NCBI GenBank assembly: GCA_964637955.1
Contig: CAZWXQ010000003.1
Span: 223,154 to 287,153 of the forward strand
Source of the DNA: an uncultured Gammaproteobacteria bacterium
GTDB lineage: Bacteria; Patescibacteriota; Microgenomatia; Levybacterales; UBA12049
Length of the DNA: 64,000 nt
Direction: 5' to 3'
In this document: one piece after another, positions 1 to 64,000 of the stretch
How the letters are laid out: every line of letters starts with the position of its first letter
Numbering within the stretch: the stretch's first letter is position 1
The notes under the pieces: generated by a model
What the model was told of the DNA's origin: nothing
What the model saw: only the letters and a program-made list of their open reading frames with translations
Databases searched by the model: none
Made by a program: the position numbers and the translations under genes

Positions 1-238
1 GACGAATGGATTTAAGATGTACAAAAGAAGTTTGATTAAAAAAATCAAGCTCAAGTCCGTTGGGTGGGAATTCGGTATGGAGCTGGTAATAAAAGCAAAT
101 AGTCAGGGGTATAAAATTTCAGAAGTTCCTGTTACATCAAATAAAAGAACGCACGGAAAATCAAAGTTTAAGTTTTTTTCGTGGCTGCCTAATTACTTGC
201 GATGGCTTTTTTTAGGGATTTATTTGAGATTTAAGTAA
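1..238 (+). CDS. GT2-family glycosyltransferase, C-terminal fragment (polyprenol-phosphate sugar synthase, DPM1/ArnC-like). The 5' end lies outside the window.
   Basis: The open frame runs from position 2 with no upstream stop. The translation ...[19 protein letters not shown] matches the conserved C-terminus of DPM1-like GT2 enzymes (EVP..F.DR..G.SK) and is followed by a hydrophobic tail. Confidence 0.55.
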
Positions 239-1068
239 GAAAGGGAATTATCTATATTTTTCAAGATGGATTTATTTGAAGCGTTATGAAATTTATCTGT
301 AATTAGTACGCTTTTTTTCTTTCTGTAGGAAATTCTTTCACTTAAAAACTCATTAAATGAAATCTTTTTAATAAGCTTACTATTTAGATTCAACTGATTA
401 GCAGCTTTAATAAGGAGCTCATAATTTGATTTTGAATCTAGGGCGCCTAGATTGTAGATGCCTTGAAGATTATTATTTACTGCAAAGAGAATTGACTGTG
501 CTGCAATAGTTACATATATTGGATTATTTATTTGATCAATAATGCCAGGGAATTCTTTATTTTTAGATAAATTATCTATCATTCTTTGTATGAAATTTTC
601 CTTATTCCCATTGCCAAATAAATTAATAATTCTAAGAGAAGCAGTTTTTTTAAATGTTAGAACTGTGTATTCTCCTTTTTCTTTACTTATTCCATACACA
701 CTCTTTGCTTTGGTTTTATCAATTTCGGTGAATTCAAATTTATTTTTGTAACCATCGAAAACTGCATCAGTAGAAATATAATAAAAGGATATATTATTTT
801 TCGATGCAAACTTAGCTAGAAGTCCAGGGATTTTATAGTTAAGGTTGTTTGTAATAGTTTTGTTTTTTTGAGCAAAATCCATTGACGAGATTCCTGCACA
901 GTAAATAATTTTTTCAGGCATTAATTTGTAAATATATTCATAAATATCTTGTGTATTATTCAAGTCTATGTTTGATCTTGGGGGAGCAATCAATTTTTTG
1001 TCAATTTTTAGAATGGTTGATCCTAGAAATCCAGAACCACCAAAAAGCAATATTTTCCTAGAAGGCAT
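220..1068 (-). CDS. NAD(P)-dependent sugar-nucleotide reductase, dTDP-4-dehydrorhamnose reductase (RmlD)-like
   Basis: The N-terminus carries a Rossmann motif, [15 protein letters not shown]. An ISTDAVFDG motif matches the RmlD STDYVFDG signature. Confidence 0.6.
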
Positions 1069-1272
1069 ATCGTTTATTATTTTTAATAATTATTTTATAA
1101 ATCTCAAGCACGATTCTTATACCTCCAGCATATAAATTCTTTATTGTAAATTAAAATTTTATCTTATTCCAATCCGATGGGTGAACATTTTTCTCATACT
1201 AGACTAATAAGCTAGAGCATTATATATTTGTAAAATGTTATTTGTAAATACGGCTGAGCGATTTAACATAGT

Positions 1273-3831
1273 TTGATAAAAAATATGAAAACCTCTTTAA
1301 TTCTAACGGTTTTTAACGAAGAAAAAAATATTCTGAATTTTTTAAATTCATTAAAAATTCAAATAAAAAAATCTGATGAAATTCTTATAGTAGATGCGTG
1401 TTCTACTGATAATACAGTTCTAGTTATAAAAGGTTTTATAGAAAAAAATAAAAAAATAAACTTAAAGATATTTTCTAAAAATGGAAATATTTCAGTCGGT
1501 AGAAATTACGCAATTAAAAATGCAAAGAATGAAATTATTCTTTGTACTGATGCGGACTGTGAATTAGATAAAAAGTGGGTTAAAAATATTTCTATACCTT
1601 TTGAAGATAAGAAAATTGATGTAGTAGCTGGTTTTTATAAACCCAAAGCAAATTCAGTATTTGAAAAATGTCTTGCAACATATACAAGTGTTATGCCGGA
1701 TAAATTGGATAAAGATAACTTTATTCCTTCGTCTAGATCAATTGCGTTTAGAAAATCTGCTTGGGAAAAAATTGGCGGATATCCGCAGTGGCTTGATAGA
1801 GGTGAAGACTTATATTTTGCAAAAGCCTTAAAAGAAAAAGGACTTAATTTCAAATTTGCTAAAGACGCATTTGTTCACTGGCCTCAGAGAAAAAATCTTC
1901 ACGAAGCGTTTATGCAATTTTATGGATATGCAAAAGGAGACGGACAAGCATTAAATATTAGAAACGGAGCTTTATTAGTTTATCTTAGGTACTTTTTAGC
2001 AAGTTATCTTATTTTTATAAGTATCTTAGAAAGGTCTATTATTGGAGTACTGTTTGTCGGGATCTTATTTATTTTTTATATACTCTGGAGCATTAAAAAA
2101 AATTATTATTATGTGAAAGAAAAGAAAGCAATATTTATTTTACCTTTACTTCAATTTGCCGCAGATTTTGCAATTCTTTCAGGTACGATTTTAGGTTTAA
2201 TTAGGAGAATTTCTTTTATAAAAATTAAAAAAGTTTTTATTGAAAACAAATTCATATTACTTGTTTTATGGATATATACTTTTTATTTACTTTTTACCAT
2301 AAACTCTGGGGCACCTGGGATGAATAATCCCTATCCTTTTAATATGGATGAATGGCATCAATTTCAAGCCGTAAGGACTACTGTAGCTTATGGTACTCCG
2401 AATATTTTTGGCTCAGCGAATGGAACAATGCTTCATTTTTTAATATCTGCAATTTATCTTGTTCCATTTACGCTAATTGGGTACATAGACCCAATTAATT
2501 TACCTGTTACTGATCTATTAATGAGGGGGAGAATCTTCGACCTTTTAAGAATAAATACCTTAATATTTGGATTATTTTCAATTCTAGCTTTGTATTTATT
2601 AGCGAAGAAATTAAATATCTCAAAAATAATTACAATATTATTTTTTGTATTTTCTCCGATTTGGATAAGCTTTAGTGGACTTTTTAAATATGATATAGCG
2701 CTTTCATTTTTTATTATTACATCTTTACTTATTTTTATTAATTTTATAAAGAATCCATCAGCAAAGAATTATTTTATTTGTGCTGCTATTGCCGCTTTAG
2801 CATTTTCTGTAAAATTTAGCGCTTTGCCATTGTTGCCAATTTTAATAATTTCATTTTTTTGTTTTTTTAAAAATCCTTTTCATAATTTAAAAATATTTTT
2901 GATAAGCTGTGCGATTTATTTAATTACAGTATTACTTTTTGGTGTTCCAGATACTGTATTTGGAAATGGAAATATAATTCTCTTTTTAAGAGAAAATTTA
3001 ATTGGATTTCCTTCTTCTGTAGGAAGTTTCAGCTTGGGAATGAATCCAAGGATTTTTTTACTTTTTAAACAATACCCAATAATTTTTGGACACAGTATGT
3101 TTTTATTATTTTTACTCTCACTTGTTGGACTTACATATTTCTTGATAAAAGCATGGTTAAAGAAAAATAACTCAAATTATAAAGACGACTTATTTATTCT
3201 ACTTTCATTTGCATTATTTTATATTAGCTTAATTCCATTAAATTTATATGCTGGGGGAAATAAAAGTTTGGTACTCCTACCGTTTATAGTTTTAATAATT
3301 GGACTTTTTTTGAAGAGATCAAAAGATTATGGATTGACTAGAAAAACTGTTCCCTTTTTAGTAATAATAGTTTTAATATTAAATATTTTTGAGACTTTTC
3401 TTTGGATAAATTTAAAAAGGGCTGAAAGTCCACAATTTATAGCTTCAGAATGGATAATAAAAAATATTCCTAAAGGAACAGAGATAGGACTTGAAAATGT
3501 GCCAATATATCAAGGGATTCCTGATATTTTAGAAAAAGAATTTTATTTCAAGCAAGATGGTTATGGAGAAGCTAATATTTATAAATACTCTATAATTGAC
3601 TCAAATTCTGAGAAATTACCTAAGGTGATAGTAATATCAAACGGTGAGATCGATAGCATAACAAATAAAAATTCAGTTAAAAAAAAGTTAATTGAAAGAT
3701 TATATAGAGAGGGTTATGTAAAAAAGTATGATTTACATGCAAAAAAACCTTATAAAATGTCTGAATTAGATTTTCATTTTTCATGGATTGGGTTTGCTCA
3801 AACTTCACTTGCTGTTTATATAAAGAAGTAG
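1273..3831 (+). CDS. Fusion protein: N-terminal GT2 (GT-A fold) domain joined to a large polytopic GT-C-like (ArnT/PMT-like) membrane domain
   Basis: It is 852 aa. The first ~230 aa carry GT2 motifs (IVDACSTDNT, CTDADCELD). The rest holds at least 12 hydrophobic segments with an extracytoplasmic-loop NMDEW acidic motif typical of GT-C enzymes. Confidence 0.65.
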   Translation: MIKNMKTSLILTVFNEEKNILNFLNSLKIQIKKSDEILIVDACSTDNTVLVIKGFIEKNKKINLKIFSKNGNISVGRNYAIKNAKNEIILCTDADCELDKKWVKNISIPFEDKKIDVVAGFYKPKANSVFEKCLATYTSVMPDKLDKDNFIPSSRSIAFRKSAWEKIGGYPQWLDRGEDLYFAKALKEKGLNFKFAKDAFVHWPQRKNLHEAFMQFYGYAKGDGQALNIRNGALLVYLRYFLASYLIFISILERSIIGVLFVGILFIFYILWSIKKNYYYVKEKKAIFILPLLQFAADFAILSGTILGLIRRISFIKIKKVFIENKFILLVLWIYTFYLLFTINSGAPGMNNPYPFNMDEWHQFQAVRTTVAYGTPNIFGSANGTMLHFLISAIYLVPFTLIGYIDPINLPVTDLLMRGRIFDLLRINTLIFGLFSILALYLLAKKLNISKIITILFFVFSPIWISFSGLFKYDIALSFFIITSLLIFINFIKNPSAKNYFICAAIAALAFSVKFSALPLLPILIISFFCFFKNPFHNLKIFLISCAIYLITVLLFGVPDTVFGNGNIILFLRENLIGFPSSVGSFSLGMNPRIFLLFKQYPIIFGHSMFLLFLLSLVGLTYFLIKAWLKKNNSNYKDDLFILLSFALFYISLIPLNLYAGGNKSLVLLPFIVLIIGLFLKRSKDYGLTRKTVPFLVIIVLILNIFETFLWINLKRAESPQFIASEWIIKNIPKGTEIGLENVPIYQGIPDILEKEFYFKQDGYGEANIYKYSIIDSNSEKLPKVIVISNGEIDSITNKNSVKKKLIERLYREGYVKKYDLHAKKPYKMSELDFHFSWIGFAQTSLAVYIKK

Positions 3832-3849
3832 CATTGTTATAATGCTTTT

Positions 3850-5067
3850 ATGGGATATAAAACACCTGCTTTAAAAGGTATCACCTGGATGGGTTTTCTT
3901 AGAGCTTCTACGAGATTAATCGCATTCGTAAGGTTGGCTGTTCTTGCAAGAATACTTTCACCTGCTCAATTCGGTGCCTTTGGTGTTGCTACGCTCGTTC
4001 TTTCATTTCTTGAGGTAATTACCGAAACTGGAATAAATGTATTTCTGATACAAAATAAAGAAAAATCTAATGATTATATTAGTTCTGCCTGGATTGTCTC
4101 GATTGTAAGAGGTAGTTTAATTGCTCTTTTGTTGGTTTTATTTGCTCCTTTAATCTCTAGTTTTTTTAATTCTCCAGAGTCATATAATATTCTACTCCTT
4201 ATAGCACCGGTTCCGTTTATTAGAGGATTTATAAACCCTTCAATAATTAATATTCAGAAAAATATAGAATTTCATAAAGAATTTTACCTACGCTCAATTT
4301 TGCTTTTAGTAGATGCAAGTGTTGCTATTATTGCAGCTTTTGTAACAAAAAGCGCCGTAAGTATGGCATATGGACTTATCGTCTCTGCGGTCATTGAAGT
4401 AGTATTATCTTTTATACTATTTAAACCATGGCCAAAGTTAACTTTCGAGAAAGATAAGATGCTCCATATTTTTAGTAGGGGATGGTCTGTTACTTTAACG
4501 GGAATTTTCCTATATTTGTCTGAAAATTTAGACAATATTACTGTTGGGAGAATACTTGGTGTAGGTTCTCTTGGAATTTATCAAAATGCCTATAAGATTT
4601 CTACTCTTACGATATCTGAAATTGCTGAAGTAGTAAATAAAGTTACATTTCCAGTTTATTCTAAATTTTCAGATGATAAGCAGAGATTAAGTAATGCGTT
4701 TAAGAAAGTCATCTCTTCGTCATCGTTAGTAGCAATAGCGCTTGGAATATTTATTTTTATTTTTGCAGATTTAATAGTTAGAATTATTCTTGGGCCGGAT
4801 TGGGCTAGCGCAGTTCCAATTGTAAAAATACTTTCTGTTTATGGAGTTCTGCGAACAATTTTTGGAAATGTACCACCATTGCTATTGTCCCTTGGAAAGC
4901 AGAAGTATGTTGCAGGAATTGTTTTTGTGAGGCTTTTTGTTTTGGCTATTGTAATAGTTCCTTTAGTAAGTAGATTTGGCATGGAAGGCGCGGCCTATGC
5001 AATGGTAATCTCAGTATTTGCAGAAATTCCTCTTATGATATTTTCAGCAAGGAGGGTTTTAAAATAA
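3850..5067 (+). CDS. MOP-superfamily polysaccharide flippase (Wzx-like)
   Basis: It is a 405 aa polytopic protein. The N-terminus RLAVLARILSPAQFGAFGVATLVLSFLEVITETGINVFLIQ matches the polysaccharide biosynthesis protein (Wzx) family signature. Confidence 0.65.
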   Translation: MGYKTPALKGITWMGFLRASTRLIAFVRLAVLARILSPAQFGAFGVATLVLSFLEVITETGINVFLIQNKEKSNDYISSAWIVSIVRGSLIALLLVLFAPLISSFFNSPESYNILLLIAPVPFIRGFINPSIINIQKNIEFHKEFYLRSILLLVDASVAIIAAFVTKSAVSMAYGLIVSAVIEVVLSFILFKPWPKLTFEKDKMLHIFSRGWSVTLTGIFLYLSENLDNITVGRILGVGSLGIYQNAYKISTLTISEIAEVVNKVTFPVYSKFSDDKQRLSNAFKKVISSSSLVAIALGIFIFIFADLIVRIILGPDWASAVPIVKILSVYGVLRTIFGNVPPLLLSLGKQKYVAGIVFVRLFVLAIVIVPLVSRFGMEGAAYAMVISVFAEIPLMIFSARRVLK

Positions 5068-5900
5068 TGAAAGGCCTCAGCCCGGAAATCTACGATACTG
5101 ATTACTATTTAAACTCAAACTTAGGATCTGAAGAATTTAAAAAATATAAAGGTAAAAAAGTTCATGAAACCATTTATAATTTTGCAAATCTTCTTGGAGA
5201 CGTTAAGAATAAAAAAATTTTAGATTTAGGATGCGGAAGGGGAGATTTGGTAATTGAACTTGCAAGGAGAGGAGCGCTAGCAACTGGCGTTGATTATTCG
5301 AAGGATGGTATAGATTTAGCAAAAGCTGCTCTTAAAATTCAGTCAAAAGAAATAAAAAGTAGAACTAATTTTTTTGTCAAGGATATTGTTAAAACAGATT
5401 TTGAAAAGAATAGTTTTGATATTGTAGTTTCCACTGATGTTTTTGAGCATTTATATAAGGAGGAGCTGGAAATTGTCGTTGAGAAGCTTTCAAAAACATT
5501 AAATCCAAATGGATTTTTATTAATTCACACAGGGACTAATAAAATTTATCTTGATTTTACTCATATCCTTTGGTGTTATTGGATGGATTTGTTTCTTTTA
5601 AAAATTTACAATTTTATATCAAGAAATAATTATCCTGGACTTCCTAAAGACCCAAGAAATGATCTGCATAAAACTCAGCATGTAAATGAACCAACTTATT
5701 TTTATCTAAAATCTTTGTTTGAAAGACATGAATTTAAAGGAGAAATTAATTCTATGGTGCCATATAAACCAAATTTAAGCTGGAAAGATAAAATTTATAA
5801 CATCATAGTTTATCTTTATCCAATATCTAATTATTTTCCGCTAAATTTAATGTTTGCAACCGAATATATTTGCTTGCAAAAGAAAGACACAAAAAAGTAA
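5067..5900 (+). CDS. Class I SAM-dependent methyltransferase
   Basis: Motif I is ILDLGCGRGDLVIELA. An acidic residue ends beta2 (GVDYS). A DVFEHL motif is present. Confidence 0.7.
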   Translation: MKGLSPEIYDTDYYLNSNLGSEEFKKYKGKKVHETIYNFANLLGDVKNKKILDLGCGRGDLVIELARRGALATGVDYSKDGIDLAKAALKIQSKEIKSRTNFFVKDIVKTDFEKNSFDIVVSTDVFEHLYKEELEIVVEKLSKTLNPNGFLLIHTGTNKIYLDFTHILWCYWMDLFLLKIYNFISRNNYPGLPKDPRNDLHKTQHVNEPTYFYLKSLFERHEFKGEINSMVPYKPNLSWKDKIYNIIVYLYPISNYFPLNLMFATEYICLQKKDTKK

Positions 5901-5935
5901 TTTTAAAATTTGGTAGAATCTTCTAGATAAAACTA

Positions 5936-7024
5936 ATGAAAATAGCTTTTTTCCATGAACTGCCATATGGAGGTGCAAGACGCGCTGTTCTTGAGTTTGG
6001 AAAAGCTATGGGAAGTGAGCACCAAGTTGATATTTTTTATATCGACGAAAAAAAAGAAGAAAAAGTTGAAAAAATATTTAATAAATCTAAATTTTATAAA
6101 TTTACACCTCGAAAATGGAGTGGAGGAGATTGGAAATCAAAGTTACATAAAGATACTATAGAGCTTGTTAAGTTATACAAAATCCACAAAGAAATTGCGA
6201 AAAATATTGATCAAAAAGATTACGACTTCGTTTTTGTACATGGGTCTAAATTTACCCAAGCACCATTTATTTTAAGATTACTAAAAACCAAGTCAATTTA
6301 TTATTGCCAAGAGCCATTGAGAATGGTTTATGAAGATCTTTTCGATATTCCAGTTGATTTATCAATTGGTAAAAAAATATATGAAAGAATTAATAGAAAC
6401 AACAGGAGATTAATTGATAAATATTGTGCAAAAAAAGCAAACATTTTGCTTGCAAACTCAAGATTTACAAAAATGAATATAAAGTCTTGGCTTGGTCTGG
6501 ATTCTGTAGTGGCATATATGGGAATAGACCCTAAAAGATTTTATCCTGAAAAAGTTAAGAAAGAATTTGATTTGCTTTTTGTGGGGTCCAGAGAAGAAAT
6601 TGATGGATATTCTTTTTTTGTAAGATCGCTTGATAACATGAAAAAAAAGCCGAGCGTGAGGTGGTTGCTTCGTGAAGATGAGTGGATTGATGACGATAGC
6701 AAGTTAAGAGATATATATTCGAAATCAAAAATTTTGGTTTGTACGGCATATAAAGAGCCTTTTGGATTACTTCCAATTGAAGCTCAGGCTTGTGGTCTTG
6801 CTGTAGTAGCGGTTAAAGAAGGTGGTTATTTGGATACCGTTGAAAATGATAAGACCGGGATATTATTTAAAAGGAATGAAAAAGTCCTAGCAGAGACACT
6901 TAGTGAAATTTTAAAAGACACAAAAAAAGTTGATGAATTTTCAAAAAATGCAATTGAAAATATTAAAAATAATTGGACCTGGGATATAAATTCTAAAAAA
7001 ATTATTGAGATTGCAAATTCATAA
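5936..7024 (+). CDS. GT4-family (GT-B fold) glycosyltransferase
   Basis: The C-terminal EX7E motif is EPFGLLPIEAQACGLAVVA. Length is 362 aa. Confidence 0.75.
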   Translation: MKIAFFHELPYGGARRAVLEFGKAMGSEHQVDIFYIDEKKEEKVEKIFNKSKFYKFTPRKWSGGDWKSKLHKDTIELVKLYKIHKEIAKNIDQKDYDFVFVHGSKFTQAPFILRLLKTKSIYYCQEPLRMVYEDLFDIPVDLSIGKKIYERINRNNRRLIDKYCAKKANILLANSRFTKMNIKSWLGLDSVVAYMGIDPKRFYPEKVKKEFDLLFVGSREEIDGYSFFVRSLDNMKKKPSVRWLLREDEWIDDDSKLRDIYSKSKILVCTAYKEPFGLLPIEAQACGLAVVAVKEGGYLDTVENDKTGILFKRNEKVLAETLSEILKDTKKVDEFSKNAIENIKNNWTWDINSKKIIEIANS

Positions 7025-7052
7025 AAAAATGATGCTATAATACCTCAATCTT

Positions 7053-8087
7053 ATGTCGAAAAACATTCTTATTACAGGTGGAGCAGGATTTATTGGGACC
7101 AATACTGCGAAATACTATTTAAACAGGAATGATAACGTTACGATTTTGGACAATTTCTCCAGGTATGGTTCTCTAGAAAACATTAAATATTTAAAAAGTT
7201 TAAAAAATAAAAATTTAAAAATTATTAAACATGACGTTCGAAAAGATGATAAAAAATTATCAGACACAGTAAAGTCAGCTGACATTATATTTCATCTTGC
7301 AGCACAAGTTGCTGTAACAACCTCTGTTGAAAATCCTCTTGAAGACTCTCAAATAAATGTAAATGGGACTCTGAATGTTTTAGAAGCAGCGAGAAAGTCT
7401 AAACGAAATCCCATTTTTATTTACAGCTCTACAAATAAAGTTTATGGAAATTTAGGAAATCAAAAAATTGAAAAACAGAAAACGAGATATGTTTTGAAAG
7501 ACAATTCCTTCGGGATTTCAGAATCTACTCCTTTGGATTTTTATTCGCCATATGGTTGCAGCAAGGGCGCAGCGGATCAATACGTTCACGATTATAATCG
7601 AATTTATGGGCTTCGAAGTATTGTTTTTAGACAATCTTGCATTTATGGTCCTCATCAATTTGGCATAGAAGATCAGGGATGGATCGCCTGGTTTTTAATT
7701 GCAATAATGAAAAATAAAAAAATTACTATTTATGGAGATGGCAAACAGGTTAGAGATTTACTTTTCGTAGATGATTTAGTAATTGCTTATGACCAAGCCA
7801 TAAAAAACATTAGTAAAACGGAAGGAAATGTATACAACATTGGGGGTGGGCCAAAGAATACAATTTCTGTTTGGGCTGAGCTTGAGCCGATTTTAAGAAA
7901 ATTATTTAATAAAAAAATAAATGCAGGTATAGCAGATGAAAGACCAGGAGACCAAAAAATATTTGTTTCCGATATTCGAAAAGCTAAAAAAGATTTTAAT
8001 TGGACACCTAAGAATAATGTAGAAACAGGTATTGAGAAATTATATTTCTGGCTTAGAGAAAATGAAAAAATAATTAATAAGTATTAA
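7053..8087 (+). CDS. NAD-dependent nucleotide-sugar epimerase/dehydratase (extended SDR family)
   Basis: TGGAGFIGTN is the Rossmann motif. YSPYGCSKGAADQY carries the YxxxK catalytic dyad. Length is 344 aa. Confidence 0.8.
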   Translation: MSKNILITGGAGFIGTNTAKYYLNRNDNVTILDNFSRYGSLENIKYLKSLKNKNLKIIKHDVRKDDKKLSDTVKSADIIFHLAAQVAVTTSVENPLEDSQINVNGTLNVLEAARKSKRNPIFIYSSTNKVYGNLGNQKIEKQKTRYVLKDNSFGISESTPLDFYSPYGCSKGAADQYVHDYNRIYGLRSIVFRQSCIYGPHQFGIEDQGWIAWFLIAIMKNKKITIYGDGKQVRDLLFVDDLVIAYDQAIKNISKTEGNVYNIGGGPKNTISVWAELEPILRKLFNKKINAGIADERPGDQKIFVSDIRKAKKDFNWTPKNNVETGIEKLYFWLRENEKIINKY

Positions 8088-8254
8088 ACCCGTTGATTAA
8101 ATTGTAATTGCAATAAATTTTAATATAAAAAATATTGACCCCCATAGAGAAAGATTTAAAGGCATTAATAATCTGCCTGTTTATGATATTAAGAATAAGA
8201 AAGTGATAAAGAAAAAGGAAATATGCGAATAATAAAAAATACATTTTCGTACCA

Positions 8255-10459
8255 ATGAATAAAAATATAATAGTCTCAATTATAATAGTAAATTATAAAG
8301 TAAGGGATGAACTATTTGAGTGCATTGATTCTATTCTTAAAACAAAACAAAATATAGAGCTGGAGATAATAGTAGTTGATAATTCGGAAAAGGATGAAGT
8401 TAAATCCGATTTAAAAAAGAAATTTCCAAAAGTTAAATATATTAAAAGTAAATCAAATCTTGGGTTTGGAGCAGGAAATAACTTAGGAGCAGAATCAGCC
8501 AAAAGTGAGTATTTATTTTTTTTAAATCCTGACACTAAAATTATAAAAGGAAAAATATCATCACTCGTAAAATTTATAAAAAATAACAAAAAAGTTGGAG
8601 CTGTGGCGCCACAGTTACTGAACGATAAAAATGAAGTTTATGATGAGCAGGGGGCTCGGGAGTTAACTCCGAAAAGAGCAGTAACTATATTGTCATTTAT
8701 AAACAGACTATTTCCAAAAAATAGATTCTGGAAAGAATATTGGAAAATACCTTGGGATAAAAAAAGAGTGAAAAATGTAGATGTAATTCCTGGGACTGCA
8801 TTTATGATTAAAAAAGAATTATTTGAAAAAATAGGTGGGTTTGACGAGAAGTATTTTTTGTATTTTGAAGAATTTGATTTATGTAAAAATTTAATTAAAT
8901 CAGGATATAAAAACTACATACTTCCAGATTTAAAATTGGCACATAAATGGGGAGCAAGTACTAAGAAAAATGAATCCTCTAAAAAATATTTTATTCAGAG
9001 TAGATTTTATTATTTCAGAAAAAATTATGGTTTAATAAAAAGTTTAATTGTAGAAAACCTTTTAAGACTTAATAAAGAAAGCGTAATAATTTTAGGAATA
9101 ATAGTTCTTGGTTTAGGTTTAAGAATTTATAATCTTAGTTACGCGATGCAATTTCTGGGTGATACTGCATGGTTTTTCATTGCTGCAAGAGATATTCTCG
9201 AAAATGGTCAATTGCCACTCGTAGGTATAACTTCAAGTCATGTTTGGCTGCATCAGGGGCCATATTGGAGCTATATATTAGCAATTATTTTAAAAGTCTT
9301 TGGATTTAATCCTTTGAATGCTGGATATTTTACTATTATTTTAGATTTATTAACTTTATTTTCACTATATTTGTTTTGTAAAACATTTTTTAACCATAAA
9401 ATCGCAATGCTTAGTGCACTTCTGTATGCAATTTCACCTTTTATTATAATTTCTGCGCAAATACCTTATCACACGAACCCAATTCCACTTTTGGTGATTC
9501 TTCTATTAGCTTCAATTTTAAAATGGGTCAGGGGAGAAAGATATTATTTTCCGATTTCTATTTTTTTGCTAGCGGTGCTTTATAATTTTCAAATCTCTTC
9601 AGTGCCACTTTTCATAAGCTTTATGGTTATTTGTGCATTTGGATTTATAAAACGTAAAAAATGGTTTATGAAAATATTGAACATAAGAATATTTTTAATA
9701 TCTTTACTAGCTTTTACCGTCCCAATGATTCCTATGCTTTTATTTGATATAAAAAATGGTTTTCCACAGACGCTAAAAGTAATAATTTGGATTTTTTATA
9801 AAATTGCTGTATTTTTCGGATACCCTCCTGTAAATCCTGCATTTGCAGACGAACCAAGAAGAATATTTTTCGAATTTGTATTACTGCATTTAGGGAGAAT
9901 ATATTTTGTAATGAATAATTATATTGGTTTGATTTTGTTCATAATATTTATTTCTATATTTATATTTGGAATTATAAAAAGTAAATATAAAGATCTCTCA
10001 CTTAATGTTGTTTTTATTTTTTTTATTATTCCAGCAATAGCATTTTTAGGAATGAATTCAAGATCTCAAGCATATCTGCCTATGTTTTATCCCACAATGA
10101 TTATTATTGCTTCTTATTCCATAACAAAAATATTAAACAAAAATAAATTTATAGGTGGCTTGATTGTGCTCACAATCTTATTTGTTAATGTATTTGGAAT
10201 TATTAATTATCCGAAAAGTTCAGTTTCCTTAAGCTTGAGAACAGAAGCCGTAAAAAAGATGATTAATGAAGCAAATGGTAGTGCATATAATATGGTTGGA
10301 GAAGGCCCCTCAAGTGAGTTTGCAAGCTTTATTTATCCCTATGAATACCTAGCTTGGTATTTGGGAAATCCATCTTCAAATACAGATGAAAAAATAAAGT
10401 TTTATATTACGGATAGAGCTGATACTATAGTAATTAGAAAACAGATTAACATAAAATGA
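8255..10459 (+). CDS. Fusion protein: GT2 (GT-A) domain joined to a polytopic GT-C-like membrane domain
   Basis: The N-terminus VSIIIVNYK...IIVVDNSEKDE...FFLNPDTKI is a GT2 rhamnosyl/glycosyltransferase-type domain. The C-terminal ~450 aa is multi-TM with a GDTAWFFIAARD loop motif. Confidence 0.65.
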   Translation: MNKNIIVSIIIVNYKVRDELFECIDSILKTKQNIELEIIVVDNSEKDEVKSDLKKKFPKVKYIKSKSNLGFGAGNNLGAESAKSEYLFFLNPDTKIIKGKISSLVKFIKNNKKVGAVAPQLLNDKNEVYDEQGARELTPKRAVTILSFINRLFPKNRFWKEYWKIPWDKKRVKNVDVIPGTAFMIKKELFEKIGGFDEKYFLYFEEFDLCKNLIKSGYKNYILPDLKLAHKWGASTKKNESSKKYFIQSRFYYFRKNYGLIKSLIVENLLRLNKESVIILGIIVLGLGLRIYNLSYAMQFLGDTAWFFIAARDILENGQLPLVGITSSHVWLHQGPYWSYILAIILKVFGFNPLNAGYFTIILDLLTLFSLYLFCKTFFNHKIAMLSALLYAISPFIIISAQIPYHTNPIPLLVILLLASILKWVRGERYYFPISIFLLAVLYNFQISSVPLFISFMVICAFGFIKRKKWFMKILNIRIFLISLLAFTVPMIPMLLFDIKNGFPQTLKVIIWIFYKIAVFFGYPPVNPAFADEPRRIFFEFVLLHLGRIYFVMNNYIGLILFIIFISIFIFGIIKSKYKDLSLNVVFIFFIIPAIAFLGMNSRSQAYLPMFYPTMIIIASYSITKILNKNKFIGGLIVLTILFVNVFGIINYPKSSVSLSLRTEAVKKMINEANGSAYNMVGEGPSSEFASFIYPYEYLAWYLGNPSSNTDEKIKFYITDRADTIVIRKQINIK

Positions 10460-11214
10460 TAACAGCAATTGTGCTTACAAAAGACGAAGAGAAAAATATT
10501 GTAGATTGCATTGATGGTTTAGGATTTTGCTCAGAAATTATCATCATCGATGATTACTCGATTGATAAGACATTTGAAATAATTGAAAATTTGTCTTTAA
10601 AAAATAAGAAATTAAAAGTCTTTAAAAGACAACTTGATAATGATTTTTCAGAGCAAAGAAGATTTGGGATTGGAAAGAGTAGTAATGATTGGATTTTTTT
10701 CGTTGATGCAGATGAAAGGATAACTCCAGAACTTGCTACGGAAATAAAAGAAAATTTAACAGTAGATAATAGGTATGGAGGATATCTAATTCCTAGACAC
10801 GATTTTATGTGGGGAAAAAGTCTAGATCATGGGGAGACAGGGAATATAAAGCTATTAAGACTTTTTAACAAAAATAATGGAAAGCTTGAAGGGAAAGTTC
10901 ATGAAATATGGGTTACAAAAAAAGATGTTGGGAGATTAATAAATCCTATTTTGCATTATCCACATCCTACAGTCAGTGAATTTTTAAGAGAAATTAATTT
11001 TTATACAGATCTTCGGGCAAAAGAGCTGTACGATAAGAAAGTTAAAGTAAACGCATTTTCTATAATTCTATATCCCTGTGCTAAATTTATAAGAAATTTT
11101 ATTTTTAAGAGAGGATTTTTAGATGGAGTTGCTGGATTAGTCCATGCAATTTTAATGAGCTTTCACTCCTTTCTTGTTCGTGGAAAGCTTTGGTTTCTTT
11201 GGCAAGATAAATAG
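10456..11214 (+). CDS. GT2-family glycosyltransferase
   Basis: AIVLTKDEEKNIVDCIDGL...EIIIIDDYSIDKT matches GT2 motifs. A 4-nt ATGA overlap with the upstream gene suggests translational coupling. Confidence 0.7.
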   Translation: MITAIVLTKDEEKNIVDCIDGLGFCSEIIIIDDYSIDKTFEIIENLSLKNKKLKVFKRQLDNDFSEQRRFGIGKSSNDWIFFVDADERITPELATEIKENLTVDNRYGGYLIPRHDFMWGKSLDHGETGNIKLLRLFNKNNGKLEGKVHEIWVTKKDVGRLINPILHYPHPTVSEFLREINFYTDLRAKELYDKKVKVNAFSIILYPCAKFIRNFIFKRGFLDGVAGLVHAILMSFHSFLVRGKLWFLWQDK

Positions 11215-12216
11215 ACTTTTATATTTATCAAAAAAAATAGATATTGCTAAACAAACTGCAGGGAGAACTGGGAGCATATATCTTGAAAAATTTTCGATTA
11301 GAGTAAAAGGTGAAAGAGAAAAAACAAAAATTAATGAAAATAACATCCAATAAAAACAAAATTTAATTAATCTGTCTTTTTTTCTAAATTTATAAAGGAA
11401 AAATAAAGCAAAGAAATTTAAAATTAAGTAAATCGAACCTGACAGGAAAATGCGGTATTGTCCCCAATCTAAAGTTCTATATAGGTCATGAAATATTTGA
11501 ATAAAACCTATTCTTACAACTCCATAATTCTGGTCAAGATTTTTAAATTGGATAAGTAGGTCATCTTTCCCAAAAATTAAAAAATTATAAACAATAAGAA
11601 GTGAAGAAGTTAGTGCAAATCCAATCAGGACTCTACTAATTTCTTTATATTTTTTTTCAAAAAATAAAATTATAAATGTAGCCAGTAAAAAACATCCCGA
11701 GATTATCCTTACGTTAAATGCAATTCCTATGATGAGTCCTGAAGTAAAATAATTTTTCTTTATAAAAAAATAAAGAGAGGAAAGAAGTAAAAAGGTTGTT
11801 AATGGTTCGCTTGATGCTTTGGAAGTTTGCATAAGCCATACAGGAGGAAAAAATGCAAACAAGAAATTTATAAAAACATTTTTGAAAATTTTCCACATTA
11901 AATAAAATGAGATCGCAAAAATAACTAGATTTAAAATTATGCCAATTGCTATAATTTGATTAATTAGGTAAGTGAAAGGCAGAATTATTAACAAGTATCC
12001 TGGGAAAAGTCGTTGGTCATAGGCACCGAAATTTGGATTATTTATAAATCCATTTTTTAAAGAGTTAATATAATATACATATCCTTCTTGTTCAAATGAA
12101 AAATTTGGGTTTTCTCTGTTAATTAAGATTAAAATTAATCGAATGCCTATCGCTAGAAGCAAGATGACAATTAGTGTTTTCTGAGTGTTTAATTCAGATT
12201 TTTTAATAATATCCAT
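11152..12216 (-). CDS. Polytopic membrane protein, putative GT-C-like glycosyltransferase or polymerase
   Basis: The 354 aa translation is dominated by hydrophobic helices. It lies within the glycan island. Confidence 0.45.
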   Translation of the reverse strand: MDIIKKSELNTQKTLIVILLLAIGIRLILILINRENPNFSFEQEGYVYYINSLKNGFINNPNFGAYDQRLFPGYLLIILPFTYLINQIIAIGIILNLVIFAISFYLMWKIFKNVFINFLFAFFPPVWLMQTSKASSEPLTTFLLLSSLYFFIKKNYFTSGLIIGIAFNVRIISGCFLLATFIILFFEKKYKEISRVLIGFALTSSLLIVYNFLIFGKDDLLIQFKNLDQNYGVVRIGFIQIFHDLYRTLDWGQYRIFLSGSIYLILNFFALFFLYKFRKKDRLIKFCFYWMLFSLIFVFSLSPFTLIENFSRYMLPVLPAVCLAISIFFDKYKSLFILPKKPKLSTNKKGVKAH

Positions 12217-12341
12217 ATAATCTTAAATGTTATAATAGCTTAAGTATAATTTAAAGTGACTAAAGCCGCATTTTTTTTCATATTCTGGAGTATTCTCATT
12301 TTAATCATCTATGTATATTTTCTGCTTTGTAGAGGAGGATT

Positions 12342-13919
12342 ATGTTTGCAATAGCAATTTTAATTGGTATTTACTCTTATATAATTTTTGCTCTTGGGAT
12401 AGTGGGATTTTTGTCTAAGATTCCAGTTTTGATTTCTACTATAATTTTTCTTTTTGGCGCTGCATTATATTTTAAAAAGCATAGGGAAGATCTTCCAAGA
12501 TTTCAAATTAAAAACCGAAAATTTAAACAACTATTTATTCTATTTTGTGTCTTCGCAGTCATAAATCTAGTCGGAGTATTAGGGCCTGAAATTTCTTTTG
12601 ATGCTTTGTGGTATCACCTGACCATTCCCAAAATCTTTATCGATGCACATAAAATATTTTTTATTGAAGGAAACATTTTTTATTATTCACTAATGCCAAA
12701 ACTTACGGAAATGCTTTATATTCCAGCATTAATGTTTGGTAATGAAAACCTTCCAAAGTTTATTCAATGGTCTTTTGGTATTCTAACAAGCATCGTTGTT
12801 TACAAGATTTCAAGAAAATATTTTGATGAAAAAGTTTCATTTTTTGCTGTGCTTATATTTTATGGAAGTTTGGTAGTGGCTTGGGAATCGACTGTAGCAT
12901 ATATAGATTTATCTCGAACTTTTTTTGAGGTGATGGGACTTCTTGGATTTATAAATTGGTATGAAACAAAAGATAGGAAATGGTTGGTGGAATCAGCAGT
13001 GATGGTAGGATTTGCAATGTCTACAAAAAATTTGGCGATTGGGAGTCTAGTAATTTATTTTGTTTTATTTTTATGTGCAGATAAAAATTATAAACAGATG
13101 ATAAAAAATGCGATATTATTTGTGCTCGTAGCAATATTAACAGCATTGCCTTGGTATCTCTATGCGTATATGTTTTCAGGAAATCCTATCTATCCATTTT
13201 TTGATAAGAGAATAGTTTATAATACTTCATCAGCAATTAATTTAATTACGTTTCCAAAAGAAGCGTTTGATTTTTTCTTAAAACTTGCAGATCCTATTTC
13301 TCCTCTATTTTTAATATTCTTACCGTTAATAATAATTTATTTTAGAAGATTTAATAAACCATTAAAATTAATCGCAATTTACTGCTTGGTAGCAATAATA
13401 ATTTGGTATATAACTCCACGTACTGGTGGAGGGAGATTTATTCTTCCTTATCTTCCTGCTTTTTCGGTGGTCGCAATCGCAGCAATAAGTGAGTTTAAAG
13501 ATAAAAGAATTAAAAAGTTTTCATATTTTTTAATTATTTTGGTATTTGTAATTAATTTGACTTATAGAGCAGTTGCAAATTCCAGATATATACCAGTCAT
13601 AATTGGAAAAGAGTCAAAAGATGAATTTTTAACCAAAAATTTAAATTTTAATTTCAGTGAATTTTATGACACAGATGGATTTTTTAAAGAGAATATAAAA
13701 AAAAATGATAGAGTACTTCTTTTCGGATTCCACAATCTTTATTACGCAGACTTTCCATTTGTAGACTCTTCATATATTAAAAAAGGTGAAGAGTTTAACT
13801 TCGTCGCGACCCAAAACTCTGAACTTCCAGAAAGATTTAAAAATTGGGATTTAATTTATGTTAATGATCTTACAAAAGTTAAAGTATATACTTTAGGAAG
13901 AATAAAATGGCACTACTAA
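12342..13919 (+). CDS. Polytopic membrane protein, putative GT-C-like glycosyltransferase
   Basis: A strong Shine-Dalgarno sequence GAGGAGG lies 6 nt upstream of the ATG. The 525 aa protein has about 12 TM segments and an acidic first-loop motif (ISFDALWYH). Confidence 0.45.
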   Translation: MFAIAILIGIYSYIIFALGIVGFLSKIPVLISTIIFLFGAALYFKKHREDLPRFQIKNRKFKQLFILFCVFAVINLVGVLGPEISFDALWYHLTIPKIFIDAHKIFFIEGNIFYYSLMPKLTEMLYIPALMFGNENLPKFIQWSFGILTSIVVYKISRKYFDEKVSFFAVLIFYGSLVVAWESTVAYIDLSRTFFEVMGLLGFINWYETKDRKWLVESAVMVGFAMSTKNLAIGSLVIYFVLFLCADKNYKQMIKNAILFVLVAILTALPWYLYAYMFSGNPIYPFFDKRIVYNTSSAINLITFPKEAFDFFLKLADPISPLFLIFLPLIIIYFRRFNKPLKLIAIYCLVAIIIWYITPRTGGGRFILPYLPAFSVVAIAAISEFKDKRIKKFSYFLIILVFVINLTYRAVANSRYIPVIIGKESKDEFLTKNLNFNFSEFYDTDGFFKENIKKNDRVLLFGFHNLYYADFPFVDSSYIKKGEEFNFVATQNSELPERFKNWDLIYVNDLTKVKVYTLGRIKWHY

Positions 13920-15103
13920 AATATTTGTTTCCAATACTTTTCTTGGCATTTTCTTTCGGAGAACTAGCGCGAATAAGACTTTTTGCATCAGTTAATTCAG
14001 GAATATTCGATCTAATATTAATTTCTATTCTAGGGATTTGGTTTTTATTTTCCAAAAAATCAAAATACACCCTTTTAAAACCACTTCTACTTTTTTCAGG
14101 TCTAGCACTTTTTTCTTTAGTTATTAATTTTGGAAAATTTCATGTTGATCAGATTTTTATTTCGTCACTTTATCTTGTCAGATTTATTTTATACTCGGGA
14201 ATTTATTTTGTCTTAGTTGATCTAGATAAAAAAAATATAAATCGCATTTCTTTTTATATGCTTTTTTCAGGTCTAGTAATAATAATTTTAGGTTTTCTTC
14301 AATATTTCTTTTACCCAAGCTTAAAAAATTTATACTATCTGGGATGGGATGATCATATGTACAGGTTGTTTTCCACTTTTCTTGACCCAAATTTTACCGG
14401 ATCATTTTTTGTTTTGTTTCTGGTGTTTGTATATATTCTCAAAGAAAAGTTATTTCCAAAAAAATACTTGTGGGCTTCATATCTTGTAATAGCTTTAAAT
14501 TTGATTGCGATAGTTCTGACATTTTCTAGAGGTGCTCTTTTAATGCTTCTAGTTTGCGTAGTTACATATTCCTTATTATCTAAAAACTGGAAAATTACTG
14601 GAGGAATCATTGTCGGATTTATTTTGGTATTCTTTATTCTTTCTCCTAAGTTTTATGTTGAGAATATGAATTTACTTCGCTTCGCTTCCACTGAAGCAAG
14701 AATTGAGTCAGCAAAAAGGGGATTATCTATTTGGCAGGAAAATCCGATGGGAGTAGGATTCAATACTTACAGATTCGCTCGCAAAGCTTATGAGCCCACA
14801 GATTGGACTAATTTTGGTCCAAGTCATGCTGGGAGTGGTATTGATAATAGTTTAATTTTGGTTCTTGCTACAGCGGGTTTTATGGGCTTTGGCGCGTATG
14901 TGTACCTGCTTTATAGGATATTTAAATTGGGTTATTCGAATATTCATGAGAAAGTTAAAGAAAATAAGTTTGCTTTAGTGCTTGTTATTTCGCTCGTTGG
15001 ACTTACGGTAAACAGTTTATTTATCAATAGCCTTTTTTATAGCTTTTTATTATTTTGGATTTTTGTTCTTGCTGGACTTACTGAGAATAGTTCACGTGAA
15101 TGA
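13907..15103 (+). CDS. O-antigen ligase / Wzy_C-domain glycan polymerase family protein
   Basis: It is multi-TM with the LTFSRGALLMLL motif typical of the Wzy_C domain. Length is 398 aa. Confidence 0.6.
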   Translation: MALLKYLFPILFLAFSFGELARIRLFASVNSGIFDLILISILGIWFLFSKKSKYTLLKPLLLFSGLALFSLVINFGKFHVDQIFISSLYLVRFILYSGIYFVLVDLDKKNINRISFYMLFSGLVIIILGFLQYFFYPSLKNLYYLGWDDHMYRLFSTFLDPNFTGSFFVLFLVFVYILKEKLFPKKYLWASYLVIALNLIAIVLTFSRGALLMLLVCVVTYSLLSKNWKITGGIIVGFILVFFILSPKFYVENMNLLRFASTEARIESAKRGLSIWQENPMGVGFNTYRFARKAYEPTDWTNFGPSHAGSGIDNSLILVLATAGFMGFGAYVYLLYRIFKLGYSNIHEKVKENKFALVLVISLVGLTVNSLFINSLFYSFLLFWIFVLAGLTENSSRE

Positions 15104-15890
15104 TTTTTTCAGTTGAATTTCCAGCTCCATCAGTAGAAACTACTTTGATTTCATTATCCCCACCTTTAAGAGTTAAGAAGTAAGACCATTCATTTTGGTT
15201 ATTAAGAATTGCTTGAAAATCATTGACGATTACGCTACTGTCGGGATCACTTTTTCCTTTTACTTCAATTGGATTTGCTCCTGAAATTTGTGCGCCATCA
15301 GAAGGAGAATCGATACTAAGCTCAGGTCCCTTTATTTTATAAGAAACTGTTTGAGAAGGTGAGAATTCGCTTTCAGAAGCGCCTTTAAGAGCTTTTGCTT
15401 TTATGATATTTTCGCCGTCAGTAAGTTCAATATTTGTTTCGAAATCACCATTTTCATCAGCTTTTACTTCTGCTTCTTTGCTACCATTTAAATAAACATA
15501 AACGGTGAGTCCTGAAATGGATGATCCTCCGATTCTCAAAAGCTTTTCTTTGGTTGCTTTGGGTAGTCCATCTAAATCTGGAGCTGAAACAAATTCTTTT
15601 TCAGTTTCCATAGTTTCTTTTTTATCAGGTGAGCTAGTAATTTTTCCAAATAAAAAGCTGGCATCACTAATAAGTGGTAATCCAAATTTGAATAGAAGTG
15701 CGAGAATAATAATTATTCCCAAGACACTAAAAATGAAAGTGTTTCTGGATTTTCTTTGAAAACTTTTATTTAGTCTTGATCTTTTTGGCATAGGTTCTTG
15801 ATTTGTTTTTGGAACATTACTGGAAGAAATATTTTCTTCTCCATCTATTCTAATATTAGCACTTTCGATAGGTGTTTGATTATCCGTCAT
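15078..15890 (-). CDS. Membrane-anchored surface protein with bacterial Ig-like repeats
   Basis: It has a basic N-terminal tail, one TM helix (FIFSVLGIIIILALLF), then two beta-rich repeats ending in DG(A)GN-type motifs. Confidence 0.45.
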   Translation of the reverse strand: MTDNQTPIESANIRIDGEENISSSNVPKTNQEPMPKRSRLNKSFQRKSRNTFIFSVLGIIIILALLFKFGLPLISDASFLFGKITSSPDKKETMETEKEFVSAPDLDGLPKATKEKLLRIGGSSISGLTVYVYLNGSKEAEVKADENGDFETNIELTDGENIIKAKALKGASESEFSPSQTVSYKIKGPELSIDSPSDGAQISGANPIEVKGKSDPDSSVIVNDFQAILNNQNEWSYFLTLKGGDNEIKVVSTDGAGNSTEKIIHVNYSQ

Positions 15891-16441
15891 TTTACATTTT
15901 TGTATTTAAGTATGTGGTCGTCGTATCCATTTTCAAGTTTAATGCCATTTGGAAATTTTCCTAAAACTTTATATCCGGCTTTCTCATACATTCGAACTGC
16001 TTTCTCATTACTTGCGAATGCAGTTAAAAATATTATTTCCAGGTCTGGTAGAGTTTCTATAGCCTCTTTTTCTATTTGATCCAGTAGAATTTTTCCAATT
16101 CCTTTTCCCCTGTAATCTTTAGCAATAGAAATTCCAAGTGTTCCGATATGCCTTTCAGTTCTTTTTCCAAGATCTATCGCAGAATTGCCAATTAGTTTAT
16201 TGTCCGCGAATACCAAAAGCATTACTGATTTTTTATTCAAAATTTGTTCTAATTTCGAATTTAAAAAAGAAATTTCAGTCTCTAAAGTCTCATGTTCGCC
16301 TTGATACGCGATAAATGTTCTTTCATCAGACAGAGTATTTATGTAATCTGTCATGACCTGGGCATCAGAAGAGTCTGGATATCTAATCAGAATTTCTATT
16401 CCTGTTTCTGTTTTGCCTTGAAATACTATTTTTGTATCCAT
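15887..16441 (-). CDS. GNAT-family N-acetyltransferase
   Basis: The acetyl-CoA binding motif A is LGISIAKDYRGKGIGKILL. Length is 184 aa. Confidence 0.75.
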   Translation of the reverse strand: MDTKIVFQGKTETGIEILIRYPDSSDAQVMTDYINTLSDERTFIAYQGEHETLETEISFLNSKLEQILNKKSVMLLVFADNKLIGNSAIDLGKRTERHIGTLGISIAKDYRGKGIGKILLDQIEKEAIETLPDLEIIFLTAFASNEKAVRMYEKAGYKVLGKFPNGIKLENGYDDHILKYKNVK

Positions 16442-16557
16442 ATTAATTAACTGATTGTAATTTATCTTTAACTACTATATTTATAGCCAGTAATTTTAGT
16501 GAGCCGAAGATGAAGATCGAACTCACGGCTTGCTCTTTATACCATTAAATTTTGTTG

Positions 16558-16629
16558 AGCCGTTTCTCGGGATTGAACCGAGGACCTACTCTTTACGAAA
16601 GAGTTGCTCTACCACTGAGCTAAAACGGC
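16558..16629 (-). tRNA. tRNA-Thr (anticodon CGU)
   Basis: The reverse complement folds as a cloverleaf. The acceptor is GCCGTTT/AAACGGC, the D-arm GCTC/GAGC, the anticodon stem ACTCT/AGAGT with loop TTCGTAA, and the T-arm CTCGG-TTCAATC-CCGAG. No CCA is encoded. Confidence 0.75.
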
Positions 16630-16681
16630 ACAGCTCGTTAATTTTACGTAAAAAAGTCCGAAAGGGCAAGAAAATCAACTA

Positions 16682-17920
16682 ATGTTGATTGACATTATAG
16701 GTTTTGATAAAATTCCGTCCATGAACATAGAAGCAGGTCCAAATATTGGTAGTTGGGAAAGTTACGGTGGGGGAGTTTTTAGAAGAGAATCAAGTTTCCC
16801 TGATGGTAAAAGAGTATTAGAGAAAAAGATTACGACTGGATTTAAAAAAGAGTCGAGGCAAGAAACTTATCCAGATGGAATGGAGAGATTTTCAAGTTTT
16901 ACTGACAGGGAAGAATTCCTTAAAAATATTGGAAGCGTTGCTTTACTTGAATCTATTGCTCCACCTGTAGAAATAAGATATCAATTTGACGGGACCCAAG
17001 TTTCACTATTTTTTTCTGATGATGGCCAAACACATATCTTGATGTCTTTTGGTGAGTTTGGTACTTCCTGGGTGAGTAGAAATCATTCTACTTTTATATA
17101 TGCGAATTATGATACTGAAGGTAAAATAGCGAATTTGTCATTAAAAACAGACGAGATTAAAGAAAAAATAGAGCATGAAGAATTTGATGATTCTTATGCT
17201 GCACTTCATGAGCTCATGTCATATATCGACCATGATCTAGATGAATATTCGGGTATAATACAGGGTGGTATTATTCATCTAAATGAGCAGATAGAAAGAT
17301 TTTCGAGTGATCAAAATACTCTAGATTTTCTGAGGGGCTTTAGCTCTATTCTTTACGAGAGAGTTTTAGATATGATTGATGACCCAATAGAACGAGAGAA
17401 AGCAGACGTAAAGCTTAAAAAAATTGGACTGGAAGATGATATTTTATATCGTTTGCTTGTAGAGGCAGACCCAGGAGAAACAATAAGTAGAAAGGCATTA
17501 GAGGATATAGAAAGTGGAGAATTTATAAAAGATATTATAAGTAGTTCAGTAGATGTTGCTTCAAGATCAAATCGTTTTTATTCGAAACGGAGAGTGTCGA
17601 TAAATGTGTCAAATGAGAATGAATTTACATATCGAGAAACAGAACTTGATTCAGAAAAAGAACTCGAGGGCTATGCGCTAGTAGCTGAAGATAAATTTGA
17701 GTGGGATGAAGTTATTAAAAGTCAGGATATGGAAATAAGTTTTAGTATAAACGAGAATATGCTTAAGATTTTATGGAAAAGAAGTGATAGGCAGGTGTAT
17801 ATGGCAGAGATTCCATATAAATTAACTGATAAAAATGCATATAAAATAGCGAAGGATCCAGATGCAGACTTCAGGGTAGTAAGAGATCTAATTCCAGCTA
17901 GTCTTCAAAAAGTAGTTTAA
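16682..17920 (+). CDS. Hypothetical acidic soluble protein
   Basis: It is a 412 aa ORF with no recognisable motif. An alternative leaderless start at 16721 (MNIEAG) sits 7 nt after a TTGATT-N17-TAAAAT promoter-like element. Confidence 0.5.
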   Translation: MLIDIIGFDKIPSMNIEAGPNIGSWESYGGGVFRRESSFPDGKRVLEKKITTGFKKESRQETYPDGMERFSSFTDREEFLKNIGSVALLESIAPPVEIRYQFDGTQVSLFFSDDGQTHILMSFGEFGTSWVSRNHSTFIYANYDTEGKIANLSLKTDEIKEKIEHEEFDDSYAALHELMSYIDHDLDEYSGIIQGGIIHLNEQIERFSSDQNTLDFLRGFSSILYERVLDMIDDPIEREKADVKLKKIGLEDDILYRLLVEADPGETISRKALEDIESGEFIKDIISSSVDVASRSNRFYSKRRVSINVSNENEFTYRETELDSEKELEGYALVAEDKFEWDEVIKSQDMEISFSINENMLKILWKRSDRQVYMAEIPYKLTDKNAYKIAKDPDADFRVVRDLIPASLQKVV

Positions 17921-17940
17921 TGCTATAATTTTAGGAATTC

Positions 17941-19146
17941 ATGAATAAGTCACTTTCTTGGTTTATTTCTCGCATCGCATTAATTATTTTTGCCTACATA
18001 ATTCTTTATTTTGGCCTGAATGGTTTGACTAGCACTTACAGAGAGGGTGATAGTATTAATTATCATATTCCGATCGCTGAAGCCTTTTTAAATGGAGACA
18101 TAGTTAATCCAGCAAATTTTCAAGCGGAAAGATTTCTCAAGTATTCACCTGGAAGTAGTGAGGCAGTTATAGCTGGATTAATGCTACTTAAGATTCCAAT
18201 AAATGTTTTTAATGTAATTGCAGTTATCGTTTTGTTTGGAGTTTGTTTCTTCACTGCTAGACGGTTTCTCATGGAAAAAGATTACGCGATAATTTTCGCA
18301 GGAAGTATAGTGACACTTCATACTATGACTCGATGGATAAATACCCAGGTTGTAGATATTTGGATAGCTATTTGGTTTTTTTTGGTTCTTGGTCTTTTAG
18401 AGAAGCCGGAAAAATCTATAAAGTATTTTTTATTCCTAGGTTTTGGAGCTGGAATGTTAATTGGATCCAAATATTCAGGGCCACTTTTTCTTTTGGTTTT
18501 AGGAATTTTTTATTTTAAGAAGATTCTAAAATTCATAAATTTAGAAAGAATAATAGCCTTTCTAATTCCATTTTCACTAGCAGGACTTACTTGGTATTTT
18601 AGAAACTTTTTAGTGACAGGAAATCCTATGTATCCTCAAGGATTTCTTATGTTTAAGGACGGAGGATTTAAAATTTTGAACATAAATGTTTGGCGGGCTA
18701 CATTTTTATATCCGAGCGGAATAAGTAACTTTATAAACGCCATAATTAGCGAGTTCGGCTTATGGTCAATTTCGATTTTTACTCCACTGTTATTGTTAAA
18801 TAAAAAAATCAGAAATACAAATTATGTAAGTTTGATTTTCATTGGAAGCTTCGTGTTTGCTATCTTCCTTTTTCTTCCATCAGATAGACATTATAATATA
18901 GCTGTATCAGTTTTCAGATATTCTTATCCAGCGTTTATTACATTTATTCTAGCGATATTTTTACTTGCTAAAAAGTTTAAAAAGGAAAATATACTTATTA
19001 TTTTCGCTCTCGCAAATATGATTATAATTCCAGAGCTAGCATATAGACCAAAATTAATTTTTTTACTTTTGCCAATAGTTTTTATAGTTTTTTATGAAGA
19101 TGAAGTGGTGAAATTTATTAAAGGTAAAGCTCGGCAAGTAAATTAA
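17941..19146 (+). CDS. Polytopic membrane protein, putative GT-C-like glycosyltransferase
   Basis: It is 401 aa with at least 9 TM helices and a first-loop YREGDSINYH acidic motif. It converges on the polyprenol-P sugar synthase gene. Confidence 0.45.
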   Translation: MNKSLSWFISRIALIIFAYIILYFGLNGLTSTYREGDSINYHIPIAEAFLNGDIVNPANFQAERFLKYSPGSSEAVIAGLMLLKIPINVFNVIAVIVLFGVCFFTARRFLMEKDYAIIFAGSIVTLHTMTRWINTQVVDIWIAIWFFLVLGLLEKPEKSIKYFLFLGFGAGMLIGSKYSGPLFLLVLGIFYFKKILKFINLERIIAFLIPFSLAGLTWYFRNFLVTGNPMYPQGFLMFKDGGFKILNINVWRATFLYPSGISNFINAIISEFGLWSISIFTPLLLLNKKIRNTNYVSLIFIGSFVFAIFLFLPSDRHYNIAVSVFRYSYPAFITFILAIFLLAKKFKKENILIIFALANMIIIPELAYRPKLIFLLLPIVFIVFYEDEVVKFIKGKARQVN

Positions 19147-19816
19147 AAATAAGTTTAATCCCAGTAATGGTATGAAGCTTACTCTTGCCCCATTTTCTGG
19201 CGTTTTCGCGAGTAGGAACTTCCATAAGTCTATATTTTTTCTTCAGGCATTTGACCACAAATTCCTGTTCTATATCAAAACCGTCTGCTTTAAGGTCTAG
19301 TTTTAGAGCCACAGATTTTTTGACAGCGCGAAAGCTAAAAAGCACATCGCTATAACCAGTGTTAAACCTTTTGTTTACCAGATAGGCAAGGAAATCTGCG
19401 CCGCCTGATCTGGCGATTCCCCAGAAGTCCATGTTTAGATCATAGCTTCCGCCAGTGCGCCTCGAACCAATCACGGCATCTGCTTTATCTTGAAAAAGGG
19501 GATTTAATAAAGAAGGAATTTCTTTTTCATTATGTGATCCATCAGCGTCAAAGAACAGAAGATATGGATTCTTGGCTTTTTTAATTCCAATGCGCACTGC
19601 GTCTCCGCGACCAACACCATTATCTAGAATATAGTGAGCTCCAAACTTCTTTGTAATTTCCTTCGTAGAGTCCGTAGAATGCCCATCAACGACGATTATT
19701 TCGCTTCCGTATGGCTTTACACTTTTCAGTATTCGAAGCAGCCCTTCGCCTTCATTACGTGCTGGGATAATTACTGTAACTTTTGATTTATTAAAACGAG
19801 TCGCTTTTGTTGCCAT
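19118..19816 (-). CDS. GT2 polyprenol-monophosphate sugar synthase (DPM1/GtrB-like)
   Basis: VTVIIPARNEGEGL...IIVVDGHSTDSTKEI matches this family. Length is 232 aa. Confidence 0.75.
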   Translation of the reverse strand: MATKATRFNKSKVTVIIPARNEGEGLLRILKSVKPYGSEIIVVDGHSTDSTKEITKKFGAHYILDNGVGRGDAVRIGIKKAKNPYLLFFDADGSHNEKEIPSLLNPLFQDKADAVIGSRRTGGSYDLNMDFWGIARSGGADFLAYLVNKRFNTGYSDVLFSFRAVKKSVALKLDLKADGFDIEQEFVVKCLKKKYRLMEVPTRENARKWGKSKLHTITGIKLIFNLLAELYL

Positions 19817-19868
19817 TACAAGCTATTCTATGAAATTTAAATCAAAAGGGCAATATAAGTTTTGATGT

Positions 19869-19877
19869 TGATATAAT
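19869..19877 (+). promoter_or_regulatory. Extended -10 promoter element (TGaTATAAT) 4 nt upstream of the ATG-ATG start
   Basis: TGATATAAT spans 19869-19877. The ORF starts at 19882/19885. This implies a leaderless transcript. Confidence 0.4.
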
Positions 19878-19881
19878 ACAC

Positions 19882-20397
19882 ATGATGAACAAGCAGAAGA
19901 CTGCATACTTGAATATTTGGGAATATCCATCAAGGCTTGATGATCCAATTCATTGGTATGCTAAAGCTTGGAGTTATGCTTCTACCTCTCACTATCTAAT
20001 GGTTCATTTTGAAAATATAAAAGATGGCGAAAAGCTAGAGGATGTAGGTCATTTATTTAACGCTATTCAAGCAGTACCTTTTATAACAGGAATAGCAATA
20101 GAATTATTTATGAAAGGTTATCTTGTGTTTCAAGGTGTCGATTCTGATGAGCTAATGAGTGAGTACAGGCATAATCTTAAAAAAATTCGACAAAAATGCT
20201 GCACATACGATGATAAAAGATTTTTAAATCGCGAATTGATATTCTTCACTGATAAGCTTGGAGAGCAAATAATGAGTAAAGGGGGAATTAGATATCCTGA
20301 TAAGCTCAATACTGGCGTATACTTTGAAGATTTTAATATTGCTTTAATTACTTTAGAAAAAATTACTACAGAAATTTCTTCTGACGTAGTTAAATAA
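19882..20397 (+). CDS. Hypothetical protein
   Basis: It is a 171 aa ORF with higher GC than the flanks. It has its own promoter and no recognisable domain. Confidence 0.5.
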   Translation: MMNKQKTAYLNIWEYPSRLDDPIHWYAKAWSYASTSHYLMVHFENIKDGEKLEDVGHLFNAIQAVPFITGIAIELFMKGYLVFQGVDSDELMSEYRHNLKKIRQKCCTYDDKRFLNRELIFFTDKLGEQIMSKGGIRYPDKLNTGVYFEDFNIALITLEKITTEISSDVVK

Positions 20398-20488
20398 GTA
20401 TCTCTAAGTTAGCAAAAGTTGTAAATTTAATTTCTATATTTGCAGCGTTCGATGACTTTGATTTTGATAAGTTTGGTAAGATAAGAGA

Positions 20489-21535
20489 ATGGATGAAATA
20501 GTTGTTTCAGAGCCTTCAGGAGAACTTCCCATATCCGGTCAAAAATTAGGAATGATTGTGAGCGCTATGGAATCTTCAGCGCTTGTGGTTTATGATAGTG
20601 CGCCTGGTCAACAAATCCTAGAAGGAGATATTGATGGATTGGGTTTTAGAGTAAGAATGCCACATCTGAGAAAAGGAAAGCATGCAAATGTAGGAATTGT
20701 TGATATTAATGATGTCGATGGTAGTGTTTATTCATTTGTTTTAAGAAATAAATCTCATGATGCGAAGAAACATCAGGAAATAGTTAAAAATCATCCAGGA
20801 GTTAGAGGTTTACTGCCAAGGCAGTACGACATTGTTGGGGACTGGGTAGTTTTGGAAAGGTTGCAAGGGTTAGAGCTAGAAGAATTATTAGATAGAATGG
20901 ATACGGATTCTGATTTTGTGGTTAAGTACGCAGAAGAAGCCTGGAGTACAATTCAATCAGTTTTGGGAGAGGGACTGGAAACACAAGATGTTAGATTTGC
21001 AATCGGTCATAATGTTATGGTTAATCCTGAATCTGCAAAGGTAAGACTGATTGAGCAAACTTCTCTCTCAAAGTCGCCAAGAGGTTATTCGGGAAATGAG
21101 AGATTAACGCGAATGCTGATGAATGAGCTGGAAGGTGCAAATGAATATTCTGATTCGCAGCTGCAGTTTTTGATTTCACTTTTTGGAAAAGCAATAGAAG
21201 TAAATGATCCAAATCAATTATTTGTGAGAGGAAGGGCAATTAAGAAAGGGCATCCTGATTTCGAAGATATTTGGAAGTCTTATTATGGAGGCAGCATGAT
21301 TCTTAAGTCCGAGGGAAATGATAAGCCTTGGTATTTAGAGCAGAGAACCACCGAGCCGCCAGAGACTCTTGGCTTTTGGGAACAAGGAGTTACAAGAACT
21401 TTTTCTCCTGCATTTTGGGATTCTGTTAATGCTGGTTCAGTTGAAGGATTGAGAGATGTATTGAATTCTGGAGCAGGTAGAGCTGAAATTACTGATCCTA
21501 ATGACTTTAGGAGTAGACCTATTTTAATTATTTAA
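20489..21535 (+). CDS. Hypothetical protein with weak protein-kinase-like features (possible atypical or pseudo-kinase)
   Basis: It is 348 aa. The segment VVLERLQGLEL...AIGHNVMVNPESAKVRLIEQ resembles a kinase hinge plus catalytic loop, with His-Asn in place of HxD and IEQ in place of DFG. Confidence 0.45.
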   Translation: MDEIVVSEPSGELPISGQKLGMIVSAMESSALVVYDSAPGQQILEGDIDGLGFRVRMPHLRKGKHANVGIVDINDVDGSVYSFVLRNKSHDAKKHQEIVKNHPGVRGLLPRQYDIVGDWVVLERLQGLELEELLDRMDTDSDFVVKYAEEAWSTIQSVLGEGLETQDVRFAIGHNVMVNPESAKVRLIEQTSLSKSPRGYSGNERLTRMLMNELEGANEYSDSQLQFLISLFGKAIEVNDPNQLFVRGRAIKKGHPDFEDIWKSYYGGSMILKSEGNDKPWYLEQRTTEPPETLGFWEQGVTRTFSPAFWDSVNAGSVEGLRDVLNSGAGRAEITDPNDFRSRPILII

Positions 21536-21580
21536 ACAAAGCTAGGAAAATTAATTTTTGTGTTTGCACGTTCGATAATG

Positions 21581-21609
21581 TTGACACTGGCTTTTGAAGT
21601 GATATAATC
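21581..21609 (+). promoter_or_regulatory. Sigma70-type promoter, TTGACA-N16-TATAAT, 10 nt upstream of the ATG at 21619 (leaderless)
   Basis: TTGACA spans 21581-21586 and TATAAT 21603-21608, read directly from the sequence. Confidence 0.5.
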
Positions 21610-21618
21610 CCCGTTAAT

Positions 21619-22227
21619 ATGTTAAATCCAGATAAAAGACCCATGCTTGGCGCAGCGATTGTATTAGGCACCTTTGCTGTTTTAGGAGGAGGAATAGCAG
21701 CAAATAACATTGGAGATTTTTATAGAAAAGCAAGCGAAAGACGAGCTGCAGAAGAACAATCTAAAAGAAATGAAGAACAGGCTTGGCTTACACGGGTCGC
21801 AAGCGACCGTCTAGGTGAATGGGGGCTTACTGGAGAAGTGACCGTAACAGGAGGACCAGAGGTTGTAGTCCAAAAAAATGAGGATGGTTCTGAAATTCTC
21901 ATGATTAATTTCACTTGGCTTGATCCTGATGGAGAAACAAGTCATTTTGCATCCTTACATCCTAGAGCAACAAAAATAGATGTAGTTAAATCTGAAGATC
22001 CTCAAGCTGAATCAACTATGGAAGTAGACTTTGAAGATTTGTCAGGTCTAGGATATAACATAGCACTCGCCGACACATACGAGATTATGGGTGAATATAG
22101 GGAGCCGGAATATCCATTGGAGGCTTTTTCATCAAGAGTTACTTTTAATTTGAATCCAGTTGATCTCCAAGCTTTTAATGATTCGCTTGGAGCACAGCCT
22201 CTTCAAGATCCATCAGTAAATTCATAA
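21619..22227 (+). CDS. Hypothetical membrane-anchored protein
   Basis: It is 202 aa with an N-terminal TM or signal anchor (MLGAAIVLGTFAVLGGGIAA) and an acidic C-terminal domain. Confidence 0.5.
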   Translation: MLNPDKRPMLGAAIVLGTFAVLGGGIAANNIGDFYRKASERRAAEEQSKRNEEQAWLTRVASDRLGEWGLTGEVTVTGGPEVVVQKNEDGSEILMINFTWLDPDGETSHFASLHPRATKIDVVKSEDPQAESTMEVDFEDLSGLGYNIALADTYEIMGEYREPEYPLEAFSSRVTFNLNPVDLQAFNDSLGAQPLQDPSVNS

Positions 22228-22282
22228 AGTTCATTTGTTTGATTACTCCGTTTCTTATATTGGTGATTGTATACGTTTTTAA

Positions 22283-22311
22283 TTGATTTGTAGCTATTTT
22301 ATGGCTATAAT
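22283..22311 (+). promoter_or_regulatory. Sigma70-type promoter, TTGATT-N17-TATAAT, 8 nt upstream of the ATG at 22320 (leaderless)
   Basis: Read directly from the sequence. Confidence 0.45.
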
Positions 22312-22319
22312 CCATTCTC

Positions 22320-23786
22320 ATGTCGCCAGAACGTCAAATGTCAGATAAAAGCAGAAGGTATAGAGAAAGAGATGCTCGCTTAGGGATTGATCGGAAATGG
22401 CCTGAAGACAAGCCGCCTGGAAAATTTGTAGGTGATCTTTTAGGTTGGGATCAAGAAAAATTTACTGGGCCTGCAAGAGGTTTAGATCGGGCTGTGGAAA
22501 GGGCGCAGAATTTCGAACTTTGGAGTCCCGAAATTGAAGAAAGAACCTTAAGATTTGCGACATCTTTCGGGCTTTTATATGCAGAAAATTATCTTCAAGC
22601 TGCAAATAATATAAGAATTTTGGATGGATTAAGAGAGGCTCCAGTCAATCACCAAGCCCAAGATACCCTGTATGAAGTCTCACTTGATGCATATAGAACT
22701 TTAAAAAGAAAAGCAGGTCAGTTTTTCTTAAAATCCTATCCTGCTATGATTAAGCTTGGTCAAGATCCACATCAATATTTAGCTAGGGTTCAAAGTGCTA
22801 AAAGCGCTGGAGGAAGTTTGTTTGCTGCAAAAGTTGCCACATATTTACCAGACGTAATTGGAAAGGGTGGAAATCCAGATGAATTTAGCGCTGCTGCTTT
22901 AGCTGTTAGGCATGACGTTTCTTTTAAAACATCTTCGTTATTTATGTCACTTGCATCTGAAGTAGCTAGTGAAGGTGAAGGAAGGATGTTTGATTTTAAA
23001 GATAGAGTGATAGAAAGCGCAGAAGTATTGGGACCTGAAACTACTGCCTGGGCTCTGCCAGCATTTGTTTATCTAGAGCATCGAGCAGGAGTAAATAGCG
23101 CACAAACTCAAGCAGAAATCGCAGAAATAATTAAGCAAAAAGGAGATAAAGCTGCGCAGTGGTATATCGCGGGACTCAGGCGTATTGGAGGTGCAATGAT
23201 AAACCCTGATGACGACCCAAGTAAATATAGACGTAGATTAGAGCATCCTGAGGATATTATTCCTACTGTGCAAACGCTTGAAGATTTTAAAGCAGTCTAT
23301 CCGCAGGTTTTAGATCGGCTTGGAATTACCGCTGCATCTTTTTTCTCACGTACAGTGGAATTTACTGACCCAGCTTCTTATATGGATGCTATGGTATATG
23401 CTCAAGGAGTAATAGGCAAGCCATTATTTGATAAAGCATTATGGGCAATCATAAGATCTTCTAAAGGGGCTTGGAATCATGGTGAAGCCACAAGCGCTTG
23501 GATGATGTTTAATCATTTAGTTAGTAAATATAGGAGAAATCCTGATGAGAAGTTTTCTGCACTTATGGATTATGCAGTTAAAACAGCAAGCTTTAAAGAC
23601 AGTCGACTTGGAACTTTATCTCCTCGTAGAAAAATGTCAGAAGAGCTACAAGCTAGATATGGATTTGAAGGATATAGTTCTGATTATGCCTCTACAGACG
23701 AAGGAGAAACAGAGCTATATAGAAAGTGGAGAGCCCCGCAACGTGAAGCAACTCAGAGATGGCTAGCAAGTCAAAATAAATCTTAA
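22320..23786 (+). CDS. Hypothetical protein
   Basis: It is a 488 aa soluble protein of mostly alpha-helical composition with no recognisable motif. Confidence 0.55.
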   Translation: MSPERQMSDKSRRYRERDARLGIDRKWPEDKPPGKFVGDLLGWDQEKFTGPARGLDRAVERAQNFELWSPEIEERTLRFATSFGLLYAENYLQAANNIRILDGLREAPVNHQAQDTLYEVSLDAYRTLKRKAGQFFLKSYPAMIKLGQDPHQYLARVQSAKSAGGSLFAAKVATYLPDVIGKGGNPDEFSAAALAVRHDVSFKTSSLFMSLASEVASEGEGRMFDFKDRVIESAEVLGPETTAWALPAFVYLEHRAGVNSAQTQAEIAEIIKQKGDKAAQWYIAGLRRIGGAMINPDDDPSKYRRRLEHPEDIIPTVQTLEDFKAVYPQVLDRLGITAASFFSRTVEFTDPASYMDAMVYAQGVIGKPLFDKALWAIIRSSKGAWNHGEATSAWMMFNHLVSKYRRNPDEKFSALMDYAVKTASFKDSRLGTLSPRRKMSEELQARYGFEGYSSDYASTDEGETELYRKWRAPQREATQRWLASQNKS

Positions 23787-23804
23787 TCCTTCGGTGCTTT
23801 TAAT

Positions 23805-24215
23805 CTAATTTCTGTGTTTTCTTCGTTCGGCGACTTTGAGCTGGAGGATGCTTCTTCGAAGTTCTGTCTCGAGTTGTGCTAATTCTTCTTGAGATTTACT
23901 TTCTGATTTCATTTTTTCAGCTTTAGCTCTAGCTTGTTCTACTTTTGCAATTTCAATATCTTCCGCTCTGACCGCATAGTCCCCAAGAATATTTACTTTA
24001 TTATTATTTACTTCCATATAGCCTCCCATAATAGCTATTGAATCAGTTTTATTCCCATTTTTTATTTGAAGTTCACCTGGTAATACTTGTGTTAAGAGGG
24101 AAATATGATGAGGCAAAATTCCAAGCTCTCCTTTTACAGTTGGCACAAGAACTTCATCGGCTTCACCCGAAAAGATCTGGGCTTGGGGAGTTAAGATATC
24201 AACTGTTAGTTTCAT
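23805..24215 (-). CDS. atpC: F1Fo ATP synthase epsilon subunit
   Basis: It is 136 aa with an N-terminal beta-sandwich-type sequence. It is the last gene of the atp operon. Confidence 0.8.
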   Translation of the reverse strand: MKLTVDILTPQAQIFSGEADEVLVPTVKGELGILPHHISLLTQVLPGELQIKNGNKTDSIAIMGGYMEVNNNKVNILGDYAVRAEDIEIAKVEQARAKAEKMKSESKSQEELAQLETELRRSILQLKVAERRKHRN

Positions 24216-24247
24216 AATTAGTGGAGTTAGAGCAAATGCTCTAAAAA

Positions 24248-26492
<2,245 letters not shown>

Positions 26493-26496
26493 AATT

Positions 26497-28023
26497 TTAT
26501 TTGAATATTTTCTTAAAGTCTTTTAGTGCTTTTTCAAGTTCAGCAGATGATTTATCGTTAATTTTTTCTCCAGATTCGATAAGCGTTACGACTTTTGGAT
26601 GATTTCTTTTTATGAAAGTATGCAACTCTTTTTCAAATCTTCCTACTTCAGAAAGTTCTACATCATCAAGGAATCCATTTGTGACAGACCAAATACTTAG
26701 TACTTCATAAGCTTCTGGAAGAGGTACATATTGACCTTGTTTTAAGATTTCTTGTGTTCTTTTTCCTCGCTCTAAGGCTTGGGCTGTTGCTGCATCAAGG
26801 TCAGATCCAAATTGAGAAAATGCTGCAAGTTCCATGAACTGTGCAACTTCAAGTTTCATTTTTCCTGCAACTGATTTCATTACTCCTGTTTGAGCGTCTC
26901 CTCCTACACGAGAAACTGAAGTTCCTACGTTAATAGCGGGTCTGAATCCACTATTGAAAAGACTGTTCTGTACGAAAATTTGACCGTCAGTAATAGAAAT
27001 AACATTGGTAGGAATATATGCAGAAATATCATCTGCTTGAGTTTCAATAATTGGTAATGCAGTGATTGATCCACCACCATTATCTTTGTTAAGTTTAACT
27101 GCTCTTTCAAGAAGGCGAGAGTGAAGGTAAAAAACATCTCCGGGATAAGCTTCACGACCTGCAGGTCGCCTTAGAACTAATGAAATCTGCCTATATGCCC
27201 AAGCGTGCTTGGTAAGATCATCGTAGATTACTAATACGTCTTGACCTTTTTCTAGGAAATATTCAGAAATTGCAGCTCCAGCATATGGCGCTAAATATTG
27301 CTTAGCTACTGGATCAGATGATGAAGCAGAAACGACGATTGAATATTCCATAGCTTCTGTTTCTTGAAGTTTTCCTATAATTCTTGCAATATTAGATTTT
27401 TTCTGACCGATAGCTACATAGACACAAACAACTGGTTTAAGCTTTGCGTCTTTCTTCCTAAATTCTTTTTGATTGATAATAGTGTCAATTGCGATAGCAG
27501 TTTTTCCAAGTCCTCTGTCTCCAATAATAAGCTGTCTTTGACCTCGTCCAATAGGGAACATAGCATCAATTGCTTTTATGCCAGTCTTGAGTGGGGTATT
27601 AACGTGTTCGCGCTCAACAACTCCAGGAGCGATATGCTCAAGAGGCATTAGTTTTCCTTTTTTAACTGCTGGTTTCCCATCTTCTGGTGTTCCAAGTGGA
27701 TCTATAACTCTTCCCAAAAGATCGTCGGAGACATTAATCGAGAGGAGCTCTCCTGTAGTTTTTACTTTATCTCCTTCTTTAATGTCATTTCCTTCGCCGA
27801 GAAGAATAATTGAAACTGAGTCTTCGTCAAGATTTAGAACTACTCCATTTACGCCGTTTTCAAATTCCACTCTTTCTCCCATAGTTGCTTGGGAGAGTCC
27901 TGTGGCTTTTATAACGCCATCGGTATTTTGTTCAACGTATCCTACATTCTGAAGTTTTGGATCTGAGCTCCAAGATGTAAGATTCTTTTCTAAATTTTTA
28001 ATTATATTATCTTCGTTAATCAT
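26497..28023 (-). CDS. atpA: F1Fo ATP synthase alpha subunit
   Basis: The P-loop GDRGLGKTAIA is present. Length is 508 aa. Confidence 0.95.
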   Translation of the reverse strand: MINEDNIIKNLEKNLTSWSSDPKLQNVGYVEQNTDGVIKATGLSQATMGERVEFENGVNGVVLNLDEDSVSIILLGEGNDIKEGDKVKTTGELLSINVSDDLLGRVIDPLGTPEDGKPAVKKGKLMPLEHIAPGVVEREHVNTPLKTGIKAIDAMFPIGRGQRQLIIGDRGLGKTAIAIDTIINQKEFRKKDAKLKPVVCVYVAIGQKKSNIARIIGKLQETEAMEYSIVVSASSSDPVAKQYLAPYAGAAISEYFLEKGQDVLVIYDDLTKHAWAYRQISLVLRRPAGREAYPGDVFYLHSRLLERAVKLNKDNGGGSITALPIIETQADDISAYIPTNVISITDGQIFVQNSLFNSGFRPAINVGTSVSRVGGDAQTGVMKSVAGKMKLEVAQFMELAAFSQFGSDLDAATAQALERGKRTQEILKQGQYVPLPEAYEVLSIWSVTNGFLDDVELSEVGRFEKELHTFIKRNHPKVVTLIESGEKINDKSSAELEKALKDFKKIFK

Positions 28024-28366
28024 TTGTTGTTTTTATAGAACTTTCTAGGAATCCTTTTAATGATAATTCATATTCATTATCAAAATCGACTACTTTTATT
28101 CCAGTTAAAAGAGTTGGATCGATTGCAAATATAATTTTCTTGTCCGGATAAAGTTTCGTAAATTGATCTTTAATTTCTCTAATACCTTCTTCACTTGGGA
28201 GAGTGACAGTAACAGTTTTTCTTGAATCAAGCGCTTTTAAGCTTTTTATGTATACTTTTAAATCCTCTCTTTTAAGATTTTTAGCAATTTTTTCTATTTT
28301 ATCATGATCAAGGTCGTTTTTGGTATAGCTTTCTTCTGCAAGTTTTTTTATTAAATTTTTCTTCAT
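28016..28366 (-). CDS. atpH: F1Fo ATP synthase delta subunit, unusually short at 116 aa
   Basis: Its position between atpF and atpA supports the call. The C-terminus IDPTLLTGIKVVDFDNEYELSLKGFLESS resembles the OSCP/delta C-terminal domain. The N-terminal domain appears absent. Confidence 0.55.
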   Translation of the reverse strand: MKKNLIKKLAEESYTKNDLDHDKIEKIAKNLKREDLKVYIKSLKALDSRKTVTVTLPSEEGIREIKDQFTKLYPDKKIIFAIDPTLLTGIKVVDFDNEYELSLKGFLESSIKTTND

Positions 28367-28367
28367 G

Positions 28368-28877
28368 TTATGCTATATTTTGCTTTTTAAGCTGTGCCTC
28401 TGCTTTTTCGAGAATAAAAGATTGTTCGGATTTTCCAAAAATTCCTGTCAGTGATTTTTCTAGTAAATTTATTGCAATTCCACCAATCTTAGCTGTAAGG
28501 CGTTCTTCGGCGAGTCTAGTTTCGTTCTCGATAGTTTCTCTTGCAATACTTAGCATCTTTTCTGCATCTTTTCTTGCAGCCTCTTCGATTTGAGCCCTAG
28601 TTTCGTTAGCTTCTGCTTTAGCATCAGCTACGATTTTTTCAGCCTTCGCTTGAGCACTTTGTAGTAGCTGAGTTTCTTTTGTCTGCGCATCAGCTAAAAG
28701 CTTTTCAGCTTCTTCTTTGTTTTTAATCCCTTGTTTTACATCCTGCTCGCGCTTATTCAGCATGTCTAAAACAGGCTTGTAGAGAATTTTCTTTAACAGA
28801 AACATGATTATTAAGAAATTAATAATCTGTGCTATAAAAAGAGTTGGATTAAACCCAAATTCTTTTAATATATCCAT
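28368..28877 (-). CDS. atpF: F1Fo ATP synthase b subunit
   Basis: It has an N-terminal TM helix followed by a long charged helix. Length is 169 aa. Confidence 0.7.
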   Translation of the reverse strand: MDILKEFGFNPTLFIAQIINFLIIMFLLKKILYKPVLDMLNKREQDVKQGIKNKEEAEKLLADAQTKETQLLQSAQAKAEKIVADAKAEANETRAQIEEAARKDAEKMLSIARETIENETRLAEERLTAKIGGIAINLLEKSLTGIFGKSEQSFILEKAEAQLKKQNIA

Positions 28878-28888
28878 AATTTAAAAGC

Positions 28889-29095
28889 TTATCCTGTAAA
28901 AGCCAAGATAAGAGAGTAAATTGCGATAGCTTCTGCGAACGCCATTCCTAAAAGCATAGCTGGTAATATTTTTCCTGAAGCATCAGGATTTCTTCCGATA
29001 GCTTCCATAGCTTTCATACCAATAAGACCGATTGCGATAGCAGGTAACATACCTCCGAGAGCTACAATTAAACCTCCTGAAATACTAAATTCCAC
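28889..29095 (-). CDS. atpE: F1Fo ATP synthase c subunit
   Basis: It is a 68 aa two-helix hairpin with the conserved carboxylate in AFAEAIAIY. Confidence 0.85.
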   Translation of the reverse strand: MEFSISGGLIVALGGMLPAIAIGLIGMKAMEAIGRNPDASGKILPAMLLGMAFAEAIAIYSLILAFTG

Positions 29096-29180
29096 TAGTG
29101 ACTCACCTCCCTTCGCCCTTCAATACTTTTTATGTTAGAAGGGTTTTTTAAATTATATAAAAATGTTTTATTGTTCATAT

Positions 29181-30047
29181 TTATTTTACACTCACTGGTA
29201 ATTTTTCCTGAGTATGTTCTTCGTCTTCATGATGAGAGCTCGACAGGATAATCATAAATACCATTGTTAACATTGAGAAAACCAACGCCTGAATTCCGCC
29301 AGCAATTAGCTCAAGCATCATAAAGGGTATTGGGAAAATAAAGGCAAATATTCCATGGACAGTGTTAAGCACAACTTCTCCCGCATATATATTACCAAAA
29401 AGACGGAAAGAAAGCGATATGGCTTTTACGAATTCAGAAAGAAGTTCCAGAAGTCCAACGAAAATTAATACTATTGGGGTGATAATGGATACAACTAGAT
29501 CGAGTGGATTCATGTTTTTAACACTTACTTTGCCCTGACCAATTTTTATTAGATAGGGAATAAAAGCAAAGAATTTACTTAAGTATTCCCTAAATCCAAG
29601 AAGCCTTATCGCGTATACGTGTGTAATTACGAGAGATAAAACTGCTAAAGCAAGAGTTGTATTTAAATCGCTTGTTGTAGGTCTATTAAATGGAATGAAT
29701 TCTTTTTCAAGATGGCCATCATGCATTACTGGCTCATAAATTCCAAAAGTTCCAAGTCCTGGAACAAGACCTGATAAATTTGCTACCAAAATAAATAAGA
29801 AAAAAGACATGAAGATGGGAAAGATTGCTTTAGTTTTGTTTTCTGCAACGCCATTTACAAAATTATGAAAACCTGAGAGAAAAAGTTCAATAACATTTTG
29901 AAATTTTCCTGGAATATATTTGAGTTTGGACTTTGTGGCAAATGCTAATGCAATCAAAAAACCATCCACAAAAATGGTGTTAATTACTGTATTTGTAACT
30001 GGGAATCTCCCAATTTCGAATAAAACCTCAGGTGCAAACGATGACAT
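29181..30047 (-). CDS. atpB: F1Fo ATP synthase a subunit
   Basis: The conserved essential-Arg motif LSFRLFGNIYAGE is present. Length is 288 aa. Confidence 0.85.
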   Translation of the reverse strand: MSSFAPEVLFEIGRFPVTNTVINTIFVDGFLIALAFATKSKLKYIPGKFQNVIELFLSGFHNFVNGVAENKTKAIFPIFMSFFLFILVANLSGLVPGLGTFGIYEPVMHDGHLEKEFIPFNRPTTSDLNTTLALAVLSLVITHVYAIRLLGFREYLSKFFAFIPYLIKIGQGKVSVKNMNPLDLVVSIITPIVLIFVGLLELLSEFVKAISLSFRLFGNIYAGEVVLNTVHGIFAFIFPIPFMMLELIAGGIQALVFSMLTMVFMIILSSSHHEDEEHTQEKLPVSVK

Positions 30048-30151
30048 AAAAAATCTTAATTTTTAATTACTAACAACAGAAAGTATTTTACAATTCAAGG
30101 CTATAATTCGTCAAGCAGCGAATTTTAGAGCATTCATATATTGTGAAATGT

Positions 30152-30180
30152 TTGACAACAAATTTCTAGTTATTTATAAT
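30152..30180 (+). promoter_or_regulatory. Consensus sigma70 promoter TTGACA-N17-TATAAT, 8 nt upstream of the ATG at 30189 (leaderless)
   Basis: TTGACA spans 30152-30157 and TATAAT 30175-30180, with an exactly 17-nt spacer. Confidence 0.5.
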
Positions 30181-30188
30181 CCCAATCT

Positions 30189-30659
30189 ATGTCAGCATCT
30201 GAAAGACGATCAGCGGAAAGAGCTTGGAGGGATGGATTGCCCAGAGTGGAAGAAGTGGTAAGTCCAGCTCTTATAAGGTACTTAAGACAATCTGCTGTCG
30301 ATAGGTATGGCCACGCAGAAGAAAAAGCAGTTAAAGATTTTGCTCAAGCATTTCTAACAGATTTTGCAGGACATCCAAGAATTGAAGAGGAAGTTGCGCG
30401 ATTGGTTTTGCGTTCAGTAGTTCAAGGTCAGTGGGCAACAGTTGTCTCACTTAATCCTTATTCTGATTCGCGAGCTGATTATAATGCGCAGTTAATAGCT
30501 GAGGGTTATGGCTTATTAAGGCCTTTCAATTTTGGAGAAAGACAGGAAGATGTTGATCCTGTGAATGCACTTAGGCCGACAAGATTTTTATTGGAAGGTG
30601 TTGCGGCAAGATTAAATGGAGATATAGCAATAAAAGTAACTCCAGAAGGCCGACGCTAA
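30189..30659 (+). CDS. Hypothetical protein
   Basis: It is a 156 aa ORF, noticeably GC-richer than its surroundings. It sits between the atp operon and dnaE. Confidence 0.5.
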   Translation: MSASERRSAERAWRDGLPRVEEVVSPALIRYLRQSAVDRYGHAEEKAVKDFAQAFLTDFAGHPRIEEEVARLVLRSVVQGQWATVVSLNPYSDSRADYNAQLIAEGYGLLRPFNFGERQEDVDPVNALRPTRFLLEGVAARLNGDIAIKVTPEGRR

Positions 30660-33600
30660 ATCATTGATATTTTTTCAGCGAGGATGACGGGGCGGTCGTT
30701 TTTTGTATCAAGCTTTCCCTCAATAAGAACACAAGAATCTATCCCTATAAAGCTTTTATATTTCTCAAAAACCTTCGGGAAAACCACGCATTCTATAGTT
30801 GCACCGTTTTCATCAGCTATTGTAATGAATGACATTTCAGCTCCAGTTTTTTTAGTAAATATTTTGCGGTTTGTTTCAACGATTCCTCCAATCTTAACCA
30901 TTTTTCCCTCAACTTCTTCCTCAAGAGAAGTAATACTGTGAGTCGTTTGATCTTTAAGTGATAAGAGATTTTGTAATTGAGGATGGGAAGTGAGATAAAA
31001 ACCTAGGTATTCTTTTTCAAAAGCCAGTTTTTCATCGCTTGAAAAGTCAGCGACGCTGTTTGAGGGACTACTCATAGAGACGGGTGCATCAATTTCTCCA
31101 AACAGACTGTCTTGTCCTGAACTAATTTGTTTTTTTCTTTTACCGATTAGGTCTATGGTGTTTGAATAGTTTGCTAAAATTTCTGCTCGATTTATTCCAA
31201 ATGTATCCATGGCTCCAGCCTTAATAAGACTCTCCATAGTTTTTTTATTAATAGTTCCTAAATCCACTCTTTCGCAGAAGTCTTCGAAAGATTTAAAATC
31301 TCCTTTTTTGCGATTTTCAATGATGTTTTTAATAGCAGCTTCACCTACGTTTTTTATTGCAGAGAGTCCAAATCTTATTAATTTTCCTTCCTCAATAGTA
31401 AAGTCTTTATAAGATTTATTTATGTCTGGAGGTAGAACTGTGAGATTTAGTCTTTTACATTCTGAGATTGCCTGGGAAATTTTTTCGTTTTTCGCAGGTC
31501 CTGTGGTGCCGCGTGACTCAGCAGTGAGAAGCGCAGTCATAAACTCTACGGAATAATTTGCTTTAAGATAAGCTGTTCTGTATGCGATGGTTGCATAGCA
31601 CGCAGCATGGGCTTTATTAAATCCATAACCAGCAAATGGAGCAATGAGTTCAAATATTGATTCAGCTTTTTTTTGAGTAAGTCCTTTTTCAACTGCACCT
31701 TTCAAAAATTGCTCTTTTTGTTTTTTCATTTCAGCAGGAATTTTCTTACCCATAGCTTTTCGGAATTTATCTGCATCAAGCCAAGTGTATCCCGCAATTT
31801 CAATAGTGGTAAGAAGAACGTCATCTTGATACACAAGCATTCCGTATGACTGTTCAAGAGCTTCTTTTAGTCTTTTATCTGGGAGTTTGATTTTACTTGC
31901 ATCTCTTTTCCTTTCAATAAATTCCGGGATGTTTGCCATAGGACCCGGTCTATAAAGAGCCACCATTGCCATAAGATCAAAAATAGAAGTAGGACGAAGA
32001 TCTTTTATGTATCTTCTCATTCCTGCAGACTCAAGTTGAAATATTCCAGTGGTTTCTGCTTCAGAAAGTAGATCGTATGTTTTTTTATCATCAAGTGGAA
32101 CAGTGGAAAGATCGATCTCGATACCCAGATTATCTTTAATGAAATTTAAAGCCTCCTCGATAATGGTTAAGTTTCGAAGACCAAGGAAATCCATTTTGAG
32201 AAGTCCAACTCCGTCTTCCCCTACGTTGTACATATCATATTGGGTGATTATTTTATCTCCATTTGATTCTCTTTGAAGGGGAGTATAGTCAGTGATTGGT
32301 TTGTCAGCTATAACAACTCCTGCAGCATGGACGGAAGCATGTCTTGCTACTCCCTCAATTTTTTTAGAAAGATCTATAAGCCTTCTGGTTTCAGATTCTG
32401 TAGTATACGCCATGCGAAGTTCTGGGCTTTGTTCAAGCGCATTGTCTAAGGTCATTGCGTGACCTTGCCAGCCTGGTGGAATCATTTTGGAGATTCTGTC
32501 TGGGCCTGAATAAGGCATACCGAGAGTTCTTCCGGTGTCTCTGATTGAACCCTTTGCCTCCATGGTTCCAAAGGTGATGATCTGGGCGACTTTATCTAAA
32601 CCATATTTCTGTGTAACATAGGCGATTACTTCGTCTCGTCTCGTGTCTGCGAAATCAAGATCAATATCGGGAGCAGAAGGACGATCTGGATTTAAAAAAC
32701 GCTCAAAAGGAAGCTTAAAGAAAAATGGATCTACGTCAGTAATACTTAGTGCGTAAGAAACCAATGAACCTGCTGCGGATCCACGACCAGGACCAACGCT
32801 TATTCCTTGGGACTTGGCCCAGTTCACGAAATCAGCTACGATTAAAAAATAAGTTTCATATTTTTTCTTAAGAATAATTGAAAGTTCATATTCTGCTCTT
32901 TCCTTTTTTTCACTTGTAATTTCTCCATATCTACTTTTAATTCCTTCCATAACGAGTTTTGTAAGATAATCTCCACTTGATGTTCCATCTGGTACCTCAA
33001 AAACAGGCATGATCCATTTGCCAAGTGATATCTCAAGGTTGCACATTTCGGCAATTTTTACAGTGTTATTTATAGCTTCTGGAGTTTGGATAAAAAGACC
33101 AGTCATTTCTTCGGGAGATTTCATGTAAAAATCAGGCGAGTCAATCATGGAAAGTCTTCTTCCGGGAGTGGTTAGTGTTGTTTGAGTTTGAATACACAGT
33201 AGTACTTCTTGCGCTTCTGCATCCCCATTTTTAACATAGTGATTGTCGTTGGTTGCTACCAGAGGGATTCCAAGTTTTTCTGAAAGCTTTATGAGTTTTG
33301 TATTCAATTCATCTTGTTTTTTAACATTAAGATGCTTTTGCATTTCAAGATAAAAATGATCTTTTCCAAATATCTCAGATAGCTGTTGCGCTCTTTTTTC
33401 AGCTACTTCTTCGAGGTTTTCCAATAGTGGCTCTGAAACCCAGCCATTTACACATGCAGAAAGACAAATTAGTCCTTCATGATGTTCTTTTAGGAGTTCG
33501 ATGTCGCTTCTCGGCTTGTAATAATAGCCTTCAAGGTTTGATTTAGATATGATCCTCATAAGATTTTTATATCCAGTATCATCTTTAGCTAAAAGAATAA

Positions 33601-33883
33601 GATGGTTTGAGTCTGAATCAATTCCAGCTTCCTTGTCATGGCGGGATCTGCGAGCCATATAAATTTCGCATCCGATAATTGGTTTTATTCCAGCTTCTTT
33701 ACACGCTTTATAAAACTTAATTGCACCATATAGATTTCCATGGTCGGTGATAGCTAGGGAAGTCATGCCAAGAGATTTGGCCTGCGCCACCATATAGTCT
33801 ATCTTGCTAAGACCATCAAGAAGTGAATACTCAGAATGATTGTGAAGATGTACAAAATCAGCCATTAGATTCGCTTTCTCCAA
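30656..33883 (-). CDS. dnaE: DNA polymerase III alpha subunit
   Basis: The N-terminal PHP domain HLHNHSEYSLLDG is present. The length is 1075 aa, with conserved palm and fingers regions. Confidence 0.95.
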   Translation of the reverse strand: MEKANLMADFVHLHNHSEYSLLDGLSKIDYMVAQAKSLGMTSLAITDHGNLYGAIKFYKACKEAGIKPIIGCEIYMARRSRHDKEAGIDSDSNHLILLAKDDTGYKNLMRIISKSNLEGYYYKPRSDIELLKEHHEGLICLSACVNGWVSEPLLENLEEVAEKRAQQLSEIFGKDHFYLEMQKHLNVKKQDELNTKLIKLSEKLGIPLVATNDNHYVKNGDAEAQEVLLCIQTQTTLTTPGRRLSMIDSPDFYMKSPEEMTGLFIQTPEAINNTVKIAEMCNLEISLGKWIMPVFEVPDGTSSGDYLTKLVMEGIKSRYGEITSEKKERAEYELSIILKKKYETYFLIVADFVNWAKSQGISVGPGRGSAAGSLVSYALSITDVDPFFFKLPFERFLNPDRPSAPDIDLDFADTRRDEVIAYVTQKYGLDKVAQIITFGTMEAKGSIRDTGRTLGMPYSGPDRISKMIPPGWQGHAMTLDNALEQSPELRMAYTTESETRRLIDLSKKIEGVARHASVHAAGVVIADKPITDYTPLQRESNGDKIITQYDMYNVGEDGVGLLKMDFLGLRNLTIIEEALNFIKDNLGIEIDLSTVPLDDKKTYDLLSEAETTGIFQLESAGMRRYIKDLRPTSIFDLMAMVALYRPGPMANIPEFIERKRDASKIKLPDKRLKEALEQSYGMLVYQDDVLLTTIEIAGYTWLDADKFRKAMGKKIPAEMKKQKEQFLKGAVEKGLTQKKAESIFELIAPFAGYGFNKAHAACYATIAYRTAYLKANYSVEFMTALLTAESRGTTGPAKNEKISQAISECKRLNLTVLPPDINKSYKDFTIEEGKLIRFGLSAIKNVGEAAIKNIIENRKKGDFKSFEDFCERVDLGTINKKTMESLIKAGAMDTFGINRAEILANYSNTIDLIGKRKKQISSGQDSLFGEIDAPVSMSSPSNSVADFSSDEKLAFEKEYLGFYLTSHPQLQNLLSLKDQTTHSITSLEEEVEGKMVKIGGIVETNRKIFTKKTGAEMSFITIADENGATIECVVFPKVFEKYKSFIGIDSCVLIEGKLDTKNDRPVILAEKISMI

Positions 33884-34748
33884 TTGGCTTCGCTAATGCT
33901 GATGCAGCAGCTAATTGTGCTTGTTCTATGTTGTGACGAATTGTTTCTGCTTGAGCTGAATCTACAACTTGGTTTCTTCCCCCATTTTTACCTAGGTATA
34001 ATCTTTCATCGGCTACATGCAAAGAGTCTTCAAGTAATCTTTCGGGAGATCTTCTTTCATTGTCTTCATTGTTCATATTAATTTGTGTAATTCCTGCGGT
34101 CATAGTTACTTCTCTGTCTAGGCCACTTTTATCTCTAACGCTTTGAGGTAGGGATGCGCGTAATTCGTTCATTCTTACAGCTGCATCAGATTCGTTCATA
34201 CCTCGAAAGAGAACCAGTATTTCTTCTCCTCCCCATTTTGCAACTAAGTCGCTTGCTCTAACTCCATTCTGAAGAGTTCTTGCTACTGCAAGAAGAACTT
34301 TGTCGCCTGCTGCGTGTCCTTCTTCATCATTGACCAACTTAAATTTATCTACATCACACATAGCAACAGTTAAATCTTCTCCATTTGCGAGTGCAAGTCT
34401 AATTATTTGTTCAGCCATTTCTTGGCCTGCAAGTCTTGTAGGAAGCTCCATTACGGCATCAATCATTGCACCTTTTCTTTGCTCTTCTGCAAGTAAAGCT
34501 AATGCTTCAGCTGACTCTTCTTCTTCAATTTCACCAGCCCTATTTGCTCTAAGAATAGTTCTTATATTTGGCTTTCTTCTTTCGATTTGATCTTCAAAAG
34601 CTTGATCATCCTCACCGTTTTTGTATGCGACTCTTACTTGATCAGCTAGTGCAAGTACTTGACTGGTGGTTAATTCAATTGGGGGGATTGGTTCGATCGG
34701 ACTAAGAGCATCTGCTTGTTCTTCTGTTATTTCTCCTACTTCTGGCAT
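33858..34748 (-). CDS. GGDEF-domain diguanylate cyclase-like protein (A-site variant GGEEI, intact RxxD I-site)
   Basis: Conserved GGDEF-family blocks are VAMCDVDKFKLVNDEEGHAAGDKVL, VRASDLVAKWGGEEILVLF and ADERLYLGKNGGRNQV. The N-terminus is acidic with no sensor domain. Confidence 0.8.
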   Translation of the reverse strand: MPEVGEITEEQADALSPIEPIPPIELTTSQVLALADQVRVAYKNGEDDQAFEDQIERRKPNIRTILRANRAGEIEEEESAEALALLAEEQRKGAMIDAVMELPTRLAGQEMAEQIIRLALANGEDLTVAMCDVDKFKLVNDEEGHAAGDKVLLAVARTLQNGVRASDLVAKWGGEEILVLFRGMNESDAAVRMNELRASLPQSVRDKSGLDREVTMTAGITQINMNNEDNERRSPERLLEDSLHVADERLYLGKNGGRNQVVDSAQAETIRHNIEQAQLAAASALAKPIGESESNG

Positions 34749-34750
34749 AT

Positions 34751-36070
34751 TTATTTTAATTTCGAGAGCAAGCTCTCCTTAACTTTTCCTGAGTCGATTT
34801 TCTCAGGAAATTGGCGCATAACTTGGCCAACTAAGAACATAATAACAGTTTCTTTTCCGTTTTTGAAGTCAGTAACAGCCTTTTCATTTTCATTTATAAC
34901 TTTTTCAACAATTTCATTAAGTTTACTTTCATCTACATCTGCGACTTTTGTAGACTGAACTATTGTTTGTATTAATTGTGCAGGTAAAACATCTTCAATA
35001 TTTGTTTTTTTGTTAATTATTTGATTTGCAATTTGCTTAGGTTTTATTCCAAATTCTTTTCCGTCATTTACAGCTCTTTCGAAATAATCAGCCATAGATT
35101 TGTCTCGTGTCAAAATTTCAGCATCATATATTGGTAATTCATATTCATCTTGAAATCTTTTTGACTTAGTATCGGGTAGTTCCGGGATTCGAGACTTAAG
35201 GTCTGAAATTTGATCATCCGTAAATCTAAGCGGTGGGATGTCGGGTTCTGGAAAATATCTGTACTGCTCGGCATCTTCTTTAGATCTTTGTGAAACGGTT
35301 GAAGAGTTTGATTCAACATATCCTCGAGTTTCTTGAGCTGGCCTTTCGCTTCGATCAAGAATTTCTGCTTGTCTCTTGATTTCATATTCAATTGCTTTTA
35401 CTACGAAATTAAATGAATTTATATTTTTTACTTCTACTTTATAGTTTGGTAGTTCGGTTTGACCTTCATGACGAAGTGAAATATTTGGCTCAAGTCTCAT
35501 GTTTCCTTTTTCCATGTCAGCATCAGAAACATCAAGATAGCGAACGATTTGCTGAAGTCTTTGAAGATATTCTTTTACATCTTCTGGATTATCAAAATCA
35601 GGCTCAGTTACTATCTCTACGAGTGGAACTCCGGACCTATTAAAATCAATTAAAGATACTTTTTCGCCGTTTATAACTTCGTGGCTTAGCTTTCCAGTAT
35701 CTTCTTCCATATGGACGCGGGTTATGCCAATCTTCTTGCCGCTTGAAAGAGTCATATAGCCGTTTTTTGCAAAAGGGAGGTCATATTGACTGATCTGGTA
35801 TCCTTTTGCTAGGTCTGGATAAAAATAGTTTTTACGATCGAATTTGGAGAACAGATTTATCTCGCAGTTTAGTGCAAGTCCTATCATGATGCACCACTCG
35901 ATAGCTTTTTTATTTGGAACGGGAAGTGCACCTGGAAGTCCAAGACAAACTGGACAAGTGTGAGTATTTGGTTCTTGTCCAAAATAATCTGCAGAACAAG
36001 CACAAAACATCTTAGATTTTGTTTTAAGTTCTACGTGTACTTCAAGGCCTGTTACCAATGTGTACTTCAT
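34751..36070 (-). CDS. gatB: Asp/Glu-tRNA(Asn/Gln) amidotransferase subunit B
   Basis: The N-terminus is MKYTLVTGLEVHVELKTKSKMFCAC. Length is 439 aa. Confidence 0.9.
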   Translation of the reverse strand: MKYTLVTGLEVHVELKTKSKMFCACSADYFGQEPNTHTCPVCLGLPGALPVPNKKAIEWCIMIGLALNCEINLFSKFDRKNYFYPDLAKGYQISQYDLPFAKNGYMTLSSGKKIGITRVHMEEDTGKLSHEVINGEKVSLIDFNRSGVPLVEIVTEPDFDNPEDVKEYLQRLQQIVRYLDVSDADMEKGNMRLEPNISLRHEGQTELPNYKVEVKNINSFNFVVKAIEYEIKRQAEILDRSERPAQETRGYVESNSSTVSQRSKEDAEQYRYFPEPDIPPLRFTDDQISDLKSRIPELPDTKSKRFQDEYELPIYDAEILTRDKSMADYFERAVNDGKEFGIKPKQIANQIINKKTNIEDVLPAQLIQTIVQSTKVADVDESKLNEIVEKVINENEKAVTDFKNGKETVIMFLVGQVMRQFPEKIDSGKVKESLLSKLK

Positions 36071-36071
36071 A

Positions 36072-36521
36072 TTATTCTTTTATTCTGTCTACTAGACCTC
36101 CTGTAAATCTTGCTTCGTAAATAAGCTTTCCGTTTCTTGTGATAGTTTCATGAATATTAAATTCCTCATCGTTTCCAGTCGCAATATTTTTATAAGAAAA
36201 TTCTCCTTGCGTGTGTGACTGTGGGCCTCTTAAAGATTTTGGTGCGAGATTTAAAACCTTTTTCAAGTATCCATAAACTTCAGCAAGATCGTGACCAGGC
36301 ATTACTGCGCCATAATAAACCATTATCCAGCAAGGCTTATCATCATAAGACACAATTTGTCTTCCGCCATAAGGTTCACCACCGAAGAAATTATCGTGAC
36401 TTCTGAACTTGTCTTTTTCATAAACAAAGGTCGTTGAGCCGTCATCTTCTTTTATTCCATCTGCGCCACTTGCATAGCCGTTTAGGTTCGCTTCAGCAAT
36501 AAAATCTGCAAGTCCTTTCAT
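36072..36521 (-). CDS. Hypothetical protein embedded between gatA and gatB
   Basis: It is a 149 aa ORF. It is tightly packed, 2 nt from gatB and 4 nt overlapping gatA. Confidence 0.5.
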   Translation of the reverse strand: MKGLADFIAEANLNGYASGADGIKEDDGSTTFVYEKDKFRSHDNFFGGEPYGGRQIVSYDDKPCWIMVYYGAVMPGHDLAEVYGYLKKVLNLAPKSLRGPQSHTQGEFSYKNIATGNDEEFNIHETITRNGKLIYEARFTGGLVDRIKE

Positions 36522-37939
36522 AGTTCAACCTCCTTTTTTCTCCAAACTTCATCTTGAGTTGTGCTCTCATAAATATTGGCAATTTGTATGATTTTTGATT
36601 CTCCCCACTGAGGTCCAATGATCTGCATTCCAATTGGTAAGTTTGAACTAGAAAATCCGACTGGAATATTTATGCCAGTGAGTCCTGCGATAGAGCTTGG
36701 TTCTACTAATATATCTGCAAGCTCACCAAACATTGATTGGCCTTCGCTTGCTCCAACAGGGAGTGCAAGGGTTGGGGAAGTGGGAGCAAGAATTGCATCT
36801 ACTTTTTCAAAAGCTTTTTTAAAGTCATTAATGATCACGGTTCTAACTTTGGAAGCCTTGTTGTAATATTGATCATAGTAACCAGAGGAAAGTGCATGAG
36901 TTCCAAACATAATTCTTCTCTTTGCTTCCTGACCAAAAGCATCTCTAGTATTTCCGTATCTAATGCCGTCATATCTTGCTAAATTTGAGCTTACTTCTGA
37001 GCGTTGAATGATGGTATAAACATCAATTGCATATTTTGGATCAAAAAGTTTAATGGTTTCAATTTTAAATCCTAATTTTTCAAGTTTTTTAACAGCTTCT
37101 TTAATTGATGCTGATAGTTCCTTGTCTACGCCGTTAAAATACTCTTCTGAAATTCCAAGGATTAAATCTTTATTTGAATTATTTATTGTTTTCAAATAAT
37201 CTTCAGGCTCGAGTGGAGAAGTCGTAGCATCCATATTGTCTTGCCCTGCGAGTATATTTAAGATTAGCGCTGAGTCTTCAACAGTTTTAGTAATAGGTCC
37301 AGGAGAGTCTAAACTCGATCCCATCGCTACTACACCATATCTACTAACTCTGCCATATGTAGGTTTGAGTCCTACGACCCCACACCACGATGCAGGTTGT
37401 CTTATAGATCCAGCTGTTTCGCTTCCAATTGCTGCAATCACTTGATTGGCTGCTACAGTTGCAGCGCTTCCTCCAGAAGAGCCTCCGGGAAGATAATCTG
37501 TGTTCCAAGGATTTAAAGTCGGACCAAAGTCAGATGTTTCCGTGCTGCTTCCATGTGCCCAAGCGTCCATGTTGGTTTTTCCAATCATAACCATTCCAGC
37601 ACTTTTAAGTTTACTAACCACTGTCGAATCAAAAGGAGGAATGTAACCATCTAAAACTTTTGCAGAAGCAGTCGTTCTTACGCCAATTGTTGAAAAATTA
37701 TCTTTTACTGCGATTGGAATTCCAAGAAGAGGAAGATCTTCACCTTTAGCTATTTGTTCATCGGCTTTTTTCGCGCTTTCAAGTGCAGAATCTTCGGTAA
37801 GAGTTACGAATACGTTAAGTTTGTCGTCAGTTGCATTTATCCTATCAAAACAAGCTTTGGTAAGCTCCACTGACGAAAACTCTTTTTTCTTTAGTCCTTC
37901 TTTTGCTTGAGCAATATTCAATTTATTAAGCATTTGCAA
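36518..37939 (-). CDS. gatA: Glu-tRNA(Gln) amidotransferase subunit A (amidase family)
   Basis: The amidase signature GGSSGGSAA and Ser-cisSer-Lys context are present. Length is 473 aa. Confidence 0.9.
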   Translation of the reverse strand: MQMLNKLNIAQAKEGLKKKEFSSVELTKACFDRINATDDKLNVFVTLTEDSALESAKKADEQIAKGEDLPLLGIPIAVKDNFSTIGVRTTASAKVLDGYIPPFDSTVVSKLKSAGMVMIGKTNMDAWAHGSSTETSDFGPTLNPWNTDYLPGGSSGGSAATVAANQVIAAIGSETAGSIRQPASWCGVVGLKPTYGRVSRYGVVAMGSSLDSPGPITKTVEDSALILNILAGQDNMDATTSPLEPEDYLKTINNSNKDLILGISEEYFNGVDKELSASIKEAVKKLEKLGFKIETIKLFDPKYAIDVYTIIQRSEVSSNLARYDGIRYGNTRDAFGQEAKRRIMFGTHALSSGYYDQYYNKASKVRTVIINDFKKAFEKVDAILAPTSPTLALPVGASEGQSMFGELADILVEPSSIAGLTGINIPVGFSSSNLPIGMQIIGPQWGESKIIQIANIYESTTQDEVWRKKEVEL

Positions 37940-38549
37940 AATTTATCCCCTCATATTCTTTTATAAAAAAATCTACTCCATCTGTTTTAATTTTAACGTA
38001 AGCAGAGTTAGTTACTGCACCGTGAATAAGTTGTTTGTAAGTTCCAATCCCAAGTTTTACAAGCACAGCTCTTAGAAATCCTCCATGCGAAACTACTAGT
38101 AAAGTTTTACCAGGATCTACGATAGCCATTTCTCTTATGAATGTCATAAATCTCATATAAATTTCTTCATCACTTTCCGTGTCGCCTTTATATTTGAATT
38201 TATAATGTTCTTCCTCCGATAAATCTTTTATTAGTTCATCCCATTCTCTAAAATTAATAGAGGGAGTTCCTTCAATTTCTCCATAAGTTCTTTCTCTCAG
38301 AAGTTGTGTTGCCTTAATTGTTAATTTATGTTCCTCGTTAATAATCTCAGCTGTTTTCATTGCTCTTCCTAAATCAGATGAAAAGATGTAGTCAAACTTA
38401 ATGTCTTTAAATTTTTTTGTCAAAGCTTTTGCTTGTTCTTCTCCTTTCTCGGTTAAGGGGGAATCGGAATGACCTTGAATAATGTGCTCTATATTCCAGA
38501 CAGTTTCGCCGTGTCTAATGATATAAATTGTTGTTAATTTGTTTTGCAT
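37926..38549 (-). CDS. Histidine phosphatase family protein (phosphoglycerate mutase-like)
   Basis: The RHGETVWN catalytic motif is present. Length is 207 aa. Confidence 0.75.
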   Translation of the reverse strand: MQNKLTTIYIIRHGETVWNIEHIIQGHSDSPLTEKGEEQAKALTKKFKDIKFDYIFSSDLGRAMKTAEIINEEHKLTIKATQLLRERTYGEIEGTPSINFREWDELIKDLSEEEHYKFKYKGDTESDEEIYMRFMTFIREMAIVDPGKTLLVVSHGGFLRAVLVKLGIGTYKQLIHGAVTNSAYVKIKTDGVDFFIKEYEGINFANA

Positions 38550-39172
38550 TAATCTATTAACTCTACTCCTTTCATGTCTTTTATATAAAAATCTATGCCA
38601 TCTGATTCAAGCTTAATATAAGCAGTATTATGGACTTTTTTTATTTTTTTGTGCGTAGAATATCCTAAGTGAATGAGTAGATTGTGCATAAGTCCACCGT
38701 GTGTTGTGATAAGAACTGTTTTCCCCATGTAGCCTATTGCTACTTCTCTCAGAAAGGTTATGAGCCTTGCAGAAACATCTTCCCAGCTTTCTACATTTTT
38801 ATACTTTTCATAATTTTCATCCTTTTTTCTTTCTTCCTCGGAAAGGGCACGCCACTGATCAAATTTAGTAAAGAAGTTTCGAGTAATTGTTCCCTCAAAT
38901 TCACCATAATTTAATTCACGTAAGATCTTGGTAGTCTCAATTGCTAATTCTTTTTCCAGTACAATAATTTCCGCAGTTCTTTTAGCTCTTAATAAGTCTG
39001 AGGAGAAAACTTTATCAAATTTTACATCTTTTAATTCTTTCTTTAATTCATGTGCCTGTTTTTCACCTTCTTCATTGAGAAGAGTATCAGTATGTCCTTG
39101 AATAATATGCTGAGCGTTCCAATCTGTTTCGCCATGTCTAACTACATATAGAGTTGTTAAATTATTATTCAT
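38549..39172 (-). CDS. Histidine phosphatase family protein (tandem paralogue)
   Basis: RHGETDWN is present. The start is probably the internal Met (MNNNLTTLYVV) at 39172 rather than 39202. Confidence 0.7.
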   Translation of the reverse strand: MNNNLTTLYVVRHGETDWNAQHIIQGHTDTLLNEEGEKQAHELKKELKDVKFDKVFSSDLLRAKRTAEIIVLEKELAIETTKILRELNYGEFEGTITRNFFTKFDQWRALSEEERKKDENYEKYKNVESWEDVSARLITFLREVAIGYMGKTVLITTHGGLMHNLLIHLGYSTHKKIKKVHNTAYIKLESDGIDFYIKDMKGVELID

Positions 39173-39173
39173 A

Positions 39174-39635
39174 TTATTCGCTAAAAAGTGAAAATAAAAC
39201 ATTATTTTTATAATTCGCGATTATAGATTTTATGTATCTTGATGTGTTTTCGGGAATATTGTTTAAATCTGTCCAAATCATGTCGTCACTTTTATTTTCG
39301 TTTGTAAGTTTTGGTTCACCTGTCCAATTTCTGGCTAGGAAAACTAAGTCTATATAATCTGCGTTTGTTTCTTTAGAAATTTCAGGAATAAATTTTCTAT
39401 GAACTACTTGAATTAATTCTAAATCTTTTTCAAAGACATTTAAATCTGATTCTTCTTTTGCTTCTCTGATTGCTGCTTCGATTGCCGATTCATTTTCCTC
39501 AAGGTGTCCTGCAGGTAGTCCATATTTCCCGTCTTGCCAGCCTGTATTTGCTCTTCGATACATTAATAATTTTCCTTCTTTAATAAAGAGTACGTAGACA
39601 GCACATCTGAGCATGAATCTTTTTTCCTCAGTCAT
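39174..39635 (-). CDS. NUDIX hydrolase
   Basis: The Nudix box is GHLEENESAIEAAIREAKEESDL. Confidence 0.8.
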   Translation of the reverse strand: MTEEKRFMLRCAVYVLFIKEGKLLMYRRANTGWQDGKYGLPAGHLEENESAIEAAIREAKEESDLNVFEKDLELIQVVHRKFIPEISKETNADYIDLVFLARNWTGEPKLTNENKSDDMIWTDLNNIPENTSRYIKSIIANYKNNVLFSLFSE

Positions 39636-39912
39636 TATTTAGAATTCCTTTCACTTTGAAAAAGCCATTATGGGTTGATTTAGCGTTAGATAACGCTTGA
39701 TCCTGAGTGAGTGAAGGTTTTACTTCATCTTCTCTAGTTATATTTTCAAGTCCCGTTACCTGAGAAGTTGGATCTAGGTCATTTGTATCTACTTCATCAA
39801 GACTTCTTATGTACTCTGTTGTTTCTTCGAGTTGTTTAGAAAATTTATCTTCTTCATTAGAGTTGAGAGTTAAATTTGCAAGTTTTGCAACGCTTTTAAT
39901 ATCAAACTTCAT
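39628..39912 (-). CDS. gatC: Asp/Glu-tRNA amidotransferase subunit C
   Basis: MKFDIKSVAKLANLTLNSNEEDKF...EVDT matches GatC. The start is assigned to an internal Met; the ORF-track start at 39990 adds an unlikely hydrophobic extension. Confidence 0.7.
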   Translation of the reverse strand: MKFDIKSVAKLANLTLNSNEEDKFSKQLEETTEYIRSLDEVDTNDLDPTSQVTGLENITREDEVKPSLTQDQALSNAKSTHNGFFKVKGILNND

Positions 39913-39974
39913 GCATGAATTATATAAAAGAACAGAATGTATAGCAATAAAGCTTGGAGTATTTATGCTCCAAT

Positions 39975-40003
39975 TTGTAATTACCTCCACATAGGAATAT
40001 AAT
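39975..40003 (+). promoter_or_regulatory. Sigma70-like promoter TTGTAA-N17-TATAAT, 9 nt upstream of the GTG start at 40013 (leaderless)
   Basis: Read directly from the sequence. Confidence 0.4.
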
Positions 40004-40012
40004 TACTCACTT

Positions 40013-40639
40013 GTGAGTCAAGAAAGAATAACTCCATCAGAAATAATATTGCCTCAATGGCTAATTGTCGAAATTGGTTGTGGAAACTTTCCATTTCCTG
40101 TTTCAGGAGAAAGAAGATTAAAGGCAAATGAGAGATATTTAGGCGTTGAACTAAGGCATTATGATACTTGGGGTGATCATGATCCTGTTACAACGGCAAT
40201 TGAAAAGTTAAATAAATCTGATCCACCTCAAGAGGGAATATTTGAAGTTATCGAATGGGATGGTAGGATGATGGAGCTTTCTGATAGGTCTGCTGATGAA
40301 GTGCATATGCAAAATGTAATCGGGGATGAAAACTTCATTAATACAAGAGCGGCATTGTTAAAAGAAGGCGCAAGAATTTTAAAAAAATCTGGAGTTTTGA
40401 GAATTGTTGAAGATGAAGTTTCATCTAGAGCGCATCCAAGCTGGTTAAGAGAAATGATGGAACCCCTCGGAATGGTGCAGATCAATGAGGGTCGAGAGCA
40501 AGATTTGGATCTATTAAGAAATTATTGCAGTCTTAAAGTTGACCAGAGTCCTTTGGCTTTTGTTGCAGAATTTGGATTTGTAGATAACGTTGATGAATTA
40601 CCAAGTAATGTTATTTTATTTAAGCCCAGAAAAGCATAA
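40013..40639 (+). CDS. Hypothetical protein with a methyltransferase-like Rossmann motif
   Basis: It has a GTG start and is 208 aa. LIVEIGCGNF resembles SAM-MTase motif I. It is GC-richer than the flanks. Confidence 0.4.
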   Translation: MSQERITPSEIILPQWLIVEIGCGNFPFPVSGERRLKANERYLGVELRHYDTWGDHDPVTTAIEKLNKSDPPQEGIFEVIEWDGRMMELSDRSADEVHMQNVIGDENFINTRAALLKEGARILKKSGVLRIVEDEVSSRAHPSWLREMMEPLGMVQINEGREQDLDLLRNYCSLKVDQSPLAFVAEFGFVDNVDELPSNVILFKPRKA

Positions 40640-40641
40640 TT

Positions 40642-41364
40642 TTAAAGTTTTTTTAAGATAGCTTCACGCGCTTTTGATTCTATTTTGTCATCCAATGGTT
40701 TTAATTCATCAGTTTTAAGAGAAAGATTGAGTAAATAATCAGCAAGCTGTGGGTTTTTAGGTAAAATTGGTCCGTGAAGATAAGTTCCAAAACTGTTTTT
40801 ATGCCTGGCACCCTCAAATCCATCATCATTATTTCCATGGCCCTTAATCACTTTTCCAAATGGTTTTACATTTTCTCCAAGATAAGTTCTTCCGCCATGA
40901 TTTTCAAAACCTATGATTTGCTCATTTAGGCTTTCAGTAATAGGTTCAATAATTATATTTCCGATTAGTCTTTCAGAATTGTTTCCCGGGTTTTCAGTAT
41001 GTAAATCAAAAATTCCTAAGCCATCAACAATAGATCCATCTGCCTCCTTGTAGAAGTTTCCTAGAAATTGGAAGCCACCACATACAAAAAGACCGGGTAT
41101 TCCGTCATCAATCATCATTGACAGGGTTTTATGATGTTTTTTAAGATCTGTATTTACTATTGTTTGTTGTTTGTCCTGGGCCCCACCCATAACTAGAAGA
41201 TCGCAGTCATTAAGAAGCTTGTCATCAAATCCTGGATTTAATTCAATTACATCTACCTTTATGTCTCGCCACATTGCTCTTTTGACAAGAGTAGTGATGT
41301 TGCCTCGATCACCATAAATGTTCATAAGCTGTGGATACAGCCATCCGATTTTCAAATATGTCAT
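40642..41364 (-). CDS. gatD: Lipid II isoglutaminyl synthase, glutamine amidotransferase subunit GatD
   Basis: There is strong block similarity to S. aureus GatD: IYGDRGN, GLFVCGGFQFLG, GFENHGGRTY and GTYLHGPILPKN. Confidence 0.85.
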   Translation of the reverse strand: MTYLKIGWLYPQLMNIYGDRGNITTLVKRAMWRDIKVDVIELNPGFDDKLLNDCDLLVMGGAQDKQQTIVNTDLKKHHKTLSMMIDDGIPGLFVCGGFQFLGNFYKEADGSIVDGLGIFDLHTENPGNNSERLIGNIIIEPITESLNEQIIGFENHGGRTYLGENVKPFGKVIKGHGNNDDGFEGARHKNSFGTYLHGPILPKNPQLADYLLNLSLKTDELKPLDDKIESKAREAILKKL

Positions 41365-42329
41365 TGTTTTAAATATTCTATATCATCAAGTATGCTTTCT
41401 TTAGCATGATTAATTCCGCTGATGTGGCCATTCTGATCACTCCACCAAAGTAATTCAACTGTTAAAAACCCTTTAATTACATGGAAATTAAAATCAAAAT
41501 TTTCTAATGGGCTTATGGTTTCATATCCTTCTTTGAGATATTTGATTTGGTTTTTGTTTCTCTTATGCCAAAAATCCCAATCGGCAAAATCATGATAAAT
41601 TAAAGCGCTTTTACAAACTCCGAAGTCCAAAATTCCTGTAATTTTATCTTCAGTAACCATAATATGTTTTGGGCTGTAATCGCCATGAGCTAGATAAGTA
41701 TCCAAGTCGTTAAGTTTATTTTTGTCAGCCTCAAGTAGTTGAAATAGCTCTGGGATAATTTCAGGATTAAAATTATTTTTTATGGCTACTTCTTTAAATA
41801 TTTCTGCTTTTCCAAGAATTTCATTAGCATAAGACTCAAAATTCAGCATTTTTCCGTGTCCTTGTGGATCAATATCCCAATAGCCAGTTGTCTTAATTTT
41901 GTGAATTTTTGCAAGTATTTCTCCAGCGCTTATAAAAGTATCTTTAAAGTGATCATCTTCATATTCTTTGATAGACTCCGAGAGTGGTTTGCCTGGGACT
42001 TTAGATAATAGACAGTAATAAATTTTTTCTAATTCAAGCTCTTTTTCTCCGATCCCCAAAATATTTGGAATTGGGACGCCTTCATTTCTACTTTTTTCCA
42101 TAGCCCATACTTCGTAATCAAAGGATCTGTATCTTGAGATTCTTAAAATGTAGCTTTCATCATCTGAGGCTTTAACATCATATACTTCATTATCTTCGCC
42201 CTTAACTATTCTAGATTTATTAATTACCTTTGAGTTTGTAATTTTCTCAACGATTTCATTAATAGTGTCATCTGGGGTTCGATGCTTTGAGTGTTTTTCT
42301 TCGAGATATTTTTGATAATCAAATTTCAT
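41361..42329 (-). CDS. APH/ChoK-family phosphotransferase (protein-kinase-like fold)
   Basis: Conserved blocks are YILRI, HGDYSPKHIMV and ILDFG. It is 322 aa, with 4-nt overlaps to both neighbours. Confidence 0.75.
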   Translation of the reverse strand: MKFDYQKYLEEKHSKHRTPDDTINEIVEKITNSKVINKSRIVKGEDNEVYDVKASDDESYILRISRYRSFDYEVWAMEKSRNEGVPIPNILGIGEKELELEKIYYCLLSKVPGKPLSESIKEYEDDHFKDTFISAGEILAKIHKIKTTGYWDIDPQGHGKMLNFESYANEILGKAEIFKEVAIKNNFNPEIIPELFQLLEADKNKLNDLDTYLAHGDYSPKHIMVTEDKITGILDFGVCKSALIYHDFADWDFWHKRNKNQIKYLKEGYETISPLENFDFNFHVIKGFLTVELLWWSDQNGHISGINHAKESILDDIEYLKQ

Positions 42330-43072
42330 AATTTAGGAAAAATTTTGTTTTCGTCGTTTACTTCAATAAATCGTCCATTGTACATATCATGAAGCTTTCC
42401 ATTTTTATGCCATTTTTTGTTTTTATTATATTCATCTACCCATAAATAAGTATATGTATTAAAAAGTCCAGGTTTTTCGAAAAAATTATTTCTCTGAGAA
42501 ATATAAAACCAAAAATAATTTGATGGAGTATCAAAGCCTTTTGAATATTTATTATAAATCGTATTGTTTGAGTTTTGTCTAATTCCTTTGACTTCGAGTG
42601 CAAAATTTTTTATGTACTCACTACGGATTTCTAATGAGTTTAATGGAATTTCATCCTTTACATAGTACAAATTATTCATTGGATCTAAAACAAACCATTT
42701 TTTAAATTTTGAAGACCATATATCGCAAACACCATGGTGCATGTCTGGTTCAGTTGCTTCATGGTCGCTGTCTACTCCAAGTTTTCTGACATACCATCCA
42801 AGAGCAGTTGAGCATTGGATTAGAAGCTGAGTTTGCTGTGTGCAGCGAAAGTGCATTCCTTTTTCCAGATCTTTTAGAATTTCAAAAGATGAAAGATCAG
42901 AATAATCTTTATATTCACCACCTGAAGGGAGTTTGTTAAAAACCCAATTGTTTAAAGCAATTTGTTGTTCAAATTCATCATCTGAATTCAAAATAATTTC
43001 TTCTAAATGGCATAAACTTTTAAGTTCAATAAGTTTTGGATTATCAAACTTTTCCCAGATAAAATTCGTCAT
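42326..43072 (-). CDS. Transglutaminase-like cysteine-protease-fold protein
   Basis: FRCTQQTQLLIQCSTALGWYVRKLGV...HHGVCDIW...WFVLDP matches the Cys-His-Asp core layout of the transglutaminase-like superfamily. Confidence 0.5.
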   Translation of the reverse strand: MTNFIWEKFDNPKLIELKSLCHLEEIILNSDDEFEQQIALNNWVFNKLPSGGEYKDYSDLSSFEILKDLEKGMHFRCTQQTQLLIQCSTALGWYVRKLGVDSDHEATEPDMHHGVCDIWSSKFKKWFVLDPMNNLYYVKDEIPLNSLEIRSEYIKNFALEVKGIRQNSNNTIYNKYSKGFDTPSNYFWFYISQRNNFFEKPGLFNTYTYLWVDEYNKNKKWHKNGKLHDMYNGRFIEVNDENKIFPKL

Positions 43073-44364
43073 AATATTTTCTTTCCTGTAATTATTTTAC
43101 GTATATCTAGCATTGCAGAGTAATTGGGAAGAATGTAAAGTGTTTCGCCTCCTTCCAGGCTTTTTGCAGCTTGATCAAGTGCTTCTTCTGGATCAGAGTA
43201 TGAATGAGCAAAAATTTCTGTATATTTAAGTCGAAGTGCCATGTCAAAAACTCTGTCGCCACTTACTGTAATGTGCATGTTTTTACTTAGTAATTCTTCG
43301 AAGTTTATATCCCAAATCCAACTTACATCAAGTCCGTCCGGGATTTTATCATTAAATAAAATCAAGAGATTTTTGCCTTTAAGTTCTCTTATTGTTTCCA
43401 GGGATTCATTAAAGCTTGTTGGGTTTTTAGAAAGAAAAATTTGAACTTTATTCCCTTTATACTCTAGTGTTTCTTGTCTTCCAAAAGCAGGGGTGAAAGT
43501 GGAAAAAGCACTTTCTATTTTAGACTTAGAGATATCTTCTTGTTCTCCAAAAAGAGCAGCGGCAAGAGTATTGTATTTATTGTAGTTTCCGAAAAGAGGG
43601 AAGCTTGAAATATTGTCTAAATCTGGCTTTGGTCTTTCAAGTTTACAATTCGGGCATTTCCATATTCCAAGATGAGAGAAAAAGACAGTCGAAAAAGAAA
43701 GTTTTTCACTACATTTCGGACAATGCGTGGAATCTGCGCCATGTTTTAGTTCGGTTTTATCACCCTTTTCGAGACCGAAGTAAGCGGACTTGGCTTTTGA
43801 TTTATTCCCAAGATATGAAATCAGCGGATCATCGGCGTTTAGAATGAGTGTTGTTTTATTACTTAGTTTTTCAAAAGCCCTAGACCATTTTTGAGCAATA
43901 GAATCCACCTCGCCATAGCGATCCAGCTGATCTCTAAAAAGATTTAGTGCGACGATGTAATCTGGGCTAGTTTGTTCAAGGATTAGAGGAAGAGCATTTT
44001 CATCAGATTCAAAAATGAGATAATCTTTCTCTAGCCTCGCAAGGCCAGGCCTTGCGAGGCTAAGGTTTACTCCTCTTATTAAAGTTGAAGCAAGTCCATT
44101 TACTAGGTTGGCTCCTGCTTTGTTTTGAAGATAGGTTTTTTCGTTTTCTCTTATTATTGATGTTATGAGTCGGGAAGTGGTGGTTTTGCCATTTGTCCCT
44201 GCGACTATGATTATTTTTGTTTTTGAATTCTTGAGAACGTCTTTTATAAAGTTTTTATTTAGCTTCAGCGCAATATGTCCAGGCCAGGTAGAGCCTGAGC
44301 CGAGATTAAAAGTCGAACTAAGAATAATAAGTAGCTTTCCAATTAGAATAGAAGTTATATTCAT
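43069..44364 (-). CDS. murT: Lipid II isoglutaminyl synthase, Mur-ligase subunit MurT
   Basis: The P-loop IIVAGTNGKTTTSRLI and the MurT-specific Cys4 ribbon HCPKCSEKL...WKCPNC are present. NLFRDQLDRYGE is also conserved. Confidence 0.85.
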   Translation of the reverse strand: MNITSILIGKLLIILSSTFNLGSGSTWPGHIALKLNKNFIKDVLKNSKTKIIIVAGTNGKTTTSRLITSIIRENEKTYLQNKAGANLVNGLASTLIRGVNLSLARPGLARLEKDYLIFESDENALPLILEQTSPDYIVALNLFRDQLDRYGEVDSIAQKWSRAFEKLSNKTTLILNADDPLISYLGNKSKAKSAYFGLEKGDKTELKHGADSTHCPKCSEKLSFSTVFFSHLGIWKCPNCKLERPKPDLDNISSFPLFGNYNKYNTLAAALFGEQEDISKSKIESAFSTFTPAFGRQETLEYKGNKVQIFLSKNPTSFNESLETIRELKGKNLLILFNDKIPDGLDVSWIWDINFEELLSKNMHITVSGDRVFDMALRLKYTEIFAHSYSDPEEALDQAAKSLEGGETLYILPNYSAMLDIRKIITGKKIL

Positions 44365-44867
44365 GTTAAATTTGGATTGTCCAATGTACCTTTAAAGTAT
44401 TTCCATTCCTTGTTGTCTGGAGTTCCTCCACTTACTGCATGAGCTCCTGCATATCCAGATTTTTTAAAAATATCAATAGTTTTTCTTACTGAATCACCAT
44501 TTCCAAAAATTGATATCATAGATCCATCAGTCCATAATTCAACTTCAAACTGGACATCTTCTGGAGCTCTTTCTGGAGAAAGTCCTTCGCCTTCTCTCAG
44601 AAAACCATGATTAGAAGTATTATTACTATAAACGATAGAGCTACCAATGGTTACGCCTGTTATCCTGGATTTTGAGGCTGGCTCTTGTGAATTTTCTCCT
44701 AAATATGGTAAACGGTTTTCAAGAGACTCTTTAACATATGAGACTTTTCTTGCATTTCTTGTTTCCTCAGATAGACCTGTTTCATCTCTAACTTTTGGAA
44801 GGAAAGATTTATGTTCTGGTGCTTGTAAGAACCCTACTTCTACAGGAGCTATGTCAGTCATCTTCAT
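44361..44867 (-). CDS. Hypothetical protein
   Basis: It is 168 aa and overlaps the murT start by 4 nt. Confidence 0.45.
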   Translation of the reverse strand: MKMTDIAPVEVGFLQAPEHKSFLPKVRDETGLSEETRNARKVSYVKESLENRLPYLGENSQEPASKSRITGVTIGSSIVYSNNTSNHGFLREGEGLSPERAPEDVQFEVELWTDGSMISIFGNGDSVRKTIDIFKKSGYAGAHAVSGGTPDNKEWKYFKGTLDNPNLT

Positions 44868-44893
44868 ATTGTAGCAAAGATTTTGAGGTGAGT

Positions 44894-45331
44894 TTAGGAT
44901 GACATCTGAAGGAAATTTTTAATCATCTTATTTATTTTTTCTGTAGCAAGTTCTGAGTTAATCGTTTTTGGCACGTGGATAAATGAATATTTAGAATTTG
45001 GTATATTTTTTGTAATAAGAAAAGAAATATAGTTACAGTACGAATTTCCAATATCTTCTGAATAAATTACTCCATCGATTGGCTCAAGAAAATTATTTAT
45101 TTTAAGAGCTTGAGTATCGCTCTGACACTCGGTTTCCAATCTTATTTTGGTTTGTTCGGGTCCATCATAATCTCCAATGCCAATTATGAATTTATATTCA
45201 TATAGTTGGTCAGAGAAGTTTGGCAGCAATGTTTTTCCTCTTGGAGCAATTAGTCGATTTGGAAAATCGATTTCTATAATTATTCTCTTAGGAAGTTTGG
45301 CAGGTAGCGCAAAGATAACAAGATCTTTCAT
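44894..45331 (-). CDS. Hypothetical protein
   Basis: It is 145 aa and abuts the htpX stop. Confidence 0.45.
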   Translation of the reverse strand: MKDLVIFALPAKLPKRIIIEIDFPNRLIAPRGKTLLPNFSDQLYEYKFIIGIGDYDGPEQTKIRLETECQSDTQALKINNFLEPIDGVIYSEDIGNSYCNYISFLITKNIPNSKYSFIHVPKTINSELATEKINKMIKNFLQMSS

Positions 45332-46221
45332 TACATTGTTCTTAGGATTTTAATTCTTTCTTCTAGAGGCGGGTGAGTATTAAATAGTCCTGTGAACATG
45401 TTTTTAACGTTCTTTTTATTGTCAAATGGGTTTTCTATGAAAAGATGGGCAGTAGCATTGCTGGCATGTTTTGGAGGAGTATGGTCAGCTGCTAGCTTCT
45501 CAAGAGCCGAAGCCAAGCCTTCTGGATAACGCGTGAGAAGAGCGCCAGATGCATCAGCGAGAAGCTCTCTTTTTCTGCTTACTGAGAGTTGGATAAGAGT
45601 CGCTGCGATGGGTGAAAGAATTGCCAAGACTATAGCTACGATCATAAATAATGCATTACCTTTATTGTCGTCTGAGTTACTGAAGAATGAAATTCTGACA
45701 AACATGTCTGAGAGTATAGCCACAAATCCTACGAGAATTGCAAGAACTCCCGCAAGTCTTATGTCAAAGTTTTTTATATGAGAAAGTTCATGTGCGATCA
45801 CTCCTTCAAGTTCTGCTTCATTCATCATGTTTAGAAGGCCTGTGGAAGCTGCTACGACAGCGTGTTTGGGGTCTCGCCCTGTAGCGAAGGCATTTGGGGA
45901 AGGATCATTTATAACATAAACTTTTGGCATGGGAAGTCCTGAGGCAATCGAAAGATTCTCTACGGCTCTATAGTAATCTGGGAAATCTTGTTTTTGAATT
46001 AACTTAGCACCAGTGCTCGCAATAACCATTTTATCTGAGTAATAAAAACTGCCGATACTCATAATTCCAGAAATAACTAATGCTATTCCTGTAACGCCAA
46101 TTACACTAAGTCCAAGAGCTTTGCTCATGACGTAAACGATTGTAGTTATGAAGACCACAAAGAAAAACATGATAGCCCAAGTTTTCCATTTGTTTGAAGA
46201 TATATTACTGTAGATATTCAT
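45331..46221 (-). CDS. htpX: HtpX-like M48 zinc metalloprotease
   Basis: The HExxH motif HELSHIKN is present. There are 4 TM segments. Confidence 0.85.
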   Translation of the reverse strand: MNIYSNISSNKWKTWAIMFFFVVFITTIVYVMSKALGLSVIGVTGIALVISGIMSIGSFYYSDKMVIASTGAKLIQKQDFPDYYRAVENLSIASGLPMPKVYVINDPSPNAFATGRDPKHAVVAASTGLLNMMNEAELEGVIAHELSHIKNFDIRLAGVLAILVGFVAILSDMFVRISFFSNSDDNKGNALFMIVAIVLAILSPIAATLIQLSVSRKRELLADASGALLTRYPEGLASALEKLAADHTPPKHASNATAHLFIENPFDNKKNVKNMFTGLFNTHPPLEERIKILRTM

Positions 46222-46296
46222 AAAATTAAGAATTCTAAATAAATTTAGAATAACGATTTATTATTAATAAGAAATACTATTTTAAAACTCAATGAA

Positions 46297-46851
46297 TTAG
46301 AAAGATACTTTAACGTTTTTTCTTTCTTCTTCAGTGGCTCCGAAGAACTCCGCAGGTTGAAAATTAAGCATTTTTGCAAAAATTACATTTGGGAAAACTT
46401 GAAGTTTTGTGTTGTAATCAAGAACATTTGAATTATAAAACTGTCTGCTATAAGCGATTTTATTTTCTGTATCTGATAATTCTTCTTGCAGTTCTTTAAA
46501 ATTATCACTAGCTTTAAGTTCTGGATATGCTTCGGCTACTGCAAAAATTGATTTTAAAGCATCAGTAATTTGATTGTTAACTTCTGATTTTTTCTCAGGA
46601 GTTTTTGCACTCATTAAATCGCTTCTAAGCTCAGTTACTTTTTCAAAAACTGCTTTTTCGTGTTTAGCATAGCCTTTTACAGTTTCGATAAGATTTGGAA
46701 TAAGATCAGTTCTTCTTTTTAGCTGTACATCTATTTGAGAAAATGCTTCTTTGACTCTGAGTCTTGCTGAAATTAGAGAGTTATAAATATACCAAAGGAA
46801 TATTCCAATTCCTCCAACTATTATTACTAAAATTATTATTGTTGTATTCAT
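46297..46851 (-). CDS. lemA: LemA-family protein
   Basis: It has an N-terminal TM helix and the conserved block [21 protein letters not shown]...AYPELKA. Confidence 0.8.
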
Positions 46852-46880
46852 TATAAATTGATCCTTTTTCAGGTTTAAAG

Positions 46881-48647
46881 TTAACTCTTAAACCAATCCT
46901 TAACTTTATTATATAGCATTGTATTAATAATGTCATCTTTTTTAGCCCACCCTCGTCTTGCCTGAGAAACACCGTATGGCATAAGCTCCATCTGAGATTT
47001 TTCATGTGAATCAGTATCGATCACCAGTTTTACACCGGCCTCTATAGCCATTCGTACCACTGAGCCTTCCAGATCAAGTCGATTTGGAAATGAATTTATT
47101 TCAAGAGCTTTGTTGTTTGCGACGCAAAATTTGAATAACTTTTCGAAATCTACTTCGTATCCTGGTCTTTCATTAAGAAGTCTTCCAGTAGGATGAGCAA
47201 GAATCTTGGCTTTTGGATGAGACAAGCCTTTTATGATCCTCTCTGTCATTTCATCTTTTCGAGTTTTAAATACGCTGTGAATGGAAACTATACTTGCGTC
47301 TAGTTCATCTAGTGCAGCGTCTGGAAGTGCCAGAGATCCATTTGGGAGAATATCAGTTTCCATCAATTTAAAAATAGGGAAGTCGTGCTTTTTACTTCGC
47401 TTATCTATTTCAGCGTTTCTCTTTTTGATTAGATCAAGGATCTGATCATCAGAATGCTTTGATTGGGATGGATTATGTTCTGAAAAACCCATGTAGGAAT
47501 ATCCAAGAGACTTGGCTTTAAGAATCATCTCCTCGATGGTACTTTGGCCTAAATCATGGGAGGGTTCTATGGGAAAGCTAGAGTGAAGATGAAATTCTCC
47601 TTTTATATCTTTTAATTCCAGTAATTTTGGAAGTTTATTAGCAATTGCCAACTCAATTTCTCCAGAGTCTTCGCGCATTTCAGGAGGAATCCATGCAAGT
47701 CCAATTGCTTTATAAAAATCTTCCTCATTCGCATATTTGGTAACTTTTCCTGTTTTTACATTTTTTATTCCTTTTTCATTTAGAGATAATCCTTTTTTAA
47801 GAGCTAGCTCTCTCAAATGAACATTGTGATCTTTACTTCCTGTAAAATGCTGAAGGAGTGATCCCCATTGATCAGGCTCTAAAACCAAAAGATCGATTTG
47901 TGCGCCACCAGTGGTAAGAAGGGAAGAGCCGGATGGACCTTTTTCTATAATTCTGGATTTTCTGGGATAATCTGCGAAGTGATCAATGGTTTTGGCAGGA
48001 TCTTTACTAACAACTGCAATATCGATATCTCCGACCAGTGGTTTTCTTCTACGCAAACTACCAAGTGGCATGGCTTCTTTTACATTTTTATCTTCTTTAA
48101 GATAATCAATCATGTCCTGGGCAATTTCACCGGCATAGGGAAGTAGCATCTTAGTGGTTTTTCCAAATCCTTTTTTAAATTCTTCTATTGCTCGCAGAAT
48201 ATCAGCTTGGGATTTTTCTCCAAAGCCTTCAAGCTTTGCGATTTCTCCTGCTTCAGCTACCTTGGTTAAATCATCCAGAGCGGTTTTTTCATTCTCAATT
48301 TTGAACTCTGTCGCAAGTCGATATGCTTTCTTAGGACCAATACTCGGAATCTCTATAAATAGAAAAACTGGCTTGGGTATTCCTGACATGACCTCATCAA
48401 AATGGTCGACTTTCCCAGTTGAGAGAAGTTCTTCGAGTCTTTGCTTGAGAGTAGCTCCAACACCTGGGATCTGGTCAAGTTTTCCCTCTTTATATAAATC
48501 TGCGACTTGAATACTAAGTCCGTCTATGGCGTCAGCTGCATTTTGGTAGGCGAGAAGTTGAAATCGAAATTTCGCTTCATTTTTAATAATATAAGCAGCG
48601 GCTACATCGCGAAGAAGCTTAGAAATTTCCTTATTTGTCATGTCCAA
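46881..48647 (-). CDS. polX: Family X DNA polymerase with C-terminal PHP domain (PolX)
   Basis: It has N-terminal HhH motifs, a pol-beta nucleotidyltransferase motif [17 protein letters not shown] and a C-terminal PHP histidine cluster. Length is 588 aa. Confidence 0.8.
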
Positions 48648-48676
48648 ATAATATCATTTTGGAGAAAGAAGGTAAA

Positions 48677-49591
48677 TTATTTTTCGCTACTTTTTGTTTG
48701 CTCTCTAGATTTCCATAATTCTTGAATCGAAGCTTCATGAAAACGTTCGTATTCTGAATAGGCTGTTATAAAATTTTCGCTTCCTTCAATTCTTTTAAAA
48801 TCCACACTTTCGTAGAATTCTCTGAGTATTCTTCTTGCACTCTCAATATAAGTTGTAATTTCGGGATCGTCTGCAGATTCATATGCGAAGCTAAAATCAG
48901 GATGTGCGCCGCTATATCTTTGAGCAGCAGGATGTGCGGATAGTAGCATTGAATCTATTAAAGCCGGTACCTTTTTTTCTTTGTAAGCTTTATCAAAATC
49001 TATGATTGCTTGATCGGGATAGCCAAGCATTATTCCCTCAGCATAAGCTTGTTGTCTAAACTCATGAGACATAGGTCCTTCTAATGAAACTTCACTTAAA
49101 CGTTCAAAAAAGTTAGATCTCCAACTTTCAAAGCCTTCAAATCCCTGAGACATATTAAAAGGCTCAACACCTAACATTGGCAATAATTTAGTTGACCTAT
49201 GAGATTTATGGTCGTAGCCTCTTAAGCTATCAAACCTTCCTTCGGCGAGTTTGCCTGCAAATCCGGGTTTACTAATTAACAGTCTAATACCCTTACTCTC
49301 AAGCATTTTATTTGCAGCTTCTATTTTTGGTGCGCTTTCCGCAGGGGCTACAATTGAATAAACATAATTCTCGCCTTTTAAGCCTGCCATAGCTAGTACA
49401 TAGCTAGGTTCGACTAAAGTGCAGCCGGTTTCAAATCCTAAAATATCAATTGACTCTGAGACAATTTTGGCAACATCAGTTCCGGTTAATAATTCAGCAC
49501 CTGGAGACTTTATCTCAGTAGTGCGCGGGGAATCGAGTGCTATTTGTGCATCAGGAGGTGTGGCTGCTGATATAGGTTCTTGATGATCCAT
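48677..49591 (-). CDS. Hypothetical protein
   Basis: It is a 304 aa ORF with moderately higher GC. Confidence 0.5.
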   Translation of the reverse strand: MDHQEPISAATPPDAQIALDSPRTTEIKSPGAELLTGTDVAKIVSESIDILGFETGCTLVEPSYVLAMAGLKGENYVYSIVAPAESAPKIEAANKMLESKGIRLLISKPGFAGKLAEGRFDSLRGYDHKSHRSTKLLPMLGVEPFNMSQGFEGFESWRSNFFERLSEVSLEGPMSHEFRQQAYAEGIMLGYPDQAIIDFDKAYKEKKVPALIDSMLLSAHPAAQRYSGAHPDFSFAYESADDPEITTYIESARRILREFYESVDFKRIEGSENFITAYSEYERFHEASIQELWKSREQTKSSEK

Positions 49592-49674
49592 TTATTAACT
49601 AATAATACACCTTTTGGAAAACCTGAGATAGAGAGTGTAATGTGGCGGGTGCTAATCGGCTATGTTAGGAATAC

Positions 49675-50430
49675 TTATTGCAATACTGCTTCTTGAGGAA
49701 GGTATCTGAACAATAAATCTTGATCAAAGCTGCCTGGTGCAATAAGTCCATACTTTCTCGCCATTTCTACTGTTGGCTTTCCTGGAAAAGCAAAAGATGT
49801 TAGAAGTAAAATTCCTCCCTCAGTCATAACATTTGGGGCAAGCCTTAGAAACTCTTCTTTATTGTATCTGTCAATTGCGTCATGCAATCCGAAAGTGGTG
49901 ATTAAAGAATATTTTTTATTGTCTGGATTTGAAAGGAAAGAAAACATGCCCTGTTCTATAGCTGTAGATCCTGGAGCAACTCTGTCAATCCTTCTTCTTG
50001 CATGCTCGCTAAAGCGTCTGTCAAGAAGCGTCACTTTTTCAAATGGGATTCCAAGTTTTTGAGCTAATTCTAATTCCGCATGTGCTTGTCCTGCACCTAG
50101 ACCCAGCATCTCAGCTTGACTAAAATCAGTTTCTGGAAAGTAAAATTTAAGAGTATCTCGTGTAGTTTCGGCCCAGATACCATCTGAGTTTAGGTTGTCA
50201 TATGAATCTCCTATGTGTGAAACACGATCTAATTTGTGGGGTTGACTTTGTAATCCTGCTGAGCTACTCAACTCACTTAAAGCAGCAGACAATAATAGTG
50301 GCTTGGAGGGTAACACGCCAAAATATACACCATCAGCTACATGGCAGTAAAAATCCGATCTATCAATAATTTCAATAGGGGTCATTTCGTTCATGCGTGG
50401 GATTATATCAAGAAGGTTGGAGTATATCAA
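49675..50430 (-). CDS. Hypothetical protein with a methyltransferase-like Rossmann motif
   Basis: It is 251 aa with EMLGLGAGQAHAELELA as a motif-I-like segment. It starts 10 nt downstream of tRNA-Asp. Confidence 0.45.
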   Translation of the reverse strand: MIYSNLLDIIPRMNEMTPIEIIDRSDFYCHVADGVYFGVLPSKPLLLSAALSELSSSAGLQSQPHKLDRVSHIGDSYDNLNSDGIWAETTRDTLKFYFPETDFSQAEMLGLGAGQAHAELELAQKLGIPFEKVTLLDRRFSEHARRRIDRVAPGSTAIEQGMFSFLSNPDNKKYSLITTFGLHDAIDRYNKEEFLRLAPNVMTEGGILLLTSFAFPGKPTVEMARKYGLIAPGSFDQDLLFRYLPQEAVLQ

Positions 50431-50439
50431 ACTATATCT

Positions 50440-50517
50440 TGGCGGGGTGGACGGGACTCGAACCCGCGACCTCTTCCGTGACAGGGAAGCGCTCTAACCA
50501 AACTGAGCTACCACCCC
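50440..50517 (-). tRNA. tRNA-Asp (anticodon GUC), CCA encoded
   Basis: The reverse complement is GGGGTGGTAGCTCAGTTTGGTTAGAGCGCTTCCCTGTCACGGAAGAGGTCGCGGGTTCGAGTCCCGTCCACCCCGCCA. The anticodon loop is CTGTCAC. Confidence 0.85.
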
Positions 50518-50688
50518 TCGAGAGTCGTGGGACAAACCTCGCGGTTTTTCCCAACGATTTCCCTTTAGGGATGCTCTAGACCGCGATTAATCAGCTTACG
50601 GTCCAGGCGAGCAACTATAAAATCTTGCATTTAAAGTTGCAGATTACTATTTTACCAGAAGCTAGTTGTGCGTGCAACGATTTAATGC

Positions 50689-51327
50689 TTGCCAAGATTA
50701 AAAATGTTTGTTATAAATTTAAGCGAAATGGTAGTCGCAAAAAAAACGCAAAAAAAAGAAAAACTAAATAAGAAAGCATCTAAGGCTACGCCTGTACCTA
50801 AAAAAAATTCTACAAAGCCGGTTAAAAAAACATCTAAAACTCCAACTGTGTCAGTAAAATCAGATGTTAAATCTACAAAAAAGCCTGCTAAAAAAGTTTC
50901 AAATAAAAAATCTGTAGAAATTATTGAGTCGACGTCTGAAACTTCAAAAATAAATACTTCCAAAAAATCCAAATCAAATCAAAAGTTTTATGATCAATTG
51001 AAGTTAAGTGAATCATATGTAAGTTTGGTGCTTGGTGCAGTCGTGGTGGTGGGAATTTCATTTTTATTCTTAGTTTTTCTAAAAGAATCTAGAAAAACAA
51101 ATCTTACGAAACCGGAAGTCTTAAATGCTGAGATTAGTCCAGTGCTTACTAAAACACCCGCAAAAACTTATACCATGGGGGAAAATGAAACACTTTGGGA
51201 TGTGGCCGTGAAGTTTTATGGTGATGGATTTGCTTATCCAAAGATTATTGAAGCAAATAAAGATGTAATTCAGAATGCAGACTTTGTTCCACCGGGAACT
51301 GTGATTATTATTCCTGACGCAAAATAA
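50689..51327 (+). CDS. LysM-domain membrane protein with a lysine-rich N-terminal tail
   Basis: It has an N-terminal K/T/S-rich low-complexity region, one TM helix, and a C-terminal LysM (YTMGENETLWDVAVKFYG...IIIP). Confidence 0.7.
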   Translation: MPRLKMFVINLSEMVVAKKTQKKEKLNKKASKATPVPKKNSTKPVKKTSKTPTVSVKSDVKSTKKPAKKVSNKKSVEIIESTSETSKINTSKKSKSNQKFYDQLKLSESYVSLVLGAVVVVGISFLFLVFLKESRKTNLTKPEVLNAEISPVLTKTPAKTYTMGENETLWDVAVKFYGDGFAYPKIIEANKDVIQNADFVPPGTVIIIPDAK

Positions 51328-51330
51328 ATA

Positions 51331-52008
51331 CTATTTGCGAATAAGCTCTACTAAGATCAACCTAACGATAGCCCATCCATTAAAAAGGGGATGCATTTTG
51401 CGTTTACCGCCAATTCTTTTTGGTTCGCTTGCGGGAATCTCAGTTACTTTTAATTTTTCCTTCGCGCAGTGTATTGATAGCATGGGTTCTAGTCCTGCTC
51501 TCGGAATATTTATATCCATTTTTCTAACGACATCTTTTTTATAGGCGCGCATCATGACAAGAGTGTCTGTATACTTACCTCCAAAACATATATTAATTAT
51601 TTTTGTAAACATCCAGTTTCCAAATGCAGTAACTGGGTCATCGTCTTCACTTTTTGCGCCTTTCATGTATCTTGAGCCGATTACCATGTCATAATCTCCC
51701 TCCTTCATCTTTTTGACCAGAAGAGGAATTGCTTCAGGAAGAGAGTTTCCGTCGGGGCTAAATGATACGATTAGGTCACCTCGTGCAGCTTTAAGTCCTT
51801 CTCGAACAGCATTGGTTATACCTTTTTCTTTTTGCATGACGACTCTGTAGCCTTTGGACTTTGCATATTCTACGGTTCCATCTGTAGAGCCGCCATCTAA
51901 AAATAGGATTTCATCGACCCATTCTTTTTTAACATGAGGCATAACGACTTTCATGCCGTCAATTTCGTTTAACGTTGGAATAAGAAGAGTTACTTTATTT
52001 TTTTTCAT
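51331..52008 (-). CDS. GT2 polyprenol-phosphate sugar synthase (DPM1-like)
   Basis: VTLLIPTLNEIDGM...LFLDGGSTDGT is present. Length is 225 aa. Confidence 0.75.
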   Translation of the reverse strand: MKKNKVTLLIPTLNEIDGMKVVMPHVKKEWVDEILFLDGGSTDGTVEYAKSKGYRVVMQKEKGITNAVREGLKAARGDLIVSFSPDGNSLPEAIPLLVKKMKEGDYDMVIGSRYMKGAKSEDDDPVTAFGNWMFTKIINICFGGKYTDTLVMMRAYKKDVVRKMDINIPRAGLEPMLSIHCAKEKLKVTEIPASEPKRIGGKRKMHPLFNGWAIVRLILVELIRK

Positions 52009-52999
52009 TAAATACGTTGTATCTTTTATTTACGTCCTTTTTATTCGCCAAATACCATTCTATCGTCTCCTTGATTCCTTGTTCAAGTGTTACAAAGGGC
52101 GTGAATCCAAGAAGCTTCTTAGCCCGAGTTGTATCCATTAGTCTTTTTTTATCTCCCATGGGTTTGGTTTTATCCCACTTAATTTTAATAGGTCCGTTAG
52201 GCGCCAGGCTTGCTACTGTTTCTGCAATTTGCTTTATGGTTACCCCTGTTCCGCTTCCCAAATTAACTGGAACACTTATTCCATTTTCAAGAGCCAAAGA
52301 CATGCCACGGGCGACATCTTTGGCGTGAATGAGATCTCTTATTGGTGTGCCATCCCCCCATACTGTTAAAGGATTTTCTCCATTTACAGCTCTGTAAATA
52401 AGTGAAGGAATAACCATGGCATTCTCAGGATCAAAATTGTCATATGATCCGTACACGTTAGCCGGGCGAACTATTGAAATTTTATCCCAGCCATATTGAA
52501 TTTTGTAGCTTTCTGCTTGAAGTTCTCCCATGCGTTTTGCCCATCCTGCGAATTTATCATTTTCAGATGGAAAAGTTTTCCAAACATCATCCTCATAAAA
52601 AACTTCTGCTGGAGAATACACGCCAACTGAACTTGTATAAAGAAATCTTTTAACTTTTGCGCGACGGGAAGCCTCCATCATGTTGGTATTAAAAAGAATT
52701 GTTGGTACAAAAAAACTTGCAGGTTGTTCTTTTGTCATTTTCGGAGAGCCTTTTATGCCTGCGAGATGAAACACGAAGTCAATTCCTTCGCAAACCTGTC
52801 TGCAGTTATTTATATCTGTTAAATCTAATTTTGAAAACTTTGCTTTAGGATGAGCGCGAGATGAGTCATCAAGGGAAGCTATTGTAACTTTTGCACCCTT
52901 TTCAATCAGAAGATCGACGAGATATTTTCCAATCATGCCTGTCCCGCCTGTTACCAGTACTTTTTTATTTTTATAAAAATTATTTTTACTTTTTTCCAT
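51995..52999 (-). CDS. NAD-dependent nucleotide-sugar epimerase/dehydratase/reductase (SDR)
   Basis: KVLVTGGTGMIGKYL is the Rossmann motif. The start is assigned to the internal Met (MEKSKNN); the ORF-track start at 53137 adds a non-coding-looking leader. Confidence 0.7.
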   Translation of the reverse strand: MEKSKNNFYKNKKVLVTGGTGMIGKYLVDLLIEKGAKVTIASLDDSSRAHPKAKFSKLDLTDINNCRQVCEGIDFVFHLAGIKGSPKMTKEQPASFFVPTILFNTNMMEASRRAKVKRFLYTSSVGVYSPAEVFYEDDVWKTFPSENDKFAGWAKRMGELQAESYKIQYGWDKISIVRPANVYGSYDNFDPENAMVIPSLIYRAVNGENPLTVWGDGTPIRDLIHAKDVARGMSLALENGISVPVNLGSGTGVTIKQIAETVASLAPNGPIKIKWDKTKPMGDKKRLMDTTRAKKLLGFTPFVTLEQGIKETIEWYLANKKDVNKRYNVFNEKK

Positions 53000-53741
53000 T
53001 TGATTTCGTTTTTTTTGAAACTGTATTCGTAGGGATCGTGAAATATGCATATTTAAATGGAGACAAAAAAGCTGGAAGCTTAAGCCAAGGATATTCCAAA
53101 ACCACAAGATACCAGTAGAAAGGTCCAACAAGATCACTGAACTTTTTTGAGATTACCTCCTGTTTTTTAAATCCAGCTTTTTTTAAAAATCCATCCAAAG
53201 TGGACTGCGCAAGTACAAATGTCGGCATTGAGCCTGTGAGCTTAACTTTAATCCTTTCAAGTCTTTCCAAGTACTTAGGTAAAAAAATTTCGACAACTAT
53301 GATTTCTTTTTTACATACTCTTGCGAGCTCTTTGAAAAATTTCTCAAACTTCAAATATTGATCTTCATTTGATTCAAGTCCCAGGTGATGGAGTACGCCG
53401 TTTACTAAAACATAATCAAAGGAATTGTCTTTAAACGGTAAGTCCGCTCCGTCAGCTACTACTTGAATGTACTTATCTTTTCCATTTGATCTTTTTAGCA
53501 TCTCTTTATTTTTATCTACACCAACAAATTTAACTAGTGTTGCTGCGATCTCGTCTCCAAGGACATCGGACGGCTTAACTCCTCCGTTTCCAACATCAAG
53601 TACAGTAGATTTCTTTAGTCTTGGGTAATAGTTTTTAACTGCAACGTCGAAAATTGCTCTATTTACTCGAGAATTTACATCGTGTTCATAGTTTTTGCTG
53701 ATTTTGTCGAATTGATCTTTCTGCGATTTACTTAGACTCAT
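52986..53741 (-). CDS. Class I SAM-dependent methyltransferase
   Basis: Motif I is VLDVGNGGV. VGVDKN and FDYVLVNGVLHHL are present. Confidence 0.65.
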   Translation of the reverse strand: MSLSKSQKDQFDKISKNYEHDVNSRVNRAIFDVAVKNYYPRLKKSTVLDVGNGGVKPSDVLGDEIAATLVKFVGVDKNKEMLKRSNGKDKYIQVVADGADLPFKDNSFDYVLVNGVLHHLGLESNEDQYLKFEKFFKELARVCKKEIIVVEIFLPKYLERLERIKVKLTGSMPTFVLAQSTLDGFLKKAGFKKQEVISKKFSDLVGPFYWYLVVLEYPWLKLPAFLSPFKYAYFTIPTNTVSKKTKSNGKK

Positions 53742-54673
53742 ATATTTGCATAATCGTTTCTTTTAATTACCTGGTAGCCTTTAATTAATTCTGAAATACC
53801 TGATGACAAAGAAACCTTCGTTTTATATCCAGTCTTTTCTATTTTTTCATTTGAAACAATATAATTCCTTTGATCGGGATCCTTTCCAATAGGGGAATCA
53901 ACAAAGGTAAATTTTGGAATAAGTTTTTTAATTTCTTCGCAAAGTTCTCTTTTTGAGAGATTAGCTTCAGACAGGCCTACATTGTAGGCTTCATTTTTCA
54001 TTGTAGCAAAATTTTCCATAGTGTGGATAAACGCTCTAGCTACATCTCTAACGTGGATATAATTTCTCTTGAAGTCTGCTTCAAAAAGTACAACATAGCC
54101 ATCATTTAAGGCGCGGTAAGTAAAATCATTAACAAGAAGATCAAGTCTCATGCGAGGACTAATTCCAAAAACTGTTGCAAGTCGAAGCGTTATTACGTTT
54201 TTTTCTCGAAGTAGCGCTTTTTCTGCATCGACTTTTAGTTTTCCGTACAGTGAGATTGGATTAAGTGGCGATTTTTCGGTACAAAAAGCACCAGCCTTTC
54301 CGACCCCATATCCGCTATTAGTATTTGGAAAGATTATTTTTTGATTTGGTTTACGGAGTTTAAGAATTAGCTTAACCGCATCAAGATTAATTGATTTTGC
54401 TTCAAGTGGAAACTTGTCACATAATGGAGCGCCGACAAGACACGCGAGAGGAATAATAAAATCTTGGTTTAAGATAGCAGATTTCATCAATTTTTCATCT
54501 CGACAATCACCTCGAATTATCTTTAGATTTTTGTCATAACAAACATTGAGAAGGCTGTTTTGTTTGTAGTAAAAATTATCAACAACTGTTACTTCTATGC
54601 CTTTTTCAAGAAGCATAGGAACGAGAATCGAGCCAATATATCCGGCGCCTCCGGTCACTAAAACTTTTACCAT
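53738..54673 (-). CDS. NAD-dependent nucleotide-sugar epimerase/dehydratase (SDR)
   Basis: VLVTGGAGYIGS and YGKLKVDAEK (the YxxxK motif) are present. Confidence 0.75.
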   Translation of the reverse strand: MVKVLVTGGAGYIGSILVPMLLEKGIEVTVVDNFYYKQNSLLNVCYDKNLKIIRGDCRDEKLMKSAILNQDFIIPLACLVGAPLCDKFPLEAKSINLDAVKLILKLRKPNQKIIFPNTNSGYGVGKAGAFCTEKSPLNPISLYGKLKVDAEKALLREKNVITLRLATVFGISPRMRLDLLVNDFTYRALNDGYVVLFEADFKRNYIHVRDVARAFIHTMENFATMKNEAYNVGLSEANLSKRELCEEIKKLIPKFTFVDSPIGKDPDQRNYIVSNEKIEKTGYKTKVSLSSGISELIKGYQVIKRNDYANI

Positions 54674-54776
54674 TTATATAAATTCATACTTTAATAAATT
54701 CAGTATGACCCTTAGTTTTTCGCACATTCGATATTTTCAGTTCAACCCTGAGCAAAGTCGAAGTGGGTCGAGCGGG

Positions 54777-55721
54777 TCATAAAATATTTTTTTTGTACCA
54801 CGAAATTGTTTTTTCTATGCCTTCGTCCAAGGTGATTTTTGGCTTCCAGCCATAAGTTTTTTTCGCATGACTCGCATCAACAGCCAAATCAAATTTAATT
54901 GTTGGTTTTGATGAATCAAACTCCAAGTTAATTTTTTTACCGGAAATTTTAATAATTTTAGTTATTACTTCTTTTACTGAGAAGGCTTGCTCTATGCCTA
55001 AGTTAACCAAATCAAATTTTTCTTTTTGTTTTTTCAAAACTAATTCAACGAAATCAACTAAATCTGAAACATAAAGCAGGTCTCTCTTTTCAGATCCATC
55101 TCCCCAAACTGAAATCTTTTCATCTTTAGCGGTTAAAACCTTCGTAACCGTTGCTCCAAAAAAATGAGATCTTTCTAAATCGTACTTGTCGTAAGGCCCA
55201 TAAATATTTGAATGTCTTATCGCAGTATATTTGGTGTCTCCAATTCTTGAGTAAAACTCACACATTTTTTCCAAATAAACTTTTGTCCAACCAACTCCAA
55301 AATACTTATTAATAATTTGAGAATTAAAGTCGGTTTCTTTTACAGGTTTTTTTTGACTTGGATACATTGTGGTACAGCTAAAGAAGATTACATGTTTAAC
55401 TTTTTCTTCAAAACATGCTCGAAAGATAAGGCTATTCATTACGGCATTATCAGTAACATGGATGTACGGCCTTGTAACAACATCCTTTGAGCCAGTAGTT
55501 ACTGCAGCTGCTTGAATTACGATATCTTTTCCTTTTATTATTTTATCTACTTCTTCTGTTTTTGTTAGGTCAACTTTTATTAGTTTAATGCTTTTAATGT
55601 TGGGTTTTTTGGTAAGGTATGTGCCATAAATTTGTAAATCTTTTCTTTTGGAAAGTCTCTCCGCAATATTTTGTCCAATAAAACCGCTTACTCCGCAGAT
55701 TAATACGCTTGTTTTTTTCAT
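54777..55721 (-). CDS. NAD-dependent nucleotide-sugar epimerase/reductase (SDR)
   Basis: The Rossmann motif is VLICGVSGFIGQN. Length is 314 aa. Confidence 0.7.
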   Translation of the reverse strand: MKKTSVLICGVSGFIGQNIAERLSKRKDLQIYGTYLTKKPNIKSIKLIKVDLTKTEEVDKIIKGKDIVIQAAAVTTGSKDVVTRPYIHVTDNAVMNSLIFRACFEEKVKHVIFFSCTTMYPSQKKPVKETDFNSQIINKYFGVGWTKVYLEKMCEFYSRIGDTKYTAIRHSNIYGPYDKYDLERSHFFGATVTKVLTAKDEKISVWGDGSEKRDLLYVSDLVDFVELVLKKQKEKFDLVNLGIEQAFSVKEVITKIIKISGKKINLEFDSSKPTIKFDLAVDASHAKKTYGWKPKITLDEGIEKTISWYKKNIL

Positions 55722-55723
55722 TT

Positions 55724-56905
55724 TTATTTAACGTTATTCAATATATCACACAACTCATAAATTTTCTTCTCCTCAAGTGTGGGGTAGTTGCCTATATAAA
55801 AACCATAAAAATGAATGTGCTCTACGTTGGGAAATCTTTTATATTCTTTATCGTCAACAAGTTTTTTTAAATAAGGTTGTCTTAATTGATTTCCTCCACC
55901 AGAAGTTCCTCTACGAAATTCAACTCCATGAGCAAGAAGTGCTTTCATAACCTTTTCTGCAAAAAGCATATTAGGTTTTTTTATAACTAAAACAAATGCG
56001 TAATTACTGCTGCCTTCAGTTTCAAAATCTGTTTGATATATTTCCGAATTTAAATTTTCTAAAAAAACCTTTAAATTTTTTGTGCGAATTTTAATGTTTT
56101 TATCCAATCTTTTTAATTGTGATAATCCCATAACCGCAGCTATTTCAGTAGAGCGCATGTTATATGCAGGATAGGCGAATATGAAATCTGGATTTAGGTC
56201 CGGATATTTTTTTTGATAATATTTTTTTGTTTTGATAGAACTGGCCTCTCGTACCATGCCATGAGCGCGAAGCATTCGAAGCATTTCATAAATTTGGGAG
56301 TTATTTGTTGAGATCATTCCACCCTCTATCGTACTCATGTGATGAGCGTAATAAAAAGAAAAATTTGACATAAGACCAAATGTGCCAAGCTTTTTCTTTT
56401 TAAACGTTGCTCCATGTGATTCGCAAACGTCCTCAATAAGTGGAATTTTTCTAAGTCGCAACTCGTCTAATAATTTTTGAGTCAGTCCGTTATGTCCTAA
56501 TATATGAGTTAAAAAAACAGCTTTTGTTTTAGAATTAATTTTTTTCAAAACCTCTTTTTCTTCCATTGCGAGCGTTCTGGGATTGATATCCACAAATACC
56601 GGCTTAAAACCACATTGCATAACAGACGCTATATCAGAAACCCAGGTTAGGGGAGGGACAATTATTTCTCCCAAGCCGTATGTTTCTCGCAGAGCAAGAA
56701 TACTTAAAAGGTTTGCTGATGAGCCAGAGTTAACAAAAACACTATATTTACTTCCAAGCCATTTTGACCATTCTTGTTCAAATTTTTGTACATTAGTTGA
56801 CTGAGTAAGTATTGGATCGTTTTTGGATGAGAGGAATTCAATAACATTATCTAAATCTTCCCTTAAAATATTGTTTTGCATGAGTGGCCACTGTAGATTT
56901 TTCAT
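55724..56905 (-). CDS. DegT/DnrJ/EryC1-family PLP/PMP-dependent sugar 3-dehydratase (ColD/E1-like)
   Basis: SGSSANLL is present. The active-site block FSFYYAHHMSTIEGG has His at the position that holds the Schiff-base Lys in aminotransferases, as in ColD/E1 3-dehydratases. There is no C-terminal Cys cluster. Confidence 0.65.
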   Translation of the reverse strand: MKNLQWPLMQNNILREDLDNVIEFLSSKNDPILTQSTNVQKFEQEWSKWLGSKYSVFVNSGSSANLLSILALRETYGLGEIIVPPLTWVSDIASVMQCGFKPVFVDINPRTLAMEEKEVLKKINSKTKAVFLTHILGHNGLTQKLLDELRLRKIPLIEDVCESHGATFKKKKLGTFGLMSNFSFYYAHHMSTIEGGMISTNNSQIYEMLRMLRAHGMVREASSIKTKKYYQKKYPDLNPDFIFAYPAYNMRSTEIAAVMGLSQLKRLDKNIKIRTKNLKVFLENLNSEIYQTDFETEGSSNYAFVLVIKKPNMLFAEKVMKALLAHGVEFRRGTSGGGNQLRQPYLKKLVDDKEYKRFPNVEHIHFYGFYIGNYPTLEEKKIYELCDILNNVK

Positions 56906-57951
56906 TAAAACGGTCCTTTAAATTCAAATTCTGTAGACTTCAATGGTTCTTTGGGAGTCCATGTACTTCTTTTACCCGTAATCATTTTATACGCAGCCTG
57001 AGCGATCTGCAAGCCGTTAGGATAGAAAAGTTTCTCAAGTGATGGAGTAGGGGGACATGTAACCTGAGCAAAGCCCATACGATGAACTTTTATTTTTTTC
57101 TTATCTTGCATTTTTTCGACAACAGATGCGGTAATTTCACTACTAGCTCCACTTGTTATCCAATCATTGTCCACAACAATTAAGTGTCCTGTTTTAGAGA
57201 CAGATTTTGTAATGGTATCGATATCAAGAGGAGAAAGCCATATAGGATCTATAACTTCCGCACTTATTCCGATAGATTCTAAATACTCTCTTGCATGCAT
57301 GCACTCAAGCTGCATTTGTGAGATGCCAACTAAGGTTACGTCTTTGCCTTTTGCTGTTATTCTTGCTTTACCAGGCTCTACGGTGTATTGTTTTTCTGGT
57401 ACAAATCCTTTTTGGAAATGAAGAATTCTATGTTCAACAAAAATTACAGGATTATTGTCTCTAATTGCTGCAGTTAAAGATCCTTTTGCATCGTATGGGG
57501 TAGTTGGCGCTACTACTTTGAGGCCCGGAACATGCATAAAAAATGAGTAAAGTCCTTGTGAGTGCTGTGCTCCCTGGCCCCAGCTTTTGCCAATCATGCC
57601 TCTTACTACAAGAGGAATATTTACTTGTCCGCCATACATATAATGGGTTTTAGCAGCAATATTCACAAGTTGATTCATAGCAAGCATCATAAAATCCATT
57701 CTGATGTGTACGTGGATTGGTTTTAGTCCTGCAAGCGCCATGCCTACCGCTACTCCTGTCATAGAGTCTTCAGAAAGAGGAGTACCAAAGACACGACTCG
57801 AACCAAATTTATCAACTAGTCCTTTTGTAGTGCCTTGAATTGCTTTTGGATCATCTACATCCAGTCCGAATACGAGAACAGATTTATCCCGACTCATTTC
57901 TTGGTCGGTAGCTTCTCTTATTGCTTCAATGTAGGAAAGTTTGCGTATCAT
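56905..57951 (-). CDS. TPP-dependent dehydrogenase E1 beta-like subunit (transketolase-like)
   Basis: MIRKLSYIEAIREA...VLVFGLDV is a typical E1-beta N-terminus. The start is assigned to the internal Met at 57951. Confidence 0.7.
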   Translation of the reverse strand: MIRKLSYIEAIREATDQEMSRDKSVLVFGLDVDDPKAIQGTTKGLVDKFGSSRVFGTPLSEDSMTGVAVGMALAGLKPIHVHIRMDFMMLAMNQLVNIAAKTHYMYGGQVNIPLVVRGMIGKSWGQGAQHSQGLYSFFMHVPGLKVVAPTTPYDAKGSLTAAIRDNNPVIFVEHRILHFQKGFVPEKQYTVEPGKARITAKGKDVTLVGISQMQLECMHAREYLESIGISAEVIDPIWLSPLDIDTITKSVSKTGHLIVVDNDWITSGASSEITASVVEKMQDKKKIKVHRMGFAQVTCPPTPSLEKLFYPNGLQIAQAAYKMITGKRSTWTPKEPLKSTEFEFKGPF

Positions 57952-57952
57952 G

Positions 57953-58918
57953 TTAATCTTTAAAAACATCGCTGTAAAGCTCGGAGTCATTTGGGAATGG
58001 ACTTTTTTCTGCAAAATCGAAAGCATCTTGAATCTCTTTTTCTACAGTGTTTTCGATTTTATTGCGACTTTGTGTATCGATTAGCTCTCCAACTTTTTTA
58101 ACCTGGTCGTTTTTTACCCAAATCGCTCTTTCTTTTTCGCTTCTATATCCCAAATGAAAATCGTCATTTGGCCCTACATGTTCTTTCCACCTGTAAGTCA
58201 TGCATTCAAAGAAAAATGGACCTGAAATTCCTTGTCTTAAAGCTTGAATTTTAGATCCTACGCTGTCATATATTTTGAAAACGTCATTATTCTCAATTTT
58301 TTCAGAAGGTACTCCGAAAGATTTAACTTTTTCTAAAATGCTACTCCCTTGTCTTTGCTTTAAATGAGTATGTATTGCATAAAAGTTATTCTCGCAAATA
58401 AAGATAATTGGAAGTTTTTTAATGACAGCAAAATTGATACTTTCCCAAAAAACACCTTCATCAGTTGCACCGTCTCCAAAAAAACAGACTACAATAGACT
58501 TACTGCCTTTAGATTTTAGGGTATATGCATATCCAACTGCATGAGGAATGCTTGTTCCGACAACAGCAGATGTTCCCATAAAACCAGCTTCGATATCAAT
58601 TAGATGCATAGACCCTCCTTTTCCTTTAGCGCATCCCGTTGCTTTTCCATAGAGTTCTGCAATCATTTTACTTAAATCTCCACCTTTAGCTAGGTAAAGC
58701 GCATGGCCTCTATAAGTACCGAAAACGATATCGGTTGCTTTAAGAGCTTCACAAATACCAACTGAAACAGCCTCTTGGCCAATTGATAAGTGTACAGGAG
58801 ACTTAATTTTATCTGTTGGATAAACTTTCGCAATTTCTTCTTCAACGCGTCTAATTTTATATAAAGATTTATAGAATTTATTTGGTGATATTTTTTTCAT
58901 TTTTTTTAAACCATTCAA
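57953..58918 (-). CDS. TPP-dependent dehydrogenase E1 alpha-like subunit
   Basis: The TPP-binding motif GDGATDEG and YRGHALYLAKG are present. Length is 321 aa. Confidence 0.75.
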   Translation of the reverse strand: MNGLKKMKKISPNKFYKSLYKIRRVEEEIAKVYPTDKIKSPVHLSIGQEAVSVGICEALKATDIVFGTYRGHALYLAKGGDLSKMIAELYGKATGCAKGKGGSMHLIDIEAGFMGTSAVVGTSIPHAVGYAYTLKSKGSKSIVVCFFGDGATDEGVFWESINFAVIKKLPIIFICENNFYAIHTHLKQRQGSSILEKVKSFGVPSEKIENNDVFKIYDSVGSKIQALRQGISGPFFFECMTYRWKEHVGPNDDFHLGYRSEKERAIWVKNDQVKKVGELIDTQSRNKIENTVEKEIQDAFDFAEKSPFPNDSELYSDVFKD

Positions 58919-59822
58919 TAGTGAGATTTAATCCAACATCTAATGATGTTTTTGGCTCCCACCCTAAGGCTTTTATTTTTGAAGAATCTAAAAGTTTCCT
59001 TGGCATGCCATCTGGATGAGAAGTTTCAAATTTAATTTTTCCTTTAAATCCTGTTTGCTTACTGATTTCCTCAATCAATTCTTTTATAGATATATCATTT
59101 CCTGATCCAACATTAATAAACTCTGGATGATTATAATTTTGCATTAAAAAATATAGTGCATCTGCAAGGTCGTCAACATAGAGAAATTCTCTTTTTACTT
59201 TTCCAGTTCCCCAAATTTCAATGGAAGATAAATTATTTCGCTTGGCATCTAAGAATTTTCTTATAAGTGCCGGTAAAACATGAGAAACTTCTGGGTCAAA
59301 TTTATCGTTTGGGCCATAGATCGTTGCTGGCATCGCACAGATAAATTCTTTTTTAAATTGTTTAGAAATATACTCACAAAGTTTTAAGCCAGCGATTTTT
59401 GCAACAGCATATCCTTCATTGGAGGGTTCAAGTTTTCCAGTCAAAAGAAATTCTTCTTTCATTGGTTGAGGACTATCTTTTGGATAAATACATGAACTTA
59501 ATAAAAATAATAATTTTTTGACGTCTTTTTTATGCGATGTCCAGATTAAATTATTTTGAATCATTATGTTTTCATGCAAGAACTGCGCTTGGTGTGTCAT
59601 ATTGGCTTTAATTCCACCTACTTTGGCAGCAGCGATGATTACATATTCAGGTTTTTCTTCATCAAAAAATTTTTCAACTAAATCTTGTCTAGTTAAATCT
59701 AGCTCTGAATGAGTTTTAGTTATAATATTTTTATAGCCTTCTTTTTGGAACTTGGACAAAAGAGAAGAACCAACAAGTCCAGTGTGACCTGCGATATAAA
59801 TTCTAGCTTTTTTAGGTATCAT
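58878..59822 (-). CDS. GDP-L-fucose synthase family 3,5-epimerase/4-reductase (Fcl/ColC-like)
   Basis: Long blocks match E. coli Fcl: IYIAGHTGLVGSS, AAAKVGGI, KLLFLLSSCIYPK and EGYAVAKIAGLKLCE. The start is assigned to the internal Met at 59822. Confidence 0.8.
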   Translation of the reverse strand: MIPKKARIYIAGHTGLVGSSLLSKFQKEGYKNIITKTHSELDLTRQDLVEKFFDEEKPEYVIIAAAKVGGIKANMTHQAQFLHENIMIQNNLIWTSHKKDVKKLLFLLSSCIYPKDSPQPMKEEFLLTGKLEPSNEGYAVAKIAGLKLCEYISKQFKKEFICAMPATIYGPNDKFDPEVSHVLPALIRKFLDAKRNNLSSIEIWGTGKVKREFLYVDDLADALYFLMQNYNHPEFINVGSGNDISIKELIEEISKQTGFKGKIKFETSHPDGMPRKLLDSSKIKALGWEPKTSLDVGLNLTIEWFKKNEKNITK

Positions 59823-60819
59823 ATTTATATTCCTCCAGGATATCATAAAAAATAATTTGTGATCCTTCATGTTCAAATTTGAAGGGTACATGAACGAGCT
59901 TTTTTAATTTTTCTTTAACATTTTTTTGATTTTTTGGAGGAACAAAAAGGAGCAGGAATCCGCCGCCACCAGCGCCAATAAGTTTTCCACCTATTGCACC
60001 CGCGCTTTTTGCCTTTTTATATATTTCATCAATCTCGGAATTGGAGACAATTGGGCTTAGGGATCTTTTTAATTTCCAAAATTCGTCGAGCAACTCCCCT
60101 AATTCATTTAAATTTTTCTTACTGTTTAAAATTGAAATTGCTTCATCTACCGAAGCTTGCATAAGACTAAGCTGTTTTTGTTGGTTGTTAATTTTTTTTA
60201 CATAACTTTTTGCTATATTTGAAGCTGTTCTCGGAATTCCCGTATAAAATAACATGAGATGTTTTTCTAGTTCATTAATGCGATTTGCAGAAAGAGTCAT
60301 TGGTTTAACAATAATATTTCCGTCTCTTTGAAAAGTGATATGGTTAAATCCTCCATATGCGGCAAGAGTTTGATCTTGATATCCCACAGTTTCTTTTAAG
60401 ATTTCTTGTTCAAGTCGAATGCCTTCACGCGCCAATTGCTGTTTACTTAACATTTGTCCCTGCAAGGCATGGAGAGCGTTAAGGAGTCCCACCGTGAGAG
60501 CAGAACTTGTACCAAGTCCTGATCTTGCGGGTAAATCTCCATCGTGATGAATTGCTAATCCATCCTGAATTTTCAAGAAACGAATAGCTTCTCTTACTGC
60601 AGGATGCTTAATTTCATCAATTGTATTACATAATTCATTTTTTGAATACACAATACGATATTTGTGCCAAAAGAATGGAGGTAAATATCTTACATTTAAA
60701 TAAGAATATTTGTTAATTGTGGTAGCAAGGACTGCACCGCCGTGTTCTTTAACCCAATCGGGATAATCCGTACCTCCACCAAAAAAAGATATGCGGAAAG
60801 GGGTTCTGCTTATGACCAT
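59812..60819 (-). CDS. GHMP-family sugar kinase, HddA-like (D-glycero-D-manno-heptose 7-phosphate kinase)
   Basis: PFRISFFGGGTDYP and GLGTSSA GHMP motifs are present. It is adjacent to gmhA. Confidence 0.7.
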   Translation of the reverse strand: MVISRTPFRISFFGGGTDYPDWVKEHGGAVLATTINKYSYLNVRYLPPFFWHKYRIVYSKNELCNTIDEIKHPAVREAIRFLKIQDGLAIHHDGDLPARSGLGTSSALTVGLLNALHALQGQMLSKQQLAREGIRLEQEILKETVGYQDQTLAAYGGFNHITFQRDGNIIVKPMTLSANRINELEKHLMLFYTGIPRTASNIAKSYVKKINNQQKQLSLMQASVDEAISILNSKKNLNELGELLDEFWKLKRSLSPIVSNSEIDEIYKKAKSAGAIGGKLIGAGGGGFLLLFVPPKNQKNVKEKLKKLVHVPFKFEHEGSQIIFYDILEEYKYDT

Positions 60820-61430
60820 ATTTCTTTATGCTTCATTTTTACAAAAAGATAATGCTCAACAATTTCACAGAGTATGTGCTCAACAATCAAAAGAGATTCT
60901 TGAATATATTGGGTATTTTTGCTTGGAATAGAGATTGACAAATCTGCCACTTTTAAAAGTTCTCCGGAGCTGCCAGTTAAAGCAAGAGTGTGCAATTTTT
61001 TATGATTAGCTGCCTTAATAGCTCTGATAATATTCTTAGAGTTTCCGCTCGTTGAGATACCTATTAATAGATCGTTTTTTTGACCAAGTCCCTGCACTTG
61101 ACGTTCAAAAACTCCCTCAAAGCCAAAGTCATTGGAAAAAGCAGTTATCACTGATGAATCAGCAGTTAGGGCAAAGGCAGGTAGCGTTGGCCTACTTAGA
61201 TTTTTATCGAGCATATTAACAAATTCCGCCGCTATATGCTGACAATCGGCAGCGCTTCCTCCATTCCCACAAAGTAAAATTTTGCCACCTGATAAAAATG
61301 TGTCAACAATTAGCTGAGATGCAGCTAGTATGGAATCGTTACATGTTTTTAATGTGAGCTGATTGACTCGTATGCTTTCTAGTAAGTGTTTCTCTGCTTT
61401 TTTGCGATAGAAGTTATTGCTGTTAGCCAT
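60810..61430 (-). CDS. gmhA: SIS-domain phosphoheptose isomerase (sedoheptulose-7-phosphate isomerase)
   Basis: GNGGSAADCQHIAAEF matches the GmhA GNGGS..D..HFAEE block. Length is 206 aa. Confidence 0.85.
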   Translation of the reverse strand: MANSNNFYRKKAEKHLLESIRVNQLTLKTCNDSILAASQLIVDTFLSGGKILLCGNGGSAADCQHIAAEFVNMLDKNLSRPTLPAFALTADSSVITAFSNDFGFEGVFERQVQGLGQKNDLLIGISTSGNSKNIIRAIKAANHKKLHTLALTGSSGELLKVADLSISIPSKNTQYIQESLLIVEHILCEIVEHYLFVKMKHKEIWS

Positions 61431-61469
61431 TTTGTAGCAGAGTTTATGTCAAATTTATATTATTGTCAA

Positions 61470-62153
61470 TTATGGTTTGGAAGACATGATTTTATCGTAA
61501 ACTAATTGGGGAGTTATGTCTTTCCAAGTTGTAAATATTGCGTCCGGTTGCAGATCAAAAACTAATCCTTCGTGAACTGGAAAAACAACTACTCTTGCTC
61601 CAGCTTTTTCTGCTGCGATTTTGCCTGGTGGAGAATCTTCATGAACGAGCATCTTTTCAGGAGATGCTTGTATTCCGAAAATTTCAGAAGCCTTAATGTA
61701 AACTTCTGGGTCAGGCTTTAATTTTTTAACACTAGACTCAGTCAATATATGTCCTGGGTTGAAAAATCTTAATAGATCAGATCTTCTAAGTATCTCAAAT
61801 GCATTCCCATCAGGTGTAATTGAGGCAAGCACTAATTCTCCTCCTAGGCTTCTAACTGTTTCAAGATATTCTGAAACTCCTTCCCTAGGTGAAATAGGAT
61901 AAGAATAAAGTAGCTCTTCATATAGCTTTTCTTTTTCTGCACGAATTATTATTGGATCTATTTTATCGGTAGTCATTTTTGAGATTGCTTCAGATATTGC
62001 TTTATCTCCAGCTCCAACAAAACTATGGAATTCATGCTGTCCGAATCTTACACCGTAATTTGAGGCAACTTGCTCAAGAGCTTCTTGGTGTAATCCTTCT
62101 AAATCAACAGCTGTTCCTTCGAGATCTACTGCATTGTATTGAAAAATTTCCAT
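61470..62153 (-). CDS. HAD-superfamily (subfamily IA) phosphatase
   Basis: Motif I is VDLEGT, which has Glu at +2 instead of Asp. The motif IV region is HEDSPPG. Confidence 0.6.
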   Translation of the reverse strand: MEIFQYNAVDLEGTAVDLEGLHQEALEQVASNYGVRFGQHEFHSFVGAGDKAISEAISKMTTDKIDPIIIRAEKEKLYEELLYSYPISPREGVSEYLETVRSLGGELVLASITPDGNAFEILRRSDLLRFFNPGHILTESSVKKLKPDPEVYIKASEIFGIQASPEKMLVHEDSPPGKIAAEKAGARVVVFPVHEGLVFDLQPDAIFTTWKDITPQLVYDKIMSSKP

Positions 62154-62286
62154 TAATCTATTGCTATTAAGCGAGCATACTATCAGCTAATAGATAGGAA
62201 ATCAAATTCATTTCGTTAATTTGTAGATTATAGTTTTCAGAAAAATTAATTGCTATACTAATGAGCACAAGCAATTTTATATTACT

Positions 62287-63006
62287 ATGCAAGCGATTAT
62301 CATGGCAGGAGGGAAGGGTACAAGGCTCCAAAAAGTTACGAATGATGAAATCCCCAAAGCGTTGGTTCAAATAAACAATAAGCCTTTACTTGACTATGTC
62401 ATAGAGCATGCAATCAAAAATGATTTTGACAAAATAATTATATGTACTGGTCACTTAGGCCACAAAATTCAAGAGTATATTAGCAATAAAAATTATGATG
62501 CATCAATTTATATTTCTCAAGAAAGTGAGCCAATGGGCACAGCCGGTTCTCTTCATTTGATTTCTGATTTATTGGAAGATGAATTTTTTATTATATATGC
62601 TGATGTTTATTCGACAATAAATTTAAAAAAAATGTTTGATTTTCACAAAAAAACAAAAGCAAATGTAACAATTGCAGTTCATAAATCTAATCACCCGCAA
62701 GATAGTACAGTTGTAAAAATTGATAAAAACGGTAAGTACTTAGCTATGATTCAAAAACCGGGTGATAAGTGGAAAGAGTACGGCAATTTGACGCAAACAT
62801 CTCTTTATATAGTAAAAAAAGACATCTTAAATTATGTTAAAAAAAACATAAAGCAAGATTTTGAATCAGACATTTTTCCATTATTGCTTAACAAAGGTGA
62901 GGATATTTATGGCTACATGACTTCTGAATACACAAAAGATATGGGAACTCCGGAAAGGTATAGCGATCTTATAAATAAATTACAGGTAGAAAACCTTGGC
63001 AAATGA
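62287..63006 (+). CDS. Sugar-1-phosphate nucleotidyltransferase, HddC/ManC N-terminal-domain-like (probable heptose-1-phosphate guanylyltransferase)
   Basis: AIIMAGGKGTRL and EPMGTAGSL are present. Length is 239 aa. Confidence 0.8.
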   Translation: MQAIIMAGGKGTRLQKVTNDEIPKALVQINNKPLLDYVIEHAIKNDFDKIIICTGHLGHKIQEYISNKNYDASIYISQESEPMGTAGSLHLISDLLEDEFFIIYADVYSTINLKKMFDFHKKTKANVTIAVHKSNHPQDSTVVKIDKNGKYLAMIQKPGDKWKEYGNLTQTSLYIVKKDILNYVKKNIKQDFESDIFPLLLNKGEDIYGYMTSEYTKDMGTPERYSDLINKLQVENLGK

Positions 63007-64000
63007 AGAGAATTGATTATACCGTTTGTTTTTTGATTGGTTTTTCTGCTTTAATCTCTCGAATTCCGTTTGTTGAAAAATTTCAGTCATTTTGGGATGG
63101 GCCTCAGCTAACCATTGGAATATCACATTTTTCAGTTGTCGAGCATACGCCAGCAGCTCCTGGATATCCATATTTTATTGGTTTGGGAAAATTTTTCCAT
63201 TTATTTTTTTCTGATCTTCATACATCAATTGTTGCAGTGAGCGTATTTGCAGCTGTCGTGGGTGCTATTACTCTTTATATTGTTGGACTAAAAATGTTCA
63301 ATCGTTTTGTTGGTTTCGCTGCCTCTGTAATTTTTTTAACTGGTTCAACTTTTTATTTCTTTTCAATAGCTCCTCATCCATACGATTTACTAATTACAGC
63401 GACTACGCTACTGGCTTATAGCGTCTATCGAATTTTTGTTCAAAAAAAACAAGAAGGAATATTTTTGGGACTTACAATAGGGATTTGTATTGGAATACGT
63501 CCTCAAGAAATTATAAATATTTTCATTTTATTTCTTCTTGGATTCTTGGTTCTTTCTACTAAAGAAAAAATCAAATCAATATTAGCTTCTGCTGTCATAT
63601 GTTTTTCTTGGTTTATTCCGATTGTTAATAGTGTAGGTTTTAGAAATTATTTTACAGAAGCTTCAGCAATTGCTAAAACAGGCATAGCTAGTCAATCGAT
63701 TTCAAATCATATCGAGTCGATGTTTAAAGGATTCCTTCTGAGTTTTGGAATTTCTGGAGGGTTCCTTGCTTATTATTCACTCAAGTTAAATCGAATAAAG
63801 AAAATCTCCTCAAAAGAAAAAGACCTTCTGATTTTTTACGGCGCTTGGATGCTGCCTGGATTTATTTACAATTTATTTTTTAGATCAGATGCTGTGGGTT
63901 ATCAGTTTAGTTATTTAATACCGTTACTTTTTCTAATCTCAAATGCAATCTGGTATTTAACAAGGAAAAGTAAATTTTTATATTTCTTTGTGCTTGCTTG
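63003..64000 (+). CDS. Polytopic membrane protein, GT-C-like glycosyltransferase. The 3' end lies beyond the window.
   Basis: The ATG at 63003 overlaps the upstream stop (ATGA). The frame is open to the window end. It is multi-TM with loop motif FWDGPQ...HTPAAPGYPYF. Confidence 0.45.
   Translation, partial: MKRIDYTVCFLIGFSALISRIPFVEKFQSFWDGPQLTIGISHFSVVEHTPAAPGYPYFIGLGKFFHLFFSDLHTSIVAVSVFAAVVGAITLYIVGLKMFNRFVGFAASVIFLTGSTFYFFSIAPHPYDLLITATTLLAYSVYRIFVQKKQEGIFLGLTIGICIGIRPQEIINIFILFLLGFLVLSTKEKIKSILASAVICFSWFIPIVNSVGFRNYFTEASAIAKTGIASQSISNHIESMFKGFLLSFGISGGFLAYYSLKLNRIKKISSKEKDLLIFYGAWMLPGFIYNLFFRSDAVGYQFSYLIPLLFLISNAIWYLTRKSKFLYFFVLA

Follow-up and report, generated by a model that had tools for sequence, protein, structure and literature searches.

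The window, which denotes the whole 64-kb stretch of DNA that was analysed, harbors a string of genes running on one strand in the order gatA, DUF5680, gatB, GGDEF and dnaE, and the GGDEF member of this string was listed among the open reading frames of the window as a frame of 296 aa (Table 1). This frame is a real, intact-looking gene, an exact copy of which is among the genes predicted on an independent Logan contig (L001) from run SRR14271336, and its GC3 of 0.212 lies inside the range of the window (mean 0.245, sd 0.037), indicating that its codon usage is native. The initial annotation had placed the frame inside the gatCAB-dnaE operon, and its packing into the gatCAB-dnaE string of what is a CPR-type organism was borne out by the gene order and by the gap of 2 nt that follows gatB. 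The identity of the two neighbours was further supported by Pfam, where GatB_N and GatB_Yqey were matched on the gatB orthologue in L083, and PHP, DNA_pol3_alpha, finger, HHH_6 and tRNA_anti-codon domains on the identical dnaE gene in L001. Inserts encoding NUDIX, His_Phos and DUF5680 proteins are also found within the gatCAB-dnaE string.

Both junctions of the GGDEF gene are tight. The closest Shine-Dalgarno-like sequence (AAGGAG) is situated as far as 26 nt upstream of the GGDEF ATG, which makes translational coupling between gatB and the GGDEF gene likely. At the other end, an overlap of 26 nt with dnaE had been proposed, which presupposes initiation at TTG 33883. This codon falls inside the Shine-Dalgarno-like GGAG that precedes ATG 33865 by 12 nt, while the alignment with DnaE begins, for all of the relatives, at the residue that ATG 33865 encodes, and the gene call on L001 gives a DnaE of 1069 aa from the same ATG with the identical overlap; on these grounds, the overlap is most likely 8 nt rather than 26. 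In a promoter and terminator scan whose site number was at or below chance, and which was used for the absence of terminators across gatB-GGDEF-dnaE only, no terminator-like site was detected on the minus strand from gatC to dnaE except a single site within the 5' end of gatC. The GGDEF gene is presumably co-transcribed with gatB and dnaE.

Table 1. Features of the GGDEF gene and of its flanks, in window coordinates.
Feature	Position	Strand	Detail or basis
GGDEF gene	33858..34748	(-)	single-domain, predicted diguanylate cyclase; stop TGA 33858-33860
gatB, upstream neighbour	34751..36070	(-)	60-69% identical to the GatB proteins from Levybacteria/Microgenomates MAGs
dnaE, DNA polymerase III alpha subunit, downstream neighbour	30656..33865	(-)	Pfam on identical gene in L001
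gatB/GGDEF junction	34749..34753	(-)	gatB stop TAA 34751-34753, 2-nt spacer, then GGDEF ATG
GGDEF/dnaE overlap, 8 nt (most likely)	33858..33865	(-)	probable dnaE start ATG 33863-33865
N-terminal module, residues 1-95	34464..34748	(-)	AlphaFold2 model; region common to seven other GGDEF proteins
GGDEF catalytic domain, residues 94-260	33969..34469	(-)	Pfam alignment, model positions 1-161 of 161
I-site RxxD, R164-A-S-D167	34248..34259	(-)	codons AGA GCA AGC GAC
A-site G173-G-E-E-I177	34218..34232	(-)	codons GGA GGA GAA GAA ATA
C-terminal extension, residues 263-296	33861..33962	(-)	helix 264-285 predicted by AlphaFold2; alignments

The protein carries a full-length GGDEF domain. Pfam GGDEF (PF00990) was matched over the full-length model with 100.3 bits (cut-off 23.8, E = 1.2e-28) and TIGR00254 with 105.9 bits (cut-off 37.4), and the best sequence matches in the PDB are solved cyclases, with E values down to 1.6e-18. 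The description of the domain as complete therefore stands, every one of the 161 model positions being aligned, and the same is true of the RASD motif located exactly five residues before the A-site (R164-D167, then LVAKW, then 173-177) and of the reading of the A-site itself as GGEEI rather than GGEEF. The domain also contains D132 and D134 (DxD), N140, H145, D149, K254 and R258. By the equivalences that we assume with PleD, namely D132 for D327, N140 for N335, D149 for D344, E175/E176 for E370/E371, K254 for K442 and R258 for R446, all of the metal-ligand and GTP-binding residues D327, N335, D344, K442 and R446 of PleD have a counterpart in the window protein, and R164/D167 of the I-site presumably match R359/D362. 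Three departures were noticed: the position of PleD R366 is occupied by K171, a conservative change, that of F372 by I177, and DAVMELPTR is read where DxLTGLxNR is usual. Taken together, the A-site and the I-site are intact in sequence, and the RxxD motif has the spacing to the A-site that is characteristic of the product-inhibited (I-site) class.

Seven other GGDEF proteins of 265-294 aa (P0129, P0145, P0153, P0155, P0159, P0209 and P0257) share the N-terminal region of the window protein and constitute with it an eight-member subfamily, the alignment of which is referred to as A1. This family was uncovered by exhaustive phmmer, the word-indexed homology searches, whether queried by the protein or by the family profile, having returned generic GGDEF proteins and P0209 only. 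The seven proteins, which derive from Levybacteria/Microgenomates, resemble the window protein in their length class, the N-terminal helical module, a GEITxEEA-like motif, the GGEE[F/I/M] A-site and the RxxD motif. The window protein is 28-32% identical to them in A1, and despite an overall identity of approximately 30%, 27 columns are invariant, the catalytic and I-site residues being among them; D132, D134, N140, H145, D149, K254, R164 and D167 are invariant, and R258 is replaced by K in one member. The window protein differs from these relatives by an additional helix at the C-terminus and by K171, where R occurs in all other members, and it is the most deviant member of the subfamily around the active site. 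A long C-terminal tail exists elsewhere only in P0153, and no similarity is evident between the two tails.

The subfamily also bears on the fifth residue of the A-site, since the initial annotation had suspected that the exchange of Phe for Ile may affect activity. Within A1 this residue is I in four of the eight members, F in three and M in one, with G-G-E-E invariant, and among 498 GG[DE]E motifs of the retrieved homologues I, L and M were counted 23, 18 and 6 times, respectively, which speaks against impairment. A literature search on GGEEI yielded nothing relevant. The GGEEI variant and the absence of a sensor domain are normal in this subfamily rather than signs of decay.

An alternative reading is that a catalytically weak or dead GGDEF domain acts here as a c-di-GMP or GTP receptor or adaptor, the I-site or A-site of which senses a nucleotide made elsewhere, including in the host. 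Such a role would be in line with the K171 and I177 substitutions next to the A-site and those in the DxLT turn, with degenerate genes in the same genomic slot of three related genomes (L003, L004 and L012) and with the finding of no other c-di-GMP component in the window. However, the metal-, base- and phosphate-binding residues are all present and, save for the R258 that is K in one member, invariant in the subfamily, the K-for-R and I-for-F exchanges are conservative, and the fifth position is naturally occupied by I, L or M time and again. Moreover, in known GGDEF domains of the receptor type it is usually the GG[D/E]EF motif or the metal ligands that have disappeared, which also counts against this reading, and it is considered unlikely. 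Another alternative concerns the product, since some GGDEF enzymes are altered in the product that they make (Hypr GGDEF) and the window protein has strongly diverged from the characterised cyclases, to which it is at most about 36% identical; a Hypr-type enzyme making cGAMP or c-di-AMP, or the release of linear pppGpG, might thus be envisaged. The position of PleD D344 carries Ser or Thr in enzymes of the Hypr type, whereas it is Asp (D149) in the window protein and, like N140, does not vary within the subfamily, and the conserved RxxD I-site fits feedback by c-di-GMP, so that a different product is very improbable.

The remainder of the protein was approached by structure prediction. The AlphaFold2 model has a mean pLDDT of 85.6, with the GGDEF domain mostly above 90, and displays a mostly disordered and acidic segment up to about residue 27, followed by helices at residues 28-45, 49-70 and 76-95, the last of which enters the GGDEF domain as a stalk. 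No Pfam match and no SHOCT-like match were obtained for residues 1-95 of the window protein. A weak SHOCT-like motif, GEITxEEA, is located near residues 71-80, and sub-threshold matches of this kind were found to PF22746 in three of the eight subfamily members (best E = 4e-4) and to PF09851 in two (E = 0.012), together with a weak match to GP23.1 (E = 0.14) in a PDB profile search. The earlier statement that there is no sensor domain is accordingly correct as far as known sensors are concerned, but the protein is not bare, its residues 1-95 forming a conserved helical module. By analogy, and also from the weak SHOCT-like matches, dimerisation may be mediated by the N-terminal helices.

Foldseek retrieved more than 40 solved cyclase chains (E of 1e-11 to 1e-15, rmsd of about 2-4 angstroms, about 170-190 aligned columns), and the best matches are stalk-plus-GGDEF structures, namely GCN4-WspR, DgcR, SiaD and DgcB. 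The top two, the GCN4-WspR fusion and DgcR, share with the window protein the GGDEF fold, the stalk helix leading into the domain and the RxxD I-site of feedback inhibition, but differ in that no REC receiver domain is present in the latter. SiaD from Pseudomonas aeruginosa (PDB 7e6g), third in the fold search and the best NCBIfam match (residues 82-261), is similar in size (252-276 aa versus 296 aa) and in its layout, in which a helical stalk at the N-terminus precedes the only GGDEF domain and a classical sensor is absent. Nevertheless, the score to NF038266 was 111.5 bits against an equivalog cut-off of 290 bits, below the level of membership, the sequences of the N-terminal regions cannot be aligned, and the genomic context is entirely different; genes resembling the partners SiaA, SiaB and SiaC (PP2C phosphatase, kinase and SiaC) were not found in the window. 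As for PleD from Caulobacter crescentus (PDB 1w25 and 2v0n), its I-site and A-site are spaced exactly as in the window protein (RxxD, five residues, GGEE-), while REC domains are lacking in the window protein, in which no Response_reg match was obtained, and the PleD family NF007135 was matched at 98.8 bits against a cut-off of 474 with the GGDEF part alone aligned, which places the protein outside that family.

The closest genomes to the window are Levybacteria/Microgenomates MAGs of the Patescibacteria group, and it is in these that the conserved position of the gene was revealed. A small single-domain GGDEF gene lies directly downstream of gatB in at least 13 Levybacteria/Microgenomates-like genomes, the seven relatives above being in this place wherever the contig is long enough, and dnaE comes next in each of them with the exception of the P0153 contig (ERZ27296333), which stops before dnaE could be seen and carries both paralogous GGDEF types in tandem downstream of gatB. 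A GGDEF frame between gatB and dnaE was recorded in L002, L003, L004, L006, L007, L008, L012, L013, L083, L086 and L087. When 80 gatB loci from diverse bacteria were surveyed, the GGDEF arrangement was confined to the Levybacteria-like clade, and of the 80 generic GGDEF loci that a metagenome-contig scan with a second alignment (A2) returned, and that served as a negative control, not one adjoins gatB or dnaE. The arrangement is thus an inherited clade feature and no accident of the window genome, and the gene is neither a stray nor an unexpected one-off.

Retention of the gene is not uniform across the clade. Several genomes have lost it from the slot (L005, L009, L011, L014, L015 and L016), among them the close relatives L011, L014 and L015, in which gatB-dnaE is intact and the slot empty; a search for GGDEF remnants gave no credible match where the gap from gatB to dnaE is vacant in L005, L009, L015, L016 and L017, and an unrelated frame occupies the slot in L010. 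In addition, degenerate copies are encoded in L003 (KQGDEL, RxxE), L004 (GEKGDEF) and L012. These losses and degenerate copies imply that selection for catalysis is not universal in the clade. The slot GGDEF proteins are 22-43% identical to one another, versus 64-77% for DnaE among the relatives; they evolve very fast, and the GGDEF gene does so outside its catalytic core.

The GGDEF identities do not track those of DnaE (Mantel r = 0.14, p = 0.17), which might be taken for the mark of an insert that was recently gained by horizontal transfer, or is decaying, and has no function in the window organism; likewise, no other protein above 41% identity was returned by the word-indexed search of 5.8 billion protein clusters. 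The missing correlation is better explained by saturation and by two old paralogous types than by recent transfer, given the native GC3 and the tandem of both types in the P0153 contig. Furthermore, the frame is intact with all motifs present, the gene is so tightly wedged that no room is left for the ends of a mobile element, and the slot is similarly occupied across the clade; an insert of this kind is most improbable.

The adjacency to gatB and dnaE, preserved across no fewer than 13 genomes in which the coding regions overlap or abut, could instead be regarded as evidence of a dedicated functional link, in which c-di-GMP or the protein itself tunes replication or Asn/Gln-tRNA amidation, as opposed to generic co-expressed signalling, and control of the cell cycle by c-di-GMP is known in Caulobacter. 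Against this stand the long co-directional strings of unrelated genes that CPR genomes hold, the NUDIX, His_Phos and DUF5680 genes taken into the string of the window, the empty slots beside an intact gatB-dnaE in L011, L014 and L015, and the unrelated frame in L010. A dedicated link is judged to be rather improbable.

The search for partners was extended to the whole window. The statement that it contains no EAL, HD-GYP or PilZ gene was upheld, since neither these domains nor MshEN were detected in its approximately 52 proteins, and a motif regex for the same four was empty in all six frames. A c-di-GMP riboswitch was not detected in the 64 kb either, and the PADLOC defence models gave no match at E <= 0.01. 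The term orphan, as used in the initial annotation, is consequently apt for the window only, the stretch that the search covered, where no turnover or receptor gene lies nearby.

On balance, the GGDEF gene probably encodes an active, product-inhibited and stalk-dimerised small cytoplasmic diguanylate cyclase that is native to, and inherited in, a Levybacteria-like clade of Patescibacteria. Two copies of the protein would pair via the N-terminal helices and the stalk, thereby joining two GTP-loaded GGDEF domains for the production of c-di-GMP, which may subsequently bind to the RxxD I-site (R164/D167) and shut the enzyme down, so that its level would be capped. Since there is no recognisable sensor and translation is apparently coupled to that of gatB and dnaE, the output would probably follow the level at which the housekeeping string is expressed. 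The cyclase could be modulated by a partner protein bound to the N-terminal helices, in the way that SiaC acts on SiaD.

Almost nothing was found in the literature on c-di-GMP, GGDEF proteins or diguanylate cyclases in CPR, Patescibacteria or Saccharibacteria, and the one relevant paper returned gives no more than a tally of diguanylate cyclase genes from groundwater MAGs (PMC9938205). It is a speculative suggestion of low probability that an ultra-small Levybacteria clade has hard-wired a minimal, sensor-less c-di-GMP synthase into a core gatCAB-dnaE-ATP synthase string. Should phosphodiesterases and known receptors be truly missing from the genomes, c-di-GMP would act either via an effector of an unrecognised kind or on the host cells that carry these episymbionts, and the very fast evolution outside the catalytic core would fit a role at the host interface. 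With its conserved position and intact-looking catalytic residues in genomes of roughly 0.5-1 Mb, the GGDEF gene provides a compact test case, which makes concrete the question of whether a c-di-GMP circuit operates in ultra-small bacteria that depend on a host, and via which receptor.

The predicted diguanylate cyclase encoded between gatB and dnaE carries a full-length catalytic domain, since its residues 94-260 cover the entire Pfam GGDEF model and score 100.3 bits (cut-off 23.8). The generic NCBIfam GGDEF domain model was also exceeded at its own cut-off, and none of the NCBIfam equivalog models (SiaD, PleD, DgcZ-like and others) came near theirs. Among solved structures, the best matches were diguanylate cyclases throughout, with E values down to 1.6e-18. 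The motifs lie where the initial annotation had placed them, with five residues (LVAKW) separating the RxxD inhibitory site (I-site) R164-A-S-D167 from the active site (A-site) G173-G-E-E-I177. Residues D132 and D134, N140, H145, D149, E175 and E176, K254 and R258 are the counterparts of D327 and D329, N335, H340, D344, E370 and E371, K442 and R446 in PleD, a cyclase of Caulobacter crescentus; two positions differ, K171 and I177 standing in place of R366 and F372. Synthesis of an altered nucleotide product is very improbable because D149 is Asp.

A word-indexed protein search returned one exact copy of the window protein and otherwise nothing above 41% identity. By exhaustive search, seven 265-294-aa GGDEF proteins of Levybacteria and Microgenomates MAGs (P0129, P0145, P0153, P0155, P0159, P0209 and P0257) were found to align over almost the full length, N-terminus included. 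Together with the window protein they constitute type A, marked by a common N-terminal module, as against type B, in which the N-terminus is shorter. Across the eight type-A members 27 columns are invariant, including nearly all catalytic and I-site residues, with exceptions at position 171 (K in the window protein, R in the others) and at R258, which one member replaces by K. At the fifth A-site position four members have I, three have F and one has M, and the 498 GG[DE]E motifs of all retrieved homologues, a query-biased sample, comprise 441 with F, 23 with I, 18 with L and 6 with M; the Phe-to-Ile change, formerly suspected of affecting activity, is therefore ordinary variation. It is unlikely that the window protein is a receptor-type or weak enzyme. 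Degenerate copies were encountered in type B, namely in the relatives L003 (KQGDEL with RxxE), L004 (GEKGDEF) and L012 (metal-site Asp and His lost).

Residues 1-95 matched no Pfam family. The AlphaFold2 model, based on the eight-sequence alignment (mean pLDDT 85.6), predicts helices 28-45, 49-70 and 76-95, of which the third continues into the catalytic domain; a further helix, 264-285, is C-terminal. The best fold matches were stalk-plus-GGDEF cyclases, including a GCN4-WspR fusion, DgcR, SiaD with SiaC and DgcB with a coiled coil. SHOCT-like motifs have been proposed as oligomerisation modules, and sub-threshold matches of this kind in the conserved stretch GEITxEEA of three of the eight relatives offer a sequence-based lead towards such a module in the type-A N-terminus. 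The best-supported reading, which we consider probable, is an active cyclase that would dimerise via its N-terminal helices, would be subject to product inhibition and would be expressed alongside the housekeeping gene string.

The word-indexed result made the gene look like an orphan, a view that its recurrence in relatives contradicts. A small single-domain GGDEF ORF occupies the gatB-dnaE slot in 8 of the 15 closest species-representative genomes (L002, L003, L004, L006, L007, L008, L012 and L013), its products being 22-29% identical to the window protein, and Pfam confirmed GGDEF in all four slot ORFs submitted (L003, L006, L007 and L012). The other seven genomes have no slot GGDEF ORF; gatB and dnaE are separated by at most 70 nt in L011, L014 and L015, and L010 has an unrelated ORF there. 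The genes of the P-numbered proteins lie in the matching slot wherever the contig is long enough. The gene order in L083 is PolX, LemA, M48, MurT, GatD, gatC, gatA, gatB, GGDEF, dnaE, atp, which is the core order of the window, where several additional genes are found along the string; L086 and L087 show gatB, GGDEF, dnaE. Specificity of the arrangement to this clade is supported by two controls: it was confined to the clade among 80 gatB loci of diverse bacteria, and none of 80 generic metagenome GGDEF loci adjoined gatB or dnaE.

On the P0153 contig (ENA ERZ27296333), the region downstream of gatB contains two GGDEF genes, of 340 and 294 aa, with a 405-aa protein bearing weak cohesin and dockerin matches encoded between them. 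An ORF of 163-177 aa follows the GGDEF gene in L004 and replaces it in L010; it matched nothing in Pfam or PADLOC but has a 'GG...PRKDIDL' stretch similar to a minimal nucleotidyltransferase motif. DnaE of L005 aligns in two blocks, residues 1-391 and 638-1067, which only about 100 nt separate, and some 245 polymerase-core residues appear to be missing through a deletion or an assembly problem.

As regards c-di-GMP partners, the orphan description in the initial annotation did hold within the window, where Pfam detected no EAL, HD-GYP, PilZ or T2SSE_N/MshEN domain in about 52 proteins and a crude motif regex none in all six frames. Rfam matches were limited to two tRNAs, with no c-di-GMP riboswitch, and PADLOC gave no match. 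An unrecognised effector could be among the 13 window ORFs without a Pfam match.

The gatB stop TAA occupies 34751-34753, and the GGDEF ATG starts two bases on, with the nearest Shine-Dalgarno-like sequence 26 nt distant. The dnaE overlap of 26 nt in the initial annotation derives from the longest ORF, starting at TTG 33883. This TTG belongs to a GGAG located 12 nt upstream of ATG 33865, the alignment of relatives' DnaE begins in every case at the residue encoded by that ATG, and an independent gene call on an identical contig starts dnaE there (1069 aa); an overlap of 8 nt is thus most likely. From gatC to dnaE, neighbouring genes always overlap or lie at most 2 nt apart, and terminator-like sites on the minus strand are absent except for one within the 5' end of gatC. 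Judged from this layout, the GGDEF gene is likely co-transcribed with the string. It is improbable that the gene has a dedicated link with replication or with tRNA amidation.

When the same pairs of genomes are compared, identity is 22-43% for the GGDEF proteins and 64-77% for DnaE, with no correlation between the two sets of distances (Mantel r = 0.14, p = 0.17). L083 bears a type-A GGDEF, yet its DnaE clusters with genomes bearing type B; this mismatch, with the tandem pair on one contig, leads us to favour old tandem paralogues with later differential loss. The GC3 of the gene (0.212) lies within the window range (mean 0.245, sd 0.037), which argues against recent import, and a non-functional recent insert is the least probable of the explanations weighed.

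The guess of a reduced-genome organism was reasonable. The window is tightly packed (GC 27-40%), and its GatB and DnaE share 60-69% and 64-72% identity, respectively, with those of MAGs whose titles read Levybacteria, Levyibacteriota or Microgenomates, which fall within the Patescibacteria group. Several best-matching records are titled 'uncultured Gammaproteobacteria', and such titles were taken as unreliable.

Features of the window and of relatives' loci
Feature	Positions	Strand	Remarks
GGDEF gene	33858-34748	minus	296 aa
156-aa ORF	30189-30659	plus	convergent to dnaE, 4-nt overlap with its 3' end
Perfect TTGACA-17-TATAAT promoter consensus	30152-30180	plus	ends 8 nt before ATG of 156-aa ORF
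DUF5680 gene	36072-36521	minus	between gatA (4-nt overlap) and gatB (1 nt away)
NUDIX hydrolase gene, two tandem His_Phos_1 paralogues	37926-39635	minus	gatC-gatA interval, all ends overlapping
Six ORFs (412, 401, 171, 348, 202, 488 aa)	16682-23786	plus	no Pfam match at E <= 0.001
Two large glycan-biosynthesis regions	1-15100; 51331-64000
163-177-aa slot ORF, L004	12119-12610
163-177-aa slot ORF, L010	11332-11865
dnaE, L005	1642-4215

The spacing between promoter consensus and ATG suggests a leaderless transcript for the 156-aa ORF, which has no Pfam or PADLOC match and no counterpart at relatives' loci. DUF5680 homologues fill the same gatA-gatB slot in L012 and L013, and a 23S_rRNA_IVP gene does so in another relative; a His_Phos_1 gene also precedes gatA on the P0153 contig. 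The six-ORF run is interrupted solely by a GT2 gene on the opposite strand. The glycan regions encode two long GT2-PMT_2 fusions (852 and 734 aa), more PMT_2 proteins, Wzy_C, a flippase and numerous sugar epimerases; with a GC content of 27-31%, the first of the two is strongly AT-rich.

The literature search did not turn up the gatB-GGDEF-dnaE arrangement; its only yield was a tally of cyclase genes in ultra-small MAGs from groundwater (PMC9938205). The GGDEF fold, its motifs and a stalk of this kind are already known. What appears not to have been described before is a subfamily (type A) marked by its N-terminal module, the conserved place of its genes within the gatCAB-dnaE-atp string of Levybacteria-like genomes, and the very high rate at which its members diverge.

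Follow-up and report, generated by a model that had tools for sequence, protein, structure and literature searches.

An accessory transglutaminase-fold protein and an APH-fold kinase are encoded between murT and gatD in an uncultured member of the Levybacterales

Results

Organization of the murT-gatD locus

We analyzed a stretch of 64,000 nt of contig CAZWXQ010000003.1 (assembly GCA_964637955.1), hereafter referred to as the window. Five genes of the minus strand (o168-MurT-248aa-kinase-GatD) are linked in this window by four successive ATGA overlaps (Table 1). The initial annotation had placed four of these ORFs, and the ORF list confirms their coordinates and strand. Its gene identities, the splitting of murT from gatD and the translational coupling of the genes also proved correct when compared to the ORFs, the Pfam and NCBIfam matches and the sequence itself. 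It had counted four ATGA junctions, all of which exist, but the fourth is the upstream junction between o168 and murT, and o168 had been left undescribed. The fixed stoichiometry that had been deduced from these junctions is more than a 4-nt overlap can show.

When genes were called crudely over the entire window, 4-nt overlaps occurred at 6 of the 43 same-strand junctions. The run of overlaps exceeds the genome background, since four of these six are the consecutive junctions leading from o168 to gatD. Promoter and terminator scans of positions 39500-46500 yielded matches at chance level only.

Table 1. Genes and overlapping junctions of the murT-gatD locus in the window.
Feature	Coordinates	Strand	Remarks
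o168	44361..44867	-	Opens the chain of overlaps; 168 aa; orphan
murT, lipid II isoglutaminyl synthase, Mur-ligase-like subunit	43069..44364	-	431 aa
248-aa transglutaminase/PNGase-fold Cys-His-Asp protein, predicted cytoplasmic	42326..43072	-	Candidate triad C77, H113, D130
322-aa APH-fold small-molecule kinase (predicted)	41361..42329	-	HGDYSPKH 215-222; DFG 235-237
gatD, glutaminase subunit of the lipid II amidotransferase	40642..41364	-	240 aa
ATGA overlap o168/MurT	44361..44364	-	Read in the sequence
ATGA overlap MurT/248aa	43069..43072	-	ATTATGA; same as the ancestral MurT/GatD junction in relatives
ATGA overlap 248aa/kinase	42326..42329	-	ATTATGA
ATGA overlap kinase/GatD	41361..41364	-	Read in the sequence

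MurT and GatD

MurT and GatD are essential in several Gram-positive pathogens and constitute a drug target. The MurT of the window matches the Pfam domains MurT_C (PF08353, DUF1727; 5e-30) and Mur_ligase_M (PF08245; 2e-19), and it aligns over its full length to the structures 6fqb, 7q8e and 6gs2 (E between 1e-52 and 1e-54). The NCBIfam MurT model is its top match (223 bits, under the equivalog cutoff of 800 bits). We consider this protein a divergent orthologue because this model scores best by far, although below its cutoff. The nucleotide-binding motif GTNGKT is found at positions 56-61, and the middle domain presents a Cys4 zinc ribbon (C215/C218 in CPKC 215-218 and C237/C240 in CPNC 237-240) that aligns with those of 6fqb and 7q8e. 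E119 aligns with E108 of Staphylococcus aureus (Mg/ATP), and D346, within the motif DGLDVSW, aligns with D349, which completes the catalytic triad of GatD as its third residue (defining residues and their S. aureus numbering, E108 and D349 included, from PMC6113224).

GatD matches GATase_3 (PF07685; 5e-34). Its best NCBIfam match is the GatD model (211 bits for a cutoff of 450) and another model reaches 193 bits for a cutoff of 400, so that both remain below threshold. In the alignment to 5n9m and 6gs2_A (E of 3e-52), C95 corresponds to C94, H197 to H189 of the HGP motif and R132 to R128. As judged from these alignments, MurT and GatD retain all their defining residues. The two proteins probably work as in Gram-positives, by amidating the D-isoglutamate of lipid II.

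The 248-aa protein

The 248-aa protein of the window has no significant Pfam or NCBIfam match. Its score against PF01841 is 15.8 bits, below the gathering threshold of 23, and 15 of the 22 family members match this domain weakly. Remote homologues of the family (profile E between 1e-50 and 1e-74) do pass the PF01841 threshold (24.6-37 bits). The residues C77, H113 and D130 are invariant across the 22 sequences and their order and spacing fit the PF01841 triad; in the predicted model, they lie at the N-terminus of a helix and on two adjacent strands. This model (pLDDT of 95) presents a predicted transglutaminase/papain-like core fold, with PNGase, TG2/TG3, TglA and 3isr as best PDB matches. A search of the PDB with the sequence profile of the family returned a single match, a RecA repeat, which we judged spurious. 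Together, the invariant triad, the fold matches and the remote homologues uphold the original description of this protein as transglutaminase-like with Cys, His and Asp.

The protein lacks a signal peptide and is predicted to be cytoplasmic, as is the MurT/GatD reaction. Its compact form is confined to CPR bacteria. The fold family includes enzymes acting on Gln carboxamides, glycan-Asn amides and cell-wall isopeptides (TG2/3, PNGase and PeiW/PeiP), and the 248-aa enzyme would accordingly be expected to hydrolyse or transfer an amide bond. Most family members of known context are located outside the murT/gatD slot and lack consistent partners: we found no MurT, GatD or kinase neighbor for the out-of-slot copies.

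The APH-fold kinase

The kinase matches the Pfam domain APH (PF01636; 2e-21; 77.3 bits for a gathering threshold of 23.2) and its predicted model (pLDDT of 92) adopts a bilobal kinase fold, in agreement with the initial assignment to the APH-fold phosphotransferases. The nearest solved structures are APH(4)-Ia (profile E of 8e-17; TM of 0.71-0.78), followed by APH(2'')-Id (6e-15) and by macrolide kinases. The named resistance enzymes of NCBIfam were matched well below their cutoffs (APH_4_Ia with 22 bits for 725; APH_3p with 36 bits for 205). Across 14 homologues, H215, D217, K221, H222 and D235 are invariant. The Asn of the HxDxxxxN catalytic loop is replaced by the invariant His222, preceded by Lys221 (HGDxxxKH). 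At strand 3, where the nucleotide-binding Lys would be expected, the motif reads ILRISR, with the invariant residues R63 and R66. A kinase resembling APH(4) and APH(2'') would phosphorylate a hydroxyl of a small molecule.

One subgroup of these kinases is located away from murT and gatD in other genomes. The sole long homologue (P0032, 495 aa) belongs to this out-of-slot subgroup, and the Rossmann-like extension at its N-terminus matches no Pfam domain; a Rosetta-stone fusion was rejected.

The orphan gene o168

The first gene of the chain has no match in Pfam, NCBIfam or PADLOC, it matched only itself among 5.8 billion proteins and it is missing from all the related loci that we examined. Read in frame, it presents a native codon usage (r = 0.81, vs 0.31 and 0.19 off frame), with a GC3 of 0.19. 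None of the PADLOC defence models significantly matched the 248-aa protein, the kinase, o168, o145 or MT208.

Occupancy of the murT/gatD slot in relatives

murT and gatD are adjacent in nearly all of the about 145 loci examined, and the junction of the adjacent genes in relatives is also an ATGA overlap. In Levybacteria, both genes belong to a conserved block: PolX-LemA-HtpX(M48)-MurT-GatD-GatC-GatA-GatB. Adjacency was counted over about 25 non-redundant Levybacteria relatives gathered through MurT alone. Neither the 248-aa gene nor the kinase was found in the slot of any of these relatives. Among the assessable loci, L011/L091 alone depart from the adjacency of murT and gatD, with a TehB-like SAM methyltransferase in the slot. 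In a locus of Clostridia, the slot contains a His_Phos (histidine phosphatase) gene.

None of about 30 related loci presents the full murT-TG-APH-gatD order. The expectation that the four-gene arrangement is conserved was not borne out, as relatives present single-gene versions only. The 248-aa gene stands alone in the slot of four other lineages: L009, L170, L173 and the P0003 contig (JGI 3300075153, the closest long contig, whose arrangement was read from the gene table only). The kinase stands alone in the slot of two others (L005 and L171). This recurrence includes a deep clade distant from the window. Of the homologues of the 248-aa protein, that of L170 is the closest (69% identity), with the same slot and the same junction. 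The junctions of in-slot copies are always overlapping or near-abutting, and almost all occupied slots preserve the entire chain of 4-nt overlaps. The inserted pair would be dispensable: one or both genes are missing from most relatives, and the L009 copy of the 248-aa gene carries a frameshift. According to the initial annotation, relatives with adjacent murT and gatD and with the inserted genes elsewhere or absent would indicate a chance insertion. The relatives largely present this situation, but it does not imply a simple chance insertion, since in-slot copies recur.

We then compared the junctions of the block. Interruptions affect M48/MurT in 6 of 29 loci, GatD/GatC in 7 of 25, GatC/GatA in 15 of 23 and GatA/GatB in 3 of 20. 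The neighboring junctions, including those internal to gatCAB, are split as often as murT/gatD or more. These rates indicate that the splitting of subunit genes is common in the Levybacteria lineage.

Age and descent of the inserted genes

The GC-content of the two inserts (0.30 and 0.32) is slightly below that of murT (0.365) and gatD (0.357), and their codon usage is native (in-frame r of 0.83 and 0.89). Their divergence from the deep-clade copies is 52% for the 248-aa protein and 38-42% for the kinase, relative to 44-47% for the MurT and 49-54% for the GatD of the host. The native codon usage, together with a divergence of the inserts that matches that of the host genes, fits an old vertical descent with losses. 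Such a descent requires at least six independent losses.

The in-slot kinases, that of the window included, form a clade in 196 of 200 bootstraps, with all three members of known context located in the slot. The in-slot 248-aa clade was recovered in 181 of 200 bootstraps, and its four known contexts are all in the slot. Since the deep-clade 248-aa copy grouped with the clade of the window in only 38 of 200 bootstraps, a second and independent capture of this gene is possible. If real, this capture would suggest that co-expression with MurT and GatD has been selected for.

Discussion

We suggest, with moderate confidence, that this locus is a murT-gatD operon of the canonical type, whose permissive slot carries an accessory pair that is old, dispensable and co-translated. 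Two genes for cytoplasmic accessory proteins would have been taken into the translationally coupled murT/gatD junction. Each insert would reuse the ancestral ATGA stop-start overlap, with finishing ribosomes restarting on the next gene, and all five genes would be made from one mRNA without signals of their own. The inserts copy a pre-existing junction style, because the ancestral murT/gatD junction was already ATGA. The pair would represent an old passenger cassette in a permissive and constitutively expressed slot and would not be obligatory to the amidation machinery.

Several observations count against a passenger pair. Two host clades that lie far apart present both families in precisely this slot, the in-slot kinase clade is well supported with all its known contexts in the slot, and the overlap chain is mostly kept. 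Moreover, transglutaminase folds act on carboxamides and isopeptides, the type of group that MurT and GatD create.

A less probable but credible alternative is that the locus encodes an expanded stem-peptide module, as the initial annotation had suggested, whose four-gene order would have been ancestral in Levybacteria and mostly lost. MurT and GatD would make the D-isoglutamine carboxamide of lipid II at the cytoplasmic face. The transglutaminase-fold enzyme would then transfer this amide to an amine (for instance a polyamine or an amino acid), remove it as a form of editing or trim the stem peptide, and the kinase would phosphorylate the precursor or a co-substrate. The recurrence of both families in the slot of two distant host clades is consistent with such a module, as are the in-slot clades and their contexts, the coupling kept in almost every occupied slot and the catalytic residues, which are invariant in both families. 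So are the predicted location of both products in the cytoplasm, where MurT and GatD react, and the carboxamide, amide and isopeptide substrates of the fold family. Transglutaminases have also been postulated as cross-linkers of pseudomurein (PMC10117817), but these are extracellular and the 248-aa protein has no signal peptide. Against this alternative, the pair is found together in this genome only and most Levybacteria with the same operon have neither gene. One in-slot 248-aa copy is frameshifted, and the out-of-slot copies are not accompanied by MurT, GatD or a kinase. Furthermore, the slot takes unrelated genes, gatC, gatA and gatB are split equally often, and the kinase is nearest to antibiotic kinases rather than to cell-wall sugar kinases.

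A more specific version of this module appears unlikely: MurT, the transglutaminase-fold protein, the kinase and GatD would form an ancestral four-enzyme system for the editing of lipid II. The carboxamide of D-isoglutamine would serve as acyl donor for transamidation, or be deamidated in a controlled manner, and the kinase would phosphorylate a precursor. This would amount to an undescribed peptidoglycan chemotype, complete in this genome alone.

A role of the pair in peptidoglycan salvage is improbable. In this reading, an AmgK/NahK-type sugar kinase and an AmpD-like muropeptide amidase, the latter being the 248-aa protein, would together feed scavenged muropeptides into amidation. The best 60 sequence-profile matches and the best 50 fold matches of the kinase in the PDB include no anomeric sugar kinase, NCBIfam gives no match to AmgK/NahK-type kinases and no MurU-like gene is located nearby. 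It is very improbable that the two genes entered the operon recently and by chance, as a mobile or horizontally transferred fragment with no earlier presence there: among about 30 related loci, only the window presents the two-gene insert, and its GC-content is slightly lower than that of murT and gatD, but recent horizontal acquisition is rejected by the native codon usage and by the in-slot homologues in relatives (the 248-aa gene with the same junction in L170 and three further relatives, and kinase orthologues in L005 and L171), and neither genes of mobile elements nor repeats flanking the insert were observed.

No accessory protein embedded in the MurT/GatD operon was reported in the literature that we searched, and new cell-wall chemistry at the murT-gatD locus is possible. 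If the extra enzymes do act on lipid II, the locus would encode a new stem-peptide chemistry in uncultured CPR bacteria, with a cytoplasmic step of wall synthesis of the transglutaminase type. Otherwise, the locus would neatly illustrate how accessory genes are placed in the coupled junctions of essential operons in streamlined CPR genomes, and it would warn against inferring function from operon membership in such lineages. These results also widen the known distribution of MurT and GatD to Patescibacteria; CPR bacteria, the group of the host, are missing from the list of MurT-bearing phyla in PMC11915815.

Comparison with known systems

The MurT/GatD of S. aureus, Streptococcus pneumoniae and Mycobacterium tuberculosis (6gs2, 6h5e, 7q8e and 6fqb) is the same two-subunit enzyme, with both genes in one operon. 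In these characterized organisms murT and gatD are adjacent, whereas here 1.7 kb and two genes lie between them and an orphan is coupled upstream. Relative to the hygromycin-B 4-O-kinase APH(4)-Ia and to the aminoglycoside kinases APH(2'')-Id/IVa (about 15% identity), the kinase keeps the His and Asp of the catalytic loop (HxD) and the metal-binding Asp of the DFG type, with a His at the Asn position of the loop; those enzymes occur in a resistance context, whereas the kinase of the window resides within a cell-wall operon. Within the PF01841/PNGase/papain-like superfamily (3isr, TglA 9crn, PNGase 2f4o, TG2/TG3, PeiW/PeiP and CPR-C4 7pjo), the core alone aligns to the 248-aa protein (TM of 0.3-0.4; 11-15% identity). 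Relative to its remote relatives of 350-430 aa, this protein is compact and lacks their extra C-terminal domain.

Interrupted gatCAB genes of the same Levybacteria block offer a further parallel: His_Phos and NUDIX genes are found between gatC and gatA, and DUF5680 between gatA and gatB. As for murT and gatD, the subunit genes of one enzyme are parted by small accessory genes that are tightly packed or overlapping and present in some relatives. The gatCAB inserts nevertheless belong to other families, and insertion between gatC and gatA is more widely spread (15/23).

The murT-gatD locus and its overlapping junctions

The window DNA is low in GC, and the closest relatives of its proteins are found in MAGs of Candidatus Levybacteria/Patescibacteria. 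Its first part presents a GC-content of 0.27-0.31, clearly below the rest of the window (0.32-0.39), with a positive GC skew. Five minus-strand ORFs are joined by four ATGA stop-start overlaps: o168, MurT, a 248-aa transglutaminase/PNGase-fold protein, an APH-like kinase and GatD. The 248-aa gene and the kinase gene (the two inserts) occupy the junction between murT and gatD (the slot). Based on a crude gene call over the whole window, 4-nt overlaps were observed at 6 of the 43 same-strand junctions, and four of these six belong to the five-gene run. The chain of four ATGA overlaps described in the initial annotation was confirmed and exceeds this background; its fourth junction is real, but the gene involved, o168, had been left undescribed. 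Codon usage is native in all five genes, including the orphan o168, which matched nothing but itself among 5.8 billion proteins and nonetheless carries a native in-frame codon signature. The sequence ATTATGA is common to successive junctions of the chain, and these repeats may offer a microhomology path to clean deletion.

Features of the window and of related loci
Feature	Location	Strand	Description
Low-GC segment	1-14000		
Conserved block	34751-48647	-	PolX to GatB
gatC/gatA/gatB region	36072-39635		split by NUDIX, His_Phos (two in tandem) and DUF5680 genes
o149	36072-36521		DUF5680
Methyltransferase-like ORF	40013-40642	+	208 aa
GatD	40642-41364	-	240 aa
APH-like ORF (kinase)	41361-42329	-	322 aa
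248-aa ORF	42326-43072	-	248 aa
MurT	43069-44364	-	431 aa
o168	44361-44867	-	168 aa
o145	44894-45331		
L011/L091, slot	5339-6010		TehB-like SAM methyltransferase
L085, slot	2218-2772		His_Phos
L009, slot	6001-6746		248-aa copy
L172, island	1995-8987		kinase homologue

The stretch from HtpX to MurT contains o145 beside o168, and neither gene occurs in any related locus. At the equivalent position, L173 presents an unrelated ORF of 283 aa, which lacks a Pfam match and, like o168, overlaps MurT by 4 nt. On the other side, the methyltransferase-like ORF faces gatD tail to tail, with their ends 2 nt apart, and gatC head to head, with 22 nt between the two starts, so that a promoter or terminator would have almost no space. 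A homologue (35% identity) was found in L094 in the same place and orientation.

Identity of the encoded proteins

MurT contains the MurT_C and Mur-ligase middle domains and can be aligned over its full length to the MurT structures of S. pneumoniae and S. aureus (E 1e-52 to 1e-54). We took the residues that define the MurT/GatD enzyme from PMC6113224 and found all of them in the MurT of the window: GTNGKT (residues 56-61), E119 (E108 in S. aureus), the Cys4 zinc ribbon (C215/C218/C237/C240) and D346 in DGLDVSW (D349 in S. aureus). GatD possesses a GATase_3 domain, aligns to 5n9m and 6gs2_A (E 3e-52) and retains C95, H197-G-P and R132. Neither protein reaches the NCBIfam equivalog cutoffs, and the two are therefore divergent orthologues.

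The kinase is a member of PF01636. Its nearest solved relative is APH(4)-Ia (sequence profile E 8e-17; fold TM 0.71-0.78), followed by APH(2'')-Id and macrolide kinases in both profile and fold comparisons. Residues H215, D217 and D235 are invariant across the family. Residues 215-222 form a family-wide HGDxxxKH, with an invariant His at the metal-binding Asn position of APH-type kinases, and ILRISR, with invariant Arg63 and Arg66, stands at the expected site of the nucleotide-binding Lys. A second subgroup of this family is located out of the slot (L006 and L172). It includes P0032, a 495-aa homologue with an N-terminal Rossmann/methyltransferase-like extension of ~170 aa without Pfam match; the L172 member is part of an island containing eight NUDIX genes as well as HIT, Ham1 and nucleotidyltransferase genes. 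No hydrophobic segment was found in either inserted protein, and both are predicted to be cytoplasmic.

Distribution of the inserts across relatives

We scanned genomes and metagenomes with MurT and mapped the window proteins onto the related loci. The block PolX-LemA-HtpX(M48)-MurT-GatD-GatC-(His_Phos)-GatA-GatB is conserved across Levybacteria (loci L010-L030 and L090-L103), which sets the lipid II amidotransferase beside the tRNA-dependent GatCAB amidotransferase. In ~25 non-redundant Levybacteria relatives found through MurT, murT directly adjoins gatD, with L011/L091 as the sole exception, and in all of these relatives the slot is free of both the 248-aa gene and the kinase. The two genes are likewise adjacent in ~110 Clostridia/Ruminococcus loci, again with a single exception (L085). 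The adjacent junction of Levybacteria is itself an ATGA overlap (...ATAYTATGAAA...), which indicates that the inserts copy the ancestral junction without creating a new type of coupling.

Searching with each insert revealed additional loci. The 248-aa gene occupies the slot with overlapping junctions in L170 (69% identity), the P0003 contig (64%), L173 (52%) and, frameshifted, L009. The L009 copy has an in-frame stop and resumes in another frame, representing a pseudogene or an assembly error. Out-of-slot copies were found in L001, L003, L004 and L007/L008, where MurT, GatD and the kinase are all missing from the vicinity. The kinase occupies the slot in L005 (42%) and L171 (38%). Among all loci found through MurT and through each insert, both inserts occur together in the window alone, so that the four-gene arrangement highlighted in the initial annotation is not conserved: its relatives mostly present murT adjacent to gatD.

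We reconstructed a host tree from concatenated M48, MurT and GatD (956 columns). L173, which has only the 248-aa gene, groups with L005, which has only the kinase, at 100% support. At least six lineages whose slot is empty stand between this deep clade and the window, whose partner is L009. The in-slot kinases are monophyletic (196/200 bootstraps). The 248-aa copies of the window, L009, P0002 and P0003 form one clade (181/200), which the deep-clade in-slot copy P0011 joins in only 38/200 bootstraps. Identities between the window and the deep clade are 52% for the 248-aa protein and 38-42% for the kinase, relative to 44-47% for MurT and 49-54% for GatD; the inserts have thus diverged about as much as the host genes. 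An old MurT-TG-kinase-GatD arrangement (TG, the 248-aa gene) followed by many losses and, alternatively, repeated capture are both compatible with these data.

Interruption of neighboring junctions

Across the same loci, we scored a junction as interrupted when >300 nt separated two block genes. PolX/LemA (0/25) and LemA/M48 (0/28) were never interrupted, and the downstream junctions often were: M48/MurT (6/29), MurT/GatD (6/29, a count that includes loci found through the inserts themselves), GatD/GatC (7/25), GatC/GatA (15/23) and GatA/GatB (3/20). The gatC, gatA and gatB genes are split by His_Phos, NUDIX and DUF5680 genes, which are not known to have a role with the GatCAB amidotransferase, and some of which recur among relatives in the same manner as the two inserts. 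In the window, a NUDIX gene and two His_Phos genes separate gatC from gatA; His_Phos is found again in 15 of 23 relatives. The DUF5680 gene o149, between gatA and gatB, has an ATGA overlap with GatA and homologues in L013 and L018 (40-46% identity). Because neighboring junctions are also split, those of gatCAB by such genes, wedging and overlaps constitute weak evidence of shared function in this lineage.

Interpretation and comparison with known systems

For the time being, a rare accessory cassette that has been retained is the best reading of the two inserts. The most probable explanation, with about an even chance, is a canonical murT-gatD operon whose permissive junction holds an old, dispensable and co-translated pair of accessory enzyme genes. 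The expanded stem-peptide modification module proposed in the initial annotation is possible but less likely. In its favor, both families recur at this very position in each of two distant clades, the in-slot kinase clade is well supported, catalytic residues are conserved, both products are predicted to be cytoplasmic and a transglutaminase-fold enzyme would chemically suit the carboxamide made by MurT/GatD. Against it, the arrangement is rare, the inserts are often lost with one copy frameshifted, the slot also carries unrelated cargo and the kinase has its affinity with antibiotic kinases. An AmgK/AmpD-like salvage pair is improbable and not supported, and recent insertion by chance is all but ruled out.

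In the literature that we searched, murT and gatD are neighbors that are transcribed together, and we found no report there of embedded transglutaminase-like or APH-like genes. This locus represents a testable lead for cell-wall specialists, although the comparative evidence makes it less striking than the initial annotation suggested. Extracellular cross-linking of pseudomurein by transglutaminases has been postulated (PMC10117817), which is a loose precedent and not a match. Finally, in a recent survey (PMC11915815) the groups listed with MurT are limited to Bacillota, Actinomycetota, Caldisericota, Chloroflexota and pseudomurein archaea. MurT/GatD is present in all the Levybacteria loci examined (L010-L030), and the occurrence of MurT across Levybacteria modestly extends this list.

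Follow-up and report, generated by a model that had tools for sequence, protein, structure and literature searches.

The locus analysed here raises the question of which sugar is produced when genes for a GDP-heptose share an operon with those for a ColD-type 3-dehydratase and a ThDP-dependent E1 pair. The genes lie at positions 50689-64000 of the window, i.e. the whole stretch of 64,000 nucleotides under study. The initial annotation read them as a route to a 3,6-dideoxyheptose, a heptose analogue of colitose, that might also be branched and methylated. The best reading of the present analysis would instead be a 3-deoxy heptose that keeps its 6-hydroxyl and is branched at C4, a final structure that we infer.

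Organization of the locus

The following features were assigned.
50689..51327, plus: LysM-domain (C-terminal), Lys-rich membrane protein (Pfam LysM; NCBIfam LysM peptidoglycan-binding, E 3.6e-13)
51331..52008, minus: GT2 polyprenyl-phosphate sugar synthase (AglJ/DPM1/ArnC-like), the operon's last gene (Pfam Glycos_transf_2)
51995..52999, minus: SDR_C, atypical Fcl-like SDR (Pfam Epimerase, E 3.6e-51)
52986..53741, minus: class I SAM methyltransferase (Pfam Methyltransf_11, E 6e-15)
53738..54673, minus: Cj1427-type GDP-heptose C4-dehydrogenase (PDB match and motifs)
54777..55721, minus: SDR_F, divergent Fcl-like SDR (Pfam Epimerase; remote Fcl match, 135 bits)
55724..56905, minus: ColD-type PLP/PMP-dependent sugar 3-dehydratase, DegT fold (PDB match and active-site alignment)
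56905..58026, minus: ThDP-dependent E1 beta subunit (Pfam Transket_pyr and Transketolase_C)
57953..58918, minus: ThDP-dependent E1 alpha subunit (Pfam E1_dh, E 1.7e-61)
58878..59891, minus: Fcl/ColC-type GDP-4-keto-sugar epimerase/4-reductase (NCBIfam and PDB matches)
59812..60819, minus: HddA-type GHMP kinase, D-glycero-D-manno-heptose-7-P 1-kinase (NCBIfam and PDB matches)
60810..61430, minus: GmhA, sedoheptulose-7-phosphate isomerase (NCBIfam and PDB matches)
61470..62153, minus: HAD-IA sugar-phosphate phosphatase, the operon's first gene (Pfam HAD_2)
62287..63006, plus: sugar-1-phosphate nucleotidyltransferase, divergent from the operon (Pfam NTP_transferase)
63006..64000, plus, running off the window end: GT-C (PMT_2/ArnT-like) membrane glycosyltransferase (Pfam PMT_2, TMEM260-like)

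About 13 genes form one tightly packed minus-strand operon from 62153 to 51331, regarded as a single unit because the spacings between genes are only -41 to +103 bp, and the nucleotidyltransferase and GT-C genes diverge from it. Each previously listed ORF was recovered in place or within a few codons and matched its named domain family in Pfam or NCBIfam; in the NCBIfam searches, every curated equivalog cut-off was missed by the operon proteins. The Fcl-type gene probably starts at an ATG near 59819 and E1β near 57942, and SDR_C likely starts at 52999, though its ORF runs to 53137. The description of the region as an AT-rich island did not hold, its GC content being 0.349 versus 0.343 for the whole window, of which the truly AT-rich part is 1-14000 (0.289). 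Only one of two reported methyltransferases (52986-53741) was found in the region; an ORF outside it, at 49675-50430, matched no Pfam or NCBIfam model. Synteny with the relative L086 extends over the flanks, including tRNA-Asp, PolX, GT-C and nucleotidyltransferase, and the exact gene order of the operon is repeated in assembly L090 at 78-87% amino-acid identity. The LysM gene is a convergent neighbour, probably outside the pathway, and no conservation of such a gene beside the cassette was found in other genomes.

The proposed GDP-heptose front end

The isomerase and kinase of the proposed GDP-heptose front end are clear. GmhA scored 201.6 bits with the NCBIfam phosphoheptose isomerase model and 183 bits with gmhA, both under the curated cut-offs; phosphoheptose isomerases fill the top 11 places among its PDB matches (best E 3.5e-46), and DiaA ranks lower. 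The best NCBIfam model for the kinase is HddA (E 3.4e-47, 161 bits versus a cut-off of 600), and heptose-7-P kinases, 4N3O, 3K85 and 4USK among them, take its top four places in the PDB (E 1e-39 to 1e-35), ahead of fucokinase (1e-15) and galactokinase (1e-9), so that a GalK-type kinase was rejected. A kinase 54-89% identical to that of the operon adjoins the ColD-like gene in 46 of the 70 loci. Thus the kinase did not profile as a hexose enzyme, nor GmhA as an unrelated SIS protein, outcomes that would have refuted the initial annotation.

The phosphatase turned out to be a HAD-IA sugar phosphatase rather than the GmhB type: in NCBIfam it matched the beta-PGM family best and no GmhB model, and its best PDB match is TM_1254, a "phosphorylated carbohydrates phosphatase" (E 3e-18). 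Its motif I reads DLEGT, with Glu at the Asp+2 position. The gene is absent from the syntenic relative L086, and its place in most other cassettes is taken by a PNK3P/GmhB-like HAD; removal of the 7-phosphate from heptose-1,7-bisphosphate is its presumed role. For the nucleotidyltransferase, previously termed HddC-like, mannose-1-P guanylyltransferases outscored HddC both in NCBIfam (120 versus 98 bits) and in the PDB (83 bits versus 54 for Yersinia HddC, 5XHW/6JQ8). The HddC label is thus ambiguous, but both families are guanylyltransferases, and the protein probably is one as well; an orthologue, 69% identical, occupies the same position in L086. GDP as the nucleotide is supported indirectly, since the three enzyme families that follow downstream all act on GDP-sugars.

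Predicted oxidation at C4

The three further SDRs of the initial annotation, SDR_F, SDR_C and the product of 53738..54673, are present, but the expectation that one must be a 4,6-dehydratase was not borne out: Gmd- or RmlB-type signatures are absent from all four operon SDRs by NCBIfam lists and motifs. The product of 53738..54673 instead matched PDB 6VO6/6VO8 over its full length (390 bits, E 9e-116, about 63% identity). The 6VO6 chain maps to C. jejuni, where its gene, lying between an Fcl-like gene and hddA-gmhA-hddC, is Cj1427. NTNSGYG stands where dehydratases have T-S-E, and YGKLK provides the Tyr-x3-Lys. Cj1427 oxidises GDP-heptose at C4 in an α-ketoglutarate-dependent manner, and O6 stays in place (PMC10680097). 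Homology therefore supports well a predicted role of this SDR in forming a 4-keto sugar, with no involvement in 6-deoxygenation.

Related cassettes (L005-L007, L086-L088, L091) carry a Gmd-like 4,6-dehydratase (CSTSEVYG; TIGR01472, 146 bits) in the slot held by Fcl in the window operon. A tblastn search of the whole window with this family found no Gmd-type dehydratase in the operon; the sole match is a dTDP-glucose-dehydratase-like gene 45 kb off, in a different cluster. In the CPR relatives L086, L088 and L091, the Cj1427-like gene and the Gmd-like dehydratase co-exist in one operon, and therefore the Cj1427-like role may vary beyond the initial C4 oxidation.

Predicted 3-dehydration and the E1 pair

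The assignment of the DegT-fold protein as a ColD-type 3-dehydratase was upheld. Its best PDB match is ColD 2GMS (204 bits, E 3.9e-59), ahead of perosamine synthase (115) and the Fe-S enzyme E1 (3BCX, 111). The segment FYYAHHMSTIEGG of the window protein aligned with FYSHHIATMEGG of ColD, in which His188 replaces the Schiff-base Lys; His188/His189 of the window protein align to that residue. With only three Cys, the protein lacks an E1-type cluster. Homologues 62-85% identical occur across many phyla. In vitro, Cj1427 followed by a ColD-type 3-dehydratase yields GDP-3-deoxy-4-keto-D-glycero-heptose (PMC10680097).

The E1α/β pair was likewise confirmed by Pfam and NCBIfam, with 289 bits to PDH E1α (cut-off 394) and 300 bits to PDH E1β (cut-off 321). 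The ThDP motif of E1α is intact (GDG-x26-NN at residue 148), and the stop of E1β and the start of ColD share 1 bp. No E2/E3 gene was found in the operon, nor, in those relatives for which Pfam was precomputed, within ±10 kb. Where present (49 of 70 loci), E1αβ always adjoins the ColD-like gene; E1β is fused to E1α in cyanobacterial copies, and a split transketolase stands in for the pair in a few loci. All known 4-C-acyl-branched LPS sugars involve a ThDP enzyme acting on a 3-deoxy-4-keto sugar (PMC9306805), and the E1α/β pairs AviB1/B2 and Pau11/12 are proposed, not demonstrated, to install C4-acetyl groups from pyruvate (PMC4753412). By analogy with yersiniose and AviB1/B2, the pair probably branches the sugar, at C4.

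Putative tailoring, transfer and export

The Fcl/ColC-like epimerase-reductase is canonical by bit scores and catalytic motifs: 429 bits with NCBIfam GDP-L-fucose synthase (cut-off 500), 334 to the solved GDP-fucose synthase 7LL6, 307 to E. coli Fcl, and 297/250 to 7ANH/7ANC, the heptose C4-reductases of C. jejuni (PMC7949155). The motifs SSCIYP, YAVAK and SHVLP retain Ser-Cys, Tyr-x3-Lys and His. SDR_F, with the family motifs SCT(V/T)MY, YFGVGWTK and SH(V/F)F, is a presumed ketoreductase and/or epimerase on the branched intermediate. SDR_C matched E. coli Fcl at 115 bits and has no catalytic Tyr, the family-wide FAGWAK taking the place of YxxxK; the Fcl Cys and His are missing as well. The two co-occur. 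SDR_F and the radical-SAM gene of other cassettes never share a locus (radical-SAM alone 48, SDR_F alone 8). The methyltransferase, presumed to act on sugar oxygen, overlaps its neighbours on both sides and holds the same position in L090; in C. jejuni, a 6-O-methyltransferase gene lies beside Cj1427.

A route of export through a polyprenyl-phosphate GT2 and a GT-C is supported by families and synteny. In NCBIfam the GT2 scored best with AglJ (127 bits), the dolichyl-P hexose transferase model and ArnC, without reaching the cut-off of any of them; an orthologue 75-83% identical ends the operon in L086 and L087. L086 encodes, at the corresponding position, a protein of 501 aa with which the GT-C shares 78% identity.

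Proposed pathway and alternatives

Based on these assignments, a model is proposed, at a probability of about 0.5, in which the operon product would be a 3-deoxy sugar derived from heptose, linked to GDP and bearing a two-carbon branch at C4, which polyprenyl phosphate would carry to an extracytoplasmic acceptor. Sedoheptulose-7-P would be isomerised by GmhA and phosphorylated at C1 by the HddA-type kinase, steps well supported by homology; the HAD-IA phosphatase may then remove the 7-phosphate, and the divergent nucleotidyltransferase may generate GDP-D-glycero-α-D-manno-heptose. The Cj1427-type SDR would oxidise C4 to give GDP-4-keto-heptose with the 6-OH kept, and the ColD-type enzyme would remove the 3-OH using glutamate-derived PMP, both likewise well supported by homology; the α-ketoglutarate released would be the co-substrate with which Cj1427 re-oxidises bound NADH. 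By analogy, E1α/β may decarboxylate pyruvate and attach the hydroxyethyl-ThDP carbanion at the C4 ketone; this would create a 4-C-acetyl nonose skeleton. The Fcl-type enzyme may epimerise C5 and/or reduce, SDR_F and SDR_C may serve to reduce the acetyl ketone or to modify the sugar in another way, and the methyltransferase may O-methylate it. From families and synteny, the GT2 would load the sugar onto polyprenyl phosphate and the GT-C transfer it outside the membrane.

An Fcl-type reductase and a C4-branching enzyme would use the same C4 ketone; therefore, either Fcl epimerises or reduces the side chain only, or two sugars are made. The latter is possible but unlikely. One arm (Cj1427-like, Fcl-type, methyltransferase), with a counterpart in Cj1427, Cj1430, Cj1428 and Cj1426 of C. 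jejuni, would yield an O-methyl L-configured heptose, while ColD, E1αβ, SDR_F and SDR_C would turn another share of the 4-keto pool into a 3-deoxy branched sugar. This dissolves the conflict at C4, suits an Fcl-type protein with all catalytic residues of a genuine Fcl, and agrees with the set Fcl-like, Cj1427, hddA, gmhA and hddC shared with the C. jejuni locus (PMC10680097). However, the Fcl-like, E1α, E1β and ColD genes are contiguous, often translationally coupled, and in one operon in many phyla, suggesting a single pathway, and the operon encodes only one polyprenyl-P GT2. It is rather improbable that E1α/β acts away from C4, by carboligation on exocyclic C6-C7 (C6 ketone or C7 aldehyde) or as a 2-oxoacid decarboxylase for cofactor recycling. 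A heptose does offer additional carbonyl-forming positions, three SDRs are to spare, Fcl could reduce C4 normally, and a split transketolase replaces E1αβ in some relatives; to our knowledge, however, there is no precedent for E1αβ on a sugar side chain, and its strict adjacency to the 3-dehydratase parallels all known pathways of 3-deoxy-4-keto/ThDP branching (PMC9306805).

The 3,6-dideoxyheptose first proposed, to be made by Gmd-like 4,6-dehydration, ColD and ColC and only optionally branched and methylated, is improbable by a shade more. The operon does hold ColD-type and Fcl/ColC-type enzymes, the Gmd-like dehydratase occurs in the related cassettes listed above, and the pathway is known in C. 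jejuni HS:5 and HS:11 (PMC10440746); but the dehydratase signature is missing from the operon SDRs, tblastn reached only the distant dTDP-glucose-dehydratase-like gene, the sole 4-keto-forming enzyme of the operon is of the Cj1427 type, and E1αβ is core to the cassette. That the DegT-fold protein is an aminotransferase, giving a 4-amino rather than a 3-deoxy sugar, is very hard to credit: the protein does reach good scores with DegT/PseC-family models (177 bits for PseC), but the Schiff-base Lys has become His exactly as in ColD, which leads the solved matches at 204 bits versus at most 119.

Distribution and significance of the cassette

At least 80 species-level genomes, assigned by name to some 15-20 phyla, contain the ColD–E1αβ–heptose cassette, and since the same genes adjoin the ColD-like gene in dozens of genomes that by name also span some 15-20 phyla, their co-location is far beyond chance. 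Most copies carry a B12 radical-SAM enzyme (HpnJ/BchE-like); the window represents a rarer variant with two SDRs and a methyltransferase in its place. A literature search found no paper on the cassette and no description of its sugar product. The novelty of a 3,6-dideoxyheptose, as first worded, does not stand, because work on C. jejuni in 2023 had already characterised GDP-3,6-dideoxyheptoses (PMC10440746); GDP-3-deoxy-D-glycero-heptoses have also been produced in vitro (PMC10680097). What does look novel is the obligate coupling of ColD and E1αβ on a heptose, which the initial annotation had treated as an optional extra; E1αβ is a core part of the cassette, not an accessory. In conclusion, the locus is a chromosomal operon of a Patescibacteria (CPR) bacterium, most likely serving a cell-surface glycan.

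Gene organization and genomic context

Fifteen open reading frames occupy the interval 50689-64000 of the window, and twelve of them form a co-directional run on the minus strand between 62153 and 51331. Adjacent genes in this run overlap by up to 41 bp or are separated by up to 103 bp, seven of the junctions being overlaps, a spacing that argues for one operon. In promoter and terminator scans the number of sites did not exceed that in shuffled sequence, so that these scans are uninformative on the operon boundaries. A nucleotidyltransferase gene and a GT-C gene diverge from the operon, and a LysM protein gene converges on its end.

Features of the locus, the operon genes in order of transcription
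61470-62153, minus strand, HAD phosphatase (first gene)
60810-61430, minus strand, GmhA (second)
59812-60819, minus strand, GHMP kinase (third)
58878-59891, minus strand, Fcl-like SDR, probable start near 59819 (fourth)
57953-58918, minus strand, E1α (fifth)
56905-58026, minus strand, E1β (sixth)
55724-56905, minus strand, DegT-fold protein of ColD type (seventh)
54777-55721, minus strand, SDR_F (eighth)
53738-54673, minus strand, SDR_E (ninth)
52986-53741, minus strand, methyltransferase (tenth)
51995-52999, minus strand, SDR_C, reading frame extending to 53137 (eleventh)
51331-52008, minus strand, GT2 (twelfth, end of the operon)
62287-63006, plus strand, nucleotidyltransferase, divergent from the operon
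63006 to the window end, plus strand, GT-C gene, divergent from the operon
50689-51327, plus strand, LysM protein, convergent on the operon end
50440-50517, tRNA-Asp

Each domain family named in the initial annotation is assigned by Pfam, except that the region holds a single methyltransferase instead of two. The description as an AT-rich island is not borne out by composition, the interval having a GC content of 0.349 versus 0.343 for the window, with 13.3-kb sub-windows spanning 0.287-0.375; the lowest-GC stretch (1-14000, 0.289) belongs to a different glycan cluster. Furthermore, the flanks are syntenic with L086, a related locus from another CPR genome, in which PolX (84%), the adjoining 304-aa ORF (84%), the GT-C protein (78%) and the nucleotidyltransferase (69%) are conserved in sequence and the tRNA-Asp is placed identically. 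This synteny indicates a resident locus that was not recently inserted, and on this and the composition the reading as a horizontally acquired island was rejected. A tblastn search of the PLSDB plasmids with the ColD-like protein gave no match at 1e-60. Homologues with 70-80% identity carry the names Roizmanbacteria, Levybacteria, Daviesbacteria and Patescibacteria, which points to a CPR host.

Two ORFs of 304 and 251 aa (48677-50430), which follow the family-X DNA polymerase gene (46881-48647), have no Pfam or NCBIfam match; the PolX product of L086 contains the Pfam domains HHH_8 and DNA_pol_B_thumb. The second, separate glycan cluster lies at 1-15100 (GC 0.289 in its AT-rich part) and encodes a RmlD-like reductase, a dTDP-glucose-4,6-dehydratase-like SDR (7053-8087), two large GT2-PMT_2 fusions of 852 and 734 aa, a Wzx-type flippase, a methyltransferase, a GT1, another GT2, a PMT_2 protein and an O-antigen-ligase-like protein. 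Beside it, a 270-aa ORF (15078-15890) has a weak match, at 38 bits and below the cut-off, to a Ca2+-stabilised tandem-repeat adhesin.

Probable GDP-heptose biosynthesis

The 11 best solved matches of GmhA are all phosphoheptose isomerases (E 3.5e-46), with DiaA lower, and its best NCBIfam models are likewise phosphoheptose isomerases, at 201.6 and 183 bits versus curated cut-offs of 276 and 209. Among solved structures the GHMP kinase matches four heptose-7-phosphate kinases best (E 1e-39 to 1e-35), with fucokinase, mevalonate kinase and galactokinase (1e-9) far behind; HddA is its best NCBIfam model, at a score far below the cut-off. These two genes thus do not show the profiles, of a hexose kinase and of an unrelated SIS protein, that the initial annotation had linked to an ordinary colitose or fucose cluster. 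The nucleotidyltransferase scores 120 and 83 bits against mannose-1-phosphate guanylyltransferase versus 98 and 54 bits against HddC (NCBIfam and solved structures), both of which are guanylyltransferases, and is likely guanylyl-specific. The HAD protein of the operon is not of the GmhB type but of type IA, beta-PGM/TM_1254-like, with TM_1254 as its best solved match, and the GmhB-like family of related cassettes has no tblastn match in the window. This HAD-IA enzyme may plausibly stand in for GmhB. Its motif I reads DLEGT, so that in alignment with the DMDGV of TM_1254 a Glu occupies the position of the general acid/base Asp+2, and the syntenic relative L086 lacks its gene.

Predicted formation of a 3-deoxy-4-keto heptose

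The assignment of the DegT-fold protein as a ColD-type 3-dehydratase is upheld, with ColD as the best solved match at 204 bits versus 111 for the Fe-S enzyme E1, while aminotransferases score at most 119 bits. Its AHHMSTIEGG aligns with SHHIATMEGG of ColD, placing His188 at the position of the aminotransferase Schiff-base lysine. The alternative identity as E1 (AscC/RfbH) is favored by the NCBIfam ranking, which RfbH heads, yet it was rejected on the far better solved match to ColD and on the missing E1-type [2Fe-2S] cysteines, the protein having three cysteines only. With only about 40% identity to ColD, it falls into a clade of its own, 62-85% conserved and always linked to the E1α/β pair.

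Over its full length, SDR_E shares about 63% identity with PDB 6VO6/6VO8 (390 bits, E 9e-116). The 6VO6 chain was identified by reading its sequence off the alignment and using it as a query; the nearest cluster it retrieved is a C. jejuni protein of 313 aa, encoded between an Fcl-like SDR and hddA-gmhA-hddC, the place of Cj1427 in that genome. The reaction of Cj1427 is that of a GDP-D-glycero-α-D-manno-heptose C4-dehydrogenase, whose tightly bound NADH is re-oxidised by α-ketoglutarate and whose product, GDP-D-glycero-4-keto-α-D-lyxo-heptose, keeps the 6-hydroxyl (PMC10680097). In SDR_E, NTNSGYG replaces the dehydratase T-S-E and Tyr-x3-Lys is kept. Its assignment to the Cj1427 type, with bound NADH and use of α-ketoglutarate predicted by homology, is well supported. 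The half-reaction of the ColD-type enzyme would also free α-ketoglutarate, the very co-substrate that Cj1427 requires.

One of the SDRs had been expected to supply a 4,6-dehydratase step, toward a 3,6-dideoxy product. All three remaining SDRs lack the dehydratase signature, and neither a match to the gmd model nor a T-x-E motif is seen in any SDR of the operon, so that a dehydratase of the Gmd/DdahA type was not found. A true-looking 4,6-dehydratase family does occur in related cassettes (CSTSEVYG; best NCBIfam model gmd; 212 bits to Pfam GDP_Man_Dehyd), in the slot between hddA and E1α that Fcl holds in the window; by tblastn this family is absent from the window. Without a 4,6-dehydratase and with a Cj1427-type SDR_E, the predicted intermediate is a 3-deoxy-4-keto heptose that keeps O6, in place of a 3,6-dideoxy sugar. 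Such a 3-deoxy-4-keto heptose with its 6-hydroxyl has been obtained in vitro by Cj1427 with the HS:5 C3-dehydratase, and GDP-3-deoxy-D-glycero-heptoses have been made enzymatically (PMC10680097). For these Campylobacter enzymes [M-H]- values of about 632.06 after C4 oxidation with α-ketoglutarate and of 616.08 after the dehydratase step were reported (PMC10680097). The steps up to the 3-deoxy-4-keto sugar are predicted from close homology to characterised enzymes. Cj1427-like and Gmd-like genes occur together in the related loci L086, L088 and L091 (same operon) and in L005 and L007 (separate neighbouring module); there the Cj1427-like enzyme may serve another purpose than to oxidise C4 at the outset, for instance, speculatively, a ping-pong redox coupling to a keto intermediate.

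Proposed ThDP-dependent branching and export

The TPP-dependent E1α/β pair carries the ThDP motif GDG-x26-NN and is therefore ThDP-competent, in agreement with its initial description. Its genes adjoin that of the 3-dehydratase throughout the family, and the neighbourhoods of its relatives contain no E2 or E3 partner genes. Relative to the cut-offs for pyruvate dehydrogenase E1, the pair scores 300/321 bits and 289/394 bits, and these near-threshold scores suggest pyruvate as donor. No YerE-type ORF (single-chain ThDP/FAD, acetolactate-synthase-like) was found in the region. ThDP-dependent addition to a 3-deoxy-4-keto nucleotide sugar has been shown or proposed for yersiniose, erwiniose, caryophyllose and gastriose (PMC9306805), and the E1α/β proteins AviB1/B2 and Pau11/12 are proposed to install a C4-acetyl group from pyruvate (PMC4753412). 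On these precedents and the ThDP competence of the pair, we propose that E1αβ would add acetyl at C4, and that subsequent ketoreduction would give a nonose skeleton.

The GT2 (AglJ/DPM1/ArnC-like) and the GT-C protein (PMT_2) are kept with the operon in L086, and their families fit a predicted polyprenyl-phosphate sugar transfer to an extracytoplasmic acceptor. The region yielded no flippase of the GtrA or ArnE/F type.

The cassette across genomes

Close homologues of the ColD-like protein number in the thousands. When species-representative genomes were scanned with it, 469 candidate stretches were obtained, of which the best 80 are 62-78% identical. The names among these 80 include Cyanobacteria, Verrucomicrobiota, Chloroflexota, Planctomycetota, several proteobacterial classes, Binatia, Acidobacteriota, Elusimicrobia, Spirochaetes, Bacteroidota, Firmicutes, CPR lineages and one Woesearchaeota MAG. 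The window proteins were mapped onto these loci, whose ORFs were all clustered. The commonest order is Cj1427-like, nucleotidyltransferase, GmhB-type HAD, GmhA, (NUDIX), HddA, Fcl-like, E1α, E1β, ColD-like and radical-SAM, with E1α and E1β fused in cyanobacteria. In 48 of 70 loci (L018, L020, L023 and L025 among them) a B12-binding radical-SAM gene, absent from the window, lies directly downstream of the ColD-like gene. It encodes a protein of about 510 aa (e.g. L018:11174-12730) with HpnJ (160 bits) and BchE (141 bits) as the best NCBIfam models. HpnJ and BchE form C-C bonds in ring closures. The radical-SAM gene and SDR_F exclude each other: 48 loci have only the former, eight only the latter and none has both.

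A second architecture, in L005-L007, has HddA, Gmd-like, E1αβ, ColD, SDR_F and SDR_C. The window joins the Cj1427/Fcl front of the commonest form to the SDR_F/SDR_C/GT2 back of the second, and adds the methyltransferase and the HAD-IA phosphatase. Its exact gene order recurs in L090 with 78-87% identity, so that it is a stable, rarer variant. The betaproteobacterial loci recovered have the Gmd-like gene and lack the radical-SAM gene.

Further mixtures are found in the CPR relatives L086-L088 and L091, including a second His-type DegT clade and divergent E1αβ, from which it follows that the middle of the operon is clearly exchanged, as a module, between variants. This second clade (L086, L087, L088:8829-10004) is 33% identical to the ColD-like protein with His at the lysine position (FSFYFGHQLSTIEGG), and L087 carries both clades in one operon; the divergent E1α/β of L086-L088 are 45-51% identical to the window pair. 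Split transketolases of the Transketolase_N family were seen at L029:7315-8187, at L077:8158-9021 and in the L072:4648 region, those of L029 and L077 lying between the Fcl-like and ColD-like genes in the usual E1α/β slot. In full-text searches of the literature, neither a description or product of the cassette nor the combination of GDP-heptose, Cj1427-type oxidase, ColD-type dehydratase and E1α/β carboligase was found.

A proposed route to C4-branched nonoses

The cassette may produce a family of C4-branched nonoses, with the radical-SAM form closing a ring and the window variant making an open-chain relative; we give this reading a probability of about one in four. The HpnJ/BchE-like models of the radical-SAM gene, and its mutual exclusion with SDR_F/SDR_C, lead to the hypothesis of a caryose-type carbocycle, and by our own retro-biosynthetic reasoning the product of that form may be caryose or a relative. 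Caryose would match the cassette enzymes feature by feature: it is a 3-deoxy sugar with a C4-C8 bond, a C9 methyl and a C7-C8 closure, and its D-ido configuration over C2, C4, C5 and C6 would equal that of D-glycero-D-manno-heptose inverted at C5 only. D-glycero-D-manno-heptose would supply C1-C7 and retain its O6 (oxidation of the Cj1427 and not the Gmd type), the ColD-like enzyme would create the 3-deoxy position, the Fcl/ColC-type epimerase would invert C5, pyruvate would give C8 and C9, joined at C4 by E1αβ, and the radical-SAM cyclase would close the C7-C8 ring. In the window variant, two SDRs and a methyltransferase take the place of the radical-SAM gene, and the product would be an O-methylated 3-deoxy-4-C-(1-hydroxyethyl)-heptose decorating the CPR cell surface. 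Bradyrhizose was considered as a product and rejected, since its cluster centres on a dTDP-glucose dehydratase.

The main difficulty of the C4-branching proposal lies in the Fcl-type enzyme. Its identification as Fcl/ColC-like holds, with 334 bits to 7LL6, 307 to another solved Fcl and the motifs SSCIYP, YAVAK and SHVLP present (429 versus an NCBIfam cut-off of 500), and a canonical enzyme of this type would reduce the very C4 ketone that branching consumes. The conflict would be lifted if the enzyme serves C5 epimerisation or side-chain reduction, as it may. Alternatively, two sugars may be drawn from one 4-keto pool, for which C. jejuni offers a precedent in its use of Cj1427 and Cj1428 to make L-gluco-heptose. 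A third possibility is that E1αβ acts at a site other than C4, leaving the ketone to the reductase; the AviB-type and yersiniose-type precedents point to C4. We retain C4 branching as the preferred reading.

The search that identified the Fcl-type enzyme also retrieved the C. jejuni heptose C4-reductases 7ANH and 7ANC (PMC7949155). SDR_F and SDR_C are divergent Fcl-like proteins. The SDR_C family (window 51995-52999, L005-L007, L009, L072, L086, L087) keeps GxxGxxG, has FAGWAK for the catalytic YxxxK and lacks the Fcl Cys and His; in the paralogue SDR_F the motif reads YFGVGWTK, with Tyr-x6-Lys spacing.

Comparison with known systems

A close counterpart is the C. jejuni capsular heptose locus (hddC-gmhA2-hddA-Cj1426-Cj1427-Cj1428-Cj1430), with which the window shares GmhA, the HddA-type kinase and the nucleotidyltransferase (PMC10680097, PMC7949155). 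Cj1427 is 63% identical to the window SDR, and an Fcl-family C4 enzyme and a methyltransferase adjoin the dehydrogenase of that locus, a further likeness. The window, in contrast, has no cupin C3/C5 epimerase and adds the ColD-type enzyme, E1α/β, SDR_F and SDR_C, which no serotype pairs naturally with Cj1427; for export it has a predicted GT2 and GT-C route, whereas C. jejuni uses the Kps capsule system. The pathways to GDP-3,6-dideoxyheptose in C. jejuni HS:5 and HS:11 and to GDP-colitose (Gmd, ColD, ColC) likewise employ a His-type 3-dehydratase followed by an Fcl/ColC enzyme (PMC10440746), but the window lacks their 4,6-dehydratase, and the C. jejuni 3-dehydratases are 62-67% identical to ColD versus about 40% for that of the window. 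The 3,6-dideoxyheptoses, of which the initial annotation knew no characterised case, are already known from these serotypes (PMC10440746).

Yersiniose A, erwiniose and caryophyllose (DdhB, DdhC/D, YerE, YerF) follow the same logic of a 3-deoxy-4-keto sugar, ThDP-dependent C4 acylation and ketone reduction (PMC9306805). These are CDP-hexoses, however, made with Fe-S E1 plus E3 and the single-chain YerE, an acetolactate-synthase-like flavoprotein, whereas the window implies a GDP-heptose, a ColD-type enzyme and a heterodimeric E1α/β, so that the likeness to YerE is one of mechanism only. Stand-alone E1α/β pairs without E2/E3 occur in the deoxysugar clusters of avilamycin (AviB1/AviB2) and paulomycin (Pau11/Pau12), as in the window (PMC4753412, PMC4425429); these belong to actinomycete secondary metabolism on TDP/UDP hexose or pentose, their function is proposed, and they are likened by description. 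In the two-step glycosylation systems ArnC/ArnT, GtrB/Gtr and CsbB/YfhO, a small GT2 and a GT-C/PMT_2 protein accompany a sugar pathway as in the window, which differs from them in that its region shows neither GtrA nor ArnE/F. As far as the literature searches show, the locus is a new combination of known enzyme families of nucleotide-sugar tailoring.

Biological meaning

What the initial annotation observed is largely confirmed, and its interpretation is partly supported, with four corrections: a 3-deoxy in place of a 3,6-dideoxy sugar, no island, one methyltransferase and a phosphatase of another type than GmhB. The interest of the locus lies elsewhere than first supposed, in a very widespread and apparently uncharacterised branched higher-sugar pathway. 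What is known of heptose modification comes almost wholly from Campylobacter, and of ThDP-dependent sugar branching solely from CDP-hexoses and a few antibiotics; the locus joins the two. Nodosilinea nodulosa PCC 7104, Tumidithrix elongata BACA0141 and Microcoleus sp. are cultured bacteria with the radical-SAM form of the cassette. If the proposal is true, E1α/β would be a stand-alone ketone-accepting ThDP carboligase of biocatalytic interest. It would also mean that genome-reduced CPR bacteria devote 13 genes to one exotic surface sugar, and that environmental bacteria would possess an unnoticed class of nine-carbon branched, possibly carbocyclic, surface sugars.
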